From: Catajapyx aquilonaris
Taxonomy: Eukaryota
DNA length: 44,697 nt
Direction of reading: 5' to 3'
Assembly: GCA_000934665.2 (NCBI GenBank)
Contig: JYFJ02003230.1
Coordinates: forward strand, 1-44,697
Notes under the pieces: generated by a model
Databases searched by the model: none
The model's input: the letters and a program-made list of their open reading frames with translations, nothing else
Told to the model about the DNA's origin: nothing
In this document: piece by piece, positions 1 to 44,697 of the stretch
How the letters are laid out: every line of letters begins with the position of its first letter
How positions within the stretch are numbered: position 1 is the stretch's first letter
Program-made: the position numbers and the translations under genes

Positions 1-397
1 CATCCTTAGTGTGTTGCTTGGACTTCATGTATACATGCAATGCTCCATGTTACAGGTATGCCGACATTGTATAGCCATAATTATTGCAAAGATTACTACC
101 AAATCAATGGGTCACTCCTATGGAAAAGTATTTCATAACCCGAGCAACGCCGGGTATCCTGCTAGTAGCAACATAAGAGCAGAAAACTATCCTTCAGTTC
201 TGTACCAATAATGTGGATGGGAGCCTCTCTCATGAAATGCAAGGTATATGTGCGTACGTCAAAGATTGCAAATGCTTTCCAACATGTTGCACTTTGGGGA
301 ACTCATCCTGTACGTTACATGATCTACCCATGTAACCCCGCTGCCCCAAAACCATAATAATTATGACTTCTGAAGTAGACCGGCAGACACGGATGGA

Positions 398-700
398 ACT
401 CACCGCTGAACACTAAATTCGCCAGACTATGACCCAGCAGTTACTCTCAAGGGTCCCCTCCTGCTGCTGTCAATCTGGAAGTAAAGAGGATGTAATTAGA
501 CGGGTATTGCGAGGCTCTTACTGTGCACCTCTGTACGTACCAGTTCGTAGAAGAGAAAGAACACGTGCAGCAGAAGCAGGCCTGGTTGGTGACGCAATAA
601 AAGGGCGCGTCCAAAACGCCAAATAAACAGCCTCACAGTTCGTAATCTGGCCGGAAGAGGCGCTCTAAAAGAAAGTGTTTCTTTGTCCCCCTAGATGGCT
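398..700 (-). promoter_or_regulatory. Shared promoter/non-coding 5'UTR exon cassette, copy A; its gene presumably lies left of the window
   Basis: Minus strand TTTACTTCCAG acceptor (475-477), ~71-nt exon 404-474, GTGAGT donor (398-403). CTAGATGGCT at 691-700. Homologous to the other cassette copies. Confidence 0.55.
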
Positions 701-1429
701 ATGTACGACAGGCATCAATACAGTATGTTAATTACAGTACTTTAATTATGCTCTGATTTCAATAAAAAAGGATATGAACAATAATTGTGTATTGTACAAC
801 TTGGCAGCCTAAACCTACAATCAACTGGGGGCTCTTGAATGAAAATTATGGTGATGTGCACTCACATGCCCTATTGAGGTGGGAGAAAATTACACTTGCA
901 ACTTAATGTGCAATAAAATTTTGCTACGTATTATTCTTACATAATTCACTTGTTTTTTTTAAAAAAAAACTGTCTTTACATCCATATTTTGATAACAGGC
1001 TGCAATATTATTAGAAATGACACCACAGTATCTCAATAATGATAGCAAACCTTCAAAAGCCGACCCGTAACCATCAGTTATCACTGTGTTAGCCTCCACA
1101 CTTTACATGCACACTTTCCTAAATGTTCAATGATAAACTTTACAAAAATCTTGAAATCACAAGTGGCATGTAAACAATAGGCCTACTGCAGTATATGAGA
1201 AAATAAGGCCCAAATTTTATTGTCCTGAGTCTGGACTGGACTTTGATGTCAAAATAAGCATCACTGACTCCTTCCCTTCCCTATTGAGATCATCATTACC
1301 TTGGGGACAGATGAAGCACACATTTATTTAGGCGCGACTTAGTTTCCAAATCACTTTAGCTAGAAAGGACTACAATTTGCATTAAAGCAATATCTGAAAC
1401 GAGAATTATCCTTCAGAGAGTACAGTGTA

Positions 1430-2442
1430 CTAATCGACCAGAAATTTCACCACTTCAATATTGGAACACGTTTTCCAAGACTGAGACCTCTTCACTGCTT
1501 TCACATGTTGTACTTGACAAACTGCACACATGCGTCCTTCAGTCCTGGTGAGTCATGCATCATGGCCAAATCCAGAATGTCGAATACAGTTTCCACAGTG
1601 AAACATTTTGTAAGGTGAAGCTCACACAAGGACTTCAGACGAAGGATCTGGTACTTATCGGCTGCTGCCAGGAGCTCCATTGCCACTTCAACCTGCATGT
1701 CTTCTGGGGCTTGATCAGAGTACATGAAGTGTACGAGGCCTTTTACCACTTCAGGTTTGATGTCCTTGATAATGACCTTGCCTGTCATTTTTTCCTCAGT
1801 CTCGTGCTCAAACATGGCTGCAAACACTGGACTTCGAGCACAAAGAATATACTTGTGCACTGGAAACGCTGATCCATTTACCACCAATGTTACATCCATC
1901 ATACTTAAATCAGACGTCAAAGTCTTCTGCACATCTTCAGATAATCCAGGGCCATGAACCTCAGCACTCACTTTCACTTCCTCGTGCTTTCTCTCCAAAA
2001 AAACCTCTCCCTCACAAACCACAGTCAGGGTATCATTAGGAAGAAGGTCGGCTGCCCTCTTTGCTAACCCTTTGACAGAAATAAACTTGGAAATGCCACA
2101 TGAAAGGCAGTTCTTTTTCTTGCCATATATGTTAAAAAATGGACCTTTCGAAAGATCGCTGTTGGTGACACTCTTAATAGAGAACTTTGTCGATGCTGTT
2201 ATCGCATCACCAGCTAGATCAGGAAGGTAGTTGAGGATAAGGGAGAGATGACCTCTATCTTCCTTTCTCTTGCCATTGGGATGAAGCTCCATCGTCCACT
2301 CTCTTGGTTCAGGTCCACCAGAAGTAAATGGTTGTGATATACTTTTGTTCTCTGCTTCTAATGCTTTATATTTTCCTATAGTCCACTTGAAGTAAAATGG
2401 TTGAGTTTCTTGAGTAGAGATCATATGTTGGACATGAGCCAT
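1430..2442 (-). CDS. SPOP-like MATH-BTB protein copy 1; 313-aa ORF (1501-2442) shortened by a 2-bp insertion near the C-terminus, ancestral stop at 1430-1432
   Basis: MATH motifs (FKWTI..Y, W.MELHPNG, HLSL, LLPNDTLTV.CE) and BTB motifs (VHKYILCARSPVFAAMFEH, LLAAADKY.I.RLK..CE). The shifted frame continues VKAVKRSQSWKTCSNIEVVKFLVD*, matching the paralog ends. Confidence 0.9.
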
Positions 2443-2959
2443 TTCTCACGTGATGAGCTGTAGGTGGAAGGATCATGTTATTAATGACCAATTACCTGCA
2501 AATGCAGGAATTAAACAACATGGAGAGCTGCCCAGAGTTAACTACTTCAACAACAGAATGAGGAACTTCCAGTCAAGCACACATACATTTCAATTATTGT
2601 TCTTTGTTGAAATAAAATATCCCATGAGACTTAAGTGTGCAGCATATGCATGACTCTAATAATTACAGTAATGTTGGCCATAAACAACCACAGTCTCAGT
2701 CAGCAGGATCCAAAAATAAGGGCTTTTTTTGTTAAATCAATTAATAAGTTCCTCAAGCAAAATATGAATTTGCCACATGTCAAGTATTACACTGAATCCA
2801 CACAGTTGAAGTGATGTGTAGCATACCCTGTTGTATTCCATGCTGAGGTGTACTGTATTACTCTGAGGCACACCTGTGTTGATTATGTCAGTACTTTTTT
2901 TTTCTTGTCATAATACTCCATACATAATGCAATATAACAACTTTATATACATAGTGTAT

Positions 2960-4260
2960 ATACATATGGACATTCAGATAGGATTTTAAAGTAATACTAA
3001 TTACAACAATTTATTATTTAAATTAACTCGTCTCCAAAAAATGTCGGATGCCACATTCAATAAACTTAAAATAATGCCCTGCATACCACTGTACTACAAA
3101 TTAAATCCAAAAATTATTGTAAGTTACTGTTAAAACCACACATGACATTCAAGAGACAAGCTTTGATTAATCTGAAATTTGGTTGACTCCACTTCAAGAC
3201 AGCTTGAATTTGGTACTCCAGTGTACACTTTTCAGTGGAGTGGTTAACCCCTTGGTTTGACACTTGCAGGCCATGTGGACATGCATGTGACGACAAGAGA
3301 GGCCAATTCGCCAACAATGGAGGCTTCTGACCATTATATTGGTGACTTCTTGTCCCCTTTACACCCATCTCTTGTTCTTTAACTGGTCTTTTGCACCCTT
3401 TGAAATCTGGCAGGCACACAGCAACTTAGGTAACCTGATATCTGGTGTAATAATTCTTACAATGCTCTCTCACTGCTCATAGTACACTGGGACCAGAATA
3501 AACGGGAAGTCAACAAAGCATGTGAATCCTCTCTAATACACTCACCAGTGGACACCAAACACACCAGACCACAGCTAGTCCTTTGGCAGTCACCAGAAAT
3601 GATCCGTCCTGCCTGCTGCCATCCTGGAAGAAAAGAGGATGCGAGTGAAGTGGTCGTGAGCTTGCTGTATTCCAGTGCACTGTACCTGAACCTCTGTATG
3701 AACACTGCGAGATGCACCACAGACACGTGCATATGTATAAGTATGGCTGGCAACGTGATAATAGGTGTGTGAGAAGTCACAGACTCAGATCTTGTTATCT
3801 GGATCACAGAGGAAATCAAAAAGAAATAATTCCTCAGAATGGCTTGCTGGGCAGGTGGAAATTAATTCACTGTAGGACACTTTTACTGTTTCCTGGATAC
3901 AATATATGTTGTTTTGGTGTCCAGGGGTTTGTTTGGAATGCCAAGGGAGTTCTGCATTGGCTGTCCTATTAGACGGATGTCTTGTGGCTTCGTCCCTATA
4001 GTATAGTGTATCCTGCAAGCTGTTTTGTAAAATACAATATAATATTGTGTGTCGTCTGTGCAAAGAAAGTTCTTGACTATTCCTTCTCTAGTTGAACAAC
4101 CCTGGCGAGCATTGGTTGCTTCAGTGCTCCCCTGATTTCAATAAAAATGTGATGAACAAATGTTTCCCATATGAAGATGGTGCAGCATTAATTTACAACC
4201 AAAGGACACGCTCATTACCATAATTTCTAAAATTAAAAATTAATATGCAACAAGATTACT
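2960..4260. repeat. Segmental duplication of the non-coding upstream region; paralogous to ~6895-8520
   Basis: Collinear shared blocks, e.g. GATGCCACATTCAATAAACTTAAAAT (~3047 and ~7325), CTAATACACTCACCAGTGGACAC (~3533 and ~7763), CCATAATTTCTAAAATT.AAAATTAATATGCAAC (~4219 and ~8488). Confidence 0.85.
3540..3800 (-). promoter_or_regulatory. Shared 5'UTR cassette, copy B (for MATH-BTB copy 1)
   Basis: Acceptor CAG 3624-3626, exon 3546-3623, donor GTGAGT 3540-3545. A second acceptor at 2458-2460 lies just upstream of the ATG. Confidence 0.6.
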
Positions 4261-4633
4261 TCTTTATGGACCACCAAGTGAGGGCTTGTTTTTAACAAGT
4301 GATGATAACAGTTAGGTTGCAGATCTCTTGAATGGATTGATTAAAATGGCTAGAATGTGCACTCACATGCACCAATGTCAAAGCCAAATAAAGCCCCAAC
4401 CTTCACGCCAAGACTACACTGGACTTTGCATTCAACACAAGCGCAAGGGTTGCTGACAAAAATGATTATTTCCGGTGTCCATTGTTAGGGGAATTAATTT
4501 AGGCCAAGACACACCCTCTGCAGATGTGATCTAATTTCCTAAACCGCTTATACTTGTACAGTACAAGTAGGGAATACAATGCAATACATTAAAACAATAT
4601 CTGAAACAAGTTATCCTGTACTAATCAAATGTA

Positions 4634-5644
4634 CTAATCAACCAGAAATTTCAATGTTTCGACATTGGTACACTCTTTCCAAGACTGAGACTCCTTCACG
4701 TCTTTCACATTGGACTTGACAAACTTCACACACTCTTCCATCAGTTTTGATGAGTCATGCATCATGGCCAAATTCAGAATGTCTAGTACAGTGTCCACAT
4801 GCAAACATTTTGTAAGGTGAATCTCACACAAGGACTTCAGACGTAGAATCTGATACTTATCGGCAGCTACCACGAGTTCCATTGCCAACTCAACCTGCAT
4901 GTCTTCTGGTGCTTGATCAGAGTAAATGAAGTGTACCAGGCCTTGCACCACTTCAGGTTTGAAGTCCTTGATGATAACCTTGCCTGTCCTTTTTTCTTCA
5001 GTCTCATGTTCAAACATGGCTGCAAACACTGGGCTTCGAGCACAAAGAATAAACTTGTGGACTGGAAACACTGACCCATTTACCACCAATGTTACATCTC
5101 TACTTGAATTTGACTTCAAAGCCTGCTGCACATCTTCAGATATGCAAGGGCCATGAACCTCAACATCCTCTTTCACCTCCTCATCCTTTCTTTCCAACAT
5201 GACCTCTAGCTCACACACTACAGTCAGGGTATCATTAGGAAGGAGGTCAGATGCCCTCCTTGCCAACTCTTGGACAGAAATAAATTTAGATTTACCCCAG
5301 GCTAGGGAGCTGTTTTCCTTTCCATATACATTAACAACTCTGGCTGTTGAATAGTCATTGTTGGTGGCACTCTTAATAGAGAACTTTCTTGATGCTGTGA
5401 TGGCATCACCAGTTTGATCAGGGCAGTAGATGAGGTAAAGTGAGAGATGACCACTAGAATCCTTACGAGCACATTTGGGATGAAGCTCCATCATCCACTT
5501 TCTTATCGGTTCAGACCCACCAGTAGTAAATGGCTGGGATATACTTTTGCCCTCCTCTGCTAAAGTGCTATATTTTTCTATAGTCCACTTGAAGCAAAAT
5601 GGTTGAGTTTGTAGAGCAGAGACCATATGTTGGACATTAGACAT
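4634..5644 (-). CDS. SPOP-like MATH-BTB protein copy 2 (336 aa, intact, intronless CDS)
   Basis: Complete MATH, BTB and BACK-like tail: HLSLYL, WGKSKF, VHKFILCARSPVFAAMFEH, AADKYQILRLKSLCE. Confidence 0.93.
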   Translation of the reverse strand: MSNVQHMVSALQTQPFCFKWTIEKYSTLAEEGKSISQPFTTGGSEPIRKWMMELHPKCARKDSSGHLSLYLIYCPDQTGDAITASRKFSIKSATNNDYSTARVVNVYGKENSSLAWGKSKFISVQELARRASDLLPNDTLTVVCELEVMLERKDEEVKEDVEVHGPCISEDVQQALKSNSSRDVTLVVNGSVFPVHKFILCARSPVFAAMFEHETEEKRTGKVIIKDFKPEVVQGLVHFIYSDQAPEDMQVELAMELVVAADKYQILRLKSLCEIHLTKCLHVDTVLDILNLAMMHDSSKLMEECVKFVKSNVKDVKESQSWKECTNVETLKFLVD

Positions 5645-6958
5645 TTCGCAGTTGGTGAGCTGTAGGAGGAAGGATCACTACATTAATATATTATATTATT
5701 ACCAATTATTTCTTGCAAATGCCGGAAGTAAACAGGACATAATACAATTTTTACATAATTACATAATTGACATTTACAATTGAAAATTGACAATGAAAAT
5801 TGACAATTACATAATTGAAGTAGATACCGCACAGAGAAATATTTCACTGGACATTTCATTCGCGTAAAATTGCTTTTCACTGAAATATTTCATTAATGAA
5901 CATCATGGCAATGGCACAGAAAGCATGAAAGTGTACATGATGTGACTAAAAAGTTCAGTGAATATTCAGATATCACAAAATTCAATGCATTCAATAAGTT
6001 TTAGCATGTGCATGGACATTCAGGTACATGTCTGGAAGTGCCTCCTAGCATGGAGTACGCCTGGCCACAACTGCACTTCCAGCGCAGCCATTCTAGAATA
6101 GTCTGCATGAGGTGGCATCAAACAGCTAAGTTCTGATTCAAATGAAAGGAAATGGTTGCAAAGACGAAATGCTGATCAAAGTGTAAAGGAAGGACACTGC
6201 AACCATAAAATGTGCAAATGATTGGTTTACCCTAATTTAAAGCAGAACTTAGTGTTAGTGTTGCATTGTTGCTCCATTGCTGTTCAACACCACCGCTCAC
6301 ACAGATTGCGGTCAAATGACTGCAGCAACAGTATATTTGTAGCCGCCACTCATACTCTATGCCAGATGGATGTTAGTGCTCATGCTCAAACTTGTTGCAT
6401 GGACAAAATTCGAGACATCTGAACATCCACCTAACTTTTTAGCCACACCACTTATGTCTAGTAGGTTGAAATTTTACAATGTCCACCCTTGACCCTGAGT
6501 GAAACCTTGACTTGCTCATTACCTGGGCCTACACAACCATGCAATTCCAGCTGTCATAATAAATTATGAAGTGCACTCCAAGCCCAATCCAAGTATGCTG
6601 ATCACTTGTTATAAAATATTTTGCTTGAAGCTGTTATTTGTGTATAGACCAGTGCTTATTTCTGGCAATATTTGTGATAACTAACAACAACCCTGACACT
6701 TGAGACACCCTGTGTACAAGCTTAAATGGTCCGCAAATAATTAATTAATAGCCATTCCAACAAGAATAAGTTATGCTATGACTTGATTTGGTTGTTAAGC
6801 ACGGAAAATGAACAATGCAAAAGGACAGGCTTCCAGCCCTTAAATAACAACAAAACTGTAATGGCATCTGAATGGTGATAATGCATGAAATAAGTACATA
6901 GACATTCAGATAGCATACAAATGACAATAACTCAACATTTAAATACTCATGAATACAA

Positions 6959-7296
6959 GGGAAGGCGGAGTGGCGCTGCGGTAACTTATGCGCCCACGGA
7001 TGGAAGAGTTTTGGGTTCAATCCCAAGCCCGGGCATTCCCCCCTTTCATCTCGTACGGAGTTCAGGGTCATCTCCAGCTTCGTCTAGGGTGGGATTTTCA
7101 ATAAACGAACCACCCGGGGGAGCTCACAAAATGACCATAGCAACGACATTGCACATCCCCTCCCAGTCACCCTGCCTTTGGACCAGGGCTCTTCGTTGTC
7201 CAAATTAATATACATCTTGGCAAATAAAGGTCCATGTCAAAACCTCAGCTGAGGTACGTCACTATACCCAATTATTATTATTATTATTATTATTAT
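6959..7296 (+). mobile_element. tRNA-derived SINE
   Basis: A-box-like TGGCGCTGCGG, B-box-like GGTTCAATCCC, (ATT)n tail, 15-bp TSD TACTCATGAATACAA (6944-6958 and 7297-7311). A related copy lies at 41442-41793. Confidence 0.85.
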
Positions 7297-7769
7297 TACT
7301 CATGAATACAAAAAAAATATGGTTGATGCCACATTCAATAAACTTAAAATCATGTGCTGCGAGCTACTGTACTATAAGTTAAACCACAAGACTGTACTTT
7401 TAGAATCACACATATGACACTCAAAAGACAAGCTTGTTTAACCAGTTTTTTAAAAGTCACATCACGACAGCGTGAATATTCCAAGTTTGACACTTGCATG
7501 GCCATGCTGACATGCATGTGAAGACAAGAGAGGCCAAATTCACCAACAATGGACAAGGCTGCTGGCTACGTACTGGTGGCTTCTTGTCCCCTTTTACAGC
7601 CATCTCTTGTCTTGTCTTTTTCAGACTTTGAAACCTGGCAGGCATACAGCCATGTAGGTAACCTAGCATCTGTCATAATGATTCTCACAATGCTGCCTCA
7701 TATTGCTCATAGTGCATTGGGACCAGAATAAACATGAAGACATCAAATCAAGTGAATCCCTTCTAATAC

Positions 7770-8010
7770 ACTCACCAGTGGACACTAAAATCACCAGACC
7801 ACAGCTAGACTTTGTCATTTGCCATTCACCAGAAAGGATCCATCCTCCTGCCGCCACCCTGGAAGTAATAAAGATGATGCGAGTAAGATGGTCATGAACT
7901 AGCCCTATATATTCCAGTGCACTGTACCTTCACTTCTGTACGAACACTGCCAGACACACCAGATGTAACTATGGCTGGCGACGTAATGACAGGCGTGTCA
8001 GAGTTCAGAG
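7770..8010 (-). promoter_or_regulatory. Shared 5'UTR cassette, copy C (for MATH-BTB copy 2)
   Basis: Acceptor CAG 7859-7861, exon 7776-7858, donor GTGAGT 7770-7775. Confidence 0.6.
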
Positions 8011-9688
8011 ACTCACAGTTTGGTATTTGACCAGCAGAGGAGCTCAAAAAGATATTCCTTGGAATGGTTCTGTTGGGCAGGCAGCAATTTATTTATTACA
8101 AAACTGTAGTGTCCATGCAACAGGACACTTTACTTTGCCTGGACACTGGGCTGAACAAAATGTTGTTTTGGTGACCAAGGGTTTGTTTGGAATGTCAAGT
8201 GAGTTCTGGATTGGTCGTCCTCCTATGCATATGCACGTCTTGTTGCTTTGTCCTGATTATTGGCTCTGAAAGTAGTTTTATTTTGTTTTTTAAGGTACGA
8301 TTGGAATAGATGTGTGCACGAAAAAAGTTACAGATTATTCCTTCGAGTTGAACAACCTTGGTTGGCATCGGTTACTTCAGTAATTTTATTTATCATTCAT
8401 TTAGGCTAGTTGCTCTCCTGATTTCAACAAAAATGTGGCGAACAAAATAATGTTTCCTATGTGAAGACTAGATGAACTTGTTCATTTCCATAATTTCTAA
8501 AATTCAAAATTAATATGCAACCAGCTATAGTCTCCAGATATGTAATTACATAATTTTGAAAAATGCTTTTCATGCTACACTTTGGATCACATTATTTTGG
8601 AATACAGTTTCTACAATAACACAATTCCCCATACACAAATGCCTCGGTGTAGATTTTTGTGAGCGGTTGTCTTTCATGCTACTGAAATTATTTAATTTCA
8701 TAAAGTCCGACCCGACACGGTACCTAGAAATAGAACATTACCACAAATGATCCATCATTTTTTGAATCATAATTTCTCATCAAACATTTCTTCACCCATT
8801 TTTATACACCACAAAGTGTATAAGTTCACTGTGACTCTTTTCCTGATCTGTCTGACATTTACATAAATATTAGTCATTAGTCACACCAAATGTGTATCAC
8901 AAAAATATCCAGACTTTAACCAATTACAGTATCATTAACATGCTTTTTTTTACCTTTGAAAGGATGGAGCACTCATTTTTGCCAATGTAGACAAGAGTCC
9001 TTAAAATTTTTTAAAATGCGGTAGCTTTAAAATTACATTGTGGATGAGAAACTACTGCATGAAAATATCCACCACTAATATTAGGCGGATTACATGCATC
9101 TTGTGAGAAAAATATTTTGAGTTTATCCAAAATGCTGAAAAAACAAAACAAAAATCACTGGAACACTGCGTATATTGGACAAACACAAACGAGTCATTTC
9201 CTCAAATATCTAACTTCCAACTTTGGATGGACATGCCGAGCCCTGTGGATCCTATGCTTAAGTGCCTTTTTTTGTAGGCTACAGTCAACTGCTGAACCAC
9301 AGAACTCTTAAGAGTCATGATTCAAATGGTTAGAATATGCACTTGCATGCACTAGTGAGGTTTAAATAAATCACACCAGCATCTTAATCTGTGCAAAACT
9401 GCACAACATTTTATTCTTACAACTTCAATTACATTTACTTGTCCATTTTGATAAAATAATTGAATAATCAGTACAAAATGACACTAACATCTAAATAACA
9501 AATAACGAAACTTCAAAGGCAAACAAATGACCGATATTAATTAAATCGGTAACCACTCAGTTGGTGTTTGCACACTCTACATGAACACATGCTTAAAAGG
9601 ATTGGATATCTGATTAAATATGTTATTTTTGATGGCGGTTATGTAAGTGATCAATGATCCTGTATGTTGCTAATCCATTTACTACATA

Positions 9689-9923
9689 CAGGGTGTTCCA
9701 AGTTTGTAGGTCGCTTTTAGTTATCACTGATATAATATGAAGTAGTTATTTTCGTGTAACTTGTTGTGCCCCGATCCAGGTGCCCCATTACTCGCAGGTG
9801 GTTGAATGTAGCAGCAGGTAGCAGTGTCTATATGATAATGCACCTGATTAGGGGCACAACAAGCTACAAAATAATAACAGCTTTGAGCATAACTGAAAGG
9901 GTCCACAAACTTGGACCACCCTC
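9689..9923. mobile_element. Tc1/mariner-type MITE
   Basis: TA|CAGGGTGTTCCAAGTTTGT ... ACAAACTTGGACCACCCTC|TA terminal inverted repeats (2 mismatches). Internal sequence shared with ~29095-29297. Confidence 0.7.
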
Positions 9924-10062
9924 TATATATATTTTTACATCCGTGCTCTAGTTGATGTATCCCCCTACCACAGGGTAAGTAAATAATAAATAATCAAACG
10001 AGCAATTCAATCCATTACATTCAATCAATGTCAGCAACAAGTGTTATCCTACAAAATGTACA

Positions 10063-10113
10063 CTAATCAAACAGAAACTTCAGTATTTCAACATTTCTGC
10101 AATCTTTCCAAGA
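10063..10113 (-). pseudogene. 3'-terminal remnant of a minus-strand MATH-BTB gene
   Basis: Reads SWKDCRNVEILKFLFD*, matching the paralog C-termini. The 3' flank at ~9320-10060 resembles the flanks of copies 1 and 2. Confidence 0.8.
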
Positions 10114-10624
10114 TGTGCAGCAACATTTGAAGTCAACCTGGGGCGATGTAACATTGGTTGCAAATGATGGGTCAGAGTTTCCGGTGCACCAGTTTATTAT
10201 TTGTGCTCGAAGTCCAGTCTTCGCCGCCATGTTTGAGCACAAGACTAAGAAAAAAATGACAGGCAAGGTCATTATAAAGGACCTGAAGCCTGAAGTGGTA
10301 AAAGGCCTCGTACACTTCATTTACTCTGATGAAGCCCCAGAAGACATGCAGGTTGAGTTGGCAATGGAGCTCCTGAAAGCGGCAGATAAGTATCAGATTC
10401 TTCGTCTGAAGTACTCGTGTGAGCTTCACCTTACAAAATGTTTGACTGTGGAAAAAGTACTGGACATTCTGGATTTGGCCATAGTGCATGACTCACCAAA
10501 ACTGAAGGAAGAGTGTTTGAAGTTTTTCAAATCCAATGTGAAAGAGATGAAGGGGTCACAGACTTGGAAAGAGTGCACCAATGTTGAAGTCATGAGGATT
10601 CTTCTTGATTACTGTGTCCTGTAA
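10110..10624 (+). pseudogene. 5'-truncated, BTB-only MATH-BTB fragment (copy 3)
   Basis: Starts at the (E)DVQQ linker without ATG or MATH domain. The frame is open through BTB/BACK to ...LLDYCVL*. Confidence 0.85.
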
Positions 10625-10779
10625 GTCAGGGCTTACTGTATAGCTTGCAGCTCCACACAATAGCGTGCAGTTCTAAAAGCCAAAATTTGTGCAGTCCTGA
10701 ATGTAGTCAGCCGAAAAAAATGCCAAATCATGAAACACAAAAGCCAGTATAGTAACCATGGAATCAGTTCTATTGCCAC

Positions 10780-11020
10780 ACGCAGAGCCATCTATTTATA
10801 CTTGAACTCCTCCAGCCAGTGTTGACACTTGTAATCCGCATTCGGAACACATCTCCGTCCAAGACTGGTGAGACGGCAGCACCGGTGTCGCAGTGTTCCT
10901 TACAGAGGTGCAGGTACAGTGCACTGAAAGAGCTAGTTCATGACCATCTTACTCACTTTCGCTCTCCTTTCCAGGATGGTTGCAACAGCACGTATGGCTT
11001 GAAAATAATTATACCTGCAG
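10780..11020 (+). promoter_or_regulatory. Shared 5'UTR cassette, copy D, with most of the second intron deleted (for copy 4)
   Basis: GCCATCTA at ~10787, AGGTACAGTGCACTG, CTCCTTTCCAG acceptor ending 10974, then CCTGCAG acceptor at 11020. Confidence 0.55.
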
Positions 11021-11035
11021 CTGATCAACTCGGAA

Positions 11036-12091
11036 ATGGCTGGCCACCAACACATTTTCTTGACTCAAGAAAGTCAACCATTTGACTTCGACTGGACTAT
11101 TAAGAACTACAATAGAATAGCAAAAAAAACTATGTTACATCTAAGCCATTAACTTCTGGTGGACCTCTACCAAGAAAGTGGGTGGTGAAGCTTTTTCCCA
11201 ATGGCTATGGTAAGGAACATCATGGTCATATCTCCCTTTACGTATACTACTGGCCTGATCAAGCTGATGACAAGGTCACAACATCACTTAAGCTCTCAAT
11301 TAAGAGTGCCACCAACAATGATTATTCAAAGGGTCCAGTTGATCACGTATTTACATGTATCAGGAAAGAGAGCTTCCTTAACATGGGTTATAGACGTACC
11401 AAGAAAAAAACCTGCCTCGCCTGGAGTTATCCTAAATTTATTTCCAACCAAGAGTTAGACAAGATGGCATCTGACCTCCTTCCTAACGATACCCTTACCT
11501 TGATTTGTGAGGGAGATTTCTTCTTGGAAAGGGAGGGAGTGAAGGAGAGGACTGAAGTATGTGGCCTTGGATTATCTGAAGATGTGCAGCAATATTTGAA
11601 GTCAAGGAAGAGAGATGTAACATTGGTTTCAAATGGGAAAGGGTGTCCAGTCCACAAGTTTATTCTTTGTGCTCGAAGCCCAGTGTTTGCAGCCATGTTT
11701 GAACACGACACCAAAGAGAACAGGACAGGCAGGGTTTTCATCAAGGACTTCAAGCCTGTGGTGGTGAAGGGCTTCGTACACTTCATGTATTCTGATCAAG
11801 CCCCAGAAGACATGCAGGTTGAGTTGGCAATGGAACTCCTTTTAGCTGCAGATTAAGTATCAGATTCTTCGTCTGAAGTCCTTGTGTGAGCTTCACCTTA
11901 CAAAATGTTTGACTGTGGAAAAAGTACTGGACATTCTGGAACTGGCCATGATGCATAACTCGTCAAGACTGAAGGAAGAATGTCTGAAGTTTATCAAGTC
12001 CAATGTGAAAGACGTGAAGGGGTCTCAGTCTTGGAAGAAGTGTAACAATATTGAAGTGATTAGGATTCTCTTTGATTACTGTCTTCTGTAG
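11036..12091 (+). pseudogene. SPOP-like MATH-BTB copy 4 with two frameshifts
   Basis: ATG 11036 (MAGHQHIFLTQESQPFDFDWTIKNY). One base is missing in the A8 run at 11122-11129, and an extra T at ~11853 turns GAT AAG into GAT TAA. The remainder aligns to paralogs through ...LFDYCLL*. Confidence 0.85.
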
Positions 12092-12412
12092 GATAATTTG
12101 ATTCAGATGTTTTTTTCATGTACAGCGCAACATTCCTTTCTTGTTGTTGATTACCAATGTTCTGTTGTGCCCATATAATTTTGTCATCTAGAAATGTTAT
12201 TTCGGTGCAGGTTCTATCTCATTTTTCATATACACTTCCAGTCTGTTAAGGAGGTTTATATTTTGTTTGTTCTAATATATCCAATGGTTGCTTTCACATT
12301 CTGCAAAATGGAGATTTTTATTTCGTTTTTTCCAGTAATATTCTTAACATCTGGCAGAATTAATTTTGCAGATACATTAGGCCCATGCAGAGCTTGTCTG
12401 AGACAATTTCAA

Positions 12413-14419
12413 CTATGGAAGTAGCCAACTCATGACCGGATCGTTCCGGATCGCTCCCCGTGTGAACCCAGCACCAACCAACACTTCCAGTAAGAACCCA
12501 AACAAAGACACACCCATGAACAACAACCACAAGTAAAAGATGTACGACAATTTGTCCACACTCAGAGATACGTTTGTCTGGTCCAATGTTGCGTACGGAT
12601 TTTCCCTCCTGGCTCTAAAATAGTTTTTGACAAACGTCCTGTAGTTGACGAGAGATTCGAGCTCTCCGAATAGATGAGCTTCAAACGATCGTTGGAAGTC
12701 CCTGTTCAAAACCTGCAAATTAACAATTAATTAATTAGTTAATAATATTAATTACAATAGCTATTTTTTTCATACCTGGAAGTGGATCTGATCACGTCCG
12801 AAACACGGTCCAGTGTAAGTGTTGAGTGGTGTTTCTGGCCAGAATAATGACATCGGATGACCTTTGCTGTCGATAAAGTAGTCTCGTTCCTTCTTGTACA
12901 AATAGTTGGCAGATAAGCACGCAAAGTTGCTGCTTAGAGATTTTTCCATGCAACTGTGAATTGTCTGAACAATTTCGGCGTGGTTCATCATGTCGTGGTA
13001 CACAGGACTCTCCAGATTTTGAATCATCAGAGAGTAGATCAGCGAGAGAGTGAAGGTACAGCCCCATGTCATACCGGACCTGTACAGTTCGTCGAAGGTT
13101 CCAGGCAGTGTTTCGGTGGCAGGAAAGGTGATTAATGTCACAAGCTTGCTTTTGTATCCGCACACTACAATGACAGCGTACAATGCGAAGCAGATGTAGA
13201 AGAGTTGAACAGCGTTGTCATTGTATGGCATCATTGGCTGCTCAATCATTTCACGTAGCAATACCTTCCAGTATCCCGTCCATCGTTGTGTGTCCATCAA
13301 GTACATTGCAACTGACGATACCACAAGTGTCGCTATCAACGCCAACCACATCGTTGCAGTGTACGGCTGCAAGACCACGTACCATTTGATGTCAGGTCTG
13401 GGCTTCCTAGTCACAAACCCTCCAAGCAGGTACATAACCGGGTACGACAGCATTGTCGCTTTGTGGGCCGTGTCAGTATAGTATATGAACACGGACATGT
13501 CAAGTTCGCGTTGAAGAACCGCCTTGGCTATACCGGTCAGACTTCCATTCGGATAATACTCGTTGAACCGAATATCCGGAATAACCACGGTCATCCGCAT
13601 GTTGTACTGACTCTCAGCCATAAGAATTATTTCCTCCTCGAACGAAACATCTCCTCCAATTTTCTTTCGGATCCTAGCTCCAGGCATATCTATACTTTCG
13701 ACATATCCGACTGTCCACTCCTGTCCATCCATGTCCAGGTTTGGCTCCGGAAACAACATCCGCTTCTCATAAATTGAGTGTCCGGAGTCAGTGTGTATCC
13801 ACAGTTGACCAGCATTAAAATTCGAGATAGTTTTGAACTTGATTCCTCGAACAGGGTCGGTCAGCAAGTACTTGTCAGGTTGACCATTTTGTATGTGGAT
13901 CCAGACAGGATCGTACAGATTTCTTATGATGATGTGTGCTGCAGTGTGCATGATCAGTTCCGGTACACTGGACCCATTTTTAGATAGGATCAGGTTGAAA
14001 GAGCAGGATCCTCCAGGCCACAATCCGGACCTGAGCTCTGGAGGTTGTGTCCTGAAGGACAACAGATGCTCCCTTTTCCATACCCAGGGATAGTCCTTAG
14101 GGTCAAAGGTGAACAGGTCCATTCTGCTGATCACAACAGGTAGGTGTCTCATCCGGTTCCATACAAGCACATCTAGAAGAGCAAACTCCAAATCCGGATA
14201 ATCAAGAGCAAACACCAGGGAGCACTCCGGATATTTAGTGGTCAACACATCCTTAATAACTCCAGCTAATGTGTCTGCCTCCGTCTTCTTGTCCAACAGG
14301 ACTGGCACACCCTGTAGGTCCACACAATTTTATGCAAAGTAATAACTACTGATCAAACAGTGTCTTACCTTGGATTTTGCAGAAGGAATGGCTAAAATAA
14401 GAACCATGCAAAGTAACAT
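12413..14419 (-). CDS. Divergent ionotropic receptor (IR, iGluR-related chemoreceptor), ~628 aa, 3 exons: 14419-14369, 14311-12776, 12712-12413
   Basis: Signal peptide MLLCMVLILAIPSA. S1-like segment NGSLTGIAKAVLQRELDM, pre-M1/M1 VLQPYTATMWLALIATL, M3 GYKSKLVTLITFP...TFDEL, M4 LSVDKLSYIFYLWL. In-phase GT-AG introns of 57 and 63 nt. Confidence 0.85.
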
Positions 14420-14989
14420 ATTTGGGCAGACTGTCAAAACTGTACTGTAGAAGTACTGTAATGTCGGTTTATATATGACATATTTTATATTGCGAAGTAC
14501 CACTGTAATCGGCCCTCTCATGTAGGTGTAAATTGACAGTAATATTCGCCTTGGATATTATAATTTTGAAGCGTGCAGGAAAATTGTCTGTCACTTTGAC
14601 AGATGGTCACCAATATGTCCCAATAATTACATAGTTTCGGTTTTAGTATCGCCAAATCTCAACTCAACCTGGCAATTTACTATAGTTTCAAGCTATAAAA
14701 ATTGACCGTCGTTTCATGACTTATGTCAGTGTGTCATGACGTTTCCATCGATCTAGGACTTAGTCGATAGTCGTTGTGGCTGTCAAATGAGTAAAATGAC
14801 GTCCGAAATTAATTGAACCAGGTACTTATGCCACCATTCCTCGTGTCCCTGGTTTGAATATTCAAATACTAGTACACGAGAATCTTCTGGTGACTGGTCC
14901 GATGCACGCAGAGGATATAATGTTATGATCAGTTTTAATTAGGAGGATTATGTACAAAATGTAATTGAATTGTGAGGTGTGCCATTTAA

Positions 14990-15230
14990 AACAAATATTG
15001 TGTAATGCAAGTCCTTCGACAAACTCACATTCGAATTCATACAGGAGAGCATCATTGTGAAGCTTGCCATAAAAAATTTCGCCAGTCTCAGAATTGTTCT
15101 CATCATCGGAAAAAAAAGTCTTATAGACCTGATCTGTCTGTCTGTCCGTCCGTCTGTGGACAAGTAGCAGAACCTCCAAAAGATAGCGACAAACGGTTTT
15201 CATATTCGGATTCAGCGTGACCTAAATATA
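14990..15230. mobile_element. Probable DINE/HINE-like (Helentron-associated) repeat fragment
   Basis: (CTGT)n(CCGT)n microsatellite at 15133-15156 followed by TTTTCATATTCGGATTCAGCG. Recognised by resemblance only; boundaries uncertain. Confidence 0.35.
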
Positions 15231-15489
15231 GGTGCCATGGTCAACTTCTCGGTGACCCGCCACGGTTTCCCGGGTTCACTATGCAACAATAGGAGTAAAC
15301 GGAGTCAACAGTGTCAACAAAAAAGAACAATGCGCCAACAATTGGTCCAGAGGTGCGTTTGCCACAAAACGATGACGTCAGATCGTTCTTTCCCATAGTA
15401 ACGAACTGCAATAATAAAATCACATTCGAACGATTCGAACTTTGCCTATAGATCCATCGAACGGATGTCGATATTTTTCAAGTTCCGGT

Positions 15490-15860
15490 GAGACGGAAGC
15501 CCTTATTCGGGAGTCCTGCTGTCCGTACAGTATACCGTGAGGTGAAGGTACAGCGCACTGCTAGAGCTAGTTCATGACCCGTCTATTTACATCCGATTTA
15601 CTTCCAGGGTGACCACACAGCAGGACGGATCCTCGATGGTGACTGGAAGAGGACAAGTCATGATCTGGTGAATCTGGTGTAGAGTGAGTGTGGACATACT
15701 AATTTTTAGGTAAGTGAAGCATCATGTAATACCGGTAATGACTTCAGTGTACCAATGGAATTGTCTCTTCATGTGTGGAGAAAGTAATCTACAGGATTAT
15801 TCCTCACTATGTTGTTGAAGTTCGGTTGGGATAACATCATTATTATTATTATTCCTGCAG
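15490..15860 (+). promoter_or_regulatory. Shared 5'UTR cassette, copy E (for copy 5)
   Basis: GAGGTGAAGGTACAGCGCACTG, TTTACTTCCAG acceptor ending 15607, donor GTGAGT at 15684 (or GTAAGT at 15710), start-proximal acceptor TTCCTGCAG ending 15860. Confidence 0.6.
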
Positions 15861-15879
15861 CTGGTCATACTGCCGAGAA

Positions 15880-16890
15880 ATGGCTCACGCCCAACACATC
15901 GTCTTGACCCAACAAACTCAGCCATTCTGTTTCAAGTGGACTATTGAAAAATATAGCTTTTTAGTGCAGAAGAACAATATTACATCTGAACCATTCACTA
16001 CTGATGGACCTCGACCAAGAAGGTGGGTGATGGAGCTCTATCCCAGAGGCGATGGTAGTGAATGTAGTGGTCATCTCTCACTTTTTCTCACCTATTGTCA
16101 TGATCAAGCAGATGATGAAGTCACAACTTCAAGAAAGTTCACTATCAAGAGTGCCACCAACAATGACTATTCATCAGGTCCAACTGTTCAGGTGTATGAC
16201 AGGAAAACGAACTCCATTACCTGGGGTTATCCTCAATTTATTACGACCAAAATGTTGGAACAGAGGGCATCAGACCTCATTCCTAATGGTACACTTACCT
16301 TGATTTGTGAGGGAGAGATCTTGTTGGAAAGAGAAGGAGTGAAGGAGAGCACTGAAGGTTGTGGCACTGGTTTATCTGAAGATGTGCAGCAATATTTGAA
16401 GTCAGTGAATAGAGATGTAACATTGGTTGCAGATGGGTTCGAGATTCCAGTGCACCAGTTTATTCTTTGTGCTCGAAGCCCAGTGTTTGCAGCAATGTTT
16501 GAGCATGACACGGAAGAAAAAAGGACAGGCCAGGTCATGATCAAGGACCTCCAGCCAGAGGTGGTGCAAAGCCTTGTTCACTTCATGTACTCTGATCAAG
16601 CCCCAGAAGACATGCAAATTGAGTTGGCAATGAAACTCCTTGTAGCTGCAGATAAGTATCAGATTCTTCGTCTGAAGTACTCGTGTGAGCTTCACCTTAC
16701 AGAATGTTTAACTGTGGAAAAAGTACTGGGCATTCTGGAATTGGCCATGATGCATGACTCACCAAGAGTGAAGGAAGGGTGTTTGAAGTTTGTCAAATAC
16801 AATGCTGAAGAGCTGAAGGAGTCTCAGGCTTGGAAAGAGTGCACCAATGTTGAAATCATGAGGATTCTTTTTGATTACTGTGTTATGTAG
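15880..16890 (+). CDS. SPOP-like MATH-BTB protein copy 5 (336 aa, intact)
   Basis: Complete MATH (HLSLFL, WGYPQF) and BTB (VHQFILCARSPVFAAMFEH, AADKYQILRLK). Confidence 0.93.
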   Translation: MAHAQHIVLTQQTQPFCFKWTIEKYSFLVQKNNITSEPFTTDGPRPRRWVMELYPRGDGSECSGHLSLFLTYCHDQADDEVTTSRKFTIKSATNNDYSSGPTVQVYDRKTNSITWGYPQFITTKMLEQRASDLIPNGTLTLICEGEILLEREGVKESTEGCGTGLSEDVQQYLKSVNRDVTLVADGFEIPVHQFILCARSPVFAAMFEHDTEEKRTGQVMIKDLQPEVVQSLVHFMYSDQAPEDMQIELAMKLLVAADKYQILRLKYSCELHLTECLTVEKVLGILELAMMHDSPRVKEGCLKFVKYNAEELKESQAWKECTNVEIMRILFDYCVM

Positions 16891-17858
16891 GATAATTTGA
16901 TGCAGATATTATTTCCAAGCACTGCATAGGCCTAATATTACTTTTTAGTCGTTGATTACCAGTGTTTTTTTGGATCCATGTAATTGTGCCACATAAAATT
17001 ATCTCATTTATCATATAGGTAGGCCTATGTGCTTACAGTATGTAAATGCAGATGTAAGGTGCTTTTTTTCTTCTTCAAAATTATCACAATTACCGGTTCT
17101 GCAAAATAATGATTTTTTTAAACAAACATCTTCCACTACTTTTTCTGAACAATGTACACTATGACCAAATTAATTTTCACTAAAGGGGATGTCTTGTTTG
17201 TCCCTAAATATCCTAACCCTGAATGGATGAATAGTTGAATACATCAGCTAGCCTGATATTGTAGTAGTCATAGTACTTGTTCTTTGTCAGTTACACATCT
17301 ATAGTCATGAGCATGTGTTCATGTAGAGTGTGCACTGTGCAGACTCCAATTATTATTGAGTGATGGCTGATATGGTCATGATGGTTATTACTTTGCTTGC
17401 ACCTGAAGTTTAGTTATGTGTTGTATTTAGCAAATGGTGTTATGTAGCATAGTAATGATTGCAATGTTATTCATATGGATGTAAAATAATAAATTGTAAT
17501 GGAATGGAATGTGAGAATAAAAATAATGTAGTGTAGTTTTGCACAAATTAAAATGCATGTGTAATATATTATTTTTAATCCTCATGAGCTGCTATGGAGA
17601 CACGTTAGACTTCCTTCATAGCTTGGCTGAAATAACTCCCCATAATAACATCAAGATAGCAATAAGGGAACATAATTCACACCAAATAAAATTCAGTCAC
17701 TGATAAATAACAAAACATGCATTTCACTCTGTATTAATTTAATTTCTGTGTGTAATCAAGGAAGACACGGTACTGTTTTAGGATACATAGAGGGCAGTTA
17801 GAGCTGCTGGTATTGGAGTGTTCTAAAGTATCCTCGGAAGTCTCTCGGGACTAGACAG

Positions 17859-18464
17859 CTAAGAGACGTATATTTTGTCCCTTGTGCGGATGTGCTTTCC
17901 GCATGTGGGACACTTCACAAATATGATTTCGCACTGCAGGCAGCACAGGACATGGCCGCAAGGACGAAAAGCGATGCGCAGATCGTTCACCTGGCACACC
18001 TTACACAGATGTGCGTTTGTGATGTTCCTCTCTAGAATAAAAAGTACAGTGTTACTGGTAAAAATAATAGGAAAATGGCACCGGCTTTTCTTAGGCAGAG
18101 AAAATAATGGGTTCGATCCCCATTCCAATCATTTGCAGCTTGTTATTTATTATTGACTTTGTGTGGTGCAACCCGCAGTATAAGCAGTGCATGCAAATGA
18201 CAGGATGGATTATTCAGTAAATAATATCAAAGCATTTCCTCTACCTGCTATGAGGCTTTCCCCGGTTGCTCCATTGCGTGAAGTCACTGTGTCCATATCG
18301 CACATGGTTCCTTGGTCTCTAGTCTCTTTCTGCAGATTCTCTCTAGTCTCTTTCTGCAGATTCTGGCGAGAGTTGTAGCTGCGTTTTGGGCGGCGGACAC
18401 TGGACGTTTCTCCCTTGGAACTGCTGGAGGCAGCACGGCCACGTTTGCACGTCCTATTGGGCAT
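17859..18464 (-). CDS. Small RING-finger protein with an IAP-type C-terminal C3HC4 RING and no BIR; ~130 aa, exons 18464-18245 and 18031-17859
   Basis: CKVC...IAFRPCGHVLCCLQC....KCPTCGKHIRTRDKIYVS*. Phase-1 GT..AG intron joins the two ORFs in frame. An acceptor TTCTTCAG lies just before the ATG. Confidence 0.75.
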
Positions 18465-19084
18465 GGCGCTGAAGAATAACATTGTATACTACTTATTAGT
18501 ACATTTAGGTAATCGGCAGTGTTCTTAATAACACGTTTTTAATTATTAAAATATATTAAGTCATGCAGATCATGCACAGAATCGCTAATTGTAGGTAAAT
18601 TATTCACAAATGAATTTTTCGAATTAAATTGTGAATACCATATTTGATATGGGATTCAGCCAACCTTCGGCTATCAGTTCGATGACAATTAATGGGTACA
18701 ATAGTATTATTGGATGCACCTTACATAATTGAAGCATGCTTTAAGAAAGTAAATCCAGCATTTCATGGGTAATAAGGGATAACAACTTCAGGAATAAAAT
18801 TTCAAGTAGCAATGAAAAACCCTAAGAACTAAACCATATGTGCCACATATTCTCACCTGTGATTGTTATCAGCTATCCAAGCACTAACTCGTGCCTACTG
18901 TTGATAAAATGATGTATGGCAGGGTCTATATTATGTAATTTGGAAACGTATATTAGAATAAAATTTTCAGGTAAAACTATTGCCTGCGATCAGAATGTTC
19001 AAACAATATTGTGTACGCTCAGCTGCCTAGCAACCAGACCGTATACAGTACTTATTACAGTAATGTCGAAGGTATTGCATACAG

Positions 19085-19332
19085 CATACTCACCTTAGCG
19101 GCCACCCGGGCTTAGTGGACGTTTATAAAGGCCCACTACCCGGACTATGTATAGGGAGCGCCGCCATCTTCAGCGTGTCGTACTCCCGCTAACCCCACTT
19201 TCCCCCATCTCTCTCCCATCGCCACGTCCCACTCGCTCCCCTGCCCGCTTGCTGGATAGACGCGTCCGCCTATAGCTCCTGCTTACGATAGACCGACGCG
19301 ATAGACTTTCTGCCACGATTTGCTAAATCGCG
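19085..19332. promoter_or_regulatory. Putative bidirectional promoter between the RING gene and the kinase gene
   Basis: CpG-rich patch with YY1/Pho-like CGCCATCTT at 19162-19170. A minus-strand donor AG|GTGAGT at ~19088-19095 implies a non-coding first exon for the RING gene. Confidence 0.5.
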
Positions 19333-21584
19333 ATGGCTCAACAGGAGATGAATAAGGCGGCCAGCATGTTGGGAAAGAGGAAGCGAGAGGAAGATGAGGA
19401 TGGGGTGAGTTTGATGCAGGATTGTATACTCATGCGGGAAGCAAGTTTCGAAGTCATTTTCTGCGTATATTTGCGTTCGAGAAACATTATTTTCGGATAC
19501 AAATATATGCGGAAAATAGCGGAAAATCTGCTGCCCGCTAATATGAGTATGGGGATGGGTGGGCTGAGCAGGGATTGTGGGCATTTTGCACAGCAATTTT
19601 CAATTGCCCAGTCCCAGTACTTGAGCTAGGCCTAGTGCCGATACTGGGTATGGTACTAGGCCTAGGTCCAAAAGAAAGTACTGGGTGAGGGCTAGCACAA
19701 AGAGCCGAGGCTATATGCCTAGAACAAGGCTATACCTAGTACAGACCTGAGGCTATGCCTCGAACAGAACCAGGGCTATGCCTAGTGCAGAACAAAAGCT
19801 ATATAGGCCTAGAACAAAGAACTGACTCATGAGAGTAGGCCTATTGCCATTATGGGGTACTTGTTTATCGGCTTTATTGTTTTTATATGAGTGAGCAATG
19901 CTGGATGCAAAATACTTTGATCCGCATTTGAAAATTGATATTCACTCCTTCAGCAAGTAATGCGAACAGCTCAAATTCCTGCGCCTGTATATTATTTTGA
20001 AATAAATCTCCCAATTAATGATATTGCAGGTTTTTTATATGCTCCTTTCTTTTTTCAGGGCGAGATTCTTGCTCATCGTGACCGTTTCCGGGTGACTAAT
20101 GGTGCAGAGTATGTCATCGGGGGCATTTTGGGGAAGGGAGTGTATGGCGAGGTGAGGAGATGCCAGAGGCAGTCAACCAGTGTGTATGCCAACATGCTGG
20201 GTGAAGTGAATGGTCGCTTTGCTGATGTTGTGGCGCTGAAGGTACAAGATGGTCGGAAACGTCTTCAATTTAACAAGGAGGTGGACATGATGACCATGCT
20301 GCAGGATGACGATGGCTTTGATGATGGCTACAACCACAACATCATCAGACTGTTGGACCACTTCATGTACCGAGGCCACTGTTGTATGGTGATGGAGATC
20401 ATGCAAAAGGACTTGTGGACACTCCTGAACGAGCAGCCCGAGCAATGCTTCACGTCAAGGCAGACGTCTGTTGTGGCAAAGCAAATTTTGACTGCCTTGG
20501 ATTGGATGAAGGTAAGTGTGTCGACACATCGACGCCTAAGGATTATATTGTCGTATGTCCACGTTTTAACAATGGACATACGACAATATAATCCTTATGC
20601 GTCGACATTTTGTGCCCCATTGCATTAAATAATATTGCATTAAATAAAATTGCATTAATTAAAACCATTCTTGTTTTAGGACTGGGGCATGATCCATGTG
20701 GATCTGAAACTTGACGATGTTCTGGTGGATGCCTCGGACCCTGACAACTGGAGAGTGAAGGTGGCCGATTTTGGACTGGCTTTTTTTACTGATGAGGTGA
20801 AGAAGTACAAGGGAGTGGACATCCAGCCTTACCCAAATAAGGCCCCAGAAGTATTTCTTGGTAAGTAGGCCTATTAGTTGTCCGGCCCCAATGCACGATT
20901 CATTTTCCTTCAAGATTGTAACATCGCTTTTCTTTTCACAGGCGCAGACATAACCGAGGCCATAGATGTTTGGTCGCTTGGGTGCATGTGCTGCGGCATG
21001 ATCTTCGGAGCAAAGTGCAAAGTGTTCAGCCCGCAGCCGCCACTTGTCACCCTGCACATGTGGAGGGTCCTTTGCGGAGAGATCCCGGAGAAGGTTCTGA
21101 TGCATGGAACTCACACGAAAGACTTCTGCCAGAACATGGGCCAGAATAAGTATGCTCTGAGGCATTACTTCAGCAAGGTATGCTTGTTGCTCTAATTTGA
21201 ACTGTCATAGTCTGCATTCATGTTCGTTTCATTGATTCTAATAAGTAATTTTTTAAAGGGCGACCCCAATGATCGCGCCATTGCTCTCACTCTCCTGACC
21301 AAGGCTGGGATCTTATCCTTTTCGGACAAGGTGGATGAGGACTGTGCAGAGTTTCTGCATGCCTGCCTGGACATGGATCCTGTAAGTACCATTTTCTCAA
21401 TTTATATTGCCAGTCCAGTATTTTTTTTTTAAATAATGGGGTAATGTTCTTTCGTCCCCTAATTGCCAGTCCAGCACAATATGCCACAATGCTAATGGTA
21501 ATTTTTTTTTTCACATTCCAGGATCAGCGTGTAATTCCACGAGATGCCCTTCGCATGAAATTCATCCAAGAAGGCGGAGCCTGA
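19333..21584 (+). CDS. Divergent CMGC (HIPK/DYRK-like) Ser/Thr protein kinase, ~375 aa, 6 exons: 19333-19404, 20059-20511, 20680-20860, 20942-21177, 21259-21381, 21522-21584
   Basis: LGKGVYGEV, VALK, helix-C Glu (FNKEV), IHVDLKLDD, VKVADFG, KAPEVFLG, EAIDVWSLGC, LDMDP-DQR. All five introns are GT-AG and in phase. N-terminal basic motif KRKRE. Confidence 0.88.
19685..19825. repeat. Degenerate minisatellite (~20-30-bp units, core GGCTATATGCCTAGAACA) in kinase intron 1
   Basis: About five imperfect copies visible in tandem. Confidence 0.6.
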
Positions 21585-21905
21585 AGTCTTAAGTTGCATG
21601 GGCTGCAACTTGTTCAATGACACCCTTCACTACCAGAAGGAAGAGAAGACGACATGTGACTGCATGGCTACCCGTGACTCAGGTTGAAGTCTGGTGGACC
21701 TACGAGGACAAGGCCATCGAAGCTATGGCTGCTTCATAACAGTAAGGAATACACTTGTGTAAGACTGGATTTCAAAGTAAGTCAACTTTATTTCGGAATT
21801 GATGATGCAAATCAGGATAGAGAAGGTTTATTTTAATATGTGCTTTTAGCATATATATTTTTATTTCGGAACTTGGGTGCTTATCAGGAAAGAAAATTTC
21901 ACATT

Positions 21906-22277
21906 TGTGTGTGTGTGTGTGATCAGGTCTTGACTAAGGTCTGGGGACGGAAGTCTGTGGTTTTACTGTAGCTGTGGGGACCAGTTCCAATTGTGGGGAC
22001 ATTTGTCGGTCCCCACAGTCTCACACACGCGAAGTGTACCGTTACAGTGGGGACATGTGTAAATTAGTGGGGACATGTCCCCACTATTTTCATTTGTAGG
22101 TTTTCACAAAAGTCCATTTTTCTCAGCCTAGGTTACTTAGGGTAGGGTAGGTTAGGTAGGATAGGTTAGGTTAGGTTAGGTTAGGTTAGGTTAGGTTAGG
22201 TTAGGTTAGGTTAGATCAGTTAACACTCGCAGTGAAAAGTGATCAATGTCCGTCCCCACGCCTTAGTCAAGACAAGA

Positions 22278-22309
<32 letters not shown>
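21906..22309. mobile_element. Non-autonomous inverted-repeat element carrying (TTAGG)n, lying between (TG)n tracts
   Basis: 24-bp IRs at 21928-21951 and 22249-22272 (2 mismatches), repeated GTGGGGAC/GTCCCCAC motifs, 9 perfect TTAGG units at 22166-22210, (TG)n on both sides. Confidence 0.7.
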
Positions 22310-22311
<2 letters not shown>

Positions 22312-23023
22312 TATTGCACATTTTAATTTCGGAACTGGATGGTGTTTATTAGGAAAGAAAGTCTTTATTTTGATATGACCATGCAGCATGTCTATTTGTA
22401 AATAACTGCAGTCATCAGTGTGTGTAGAGTGGATGGTATGACAGGGTCGAATGACTGACTGGATGTAACTGTCTTAAGGAATGAACTTATGTAGATTTTT
22501 TTCAAAGCAGGGCTTCAGTTTGGAACTGTAAGATGTTTATCAGGAAAGAAATTATGCATTTTTATGTGTGGATGTTGTGCATAGTGCATGATAGGATGGA
22601 ATGATTTTATGGGTATGTCTTGATGATTTTCTTTGGGTGTTTTTGTGCACGTAATTCGACTGTGGTGTTATTAACTGTTCTGTTTTGAATGTTTTATGTG
22701 GAAGGATAAAAATCACATTAATTTTTAGCTATGACCATCATGTTAGGGATTAGACAGGTATTGCTTGGGCATGTTTGAGAATATTTGCAGGTCTGTGGGT
22801 GTGTCCACTAGGGCTGATTGGATTCCAACCGAGGGTGATGCACAGCTTATGACATAGCTGGCAGAAGAATGAGCACAGAGACACCTGTTCCCATCCTCTG
22901 CCTATGACCCTGGATGCCATGTTCCATCGTATAATTATTATGATGCCACAAGCCTGCCGTCTTGCTGGCCTGGGCTGTCACATCATTCTGCCAACAATTA
23001 TTCCTCGGCTCATCACCCATATA

Positions 23024-23925
23024 CAGGGTGATCCAACTCTATGGCACCAGTAGTTATTGGAAAAATCGCGCAAGCTGCTTGTTTATAAGCAGGTCGTTGC
23101 TAAGAGATGCTTTCTGGCTCTTTCTGGAGAATCGGGAATAGCACCTGCTGATATTAGGTCCAATGCCCATGTAACAATATTAATGAGGGGGAAAAGGGTC
23201 ACCCGTGGGAAACAGGCCTGTTCTGGTGTTCGCTGGAGGGTTTCACATGAGGTCACTAGCTGCCAAACCAGAGGCCTAATCCGTCGGAACTGGACAGACC
23301 CGGGTGTGTCGATAAATAGGCCTTCTGGTCTGTTCATTGTTGGCCGCTGTTGGCGCAACAGGGACAGGTCAACAGGCAGCGTTGTTTAGTTACCAGTCTT
23401 AGCACCTGCTGATATTAGGTCCAATGCCCATGCATGTACCAATTAATGAGAGAATGCCCAATGCAGACTGTACTGTTAGAACCCTAGAAGCCCTTGGGCG
23501 GCCCTCAAACAGGCCCCCTGAGTAAGGCACGTCCTGGTCCCGACTCTACAAGAACCGTTTATTTACTGGTAACTAAACAACGCTGCCTGTTGACCTGTCT
23601 CAGTTGCGCCAACTGCGGCCAACAATGAACAGACCAGAAGGCCTATTTATTGACACACCCGGGTCTGTCCAGTTCCGACGGATTAGGCCTTTGGTTTGGC
23701 AGCTAGTGACCTCATGTGAAACCCTCCTGCGAACACCAGAACAGGCCTGTTTCCCACTGATGACCCTTTTTTCCCTCATTAATTGTTACATGGGCATTGG
23801 ACCTAATATCAGCAGGTGCTATTCCCGATTCTCCAGAAAGTATCTCTTAGCAACGACCTGCTTATAAACAAGCAGCTTGCTGATATTTCCAATAACTGTT
23901 TGTGCCATAGAGTTGGATCACCCTG
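23024..23925. mobile_element. Foldback-like MITE with ~360-370-bp inverted arms and Tc1/mariner-type ends
   Basis: TA|CAGGGTGATCCAACTCTATGGCAC ... GTGCCATAGAGTTGGATCACCCTG|TA. Arms 23024-23397 and 23567-23925 are near-perfect reverse complements. Confidence 0.85.
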
Positions 23926-25061
23926 TATACAAACCATCCCAGCAGCCAGAGCATCACAGCACCGAAAGCAAAACGGCCCTTTTCAGGGCCAACAGAAGTA
24001 TCTGTTCACAATGCGAACCAGAGCAACACCCACATCATAGTAAACTGCTACCCATCCACCCAGAAGCCTCTTTCCTTCCTTCAAGATTCATTTCAGACCA
24101 GCGCACCATTCAATGGAAAAGGGGACTCCTGTGCCTGCTTGTGGTGCTATAAGATATGACCATTATTCAGCAATCCGAAGATATTGTCATCAATGGAATC
24201 TCCAAATCATTTCTGCACCTGCAGTGGATGACTGGAACATTCATCCTGTAGCCCACTTATTAGCGGGATTGAGCTGCTCCATGTAAGTTGGAAAATGCAT
24301 AAATTGCGTATGCAGGAAACAACATGGTTTCCTATTCGTATCTCAACGTCTGCAATCATTACTGTCGCTACCAATGCCTGACCCTGGAATGGATTGTTTA
24401 AGCTATATTCTACCTTAGTAACATATATGCTAACTTTACTGTTTTGTATGATGAACAGCCAAAGGAGACTTTTGAGCATGGCACATGACCATGCTGATCC
24501 TGGTGTTTACACATACTGGGTCAGATGTCAATACCTTGTTCCTGGAAACTGTGTACTTCCAAAAAGGATTTCATGCATTGATTTGCTATTTTTTGTAGTA
24601 AACATTTTCTAAGCATTAAAATCTTTGTTATTGATATAACCATGAAGAATAACATGGGCACTTGAATGGAGGTAACAAAAAAAAATGCACTTCAATGATG
24701 TCTGGCAGTTACTGTACTTGTACAGCAAAATCAATTTTAATATTCAACCACTGCAAGTGAAGTTGATGCTGTCTTTGGATATTTTGAAATAAGAAGTGCA
24801 TCGTGCACTGGCATTTTGTAAAAAAAAAAAAACCCTGATACAAATGCAAGTCGTTATATAGGGGGGCCTACCACCATCGGTTTTCTAGTATTTCATACTT
24901 TTTCTTCGTTCACCATGCAGGGCAGCAAGGAAAGGGGGGTAAGGATAGGGATTTTTGGGGAGGGGACACAGGGTCAAGTGCAATGGGTCATGTTTGTGGT
25001 AACAAGCGAAAGATATTCCTTTCTAGTAACTCCATGTACACTTTATTTTCACACTGTTATT

Positions 25062-27826
25062 TTATGTCTTGTAATTGATATTCATGAACACAAGTTTCTT
25101 TGTCTCTTCTGCAGTTAACCGACCCCGGTTCTCAAAAACCATGTCTCTGTCCTTAGCAAAAATCTGCTCACTAGGGATGGAAGTGGCCACAATGCCAAGC
25201 TTCTCCCTTGCAATTTTGGCTAGATGAGGAAATACATGTCTGTGGGTCTGCCACCACTTAAATGGGTCCTGGTCCAGATCCAGCACTGCCTCCTCCATGT
25301 ACCTGAAATACACCAAATACCAAATAAAACTAGTAGTAATTGGCAAAACATTTCTTTTAATAAAATCAAGAGTACACATGCTGCAGAAGGAAGGTTGGCA
25401 CCATCTGAGGCCTCACCAATCAGTGCACAGCAGGTGCGTGACATATCCTAGATGGCAAAATCTGGTCCTTAATTGAACGGCAGGCTCTTAGCAGACACTA
25501 TACACATCACTTTTTAACAGTAGCCACATGCCTGTTTGTCCAGATTTTGCCATCTAGGTGATATCACACACTTGCTATGTGCTGATTGGTCAGGCCCTGG
25601 ATGGTGCTACCTTTCCTTCCATATCAACTTTACTTATAATGTTCACCAAAATTACACTCACCCTTCAAGCTCAGCTCTAGCAACCATTTCAGGTGGAAAT
25701 CCTGTCTTGGCCACCAACTGCTTTGACTGGATCTGTGCCCATGCAGACAATGAACCAGATGGCTGATTTTCCTCATCTCGAGTCATAGCCTCTTGATGTG
25801 CTACCATAATGATTAACTGTTGACGCACCTTTGCTGCCTCTGCCTCGCTAGGAAATGCAAACCCCTTGAACCGCGGATCAAGGAATGTGGCTAATGCCAT
25901 TGTCTCAGCCACATCAGGACTGCCACTCATTGATTTCAATCCACTCTCCAACACTGCTATCATAGCTCGAGGTACCTGCTCATACTGACGCTTCTTCAGT
26001 TCTTCAGTGACTGATAGTAAGCCCTGTGTCAGAACCATTGTTTGTGATCCCAGGATGTATTGCTCAGTGCACAATTGATTTATTAGCTCCTCAAAAGGTA
26101 GCAGCACTTCTATCAGTTCACGACACTCTTTCCACTCTAGCTCTGTCAGACATGGTATGTCGCTGCTAAGTGAAGCAGTAGTGACCTTAATTGCTTGTTC
26201 CAGTTCAACAAAACGTTTAAACATGGCAAATACCACATCCCAACGAGGCTCAGGTGCATCAAGGAGTTCGTTAGGTGATGGTTCTTGTGCTATCAAGAGT
26301 GCCGAGGTTGCAACTGCATCATTTTTAAACCACAAAACGACGTTACGTACTCTTGAGCGGAGCCCTTCTGCTTCTTGTAAAGCTGTCTGGAGCAGCAGAT
26401 TCAAGGAGCGTCCATAACATGGAAACTGTGGCCATTGTAATCCACATATTGATGAATCCTTTGGATCACCATCATCACCAGTTACAACTACTGTAACATT
26501 ATCAGTTATTCCCCAGCACGAGGTAATTTGTGTGATTATTTCACTCACTTCATTACGCCCAATTTCAGTACATTCCAGCATTACACTGTGAAACTGCATC
26601 GACTCTGTAACAAAATGAGCTGCTACACTGATGAAATTCACATTGGCAATTGATGCCCAAAAATCTGTTGTTAGGCAGACAGTAGCAGCTTCATTCATTT
26701 TCTCATGCGCCTTACGTAATGCCAATCTGTAATTCGACTGGAGTGTGACATGATCAAGGGCGTCAATCACTGGGAGGTCAAAGAGTGGATTGAGGGCATC
26801 AACAAAGTTTATAAAGGAAGAACTATCCACCAAACCAAGGGAATGGTATGACTTGTAAAACAGTTGCACCAGTGCATCATATACACGGCGTTCCTGTTTC
26901 AAAGTGAATCGATCTTTTGCAGTGAGTGTGGCCAGATCAACTGTACCTTCTAGAATTCCTGGATGCATCAACTTGAGGTGATGTTTAAGGTTGGAAATAG
27001 TAGTTCGGCAAGACATTTCCTTCAAGCAATGGCCACACACAGCATACCCTTTATTGGTTTCACTGTCTGTAAAGTGTTGCCAGACTATGCTTGTACGTTT
27101 ACGTGGATTTGGTCGTTTGGAGACTTTGGTGGTGCCATCTTCTAGATGCATTGTTTTCAAATGCATCTTGAGGTTGGAAACAGTTGTCGCAAAAGAAATC
27201 TCCTGGTGACATATATTGCAAATTGCCTTTCCTTTTTTATCAGGACATGGTGTGAAATCCTTCCAAGCGCTGCTCCATTTTTTACATTGTGATCTAGTTT
27301 GTTTGTGCAAATTTTGACCAGGTTTTTGTACATTTTGCCTTGGGCTTACTTCACTTCCTGCTTTTATTGCTGATTTGACAGGAAGCGGTTCTGCAGCATC
27401 AGAATTATCACTAGTAGTCTCCTCAAATTCAACATTCTCAATCTCAGCATTAGTCACACTGGTTCTCCTCTCCAAATTTTCTGAGTTGGCTGAAGCTTCG
27501 AACACCCAAATGGATTCTTCATCTCCCGAAATCTTTGGCTTTGGGGTACGTTTAGCTCGACGGATTGCCAGTGGTAAGTCCTCCCTGATGCCAGATGTGA
27601 ACTCCTTTCCTGCAGATGTGGGCCCCACACTTGTACTTGTGGTATCCGGCCCTGTAGACATGGCCTCTGTCGCTGTAGACGAGGGCTTGGTCACCGTAGA
27701 TGTGGGATCTGCAACCTTAGATCTGGCCTCCGACACTGCAGGTACGATCTTCGACCTTTTCTTTGGAGGCATATTTGCTTGCTTCAGAGATGAATTGGTA
27801 CGGTATGGTTTTTTCCTCGGTGGCAT
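25062..27826 (-). CDS. ZBED-like protein derived from a hAT transposase (2 BED fingers, RNase-H-like core, hAT dimerisation domain), ~801 aa, exons 27826-25662 and 25302-25062
   Basis: BED fingers W..F...C..C......NLK.HL...H twice. LTTDFW, FLDPRFK and DPFKWW...FPHLAKIA...ATSIPSEQIF motifs. Phase-2 intron GG|GTGAGT...TTTCAG|G. Acceptor TTACAG 3 nt before the ATG. AATAAA just after the stop. Confidence 0.88.
25387..25619. repeat. ~80-bp imperfect inverted repeat (MITE-like) inside the ZBED intron
   Basis: GAAGGAAGGTTGGCACCATC...CTAGATGGCAAAATCTGG (25387-25465) pairs with CCAGATTTTGCCATCTAG...GATGGTGCTACCTTTCCTTC (25540-25619). Confidence 0.75.
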
Positions 27827-28819
27827 AACCTGTAAGAAACCATCAAATCCCAAATGTTGTCTTTATTTGCAATGCATTTCAGCAGCCAGTTTTGATATGA
27901 TTCCACAAAATTTTCATTTTAGCTTCAGTTGTTGATGCACTAAGATGTGAAATGCACATATTTTCAGCAGTCACAAACACACTGTAACAGGAAATGTAAA
28001 GTCATGTCTTAACCTTACTCTGAAAACTACCTCTAATCAGCTACCCTGATTCTGATGGTCTCCACATGATCATTACAATGTACAACACTAGTTGGACCCA
28101 TTGCCATTTTTTTTTTTTTTTTTTGCATACAGTACATGTGACATTAATGCTAATTTTTTGTCCAACTCTCAGTTCAGTGAATTTGTGAAACAACATTTAA
28201 TGCAGTATCAATTCTGCTATTCACAGGGTTTTCCTTGCTGGGGACTGGAAAATGCTGCTTGTTTCTGCATTACACAGGTTCTGCTATACTGGACAAAAAA
28301 AAACATATCTTGCTGTAAGAACCATAGTGTAAGTGAGGGAGATAAAATATGCTTTTCAAAAATTCAGTGTTGGATATAAAATGATCACTCAGAAATTTAC
28401 TCAGTTGAGTTGTTACCTGACCTACAAAGTACCCACACCGCGGTCTGGATCCAGACCGCGATGCAATTTTGTCCGGACTGCGATGATATACATGACAGTT
28501 TGAAATAGTATTAGAAATTACTAATTCACGATTTTTTGAAAAAAAGTGATACCAATTTCATCAAATACACACCCATTCAAATCTCCCACATTCACATAAG
28601 CTCGTGTGTCCTTGAACCCCCCAAAAACCGCCCTGTATGGCTTCTTCACCTTGTGCTATTGAAATCCCCCCCCCCCCTATAACAATTTAGGTCAACGCAA
28701 CATCGTGATGTGACAGTGTGTCCGCCACAGCAATCAGGGGCCAGTCACATCATTTGGGAATGCTACAGCAGTGACAATGGCTGTGGAAGCACAATGCAAT
28801 TGTTTCATTCCTGCAGGTC

Positions 28820-29062
28820 AACTTGCCATTGACGTCATCGTTTTGTTTACTAATTCCTAGTTGACAGAAATCTGCTGAATGCACCCCTGGAACCACTCCC
28901 TTTCAACTTTTCCATGGAGAGTCACTCATGCAACAATGGGAGTAATTTTTACTCCCATTATGTTACCTATACAGACAAGTTGAAAAGTGTGGGGTTTGCA
29001 AATTCGGCAGATTTCTGTTGACTAGGAATTAGTAAACAAAACGGTGATGTCAATGGCAAGTT
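28820..29062. mobile_element. MITE-like element with ~60-bp inverted repeats
   Basis: AACTTGCCATTGACGTCATCGTTTTGTTTACTAATTCCTAG... pairs with ...CTAGGAATTAGTAAACAAAACGGTGATGTCAATGGCAAGTT. Confidence 0.7.
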
Positions 29063-29094
29063 AGCATAGCCTCCCTATGTCGTCTGTAGTAGTT

Positions 29095-29297
29095 ACGACT
29101 GTCTTTGTGTGTAGCTTGTTGCTACCCAATCCAGGTGTCCAATTATTCCCTGGTGCTCAAATGTAGCAGTTTCAATATGATAGGGCAGCATCTGGGGACT
29201 GGAGCACAACAAGCTCCAAAAAAAATAACAGCTTCGAGGGAAATGTCGCGTAACTATCAAGTAAGTCTCAAGTGACCTGCATTATTGGAACACCCTG
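29095..29297. mobile_element. Partial copy of the 9689-9923 MITE family
   Basis: Shares CTTGTTG...ATCCAGGTG and GCACAACAAGCT...AATAACAGCTT with that element. Ends TTGGAACACCCTG|TA. Confidence 0.6.
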
Positions 29298-29439
29298 TAT
29301 ACAGTACAGTGAGAAATCAATCTGCATTTACATGTGCGCGATGTCATCGCCGAGATTGTTTGGAGCAAAAGTAATAATACGGTTACTCGGACGATGACAT
29401 CCAGTGATCACATCGCTCACATGTAAATGCACCTTGACA

Positions 29440-29631
29440 CAGTTGACTGCGGATATGACAGTCTCGTGTATAACAGACTTACTGTTATAACAGACTCGAA
29501 AGACCAATCCAGGCATACTGCCCTTCCATCTACATGGCTTTAGTATTCGGCTATAACAGACCTTGGTTATAACAGACTGATTTATTCCGTGGTGCCACCC
29601 TTGAAGTCTGTTATATCCAGATTCAACTGTA
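29440..29631. mobile_element. pogo/mariner-like MITE fragment with repeated TATAACAGAC
   Basis: Four direct and one inverted TATAACAGAC. Terminus GATTCAACTG|TA. Confidence 0.5.
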
Positions 29632-29695
29632 CATGAAACTGCTGGTACTGCTAAAATAAAACAAGGTAGACAAACGATTAATTGTGCATCGATAT

Positions 29696-30020
29696 ACTCA
29701 CCAGTGTGTTACACTCGACTTGGCAGTCTACACCAGCAATAAAGGGTACTGCGCTGCAGCCAGCTGCAAACCCTGGAAGTAAATAGGATGTGAGTAAAGG
29801 TGGTTCATGATTCCAGTGGCAGGCACCAGCGTACGTACAATTATTCGAGACACACACAACAAGAACAAGTGGCAAATGTAACAAGACTCCACGGGGCGCG
29901 TCCGAATGAACTGTGACGTCACTTGGTCGACAGAGGCGCTCAAATGTTACGTAATTAAGTCGCCAGATGGCTCTGCATGTAATAAGGACGGGTTTATCCG
30001 TGGTGCTCACAGATGGCGGG
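29696..30020 (-). promoter_or_regulatory. Shared promoter/5'UTR cassette, copy F, upstream of the ZBED-like gene
   Basis: Acceptor TTTACTTCCAG (29773-29775), exon 29702-29772, donor GTGAGT 29696-29701. GCGTCCGAATGAACTGTGACGTCACTT and AGATGGCTCTGCATGTAA are shared with copy I. Confidence 0.65.
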
Positions 30021-30309
30021 GTGATCGCGAGTCACCCAAAAATTTTGTGCTGCCTTCCAGGCTGGACAACTCGAAAACAAAAATCCAGAAGCGACTATTC
30101 CATCAACTGAAATTGATCTGCCTACTTTTTTGAGCAGGAAAATACCCTGTAGTTGAGAGGTGGATGCTTAAATAATATTATGAAACAACTGCTGTAATAA
30201 GTGGAAGAATCAGATTGGCCCCCAGAGAGGATGAATCTGACAGTGAGTCCGGCGGAATCAGGCGGAATACACTGGAAGCCATAAAGAAAATATTATTCCT
30301 CCCTCTGAT

Positions 30310-30395
30310 ATACTCACAGCTCTACACCGAATTCACTGGACAACGACTATTGTCCTTCCAGTCACCAGCGAGGGTCCAGTCCCGCTGCTGGCCTT
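30310..30395 (-). repeat. Partial cassette relic, copy G (donor plus exon only)
   Basis: ATACTCAC...TTCCAGTCACCAGC.AGGG resembles cassette exons K and I. Confidence 0.45.
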
Positions 30396-30884
30396 ACCAA
30401 AAGAAGAAAAAATTACCGACGGACATGCCAAACGATACATTTTATTCAATTAGCCATTAAGAAAATATTTCAATCTTACATTAATTTCAATCGTTCAGCC
30501 TGCCAGTGTGCAAAGTCTTTTAAAAGTGTTTTCAATATGAACATAAATTGTGGCAATATTGTGAAATCACAAATCTGGATATGATGTAAACAACTGTAAC
30601 TAAAAATGATAAACGCAGCATGGTCTTCACAATCATTAATCAATATTTATAACTGGCACAATTGTGTGGGCTTCAGTGGACAAATCAACAAATAAGGATT
30701 ACATATAAATCACGTCAAAATCAAATAATCCCATAATATTTAGTAAGTAAAGAAAAACTCAAGAACTTCAACATTGTGCAATTTTTCCAAGAGGTACAGT
30801 ACACCCCTTGAGTGAGTCATGCAACATCACACAAAAGTAGGAATCATATCATGCACAAGCCAAGGAACACCGCTGAAATCATAG

Positions 30885-31913
30885 CTACATCAAACTTTCC
30901 TGAACATCAAACAGATCCAAAAGAACCTTCAAAACATCTACATCATCACATTCTTTCCAAGACTTAGACTCTTTCACCTCCTTCACATTGGACGTAACAA
31001 ATTTCAAGCACATATCCTTCAGCACTGGTGTGTTGTACAATGTGGCACACTTCAAAAGGTGCAGTACATTTTCTACAGTCACAAATTTGACCAGATGACA
31101 TTCGCACATGGACTTCAGCCGAAGAACCTGATACTTATCAGCAGCTGCCAACAATTCCAGAGTTAATTCATCAGTCATGCTTGCTGGAATTTGATCAGAG
31201 TACATGAAGTGTATGAGGCCTCGCACCACTTCAGGCTTCAAGTCCTTGATAATGACCTTGCCTGTCCTTTTTTCGTCAGTGTCATGCTCAAACATGGCTG
31301 CAAACACTGGGCTTCGAACGCAAAGAATAAACTTGTGCACTGGAATCTCTGACCCATTTACCACCAATGCCACATCCTTACTCAAAGTTGACTGCAAAGC
31401 ATTCTGCACATCTTCAGATAATTGAGGGCCACTAACCTCAGTACTCACTTTCACTTCCTCATGTTTTCTCTCCAAAAGGACCTCTCCTTCACAAATCAAG
31501 GTAAGGGTATCATTAGGAAGGAGGTCAGATGCCGACCTTGCCAACTCTTGGATGGAAATAAATTTAGAATAGCCCCAACCGTCGGGCCAACTATGATACA
31601 CCTTAACAAATGGGCCAATACTATAATCATTGTTGGTGGCACTCTTAATAGAGAATTTCCATGATGCTGTGACATCATCACCATATTCATCAGGAAGGTA
31701 GGCGAGGAAAAGTGACAGAAAACTTCTACATTCCTCACTATTGCCTTTGGGATGAAGCGTCATCACCCACATTCTTGGGGTAGGTCCCCCAGTCGTAAAT
31801 GCTTCGGAGGTAATTGTCTTCTCCTCTGCAAATGAGTTATATTTCTCAATAGTCCACTTGAAGCAGAATGGTCGAGTATGTCGACTCAAGACAATGTGTT
31901 GGGCATCCGACAT
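30885..31913 (-). CDS. SPOP-like MATH-BTB protein copy 6 (342 aa, intact)
   Basis: Complete MATH (FLSLFL, DGWGYSKF) and BTB (VHKFILCVRSPVFAAMFEH, LLAAADKYQVLRLKSMCE). Confidence 0.93.
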   Translation of the reverse strand: MSDAQHIVLSRHTRPFCFKWTIEKYNSFAEEKTITSEAFTTGGPTPRMWVMTLHPKGNSEECRSFLSLFLAYLPDEYGDDVTASWKFSIKSATNNDYSIGPFVKVYHSWPDGWGYSKFISIQELARSASDLLPNDTLTLICEGEVLLERKHEEVKVSTEVSGPQLSEDVQNALQSTLSKDVALVVNGSEIPVHKFILCVRSPVFAAMFEHDTDEKRTGKVIIKDLKPEVVRGLIHFMYSDQIPASMTDELTLELLAAADKYQVLRLKSMCECHLVKFVTVENVLHLLKCATLYNTPVLKDMCLKFVTSNVKEVKESKSWKECDDVDVLKVLLDLFDVQESLM

Positions 31914-32489
31914 TTCTCACTTGCTGAGCTATAGGAGGAAGGATCATGATGAGTTAGAAAAATGTGGTCGGAAAGTGTGCATATAATTTCGATACATGTG
32001 CGAGTACAACACACTGTAATATTCTGTAATTGAAAGCAATACACCGTAATACATACATGTAAACCTTGCCTTTTGGATTAGCCTTTTCATGTATTTGAAG
32101 CAAATATCATGTTCTACGAGGTTCATGCAAGTGTGCTGTGCATCATACCTCACTACAATGCCAGCATAGGGTATAGCCACCAGATCATGACAAATAAAAA
32201 CTGGTTGACTTGGACTTACTTGTACATTCGCTTAAAGAATTTCCTTTCGACATAAAGCGAAGAAATTAGCCTCCAACAGATGTGCTGCCTCCCCCTGATG
32301 CAATGACTCGCACTCCCCTAGCTAGCACCTCCATTGGAGGCTAATTTCTTCGCCTCATGTGGAAAGGAAATCCTTCAACCAACTGTACACCGGCACATAC
32401 CGTAAATCTTCTGAACAAATCAGTGATTGTAATTTCTTGTTTTACGTGCCATACGCTGCAGGTCACAACTTGTCCGTACCAGGAATACG

Positions 32490-32750
32490 TCCGGTCCTGC
32501 TGCTGCCAACCTGTGGAAGTAAAAGTGGATGTCAGTAAACTGGTCATGAACTTGTCGTATTCCAGTTCACTGTACCTTCACCTCATGGTACGGTACGAAC
32601 ACTTCAAGACACAAACACATGCAACAGAAAACTAGGCCTGTGGTCACGTAATAAACAAGCATGTCCGAATTCACAGGCTTGCAGTTGGGACATTGCCCAT
32701 TCGAGGCTCTCATAAACTGATTTGTTATTCGATCACTATAGATGGCTGTG
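32490..32750 (-). promoter_or_regulatory. Shared cassette, copy H (for copy 6)
   Basis: CCTGCTGCTGCC..GGAAGTAAAA..GGATG..TGGTCATGAAC..ATTCCAGT.CACTGTACCTTCAC, plus TAGATGGCT at ~32739. Confidence 0.6.
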
Positions 32751-33009
32751 TGTGGATGAAATGCTTGAAAAACCTTTGATCATAACTATAAATGCAAAAA
32801 AAAAAAAAAAAAAAAAAAACTTCATTTCCTTAATCAAATTAGCAGTTACAACTTTCCATATGAGTTCGTATTTACTCGTATAATGAGCAAATTAATACTA
32901 CCCGAGATGAATTCACATTCTCAGGGGATATATTGGAACAAACAAAACAATAATCTGCATAACATACAGTAGGTAGCCTACACTATTAGGTACAACTTTC
33001 ATGTCCATA

Positions 33010-33518
33010 TAAATAACATTTCTGTGGCAAAATTATATGGGAAAAACAGAAGACTGGTAATGAACAAAAAATAGGAATACCTGCGCTACACGAACATCGC
33101 ATCTGAATCATATTGTACTACACTCTACACGCAGTGCTTCCCAAACTTGGGGGGCCATGAACATAATTTTTGGGAGCAGGGTAACAAATAATTTTTAAAA
33201 TTTTGTAAAAATTATTTGTTACCCTGCTCCCAAAAATATATCTCCTGAAAAATATGGCTGTAACACCAATAAGCAAACCCAGGTGAAAGTCTCGTTCTTG
33301 TATTGCACCAAAGGTATTGCACTACCGAGTTTGAGTGGATTTATCACCCATGAGTGCAAGCTCCAGGACCCATTTCCTTGACATAGATCCACCAGTCGTA
33401 AATATTAGGGATGTAATTTTATCCTCCAGTACTAATGCATATTATATTTTTCTATAATCCACTTGAAGTAGAATGGCCTAGTTGGTTGAGTCCAGACCAT
33501 TTGTTGGACGTCAGACAT
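33010..33518 (-). pseudogene. Collapsed MATH-BTB pseudogene (copy 7): 5' ~170 nt of CDS plus 3' flank, body missing
   Basis: ATG 33518 reads MSDVQQMVWTQPTRPFYFKWIIEKYN, then a 2-bp insertion, then ...KITSLIFTTGGSMSRKWVLEL. 33010-33110 is the reverse complement of the copy-4 3' flank (12100-12200). Confidence 0.75.
33132..33240. mobile_element. hAT-type MITE fragment with an internal palindrome
   Basis: Begins CAGTGCTTCCCAAACT, a typical hAT/Charlie-like terminus. TTTTTGGGAGCAGGGTAACAAATAATTTTTA pairs with TAAAAATTATTTGTTACCCTGCTCCCAAAAA. Confidence 0.5.
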
Positions 33519-33910
33519 TTCTTTGTTGATCAGAAGGAAGAAAGATTATCATGATGCGATTAAGATATTTCTTCCAAGTGCAGAAATTAAGAAAGCCACG
33601 TTCCTGCCCAAGTGTTAACAACTCCAACAGCACGGTGGGGAATATTCTGTGATGGATTTTTCCCTGAAGTAGGCCTATTGCTTGCACATTGCCATTTGCT
33701 GATTCTATAATTTTATGCATACAGGACTGGAGTATGGCCTCCTACATGGCATATATTATAGAGTGGTGATAGAGGTAATGTGTTCTATGGTTAAGGGGCG
33801 GTTGCACCAAGCGTGGTATATGATAAACCAGCCGTTATTTAGGAAAATCCGTTAGGGCATGTTAAACGGTCACCATGTAGAGCAGTTGAGTGTAAGGCTT
33901 TACAGACCTA

Positions 33911-34132
33911 GGCCTGAATCTTCGACGTCTCGTGCAAACCTGCGGGAGGAGCTCGAGAGGGGAGTTTAACAGGGTGCAGCCAGTTAGAGTAAAAAATCAT
34001 CACATTTTAGAGTAACAAAATGAAGTACTCCTGACGTTCTTTCCCAGTCAGGGATTAACGCCATTGGAAAAGTTTCTCCAGAAGATTACGGCCCCTCCCG
34101 CAGGTTTGCACGAGACGTCGAAGATTCAGGCC
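33911..34132. mobile_element. MITE with ~38-bp perfect terminal inverted repeats (possibly PIF/Harbinger-like)
   Basis: GGCCTGAATCTTCGACGTCTCGTGCAAACCTGCGGGAG pairs with CTCCCGCAGGTTTGCACGAGACGTCGAAGATTCAGGCC. Confidence 0.8.
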
Positions 34133-34416
34133 CTATATTCTACAATCCCCAGGTAGCCTGACTGGATAGGTACGTTTTCAGGTACATTGCGTATTGTTTG
34201 CTTAATTCCGTGGCATCTTATCCGCCCGGCCAGCTTCAAAACATCATGGTCCTTGGCGCAATCTGGCTTGGGAGCCCCATAACGCATAATGTACAATGAT
34301 GTTGGAGTAAGAATGTCAGTGCGACACGCTGTTCACGTTGTGTGCGGACATCCCGATTCAGTGCTGTAGGCTTGGGCATGCCGTACTGTACTGTATGGCT
34401 GTTAACATGTAATGAT

Positions 34417-34755
34417 ACTCACCGGCGGACAATAACCAGAGCCACTGCTGTGTCCTTTCAGTGGTCAGCAATCAGGGTGCTCCAGTCCTTCTGCTGCCAC
34501 CCTGGAAGTAGAGAGGATGTGAGTAACCAGGTCATGAATTTCAAGTACACTGTACCTTCAACCTCTGTACGTAGAAGACGAGCCATACCAAAAAGACACG
34601 TGCAGAGGAACACTAGGCCTGGTGACGCAATTGGCGGCGTCCGAATGAACTGTGACGTCACTTCGGGCTCAAACGTCATGTTCATTCGTCACTAGATGGC
34701 TCTGCATGTAAAAAGGCAGTTGTAATAATTACAGCTGTCGTTCAGAGATGGCGGA
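34417..34755 (-). promoter_or_regulatory. Shared cassette, copy I (for pseudogene copy 7)
   Basis: Donor 34417-34422, exon 34423-34501, acceptor 34502-34504. TGACGTCA at ~34653 and CACTAGATGGC at 34690-34700. Confidence 0.65.
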
Positions 34756-35869
34756 AGCAACCGCACTTGACAATTTTGGCTGGCTGACCCGCGCATTATT
34801 CGAATATGATATCAAATATTTCATGCAGAAATATTTATTGCAGTAAGAACTCCTCAACTATCCCCCTCACTATACTGTACCGACCTGTCACCCTGTAGTG
34901 ACTTTAACATTTTTGGTGATTTGAATGTATAGCTTTCTGTGGATTCCAATACCAATACCAGGTGGATGATAAAGTGAAGTCCTTGGGTTGTGATTGGAAC
35001 CATAACTCAAGGACTTTCTACTGTATTACCTCACTTAAAACAGCATGCCGGTGTAGTCCAGGTCGACCAGTTTTTAGAAATAATATATGGCGGCTACACC
35101 GGCATGCCGGTCTATTATGCTGGTATGAGGTGAGGTTTTCAGGGTTTTCACTTGCATTATCCTTTCAGAACATGATACAACATTGGCATGAAATCGCTAC
35201 TGGAAGAAAAAAAAACACACATTATCAAAGTACCATACTGAGCAGTATTTGCTTTAAATAATAGTTAGTAAAATAATCTGTATATGCATTGAGGCTACTG
35301 GTGTGAATTTAGCCCCTCTAACTCTGATGATGACAATGAAGTTGTGTGAATGCTGTGGATGTGCACTCAGTTAAGCTCGTTTAAAAAATCTTCATAAGGT
35401 CCTATATAGTTACTTGACAAGAATCATTGATGGTTCGACTGGCTCTGAGGAACTTTATTTCTGCCCCCGGCAAAGCCCTGCTTTCCCTCATTTTGTGACT
35501 GATGGTCTCATAATGGCCTAATGGTTTTCCCACAATTCTCTCCCGTAACTGCATCTGCATGGCTGCCTTATCATGGATTACAGGCAAATATCACGTTCTG
35601 AAAAGGTCATGTAAGTGCAACTCATAAGTACATCTATCTAACTTATTAGAACGAAATGCTGGTGTAGCCACCAGATCATGCATTATTTTCCAAAAACTGG
35701 CCAACCTGGACTACTTGTAGTCTGGTACAGTACACCAGCATAACGATTACATGAGGTAATACTGTAAATGGTTTGAACAAATTGGTGACTCTAATTATGT
35801 TTTACATTCCATACATTACACACAGCAGATCACTACTTGTAGTTCCAGCCACCAGCAATACAGGTGGTC

Positions 35870-36030
35870 CAGTCAGGTCCGGTCCTGCGACTGCTGCCAC
35901 CCTGGAAGTAAATAGGGCATGTGAATAAGCTGGTCATACTACTCATAATCTATTACAGTGCACTGTACCATACAGGGAACACAGCAAAACACACCAAAAA
36001 AATAACATGTGCAAATGACACTAGGCCTTG
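35870..36030 (-). repeat. Orphan cassette, copy J, with no associated CDS
   Basis: CTGCTGCCACCCTGGAAGTAAA...TGGTCAT...CAGTGCACTGTACC...CACTAGGCCT. 35665-35718 also matches the copy-6 intron at 32174-32224. Confidence 0.6.
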
Positions 36031-36917
36031 ACACCTTATTGTGACACAATAGTATGTTAGTTAATCAACAGGCTTATGTATTGCCCCACGTGGCATTTTG
36101 GCTGAAAATATTTTCTCATCATTCGAAAGCAAACAAAAAATCTTTTTTAGTCTCTCTTTTCTTGCCTTGCAACAATAAACAGCATTATGATATTATCATG
36201 TAATAAAGAAAGTGACATTAGTTTGGCTAGTGGGTGTCACACTGATTGCGTGATGGTAATGAACCACTGTACACTGCAGAGTACAAAAATATTATCATAA
36301 CACTTTCGTGACACACTACAAAAATTGTTAAAACCGGTAACAAAGGAATGAAATTGTATCAACTGGCGACCACTTCATTAGGTATCAAAACTGCACAGGG
36401 TGATGTGAAAAAATAAAAAATCAAGTGTAGAAGAAAACGCAAAAATAGAGCCCAATACTTTGTGCTGTCTAGACTGGAGTTTGCGGTCAGACCAAGGGTG
36501 ACAAATCCATCAATTCTTCCCAAACTACTGGGTCTATCAATTTGTGTTCATAAGTATATCCTCTACTGTACAGTACGCACTGTACCTCATATGTGTTCAG
36601 TGGTCCTGATATTATCTCCAGCTTGATACGTAGTGAGCTGCAATCAGAGCAATGGAGCTTTTGGGTCTGGCTGAAATGCGGACTACACAAAGTTGGGGAA
36701 AATAAAAGTGAGAGAGCTGGTTGAGGGAATGGGAAAGGGAGGGGCTGAGAAGAGACAAATTGTAAAATATAGATTAGTTTGTGACATTTGGCAATAAGAT
36801 GTATGTCAGGAAATAAAAGTAGAAACATTTATTTCATTTCGCACGTTTGAAATTTTGACATTCATGTTACAGTATTTTTATTCCGCGTATAAATTATCTT
36901 TAAGTCCAAAAATCTGC

Positions 36918-37934
36918 TTACAGATCCAAAAGACACTTCAACACGTCCACATCAACACATGCTTTCCACGACTGAGACTCCTTCACCTTCTTTAAGTTGA
37001 CTCGGACAAATTTCACACATGCTTCTGTCAGATTAGGTGAGTCATGCATTATGGCCAAATTCAGAATGTCTAGTACAGTTTCCACAGTTAAACCTTTTGT
37101 AAGGTGAAGCATACACAAGGACTTCAAACGAAGAATCTGATACTTATTAGCAGCTACCAGGAGTTCCTTTGCCATCTCAACCTGCATGTCTGCTGGGGCT
37201 TGATCAGAGTACATGAAGTGGATGAGGCCCTGCACCACTTCAGGCTTCAAGTCCTTGATAACGACCTTGCCTGTCCTTTTCTCTTCAGTCTCATGCTCAA
37301 ACATTGCTGCAAACACTGGGCTTCGAACGCAAAGAATAAACTTGTGCACAGGAAACTTTGACTCATCTGCCACCAATGTCACATCAGTACTCAAAGTTGA
37401 CTGAAATGCATTCTGCACATCTTCAGATATGTGAGGGCCACAAATCTCAGCATGCTCGTTCACATCCTCATGTTTTCTCTCCAAAAGGACCTCTCCTTCA
37501 CAAATCAAGGTAAGGGTATCATTAGGAAGGAGGTCAGATGCCCTCCTTCCCAACTCTTGGATGGAAAAAAATTTAGGATAGCCCCAGCAGCTAGGAGTGT
37601 CGCCGTTTTTTCCCCTGAACACCTTAAGAAATTGGCTACTACTACAATCATTGTTGGTGGCACTCTTAATAGAGAATTTACTTGATGCTGTGACATCACC
37701 ACCATATTCATCAGGAAGGTAGGTGAGGAAAAGTGACAGAAAACTTCTACATTCCTCACTATTGCCTTTGGGATGAAGCACCATCACCCACTTTTTTGGT
37801 TCAGGTCCACCAGAAGTGAATGGTTCAGATGTAATTTTGTTCTCCTCGCCTAACATACTATATTTCTCAATAACCCACTTGAACGAGAATCGTCGAGTTT
37901 GTTGAGCAAATATCCACTGTTGCACATCAGACAT
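36918..37934 (-). CDS. SPOP-like MATH-BTB protein copy 8 (338 aa, intact)
   Basis: Complete MATH (FLSLFL, CWGYPKF) and BTB (VHKFILCVRSPVFAAMFEH, AANKYQILRLKSLC). Confidence 0.93.
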   Translation of the reverse strand: MSDVQQWIFAQQTRRFSFKWVIEKYSMLGEENKITSEPFTSGGPEPKKWVMVLHPKGNSEECRSFLSLFLTYLPDEYGGDVTASSKFSIKSATNNDCSSSQFLKVFRGKNGDTPSCWGYPKFFSIQELGRRASDLLPNDTLTLICEGEVLLERKHEDVNEHAEICGPHISEDVQNAFQSTLSTDVTLVADESKFPVHKFILCVRSPVFAAMFEHETEEKRTGKVVIKDLKPEVVQGLIHFMYSDQAPADMQVEMAKELLVAANKYQILRLKSLCMLHLTKGLTVETVLDILNLAIMHDSPNLTEACVKFVRVNLKKVKESQSWKACVDVDVLKCLLDL

Positions 37935-38022
37935 TTTCTCAGTGGATCAGCTGCAGGAAGAATGATCAAGATGTAATAATTACACAAGTTTATTTATAAA
38001 TCATTTGAAATGCATGAATTAA

Positions 38023-38493
38023 CCCTTAACTACGTAGGTGGAGCCTGAGAGGCTCCAAGCACTATTTAAACGCATGTAACTTTTTCATCGAATTTTATTT
38101 TCCCCTGCCCTTCCGTGACTTTGTCAGACAAACCTTCCTAAGCATGAAAAGGAAAGAAACAAATTTTTAGTCCCTATTGTTTGGTTTAAAAAAATTCGTA
38201 ACGAGGAACAGGTCCCTCCTGGACTCTATACTGGCTCTACCTATGCAGGTGAAGACTGAGCGGCTCAAGCATGATGTAACCTTTTAATTAAGAATTTTTC
38301 CCTGTCGGAATATGCTGACTCAGCGTGTGATTTTTACGTTTTCGGAAGCCTAATGATCTGAACTGCACTTTCTGTATGTGAAAAGTCCAATATAACAATT
38401 TAGTTGATAAGCATAAATTTAAATATACCGTTGGAGCCTCTCAGGCTCCACCTACGTAGTTAAAGGTGTTTCACCCACCTACGTAGTTAAGGG
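38023..38493. mobile_element. piggyBac-type MITE
   Basis: TTAA|CCCTTAACTACGTAGGTGG ... CCACCTACGTAGTTAAGGG|TTAA: TTAA TSD, CCC/GGG ends, subterminal palindrome GGAGCCTGAGAGGCTCC. Confidence 0.85.
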
Positions 38494-38778
38494 TTAAGCA
38501 GGGTGGAGAACTGCACATAAGTCAAAAATATTCCAACAACAATACCATAGTGATTAGGATCTTCTAAATTTTTACTGAGTTGATAGCTTACTTATTGTGA
38601 CACTCAGGCTGGGCTAGAAATATCAGGGGGCTTTCTCATTAACTTCTTGTGATTGTGATGACTAGTATTTTCCACATCAGTTAATCATTCTTTGCTCTTT
38701 ATGCTCCTTAGAGAGCACAATATTCTGAGTCGAGAATAAACAGGTAGCAATCAAATGAACTGAATCCCCTTCCGATAC

Positions 38779-38880
38779 ACTCACCTGTCACCACACCTAT
38801 TTCACCAAATCCCGACTTCTCTTTCCAGTCACCAGCAAGGGCCTGTGCTGCTATACTGCAACCCTGGAAGTAATAAATTG
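38779..38880 (-). promoter_or_regulatory. Shared cassette, copy K (exon only recognisable; for copy 8)
   Basis: Acceptor TTACTTCCAG 38864-38866, exon 38785-38863, donor GTGAGT 38779-38784. Confidence 0.55.
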
Positions 38881-41240
38881 CTGTCAATATATTAACTGAT
38901 TCCACTTATGTGTGGGGCAGGTAAGGCCTGTTTGAATAAAATAGATACTGATGGAAAAATACTGGCATCCTACTCAAAATCAGCATAGTAACTAATACAT
39001 AAGAAACAGCGAATAGTTTTCATGGAATGGAATCATTGTCGACCTTTGTAAACATAGATTGTAAATGAACATCTGGACCTTGAACGACGTAAACATTTAA
39101 TGAAATGAAAATCTTTCCTGGGGATTAATGAAAATAATGTGACAAAAATTATTCAAATATATTGTATAGCACTTTCAGGAATGCCATTTAAAAATGATTC
39201 ACCAAGCGTGTGGTACATATTATTTGGACTTGCCAAGCATCAGTCCGAACACATAGCGAAACATTCTGCCGAGTGAAAATCGAACCTGACTTTCCTAATG
39301 ATAAAACATTTGGCGATTAATTTTTTATGCTATTCCTGAAAACACTACATGGGAATAAATTTTTTAATCGCGTTTCATGAACATGAGAACACCCTGGAAA
39401 GATTATCATTTGATTACTGTAATTACCTGACTTGGAAGTGGCATGAAGCAATAACCAATGTAGATTTCCTTATTTTGATCCTTGGAATAAAATTGTTCTT
39501 GTACAGTACTACAGTATAATTTATACTGACGTTTACTCCTTTTGTTGTGTAACGGGCATCTCCATGGACACCTGAAAACTGAGAGGTTCACTGAGGCCGG
39601 GTTGCACCGGCTCCCGGAAAGTTTGTCTGGCCGAAGAGGAGCCCGGTTAGTTTGTTCATTCCCGCAGAATGCGTCAGCAGAGATGTGGCGACATTTATTT
39701 GGCCATGCATTTCGTTGGAATGATGCTGGAATTCATGTGCGCGCCCAACAAACGAAGACGCCAGACTGGCAAGCGCTCGTTATGCTCATGCACCAAAGAA
39801 CACCCCCACACACCACCCAACCTGCCCTCTGGAAAAATCCCATTTAAAAAAGCAACTGAAATAAAGACTGTTGTTAAAAATTCACAGGCTGTTTCTTTGC
39901 AAAGGAGCTCAGATGTAATGCGAAACCCAGCATGAAAACTTGGTAAAAATTAACGGTTCTACCTCGGAGCATCTCTTGCAAATATCCCAACCATTCCCAT
40001 TGATCCAATTTATTCAAAGGTTTATTTTTTCTTTGGAAGTTGTTTTCCTCTATTCCTAGCAGCTTCTCCTCCGTCACCTCGGGAATAATTAAAAGCCGTG
40101 AGGGGGGCGGGGGGGGGAAAGGGACAACACTGCCACAAGCATGCACATTGGAGGCCATCTCACAGACACTCGACCGAACCCCAACATTTTTTCGAAGAGA
40201 GAGAGAAAAAAAATGAAAGACAATCCCCACAAGTTAAGAACCTACTTTTTATTTCCATTTCACCTGCTTTGAAATGTTTTTTTTTGTTTTATTTTTGGTT
40301 TTTAATACTAATAATGAAACAATTTATTGGTCTCCGTGACTCGTCATCACTTTGGGTTCGTAAAAAGGCATTTTCTTTTCTTTTTTTTTTTAATGCAAAC
40401 AAGTGTCTCAATGGACAAGTAAGTTACTAAGTTACTCCCAAGGTGCAGAAGAACACGGGGGGGATAAAAAATCATGAACCAAATGACAATTGTATTCAAA
40501 AAGGAAAAGTCTCTCCAGATGTGAACATACTGTGTTTGTGTGTGTAAACCAAATTGTGCAACATCCTACAAATTACAATAGCATGAGGGAGTAAAGTGGG
40601 ATGTTTACGATTCTTTTTTTTTTTTTTTTGTACTTCGGCAGTTCACCCCCTCCCAAAATGATTAAAAACCGCACATTCCAAACAATTTAGAGAGTGTGCA
40701 CCTTACAAATGCTAAGGGGAAGTGTTCATTGAGGCTGAGAATAAAACAAGGTAGAACAACTTAAAACTGAAACACGAAAAACTCTATCGCACTGACACAT
40801 TCCCTACTCCATCCTTCATAATTATCTAATAATAGCAGGGTTTGCACACACACACCCACCCACCAACATACACTTAATTTAAAAATAACCCTAGTCCTGT
40901 CTGCCGTCACTTGCTCTTTACCACAGAAAAAAACACTAAAAAAACGCGGCCATCTTCTAGCCAAAAGGTGATTTTTGTTTAAGTACGGCAGCACTTTTTT
41001 TTTTTTTTTCCTCTAACCAACTCTTGCTAGTACATTGTTCTTTTTCACAACTCCTACTCCACCATTGCTGTCATGCTTTGCATGTGCCCAATGGGCAGGG
41101 GAGCAATGAGGTAGGAGTTTTTAATTCTTCATTAAACTTAAGAATGCTGGGGAGAAGGGGGGTAGAATAAACGTGAAGAAAAATGGGATGGTGTTGAGAG
41201 TTTGGTAACGAGGAATGGGATGGATTTGCAGTCATGCTGT

Positions 41241-44014
41241 TTACTCGTCGTCGTCATCGTCGTCGTCTTCGTCGTCTTCCTCCTCCTCGTCCTCATCTTC
41301 CTCGCTGTCCTTGGCCTCCTTCATGGGGGAGCCACCCTTGGCCTTCTTCTTGTATGCTGTCATCTCCTACCAAGGGATTAAAGGGTGTTGTGAAGAGGCT
41401 CAAATTCCAACAGTTGAATTCAATCTTTAGATAATAATCATATATAATAATCATATATAATAATCCGGGGTAGTGCTCAACCTCATCTGAGGTATGCAGC
41501 ACGGCCCTTTTTTAATTACGTCAAGTACATTTGGAGCCTTTATACGTAACGCCCAGGCCCACGGCAGGATGACAGGAGGGGATGTGCAAGGTGCAGTGCA
41601 ATGTCTTAAACGTGGCCATTTTTAGTGAACTCCCCCGGGTGGTTTAGTCTGTGAAAATATCACCCGAGACGAAGCCAGAGGTGACCATGAACTCTGCACG
41701 AGATGAAGGGGGTGTCCCCGAGTTGGGATCGAACCCGGGACCTTAAACATCCGTGGGCGCGTACGTTACCGCATCACCACTTCGCCTCCCCTTTTTAGAT
41801 AATAATCATCACACTACACAAACATCCATAGTCGCACCAGAGAACAGGCCACATGTAACTACTGTCCATGTGCAAATACCGGAGTTCTGAAGAACGTTGT
41901 CCCGAGTTTGTCCCTGTGCCTTGTTTATGACCATTGCGTATGCTAACTGATTGGAAATTGCGTCTGGCTAAGGTTGAAAGGGACATTGACATCATCTGCC
42001 GCGTTCAGAGTAATTCTAGGAATAAAGTGCTCAGTTTCTTTGTGCAAACCGGAAATAATTCTACATTTTGATGACTTTGGATTGCATGTCCATTATGGTG
42101 AGCCTAGTCCCACTGCAAAGACCTCTGCCAATGCACGGATTGCGAATCAGCATAACGACAGCGCCTAAGTTAGGTGGTGGCAGTCCATTGGGATTTACAC
42201 TGTTCAAAAATTCAACAAAAGTTCTACAAATAGCCATAGCCACATTTTTATAGGATGGACTGCTTCCACTTTAAAAAGTCTGAATGACATCCAAGGGCTA
42301 ACTGGGGGCAAGATCTGACGTTATCATACCAATTCGCCAGATGCAAGTTAACCTGACTACAGTTCACCAGCTGTAATACAACCTCGCCTACTGAGCTTAT
42401 TTGCCGTACGATGTTTCAGTTATTAGTTCGGTATCAGTAATAAAGAGTAGCAGCTTTGTAAAAATATAGGTCAAATTGGCAGGTGAGTTTGTATGGCAGG
42501 CAAGTTGTCGGTGGGCAAATGTGCATCGAGCGAAATGTTACGCAACCGGATCGGAAAGGGAATGACCCAGTTCCCTTTCCTTTGCTAATCTAGCTTTCAC
42601 TTCTCATTTTCACAATTCTTTGCCATTCGCAGCAAAAATCTCAACTCAGGAAGCCAAGAGATGCATAGCATCTTACTCACTGTCAGTATCAAGCGTAATT
42701 AAGACTAATTTTTTTGTCCATTGCTGTCACATTATCAAATATCGGTAATTGACATTAAACTTGGCGCGAAAAAAATTATTGTGCGTTATTATTGAGTTGC
42801 TCTCGTCCTCATCATTCAGCTACGGGATTTTTTGTCGTTCAAACAGACAATAGTAATTATGAAACTTGTCCTTTCCACCAAAAAAATTAAAATTGGAGTC
42901 TTTTCCAACATAATGCGGTTTATTGTTTTTACTTGGCCATTGGCATTGGTTTTTAAAAAATATTTTTTTAAAAGAAGGTGGGTTATGTAACCATGGCGGC
43001 CATTTTGAATCTCTAAGCCTGTGTCATGCATGGATGGATAGCAAGTTAAAAATCATCAAAACTCAGCCAAATTTCTCCAAGCGATAGTCTATACCCCTAG
43101 ATTACAAATTCAATTAATAAATATAACATTATTGCAACATTTTGGCATAACCAACCCGACCCAACTAGTGCGGCCAAGCGGGAAACTCTCACGAACATGC
43201 TGCCCCGATGTTTCAAAAAAATGTACTTGTTTTGAAAGTTGGCAAACAAAATTTTGGCAGGTCCGAGTCTGAGCCTTATAGAGCATAAAATACCTTTCAA
43301 ATGCATACCGCATATCAAAATAACGTAATGACCTGACCTTCAAGTTACGGAAATCCAAGTCAACAAAAATGCTTGAAATTGGTACAGTTTGCACCCTGTA
43401 GTTTCCCAACCACTCATCGCATAGGCATTTTCAAACTAGGTGGCATACGCCCATGTATGAATGGACACAACAATATACTCAAACTGTGCAAATGTCATAA
43501 TTAGTTTCCCGACCCTGAAAGCGTAGGTGATGACACCAGAAGGACCACCGCCGGAGTCCAACAAATAACATAACACACAAACGTTCACTTTATGCGTTTT
43601 TAAAATTTTTGCGTGGCCATACGAAAATTGTCCACAACAAATTGCACGATATTTCCAATAAAAGTGGTCATTTACCTTCTCATATCGGGCCTTGTCCTTC
43701 TCGGACATAGCCTCATACTTGCGCCTGATGTCGGTGTCTGAGTCAGCCCATTGCTTGCCAAGTTTCTTGGCAATGTCTCCAATCCCAAATTCAGGGTTAG
43801 CGGCCTTGACCTTTGGCCTCTCATCATTGCAGAACCAGAAGAACGCAGAGAGTGCGCGCTTGGGGGCATTGGGGTCCTTGGTCTGCTTCCTTTTCTGACC
43901 CCGCTTCCCGGTCTCCCCGGTCATGGGCTTGTAGTCCTCCATCTCAGCCTCATAGCGCTTCTTGTCCTTCTCCGCCATCTCATGGAAGCGCTTCTTCTCC
44001 TTGTCTGTCATGGG
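41241..44014 (-). CDS. Dsp1: HMGB/Dsp1-like high-mobility-group protein, last two coding exons (44014-43676 and 41366-41241); 5' exons lie beyond the window
   Basis: End of HMG box A (KEKKRFHEMAEKDKKRYEAEM), box B (KDPNAPKRALSAFFWFCNDERPKVK...GDIAKKLGKQW...DKARYEK|EMTAYK), acidic D/E tail. Phase-0 GT-AG junction. Confidence 0.88.
41442..41793 (-). mobile_element. tRNA-derived SINE, same family as 6959-7296, in the last HMGB intron
   Basis: Minus strand TGGTGATGCGG A box and GGTTCGATCCC B box. Shared body CCCC.TTCATCTCGT...AACCACCCGGGGGAG and 3' ACCTCAG.TGAGGT. 16-bp TSD TTTAGATAATAATCAT (41426-41441 and 41794-41809). Confidence 0.85.
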
Positions 44015-44513
44015 CTGAGGAAGCAACACAAATCGCACAGTAGTAAATACAGAGGTGCCTTTTTATACAACTTTGCACTTCTCAGAGCAGAGAATTGGTG
44101 TACGCAATAATATTTAACCCATAACCACCAACGTGAATCTGCCATACATAGGCTACGACATGGGGTCTTTAAAGACCCCACGCGGTTTTCATTTAAAAAT
44201 ATTATGTGACTTGATAGCACTAAAGCCATTCTTCCCCACTAAATTCGGCCTGTATTCTCATCTGTACTCGTATGTGTAAAAGAAATTGATCTCCTGTGAC
44301 CATCAGTTGAGTCATACGGGACTTGAAACTCCATTATCGCAGCTTCGTAGCCTTCCAGCTCGATGCCGTAAGTAATGGCTTATAACGTAAACACCCCCTG
44401 ACATGATCAGATCAATCCCCTTCGGACACTATTGGTCGATATGTCATCTAATCACTTGAGATATAGGTTAGTTTTCAACACATGTACATTTATATTATCA
44501 CTGATCATTTATA

Positions 44514-44697
44514 CAGGGTGATCAAACTTTTTTGTCGTTTTAGTTATTGACAAATTCGGCGTAAGCTGCTTATATTGTAGCCCGTTCCCTGGCAACCCCA
44601 TCCGTCGGGCCAGTTCAAACATCAGCCCATGGAGAGCGCTTCCATTGTCGCCACTGTTTACAAATCGAGTGAGTGACGCGGACGACCCAGCGACGGG
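44514..44697. mobile_element. Possible left end of another TA|CAGGGTG-type element
   Basis: TACAGGGTGATC.AACT resembles the terminus of 23024-23925. The partner end is not in the window. Confidence 0.35.

Follow-up and report, generated by a model that had tools for sequence, protein, structure and literature searches.

The canonical Cul3 adaptors with a MATH-BTB-BACK domain order are human SPOP and Drosophila Roadkill (HIB). Lineage-specific expansions of Cul3 adaptors are also known, for instance the MATH-BTB (BATH) family of C. elegans (Thomas 2006, Genome Res 16:1017, as summarised in PMC5392922). According to this summary, positive selection acts on sites of the BATH substrate-binding domain, the cullin-binding domain is conserved, and infection with Orsay virus or microsporidia induces MATH genes in C. 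elegans. The rodent Tdpoz and Rtdpoz genes, as portrayed in PMC2724483, are clustered full-length and truncated MATH-BTB copies, which possess intron-free coding sequences and non-coding 5' exons and are described as retrocopies.

Here, we describe a MATH-BTB array of Catajapyx aquilonaris, located between positions 1430 and 37934 of the window, that is, the whole 44,697-nucleotide stretch (contig JYFJ02003230.1) that was analysed. The array shares with SPOP and Roadkill the domain order and fold, the AAMFEH core of BTB, the phi-x-E Glu, the dimer-interface hydrophobics and the aromatic groove floor. However, identity to SPOP and Roadkill is only 25-32%, the SPOP degron readers R70, K129 and D130 as well as F102, M117, S119 and K134 have given way to other residues that vary between copies, phi is Thr rather than the Met given for SPOP, the basic C-terminal NLS is absent, and the genes are multi-copy with one coding exon. 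Judged by these sequence features, the array genes are therefore not SPOP orthologues. Like the BATH family as summarised, the array is expanded and combines a selected substrate domain with a conserved cullin-binding domain, but it belongs to a different phylum and consists of eight loci in one 45-kb window, known from sequence alone. The clustering of full-length and truncated copies, the uninterrupted coding sequences and the putative non-coding 5' exons are reminiscent of the rodent genes as portrayed; in contrast to retrocopies, the array lacks poly(A) in the aligned 3' flanks and has a conserved putative splice acceptor upstream of the ATG. In rice and other grasses, an expanded MATH-BTB subgroup, reportedly described by Gingerich et al. 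in 2007, is said to be clustered and rapidly evolving, its MATH domain being hypervariable and its BTB domain conserved, the same contrast as here, albeit in a plant lineage.

Composition of the array

The array contains four intact open reading frames, two full-length yet frameshifted copies and two fragments (c5 is the reference for numbering):

1430..2442, minus strand: c1, full-length MATH-BTB-BACK copy, disabled close to the 3' end
4634..5644, minus strand: c2, intact single-exon MATH-BTB-BACK gene, 336 aa
10109..10624, plus strand: c3, 5'-truncated copy, BTB and BACK only
11036..12091, plus strand: c4, full-length pseudogene with two frameshifts
15880..16890, plus strand: c5, intact single-exon MATH-BTB-BACK gene, 336 aa
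30885..31913, minus strand: c6, intact single-exon MATH-BTB-BACK gene, 342 aa
33337..33524, minus strand: degenerate N-terminal fragment, about 65 codons, one stop and one frame change
36918..37934, minus strand: c7, intact single-exon MATH-BTB-BACK gene, 338 aa

The original prediction had described six full-length copies over this span. The span and all six of its loop strings match the translations exactly, and MATH_2 and BTB are present in all six copies (Pfam), but only four have open frames, and c3 and the fragment at 33337-33524 had been overlooked. Under neutral substitution, the probability that the frame stays open is 0.001-0.005 for each intact gene.

In c1, two extra bases (1505-1506) lead to a premature stop at 1501-1503 and the loss of the final 24 residues; the former frame continues as far as a TAG at 1430-1432. 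Its terminal branch has an omega of 0.23 in the BTB domain, below 1 at p=0.002, and the disruption is therefore probably of recent date. In c4, one base is missing from an A8 run near 11126-11128 and an extra T is found at 11854, and the branch omega of 0.80 is indistinguishable from 1. The region 10444-11600 is covered by contigs of three DNA runs of one sample with zero differences. All 171 homologous codons of c3 are open and its pairwise omega to the other copies is 0.27-0.40, while an in-frame ATG ahead of the AAMFEH motif and a MATH domain upstream are both absent.

Architecture, relatedness and mode of duplication

BACK_BPM_SPOP is listed by Pfam for five of the six full-length copies, but only c1 exceeds the cut-off of 27.4 bits (c2, c6 and c7, 26.2-27.1 bits; c5, 16.6 bits); the c4 reading frame ends ahead of this region. 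Human SPOP is the HMMER match against the PDB (E=7.5e-43, SPOP residues 30-341). An AlphaFold2 model of c5 has a mean pLDDT of 88.2, and its first ten Foldseek matches are all SPOP, with a TM of 0.82 and an rmsd of 2.1-2.2 A for the BTB domain and a TM of 0.78-0.85 for MATH-peptide complexes. In a tree with 41 database relatives, the six copies group together as a single clade (SH-aLRT 100), the stem of which measures 1.36 changes per column, and identity to c5 is 61-64% inside the window and 25-32% for the database relatives. The topology, ((c1,c2),(c4,c5),(c6,c7)), is identical in the MATH and BTB halves and agrees with physical adjacency.

In each of the six full-length copies, the ATG is preceded at a distance of 15-19 nt by a pyrimidine-rich tract followed by YAG (AG at 2458-2459, 5660-5661, 11019-11020, 15859-15860, 31929-31930 and 37951-37952), for example:

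15840..15860, plus strand: pyrimidine tract and YAG upstream of c5, a consensus match only

We read this element as the putative splice acceptor of an intron in the 5' UTR. Homology between copies stops about 50-100 bp from the coding sequence and no poly(A) tract is seen in the aligned 3' flanks; together with the conserved candidate acceptor, this would fit a gene with only one coding exon that was duplicated in tandem at the DNA level.

Selection on the MATH and BTB domains

The two halves of the genes evolve at different rates. By the Nei-Gojobori method, MATH has an omega of 0.61 and BTB one of 0.34, and the partition model gives 0.78 and 0.34, respectively; rather than being even across the gene, omega is better fitted separately for each domain (LRT 56.6, 3 df, p=3e-12). 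Since dS is similar in the two domains (0.47 in MATH, 0.39 in BTB), gene conversion does not account for BTB conservation. Tested against 1, omega is 0.41 for BTB (p=1e-6) and 0.63 for the whole gene (p=6e-7), and purifying selection thus acts on BTB (omega 0.34-0.41, compared with about 0.7-0.8 for MATH). MATH as a whole is likewise below 1 (p=0.012), while its terminal branches in c6 and c7 have omega values of 1.1-1.2, indistinguishable from 1. For the pair c6-c7, dS is uneven along the gene (0.18 in MATH, 0.84 in BACK), which points to partial gene conversion.

The BTB core VH.FILC, which had been called nearly invariant, is constrained as a domain but departs from this pattern in c1 (VHKYILC) and c3 (VHQFIICA). 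At the dimer-interface positions named in PMC4910529 (L186, L190 and I217), the four intact genes have L/I, V and I, respectively. The phi-x-E motif, in which phi is described as a large hydrophobic residue that contributes to Cul3 binding (PMC3616122), retains its Glu in all six full-length copies and reads T-K-K in c3; phi is Thr in every copy, as in nine of 41 database relatives. As predicted, a basic C-terminal tail or NLS like that of SPOP is absent from all copies.

Codon site models were fitted with home-made code to the six copies of this one genome (four of them intact). M2a is favoured over M1a (LRT 17.6, p=1.5e-4; omega2=3.8 for 5.8% of codons) and M8 over M8a (16.1, p=3e-5), and the comparison of M7 with M8 proposed alongside the original prediction favours M8 (LRT 23.1, p=1e-5), so that about 6-7% of codons fall into a fast class with an omega of about 3-4. 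The signal lies within codons 1-178 (LRT 15.3, p=5e-4, with branch lengths estimated for MATH alone) and is not found in BTB and BACK (LRT 2.06, p=0.36). Twenty codons have an M8 posterior above 0.5, namely 12 in MATH, one in the N-terminus, two in the linker, one in BTB and four in BACK; NEB posteriors are unreliable at six sequences. Only codons 27, 107 and 176 exceed 0.95, and none of these three is among the contact residues published in the source used below.

The peptide-binding groove

The HMMER alignment to human SPOP bears out the earlier by-eye mapping: the variable residue of T(A/T)S-x-K (T/R/L/R/W/S) corresponds to F102, that of SL-x-L (I/Y/Y/F/F/F) to Y87, and the variable loop to residues 124-130, ahead of W131-G132; both residue series agree exactly with the translations. 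F102 is replaced, for instance, by R in c2, W in c6 and S in c7, and the equivalents of R70, M117, S119, K129, D130 and K134 also differ among the copies. Indels in the loop reach 15 residues, the size of the insertion in c4; the loop of c6 is the shortest among the six copies and that of c7 is two residues longer than in c5. The aromatic floor is kept, with Y87 as Y/F (Y in c2), Y123 as Y/F, and W131 and G132 each in five of six copies; the W131 position is Cys and the F133 position Ile in c1, and F133 is K in c2. In nine slowly evolving roadkill/SPOP-like database sequences, the MAFFT-aligned contacts are kept in 7-8 of nine and G132 in all nine, the K129 column being left unaligned by MAFFT in this comparison.

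The ten SPOP-53BP1 contact residues given in PMC8213225 have an omega of 1.52, compared with 0.66 in the remainder of MATH (p=2.5e-4, six copies; p=0.002 for the four intact genes). The youngest intact pair, c6 and c7, differs at six of these ten residues and at 27 of 125 other MATH residues, with a pN of 0.36 at the contacts against a MATH pS of 0.16. Among the 12 MATH codons whose M8 posterior exceeds 0.5, six belong to a set of 15 codons (Y87, F102 and 123-134; Fisher p=4e-4). The original prediction of diversification specifically at the groove holds in part: the groove is faster than the rest of MATH and enriched in fast sites, but the other six fast MATH codons lie outside this set, eight more lie outside MATH, and MATH outside the groove sets itself has an omega of 0.62-0.69. 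Positive selection on the groove was not borne out by the contact and hotspot sets as defined in these sources, which are not significantly above 1 (omega 1.4-1.6 for contacts, p=0.08-0.24), and relaxed constraint is therefore possible. One set does exceed 1 (omega 1.90, p=0.0017), which includes the indel-bearing loop preselected as variable-looking.

Functional interpretation

We hypothesize, and consider it fairly probable, that the array is a lineage-specific tandem family of SPOP-like MATH-BTB-BACK genes, most likely of an arthropod genome, that forms a Cul3 adaptor repertoire with copy-specific degron specificities. The family would turn over by birth and death, having left four intact genes, two recently disabled copies and two fragments. 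The proteins most likely serve, each of them, as substrate adaptors of Cullin-3: the BTB/3-box half, which is under purifying selection, would dimerise and dock Cul3, and the MATH half would offer a groove for peptides. The equivalents of Y87, Y123, W131, G132 and F133 are retained as the aromatic floor of this groove, and the presumed specificity positions (the equivalents of R70, F102, M117, K129 and D130 and the 124-130 loop) vary between copies by residue and loop length. The outcome may be a small set of adaptors that differ in degron specificity and in their targets, which might include the foreign or selfish proteins suggested in the original prediction, and the canonical Ser/Thr-rich motif of SPOP would be read by no copy.

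It is also conceivable, though unlikely, that a useful BTB half is kept, for example for dimerising, while a non-binding MATH groove drifts and the array slowly decays. The contact-set omega of 1.4-1.6 (for contacts as defined in the source used), the loss of the R70, K129 and D130 degron readers in all copies, the frameshifts in two of six copies, the two further fragments and the terminal MATH branches of c6 and c7 are consistent with such relaxed constraint. However, the site models reject an omega of 1 or below for their fast class, the rest of MATH is constrained, open frames are very unlikely under neutrality, and an aromatic floor kept while its neighbours change is unexpected for a dead groove. 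An improbable reading is that the fast sites are an artefact of a misaligned loop, partial conversion, multi-nucleotide mutations or pseudogenes, and that the family consists of fast-evolving but purified paralogues. Partial gene conversion and multi-nucleotide changes, the latter lying outside the models used, can both inflate site tests; the long loop indels, the heterogeneous dS along pairs, the home-made code with its unreliable NEB posteriors and an omega2 that is unstable with four sequences (35-102) all speak for this reading. Against it, the LRT remains significant when the indel loop is left out (10.5, p=0.005), when the alignment is restricted to ungapped columns (17.6), when MATH is given separate branch lengths (15.3) and for the four intact genes only (11.1, p=0.004), stayed at or below 2.55 in every one of 21 simulations based on the fitted M1a, and is accompanied by the same topology in both halves and by a contact-versus-rest contrast that is visible in plain pairwise counts for the published contacts.

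Finally, the proteins could have a non-Cul3 role as BTB heterodimers that modulate the canonical SPOP/Roadkill ligase in a dominant-negative or specificity-changing manner, with the BTB-only c3 as the extreme case. Conserved dimer-interface residues, the Thr at phi, described as the main Cul3-burying position, the absent NLS and the open, constrained frame of c3 would suit such a role, but nine of 41 SPOP-like relatives likewise have Thr at phi, the invariant Glu is retained in the array, the retained groove floor and diversifying rim are left unexplained, and c3, lacking an in-frame start, is a putative gene only, and we regard this role as very improbable. The adaptor repertoire is the reading we prefer. 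An adaptively evolving MATH-BTB expansion is a pattern known already from nematodes, grasses and rodents, of which the array of C. aquilonaris is probably a newly described case.

Organization of the MATH-BTB array

Between 1430 and 37934 of the C. aquilonaris contig, eight homologous loci coding for MATH-BTB proteins or parts of them were located with a stop-to-stop ORF list and a tblastn search of the window with c5; these occupy 36.5 kb and four of them are intact. The loci c1 to c7 are named in positional order, and c5 provides the codon numbering.

Homologous loci of the array (locus, position, strand, state)
c1, 1430-2442, minus, full-length with a frameshift near the 3' end
c2, 4634-5644, minus, intact, 336 aa
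c3, 10109-10624, plus, fragment with BTB and BACK only
c4, 11036-12091, plus, full-length with two frameshifts
c5, 15880-16890, plus, intact, 336 aa
c6, 30885-31913, minus, intact, 342 aa
unnamed fragment, 33337-33524, minus, degenerate N-terminal remnant
c7, 36918-37934, minus, intact, 338 aa

The residue strings quoted in the original prediction of a diversifying MATH-BTB array are each present exactly in the translations. In c1, two extra bases at 1505-1506 lead to a premature stop and the loss of the last 24 residues, and the old frame reads on to a TAG at 1430. As the omega (dN/dS) of its BTB domain is 0.23 and below 1 (p=0.002), c1 appears to have broken recently. The frame of c4 changes twice: an A8 run near 11126-11128 is one base short, and at 11854 there is one T too many. 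In addition, the loop before the WG motif of c4 contains a 15-residue insertion. Three DNA runs of a single sample, possibly the one behind the window's own assembly, each yield contigs that cover 10444-11600 with zero differences, and hence the only conclusion drawn is that an assembler slip does not account for the first frameshift of c4. The DNA-run contigs list no indel at the two remaining break points, though these bins have depth, and one further run of unspecified kind covers repeats only. Summed contig depth over several copies (1400-2441, 4526-5567 and 11299-12340) is about 1.5-3x the flanking single-copy level and the contigs hold a few alternative letters (1660, 1663, 1846, 1848 and 2377), both of which may reflect near-identical paralogues or alleles elsewhere in the genome. 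The 171 homologous codons of c3 are all open, with pairwise omega values of 0.27-0.40 against the other copies. No start codon lies in frame, and its phi-x-E motif reads T-K-K, without the Glu. The fragment may have been truncated recently, or it may serve as an exon joined to another 5' exon.

Similarity between copies fades about 50-100 bp beyond the coding sequence. A pyrimidine-rich tract followed by YAG is found 15-19 nt 5' of the ATG in all six full-length copies (c1, c2, c4, c5, c6 and c7), which also share a block of some 40 conserved nt 3' of the stop. From these features we infer a single coding exon behind a predicted 5'-UTR intron, and copying by DNA-level duplication instead of retroposition. 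A retrogene origin of the Tdpoz type was rejected, given the conserved pyrimidine tract and YAG upstream of the six ATGs and the aligned 3' flanks, in which no poly(A) tract was seen. The topology ((c1,c2),(c4,c5),(c6,c7)) is common to trees of the MATH and the BTB halves; physical neighbours are thus sisters.

Other features of the window are as follows.

Other features of the window (position, strand, description)
2963-3483, 6610-7651, 9736-10256 and 14946-15466, high-copy repeats between gene copies; contig word depth hundreds to thousands vs a baseline of about 20-40 in the DNA runs
3036-4254 and 7312-8524, copies of one element, 69% identity
12770-14329, minus, intact ORF of 519 aa, lying between c4 and c5 within the array
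19939-20628, plus, protein-kinase-domain match (Pkinase, E=1.5e-9)
20878-21195, plus, weak protein-kinase-domain match (E=0.008)
23020-23397 and 23565-23929, inverted repeat pair of about 378 bp, 92% identity, about 170 bp apart; resembles a foldback or MITE-like element
25062-25412, minus, separate ORF with a hAT C-terminal dimerisation domain (E=4e-14)
25658-27862, minus, 734-aa ORF with two BED zinc fingers
43676-44011, minus, HMG-box exon, 74-76% identity to insect DSP1/HMGB; the window's most conserved gene

Between c5 and c6, the BED and hAT ORFs make up one transposase of the hAT/ZBED type, which a frame change or an intron has split; the two kinase ORFs, between c5 and this transposase, probably belong as exons to a single divergent kinase gene. 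The 519-aa ORF has no Pfam match even at E values up to 5 and no homologue among 5.8 billion proteins; in language-model features it resembles arthropod ionotropic receptor (Lig_chan) clusters, with a match of 0.97, and we read it as probably a single-exon gene for a very divergent IR-like receptor.

SPOP-type architecture and database relatives

The full-length copies possess the features of SPOP-type adaptors, namely an N-terminal MATH domain (TRAF-like beta-sandwich), a BTB/POZ domain and 3-box/BACK helices. In Pfam searches, MATH_2 was recognized in all six (E=3e-13 to 1e-20), as was BTB (E=1e-15 to 3e-27), and BACK_BPM_SPOP scored 16.6-29.7 bits, with the cut-off of 27.4 bits exceeded in c1 only. 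Searched against PDB sequences with HMMER, c5 aligns to residues 30-341 of human SPOP (E=7.5e-43). Its AlphaFold2 model (mean pLDDT 88.2, with helices up to residue 334) has SPOP as its first ten Foldseek matches in the PDB, with TM scores of 0.82 for the SPOP BTB domain (rmsd 2.1-2.2 A) and 0.78-0.85 for SPOP MATH-peptide complexes.

No close relative was found in a protein collection of 5.8 billion: the search returned 101 hits among 758 candidates, full-length hits reach at most 34% identity and local, BTB-only matches at most 43%, and the named hits are for the most part from spiders, ticks and insects. Taken with the HMG-box exon and the IR-like ORF, these hits make an arthropod the most likely host. 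In a MAFFT alignment the other copies of the window are 61-64% identical to c5, and 41 database relatives 25-32%. A quick maximum likelihood search over 47 rows groups the six copies in a single clade (SH-aLRT 100), whose stem measures 1.36 changes per column.

In BTB, the four intact genes carry L/I, V and I at the equivalents of L186, L190 and I217, hydrophobic residues of the SPOP BTB dimer interface (PMC4910529). For the BACK-dimer residue Y353, ungapped extension and the MAFFT column give conflicting positions. The phi-x-E motif, which we take to be M233-E235 in SPOP, reads T-x-E in each full-length copy, with Glu kept and Thr at phi. In this Cul3-binding motif phi is a large hydrophobic residue (PMC3616122), and the 41 database relatives have M (28), T (nine), L (three) or N (one) there.

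The predicted substrate-binding groove

The groove, the counterpart in MATH of the peptide-binding cleft of SPOP, was mapped by HMMER alignment of c5 to SPOP. The original prediction had placed three variable sites in the groove by eye, and this alignment agrees with every assignment: the variable residue of SL-x-L is the Y87 equivalent, the x of T(A/T)S-x-K(F/L)(S/T)I that of F102, and the loop before the WG motif corresponds to residues 124-130. Ten SPOP residues line the 53BP1 peptide site, namely R70, Y87, F102, M117, Y123, K129, D130, W131, G132 and F133 (PMC8213225).

Groove positions (SPOP residue, c5 codon, residues in c1/c2/c4/c5/c6/c7 for the ten 53BP1 contacts)
R70, 52, E/E/K/E/T/V
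Y87, 69, I/Y/Y/F/F/F
F102, 85, T/R/L/R/W/S
M117, 100, G/A/G/G/G/S
S119, 102
Y123, 106, Y/Y/F/Y/Y/F
F125, 109
K129, 113, L/L/L/I/D/S
D130, 114, S/A/A/T/G/C
W131, 115, W in five of six copies
G132, 116, G in five of six copies
F133, 117, I/K/Y/Y/Y/Y
K134, 118

Across the six copies the aromatic floor of the groove (the Y87, Y123, W131 and F133 equivalents, together with G132) is kept, if only roughly. R70, K129 and D130, which in SPOP form hydrogen bonds to the degron Ser/Thr, are replaced in every copy, and differently between copies, and the loop that separates the equivalents of Y123 and W131 differs in length as well. In nine slow-evolving roadkill/SPOP-like database sequences the human residue is present at aligned contact positions in seven to eight of nine (G132 in all nine), the K129 column being unaligned in MAFFT. 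Judged from these residues, the groove looks like one retained with re-tuned specificity, not an abandoned surface.

SPOP carries a nuclear localisation signal (PMC9690554). No copy has a basic cluster at its C-terminus (the ends read ...KFLVD, ...FDYCVM, ...DVQESLM and ...KCLLDL), in line with the original prediction. Assignment of the copies as SPOP/Roadkill orthologues was rejected, since the residues contacting the SBC degron are not conserved and the basic C-terminal NLS is absent.

Selection on domains, sites and the groove

The whole-gene omega of 0.63 lies below 1 (p=6e-7), and separate values per domain fit better than a single one (LRT 56.6, p=3e-12).

Selection by domain
Nei-Gojobori dN/dS: MATH 0.286/0.472 = 0.61; BTB 0.130/0.388 = 0.34
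omega, shared-dS partition model: MATH 0.78; BTB 0.34; BACK 0.74; remaining codons 0.84
omega tested against 1: MATH 0.71 (p=0.012); BTB 0.41 (p=1e-6)

Because dS is alike in the two domains, purifying selection rather than homogenisation explains the invariant BTB core, and gene conversion was rejected as its cause (dS 0.39 in BTB vs 0.47 in MATH). In neutral simulations at terminal-branch dS each intact ORF stays open in only 0.1-0.5% of 5,000 trials, which argues that the four intact genes are maintained by selection. No terminal branch departs significantly from the background omega, the pseudogene c4 (omega 0.80) included.

Site models were fitted with self-written GY-type codon models with F3x4 frequencies. 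In the comparison of M7 with M8 that the original prediction called for, M8 is favoured, and models with a positively selected class are also preferred in the other runs except that on BTB and BACK.

Site-model comparisons (data, models, LRT, p)
six copies, 336 columns, M2a vs M1a, 17.6, 1.5e-4
six copies, 336 columns, M8 vs M7, 23.1, 1e-5
six copies, 336 columns, M8 vs M8a, 16.1, 3e-5
codons 1-178 (N-terminus, MATH, linker), M2a vs M1a, 15.3, 5e-4
BTB and BACK, M2a vs M1a, 2.06, 0.36
ungapped columns only, M2a vs M1a, 17.6, 1.6e-4
Y123-W131 loop removed, M2a vs M1a, 10.5, 0.005
without c4, M2a vs M1a, 6.8, 0.03
four intact genes only, M2a vs M1a, 11.1, 0.004

M2a places 5.8% of codons at omega2=3.8 and M8 7.4% at omega=3.3; in the four-sequence runs omega2 climbs to 35-102, a sign that the data are thin. 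Twenty codons have an M8 posterior above 0.5, distributed over the N-terminus (1), MATH (12), linker (2), BTB (1) and BACK (4), and only codons 27, 107 and 176 exceed 0.95. The twelve fast MATH codons are 17, 27, 45, 71, 73, 85, 99, 107, 110, 111, 113 and 114; in the secondary structure of the c5 model, codons 71 and 73 share a strand with the Y87 equivalent and codon 99 adjoins that of M117.

The hydrophobic-cleft and prostate-cancer hotspot residues (PMC9690554) and the 53BP1 contacts were drawn from papers and are independent of the present alignment.

Omega of groove residue sets vs the rest of MATH (set, n, omega, p for a difference, p for omega above 1; p values are uncorrected and come from several overlapping sets)
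hydrophobic cleft, 5, 1.46 vs 0.69, 0.02, 0.24
cancer hotspots, 8, 1.53 vs 0.67, 0.001, 0.10
53BP1 contacts, six copies, 10, 1.52 vs 0.66, 2.5e-4, 0.08
53BP1 contacts, four intact genes, 10, 1.64 vs 0.64, 0.002, 0.12
Y87, F102 and 123-134, 15, 1.90 vs 0.62, 2.6e-9, 0.0017

The union of cleft and hotspot residues (nine) gives 1.42 vs 0.67. The 15-codon set is partly circular, since it includes the indel loop and overlaps the sites originally chosen by eye. It holds six of the twelve fast MATH codons (Fisher p=4e-4), compared with three among the ten contacts (p=0.04) and two among the hotspots (p=0.15). Between c6 and c7, the youngest pair and both intact, six of ten contact residues differ vs 27 of 125 other MATH residues, with a pN of 0.36 at the contacts and a pS of 0.16 over MATH. 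The positive-selection signal is concentrated in the predicted substrate-binding surface of MATH, and BTB is constrained, as seen in six sequences with self-written models and with a contact-set omega that is not significantly above 1.

Interpretation and precedents

We consider it reasonably likely that the array is a birth-and-death family of predicted Cul3 substrate adaptors, in which the docking half is conserved and the groove that would read degrons diversifies, probably through positive selection. The excess of changes at the groove could also stem from relaxed constraint, a reading that we regard as unlikely and that is kept in play by the contact and hotspot sets defined from the literature, whose omega is not significantly above 1. 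That the positive-selection signal is an artefact appears less probable still, given the robustness runs and the null simulation: in all 21 data sets simulated under the fitted M1a the LRT was at most 2.55, indicating that the code does not inflate the statistic under its own null. For a role as regulator or decoy without Cul3, the Thr at phi and the BTB-only c3 are the sole hints, and we give it the lowest probability of these explanations.

The family set out here is a lineage-restricted, physically clustered MATH-BTB clade with pseudogenes, like the nematode BATH, grass MBTB and rodent Tdpoz expansions. The array resembles the MATH-BTB expansion of grasses. It also resembles rodent Tdpoz, which consists of clustered intronless copies (PMC2724483). 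Nematode MATH-BTB and F-box families follow the same pattern (Thomas 2006, as cited in PMC5392922), and fast-evolving receptor families of nematodes are induced by infection with viruses and microsporidia (PMC5392922). In the literature on arthropod MATH-BTB arrays we found no analysis of selection, which does not prove that none exists; the nearest is a gene-count mention, the listing of a SPOP-family expansion in a parasitoid wasp genome (PMC6873472).

By analogy, the cluster might belong to an 'adaptive' repertoire of arthropod ubiquitin-ligase receptors, with the grooves of the predicted Cul3 adaptors in an arms race with foreign or selfish proteins, although we hold this to be a rather doubtful extension. 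The opponents could then be viral, microsporidian, transposon-encoded or meiotic-drive factors, and c3 might serve as a regulator or decoy. If true, the array would parallel, independently and in an arthropod, the intracellular pathogen response built on MATH-BTB and F-box proteins in nematodes.

Since the pattern is already established in other phyla, the value of a further example is incremental unless targets are found. Lineage-specific, fast-evolving families of substrate receptors are candidate players in innate immunity inside the cell or in defence of the genome. In the C. aquilonaris cluster the scaffold of the groove is kept and the degron-reading positions turn over, with broken and intact copies side by side, and such a small, well-delimited arthropod cluster would be tractable for asking what these adaptors target.

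Follow-up and report, generated by a model that had tools for sequence, protein, structure and literature searches.

Evidence that a transposon-derived ZBED gene uses a diverged cassette of a MATH-BTB gene array as its front end

How does a gene derived from a transposase come to share its kind of promoter and leader with the genes of an unrelated tandem family? The question is raised by a 44,697-nt stretch of Catajapyx aquilonaris DNA (contig JYFJ02003230.1, assembly GCA_000934665.2), referred to here as the window, which holds a tandem array of MATH-BTB (SPOP-like) genes with intronless coding sequences. An earlier sequence-only reading had proposed that two unrelated coding sequences stand behind the same kind of front end in this window, and cassette homology together with a splice joint to the ZBED gene bears this out.

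The MATH-BTB array and cassette F

Each array module runs from a promoter through a non-coding exon 1 and a mini-intron of ~65 nt to a non-coding exon 2 (~70-110 nt), and in all MATH-BTB genes the coding sequence is a single exon with an acceptor 15 nt before the ATG. MATH_2 and BTB scored above the Pfam cut-offs in all five intact array ORFs; BACK_BPM_SPOP also matched all five, with its cut-off of 27.4 bits passed by MB1 only (26.2-27.1 bits for MB2, MB8 and MB9, and 16.8 bits for MB4). The closest outside relative of these proteins is Nematostella SPOP, at 37% identity. Splice evidence was taken from the spliced contigs of one public run (X1), a de Bruijn-graph assembly whose run type is not on record. 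Six of its 30 depth bins are empty, every one of them intergenic, a pattern that fits an RNA-derived assembly. CT..AC ends, which are GT..AG on the minus strand, were found at five of the nine listed joints, exactly on predicted exon borders (29771->29838, 27827->29700, 25300->25660, 31928->32401 and 32508->34421). The spliced contig of MB8 served as a positive control, in which cassette exons form the 5'UTR of an array gene.

Table 1. Features of the F-ZBED region and of neighbouring cassettes in the window
Feature	Position	Strand	Basis
F promoter-like block (promoter activity presumed)	29879..30020	-	Profile alignment to 29986; 90-nt match; motifs
Motifs in F block	CCGCCATCT 30019-30011; AGCCATCT 29972-29965; TTACGTAA 29954-29947; TGACGTCA 29921-29914		
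F exon 1, non-coding (5' end beyond this possible)	29839..29878	-	At least 40 nt contig-covered; GT at 29838-29837
F mini-intron, 66 nt, GT..AG	29773..29838	-	Spliced contig and alignments
F exon 2, non-coding, 71 nt, without ATG	29702..29772	-	Contig joints on both sides; cassette alignment
Intron, F exon 2 to ZBED coding exon, 1872 nt	27830..29701	-	Joint 27827->29700 (cut +2)
Inverted-repeat elements in F-ZBED intron	28820-29062, 29317-29437, 29564-29619		Inverted-repeat search
TE fragment in F-ZBED intron	29109-29301		Homology to 9754-9887
ZBED coding exon 1	25662..27829	-	ORF; ATG 27826; contigs at 100% identity
ZBED internal intron, 359 nt	25303..25661	-	Joint 25300->25660 (cut +2)
ZBED last coding exon (hAT C-terminal dimerisation domain and stop)	25062..25302	-	Dimer_Tnp_hAT E=4.4e-14
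F', truncated extra cassette	30263..30390	-	nhmmer profile E=5e-13, model positions 277-401 only
Orphan cassette H exon 2	34423..34501	-	Donor spliced to G exon 2; joint 32508->34421 (cut +2), depth 24.1
Cassette G exon 2, 110 nt	32401..32510	-	Joints 32508->34421 and 31928->32401 in one contig
MB8 MATH-BTB coding exon	30885..31928	-	ATG 31913; Pfam MATH_2, BTB, BACK_BPM_SPOP; spliced contig

Cassette F spans about 30020-29667 on the minus strand and forms the final module of the right-hand sub-array, at its downstream end. It was matched at 29986-29667 (E=1.6e-16, 53.8 bits) by an nhmmer profile made from the nine other copies, with F left out, and alignments place the best conserved part of the cassette family in the mini-intron. 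The acceptor of F exon 2 reads ttacttccag/GG (AG 29774-29773, the slash marking the exon border) and its donor CTGG/GTGAGT (GT 29701-29700); the TTACTTCCAG/G acceptor and the GT donor are therefore both present, and both borders are used in a spliced contig. Allowing at most one mismatch, TTACTTCCAGG matched eight times in the window against 0.76 expected, and all eight matches are cassette acceptors, that of F among them, while at this setting cassettes D and G are missed. Seven matches to AGCCATCT were found against 1.62 expected; five of these, in cassettes A, D, F, G and H, precede exon 2 by 189-237 nt, and the remaining two, at 7598 and 25757, are unrelated. F is thus a diverged but complete copy of the MATH-BTB module of promoter, exon 1, mini-intron and exon 2. 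The orientation, intact acceptor and donor, and upstream motifs described for it from sequence were all found where the sequence-only reading had placed them.

The nearest cassette to F is H, at 34.4-34.75 kb, with 54% identity versus 37-50% to the others; the earlier claim that F is close to a copy 'I' agrees with this if the truncated F' was counted there as a cassette, H then taking that label. One 90-nt block of F is 74% identical to 34716-34637 (E 1e-12). An identical 24-mer around TGACGTCA is common to F (29899-29922) and H (34638-34661), and CCGCCATCT lies ~95 nt further upstream in both (30011-30019 in F, 34746-34754 in H). As its identity to the other cassettes is no higher than about 50%, regulation shared with them is presumed rather than observed. 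The distance from the upstream MATH-BTB stop to the next exon 2 is 1011 nt for MB2 to B, 1017 nt for MB9 to I and 1113 nt for MB8 to F, so that F lies in the regular register of the array.

Cassette-only units are common in the array, as seen in I, H and F. Cassette I is without a coding sequence, and H is followed only by a MATH-BTB fragment of ~65 codons (33518-33310). The donor of H is spliced to exon 2 of G, in which the family GTGAGT donor is mutated and a donor ~40 nt further on is used instead, leading to the MB8 coding exon. The H to G to MB8 path suggests that orphan donors splice to the next competent acceptor downstream. The stump F' retains the exon-2 body, the GTGAGT donor and the start of intron 2, and is without acceptor, mini-intron, exon 1 and promoter; it sits just upstream of F, shortly after the poly(A) signal of MB8 (AATAAA 30446-30441). 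An origin of F' as a local duplicate of F was considered and rejected, because it is 48% identical to F versus 59-65% to A, B, C, H, I and J.

Splicing of cassette F to the ZBED gene

One contig, at a depth of 3.4, joins 29839/29772 and then 29702/27829, with GT..AG ends on the minus strand. The two joints share this contig, and their short sides of 72 and 40 letters are exon 2 and part of exon 1; the contig comparison labels the 29702/27829 joint 'between: not known'. The acceptor reads ttcttacag/GTT ATG, with the AG at 27831-27830, the exon start at 27829 and the ATG at 27826. The splice from 29702 to 27829 that had been proposed from sequence is thus seen in one contig of one run, which uses the predicted acceptor 3 nt before the ZBED ATG and includes 29702-29772, the segment expected to be part of ZBED transcripts. 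Since the F exon 2 donor is spliced to this acceptor, the ZBED mRNA carries the F leader exons. No ATG was found in the F-derived leader (at least 114 nt), and ZBED's own ATG is the first in the F-led transcript. These observations support the conclusion that the transposon-derived ZBED gene is transcribed with a diverged array cassette as its front end. ZBED may have other transcription start sites as well.

Cassette F has no MATH-BTB coding exon behind it. A tblastn search of 21000-30260 with the five intact proteins found no MATH-BTB coding sequence, the best match (E 0.30) lying inside the ZBED coding sequence, and a profile of the five proteins gave no matches at E<=100 on the six-frame translation. 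A decayed MATH-BTB coding sequence at 27850-29690, which would have told against the sequence-only reading, was accordingly absent from both searches, and inverted-repeat elements and a TE fragment are found there instead (Table 1). A profile of the array's CDS-exon acceptors, which finds all seven MATH-BTB starts, did not match the ZBED acceptor even at E<=100, and that acceptor is not array-derived.

The ZBED protein and the origin of the arrangement

The ZBED frame runs on across the internal splice to give 801 aa with a single terminal stop, and an AATAAA lies at 25047-25042. Exon 1 encodes a disordered Lys/Pro/Ser-rich N-terminus, two BED zinc fingers and an RNase-H-like hAT core; zf-BED (PF02892) matched two stretches (E=1.3e-20) and the hAT dimerisation domain (PF05699) the last exon (E=4.4e-14). 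HMMER returned 4322 relatives, aligned over residues about 180-705. The closest relatives, among 1.84 billion representatives, are 34-36% identical, the nearest named ones are arthropod 'ZBED4-like' models, and the PDB match is to the BED finger of ZBED1 only (E 0.25). Most of the internal intron is filled by an inverted-repeat element (25362-25643) with arms 75% complementary, and the 801-codon frame is intact despite this element, which is old on the assumption that its arms started out identical. No pair of inverted repeats encloses 25062-27829 at seed 10 with a minimum length of 14, a setting that short or degenerate repeats could escape.

Of the family-conserved columns, 85/127 are kept by ZBED, whereas the 45 relatives keep 88% in the median and never less than 72%; among all 46 sequences ZBED thus preserves the smallest share of transposase-conserved columns. 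Among the changes, CxxH has become CxxR and the DN..N motif is degenerate. D388, W390, C470 and E767 are kept, and the second D column is a G with an adjacent D; D388, E767 and CxxH are what we take to be the catalytic signature, from hAT motifs rather than from an alignment to a solved structure. Given the residues kept and the adjacent D, catalysis may persist. Somewhat tentatively, ZBED may have lost its activity as a transposase and be an immobile host gene by now, probably encoding a DNA-binding protein.

We favour, at a probability of about 0.7, the reading that F is an orphaned array unit whose promoter became hooked onto a downstream hAT copy without protein fusion. F would be an array unit that is without its coding sequence, comparable to I and H, with F' as a further stump. 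The next competent acceptor after F would be the one just upstream of the transposase ORF, so that a hAT copy downstream of F, whether inserted there later or present beforehand, could have been joined to the array promoter with no fusion of proteins. The F to ZBED splice fits the rule by which the orphan donor of H finds the next acceptor in G. Derivation of F from the array is no more than probable, since 0/7 inner branches of the cassette tree are supported. The sequence-only reading had offered two origins, a SPOP retrocopy capturing a duplicate of the ZBED promoter and leader, or a hAT transposase landing in the 5'UTR intron of an array unit; these are inseparable within the window because the cassette tree is an unrooted, unresolved star, and the orphan-cassette route fits at least as well as both.

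An assembly artefact, in which the F-ZBED join is a chimeric contig, is highly improbable. The region is repeat-rich and the sole support is one de Bruijn-graph contig, but the two consecutive joints in that contig fall exactly on GT..AG borders predicted beforehand from sequence alone, both F-ZBED borders lie in unique, non-repeat sequence, and three further introns of the stretch have canonical joints in run X1. It is less far-fetched, though still unlikely, that the F-ZBED mRNA is a functionless by-product of an orphan promoter reading into a resident, possibly autonomous or decaying hAT element, with no domestication or co-regulation. Models named 'ZBED4-like' in arthropods, the nearest named relatives here, are often transposon copies; the retention of D388, C470 and E767 and the low depth of the F-ZBED contig point the same way. 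Against this stand the lack of terminal inverted repeats in the inverted-repeat search, the intact frame with correct splicing around an intron that holds an old element, the lowest transposase-column retention of the set, and a clean leader without upstream ATG.

The reverse route, to which we give slightly less credence still, would make the cassette ZBED's own promoter and leader, of which an intronless SPOP retrocopy took a duplicate before the unit was amplified, with F as the ancestral copy. The single-exon coding sequences, with their acceptor 15 nt before the ATG, fit a retrogene borrowing promoter and leader, for which the rat Rtdpoz retrogene cluster (PMC2724483, in its accessible part) offers a parallel. 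F also ranks with the more diverged copies and borders ZBED at the edge of the array, and since the tree cannot be rooted, F could be the earliest branch. The end branch of F (0.56), however, is no longer than those of A, D and E (0.48-0.52) and shorter than that of J (0.82), and the best tree, without support for the grouping, places F among H, I and G, the cassettes next to it on the DNA. The exact 24-mer and second motif common to F and H only would require H to be the first array branch. Loss of coding sequences is common in the array, as the stump F' and two other units show, and an acceptor immediately before the ZBED ORF is expected from a transposon insertion.

Implications and known systems

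If F is an orphaned unit joined to the hAT copy, a transposase-derived gene can gain expression through a spare promoter-leader module shed by a tandem family, without protein fusion. Orphaned 5' cassettes would stay competent for transcription and splicing, feeding the next acceptor, and could repeatedly rewire neighbouring genes. Should ZBED turn out to be conserved and to share its regulation with the adaptors, the locus would offer a tractable example of how a host gene-family programme recruits a TE-derived DNA-binding protein. It is doubtful, though worth stating, that ZBED is a domesticated hAT DNA-binding protein wired into the array promoter module and acting on the array, with leader cassettes as a general plug-in device. 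If so, ZBED might bind the cassettes or MITE-rich spacers and regulate the array, might work with the adaptors or be turned over by them, and the TE-derived regulator and the ubiquitin adaptors would form a co-regulated module; stackable cassettes (H to G to MB8, F to ZBED) would let any acceptor-bearing downstream ORF join array expression.

Genes of the ZBED1/ZBED4 type are domesticated hAT genes. The ZBED gene resembles them in its BED fingers, RNase-H-like core and hAT dimerisation domain, and in being a spliced, expressed gene without terminal repeats. It differs in that no database protein is more than 36% identical to it; it is not expected to be an orthologue of the vertebrate ZBED genes, and its domestication is only presumed.

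In the accessible part of the account of F-box genes (PMC12062965), a fast-evolving family of ubiquitin-ligase adaptors is likewise linked with transposase-derived sequences; there a transposase HTH domain is fused in, whereas here the proteins are separate and only the front-end module is shared. The array itself resembles the rat Rtdpoz-T1/T2 cluster (TRAF/MATH and POZ/BTB) as described in the available text of PMC2724483, with clustered intronless MATH-BTB-type coding exons, non-coding 5'UTR exons duplicated as cassettes, dense TE relics, and neighbours that share upstream exons or a promoter and are co-transcribed. This likeness is convergent, since the lineage is different and the best SPOP match is 37% identical. 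In rat, pieces of TEs have become exonic parts of UTRs, whereas at F the downstream coding exon is an entire transposase-derived ORF.

A close precedent is transposase capture (Cosby et al., bioRxiv 10.1101/2020.05.07.082677, in its available text), which rests on the splice acceptor that many DNA transposons have immediately ahead of their transposase ORF. As in KRABINER, an acceptor directly ahead of the ORF, here the AG at 27831-27830 and 3 nt before the ATG, is joined to an upstream donor exon, ending at 29702. Unlike KRABINER-type fusions as that text presents them, only a promoter and non-coding leader exons were captured here, there is no chimeric protein because the leader is without ATG, and the place of the host 'gene' is taken by an orphaned tandem-array unit. 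A mobile-element gene plugged into the front end of a host gene family is clear at this locus and not unprecedented; it is a variant of transposase capture, to which F-ZBED adds a non-coding route.

Cassette F within the cassette family

Every MATH-BTB coding exon in the window (44.7 kb, 42% G+C) is preceded by a cassette module, of which ten full copies are present, labelled by the first base of exon 2. The 5' part of the module runs from a AGCCATCT motif approximately 200 nt upstream of exon 2, through a TTGAGCGCCTCT-like block, to a GTGA(A/C)..TTCGGACGC block, and the 3' part consists of a short exon 1, a mini-intron of approximately 65 nt, an TTACTTCCAG/GG acceptor, an exon 2 of approximately 70-110 nt and a GTGAGT donor. 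With at most one mismatch, TTACTTCCAGG was matched 8 times in the window versus 0.76 expected, all eight matches being cassette acceptors; AGCCATCT was matched 7 times versus 1.62 expected, five times at 189-237 nt upstream of exon 2 and twice at unrelated sites. The mini-intron (GGTACAGTGCACTG...TTCATGACC..TTACTCACATCCT..TTACTTCCAG; 29773-29838 in F) is the best-conserved part of the cassette, ahead of both exons, and this conservation may reflect the demands that splicing makes on so short an intron, or a control element within it. The GTGAGT donor has been lost in G and I, where it now reads GTAAAA (32401-32440 and 35800-35830, minus strand); in G a replacement donor, ACG/GTATGT, lies approximately 40 nt further on and gives an exon 2 of 110 nt. 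Exon 2 of B and D opens with GATGG, and both therefore carry an upstream ATG. Visual inspection of the alignment places an ATG slightly further into exon 2 of cassette C; the F leader has none. Since upstream ATGs are found in B, C and D but not in F, cassette copies may differ in translational control.

A profile built from the nine other cassettes, with F left out, matched 29986-29667 (E=1.6e-16, 53.8 bits) in an alignment spanning the promoter blocks through the donor and approximately 35 nt of the following intron. On sequence grounds F is a member of the cassette family, as the sequence-only reading had claimed. Identity between F and the other copies is 37-54%, versus 37-79% among the other copies themselves, and within exon 2 F has an insertion of 8 nt and lacks approximately 25 nt. 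That reading had also placed F especially close to a copy it called I, probably our H, and H (34.4-34.75 kb) was indeed the nearest relative, with a 90-nt block of 74% identity (E 1e-12) and, in both copies, the same 24-mer around a TGACGTCA palindrome and CCGCCATCT approximately 95 nt further upstream. The same profile found an eleventh, partial cassette, F' (E=5e-13), immediately past the poly(A) signal of MB8 and approximately 250 nt upstream of the F promoter, which retains only the exon 2 body, the GTGAGT donor and the intron start, without acceptor or promoter. With 48% identity to F and 59-65% to each of A, B, C, H, I and J, F' stands closer to the consensus of the array than to F and does not represent a duplicated F.

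The window is animal DNA and holds five intact ORFs, each of a single exon, whose products (313-342 aa) combine MATH, BTB and SPOP-type BACK domains, together with broken copies and a C-terminal scrap. Protein identity among the array genes is 59-72%, and to the closest database SPOP only 37%. The genes form two sub-arrays separated by a RING-finger exon, a kinase-like gene and the hAT transposase-derived gene ZBED. Homology of the spacers between units was limited to short patches common to some units, the flanks of MB8 and MB9 sharing none. A 460-aa ORF without Pfam match (12770-14152, minus strand) in the left sub-array, flanked by a broken MATH-BTB copy and cassette E, may belong to a mobile element. 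At 43436-44011 (minus strand) a single ORF of 191 aa encodes an HMG-box protein with approximately 73-75% identity to insect DSP1/HMGB over 59% of its length. Arthropod proteins are the best named relatives of both this ORF and ZBED, which weakly suggests an arthropod lineage for the window.

Coordinates of array genes, cassettes, neighbouring features and joints from run X1
Feature	Position	Strand	Remark
MB1	1501-2442	-	intact MATH-BTB ORF
MB2	4634-5644	-	intact MATH-BTB ORF
MB4	15880-16890	+	intact MATH-BTB ORF
MB8	30885-31913	-	intact MATH-BTB ORF
MB9	36918-37934	-	intact MATH-BTB ORF
MATH-BTB C-terminal scrap	10066-10113	-	
Broken MATH-BTB copy	10100-10609	+	
Broken MATH-BTB copy	11036-12076	+	
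Broken MATH-BTB copy	33310-33518	-	~65 codons, behind cassette H
C-terminal RING-finger exon	17859-18128	-	zf-C3HC4_3
Protein-kinase-like gene	19939-21600	+	multi-exon
Cassette A	474	-	exon 2 first base
Cassette B	3623	-	exon 2 first base
Cassette C	7858	-	exon 2 first base
Cassette D	10975	+	exon 2 first base
Cassette E	15608	+	exon 2 first base
Cassette F	29772	-	exon 2 first base
Cassette G	32510	-	exon 2 first base
Cassette H	34501	-	exon 2 first base
Cassette I	35901	-	exon 2 first base
Cassette J	38863	-	exon 2 first base
F'	30390-30263	-	eleventh, partial cassette
Joint (X1)	25300->25660	-	ZBED internal intron
Joint (X1)	27827->29700	-	cut two places on: donor 29702/GT, acceptor AG/27829
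Joint (X1)	29771->29838	-	F mini-intron, 66 nt
Joint (X1)	31928->32401	-	G exon 2 to MB8 coding exon
Joint (X1)	32508->34421	-	H exon 2 to G exon 2

Splicing of F to ZBED and of the array leaders

Among the sequencing runs listed for 25000-30100, none is recorded as RNA. Contigs of X1, a public run whose type is not on record and in which 42% of the sampled words of 25000-30100 were present, were placed on 21000-40000. These contigs look like a transcriptome: cover was lacking in six of 30 bins, all of them intergenic, and five of the nine joints listed had CT..AC ends, equal to GT..AG on the minus strand. Repeats hold the remaining four, whose ends differ. Both F joints are on one contig of depth 3.4, a depth that gives no rank of expression; of its short sides, that of 72 letters corresponds to exon 2 and that of 40 letters to part of exon 1. 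The joint to ZBED comes from this one contig in one run, with the tool entry 'between: not known'. It is exactly the splice from 29702 to 27829 that had been predicted when ZBED was proposed to share the MATH-BTB leader, and the contig holds F exon 2 (29702-29772) together with the ZBED joint, rather than a ZBED transcript lacking that exon. The observation is genuine, and its key prediction was borne out. The F-ZBED leader is at least 114 nt long and without ATG, which makes the ZBED start codon the first of that transcript.

The absence of a MATH-BTB coding sequence behind F, also part of the sequence-only reading, held when a decayed copy was sought: tblastn of 21000-30260 with all five proteins gave only noise (best E 0.30, inside the ZBED coding sequence), and a five-protein profile run against the six-frame translation gave 0 matches at E<=100. 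The ZBED acceptor was considered as a relic of a MATH-BTB coding-exon acceptor on the basis of MAFFT likeness and rejected, as three profile variants found 7/7 MATH-BTB starts and never ZBED at E<=100. The 1872-nt intron between F and ZBED holds inverted-repeat elements at 28820-29062, 29317-29437 and 29564-29619, and a TE fragment (29109-29301) whose family recurs at 23020-23929 and 9700-9940. This family has the ends TATA(C/G)AGGGTG(A/T/G)TCCAA, and among its copies is a foldback of 910 nt whose arms are 92-100% complementary; X1 contigs cover it with rearranged joints. A match of 29109-29238 to 9754-9887 (71%, 140 nt) was rejected as a MATH-BTB 3'-flank relic, because the TATA(C/G)AGGGTG ends common to both identify it as a mobile element of this family. 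Within the F-ZBED intron, an A-run of approximately 17 nt on the gene strand (28112-28127, minus strand) may mark where a retroposed element at approximately 28130-28600 has its tail, a stretch over which X1 contigs show 90-95% likeness.

The X1 joints also show that, in the MB8 mRNA, H exon 2 (34501-34423) is joined to exon 2 of G (32510-32401), which in turn is joined to the coding exon of MB8 (from 31928), so that a promoter two kilobases upstream of the MB8 cassette can drive this gene. H has just a MATH-BTB fragment of approximately 65 codons behind it, and I has no coding sequence at all. From the chained H-G-MB8 joints and these orphans, it follows that cassette-only units are common in the array, stay active, and have donors that take the next downstream acceptor. 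Behind F, the next usable acceptor is the one ahead of ZBED.

The ZBED gene and its protein

The ZBED ORF runs from 27826 to a GT donor at 25661 and is followed by an intron of 359 nt and a last exon at 25302-25062, encoding a protein of 801 aa with one terminal stop. It has a disordered basic N-terminus, two BED fingers, a hAT-type core and a hAT dimerisation domain. The core has 4322 HMMER relatives, the best of them just 34-36% identical, and the named ones among the best ZBED relatives are 'ZBED4-like' models of arthropods. A word-based protein search gave a single weak match, and a PDB sequence search only the ZBED1 BED finger (E 0.25).

ZBED was compared with 45 relatives, the first 45 of the 150 best matches with a length of 480-720 aa. 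Against this set D388, W390, C470, R528, W529 and E767 are kept, the putative second catalytic-D column holds a G with a D adjoining, DN..N has degenerated, and CxxH has R in place of its H, as Q replaces R768. Only 85 of 127 strongly conserved columns (67%) are kept, the lowest of 46, versus 72% or more (median 88%) in the relatives. No inverted-repeat pair flanking the ZBED ORF was found at seed 10 and a length of at least 14. Most of the intron is an inverted-repeat (MITE-like) element (25362-25643; arms of 104 nt, 75% complementary), and the frame is intact despite this old-looking element. Because of the column losses, the lack of flanking inverted repeats and the intact frame around an old-looking intronic element, ZBED is probably an immobile, domesticated gene. 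Minus the element, its intron would be approximately 77 nt, a mini-intron like that of the cassette.

Origin of F and comparison with known systems

As to whether F is the outgroup of the family, the tree of the 10 cassette copies (398 of 548 columns) is unrooted, with none of its seven inner branches supported. The F branch (0.56) is ordinary, and F groups, unsupported, with its physical neighbours H, I and G, the F and H pairing having support of 37/0. This tree accommodates both routes of the sequence-only reading, capture of a duplicated ZBED promoter and 5' exons by a SPOP retrocopy or landing of a hAT transposase in the 5'UTR intron of an array unit, as well as a third, an orphaned edge unit with a hAT element beside it. 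Judged from spacing, F sits in the regular array register; the upstream stop codon lies 1113 nt from exon 2 in F, versus 1011 and 1017 nt in two other units. We favour an array-derived F, with a probability of about 0.6-0.65, because of this register, F' and other decayed units, the features common only to F and H, and the transposon-type acceptor. On the third route, F would have been an orphaned unit at the array edge, and its donor would have joined the ZBED acceptor of a neighbouring or newly inserted hAT element. We consider the reverse route unlikely, on which a duplicated ZBED leader was taken up by a SPOP retrocopy. The intronless coding sequences do fit a retrogene origin of the array founder, by analogy with the rat Rtdpoz cluster.

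The rat Rtdpoz cluster has duplicated non-coding 5' exon cassettes, and exon or promoter sharing between neighbours (PMC2724483). The rodent TDPOZ retrogene cluster has an architecture like that of the array here, by convergence. Literature searches directed at the comparison cases listed no MATH-BTB array in which a spare leader cassette drives a transposase-derived gene. The value of the finding would rise if ZBED were conserved and either shared its regulation with the adaptor array or acted on it. F-ZBED is not a strict host-transposase fusion, because no host coding sequence is fused, and the mechanism here works likewise to transposase capture.
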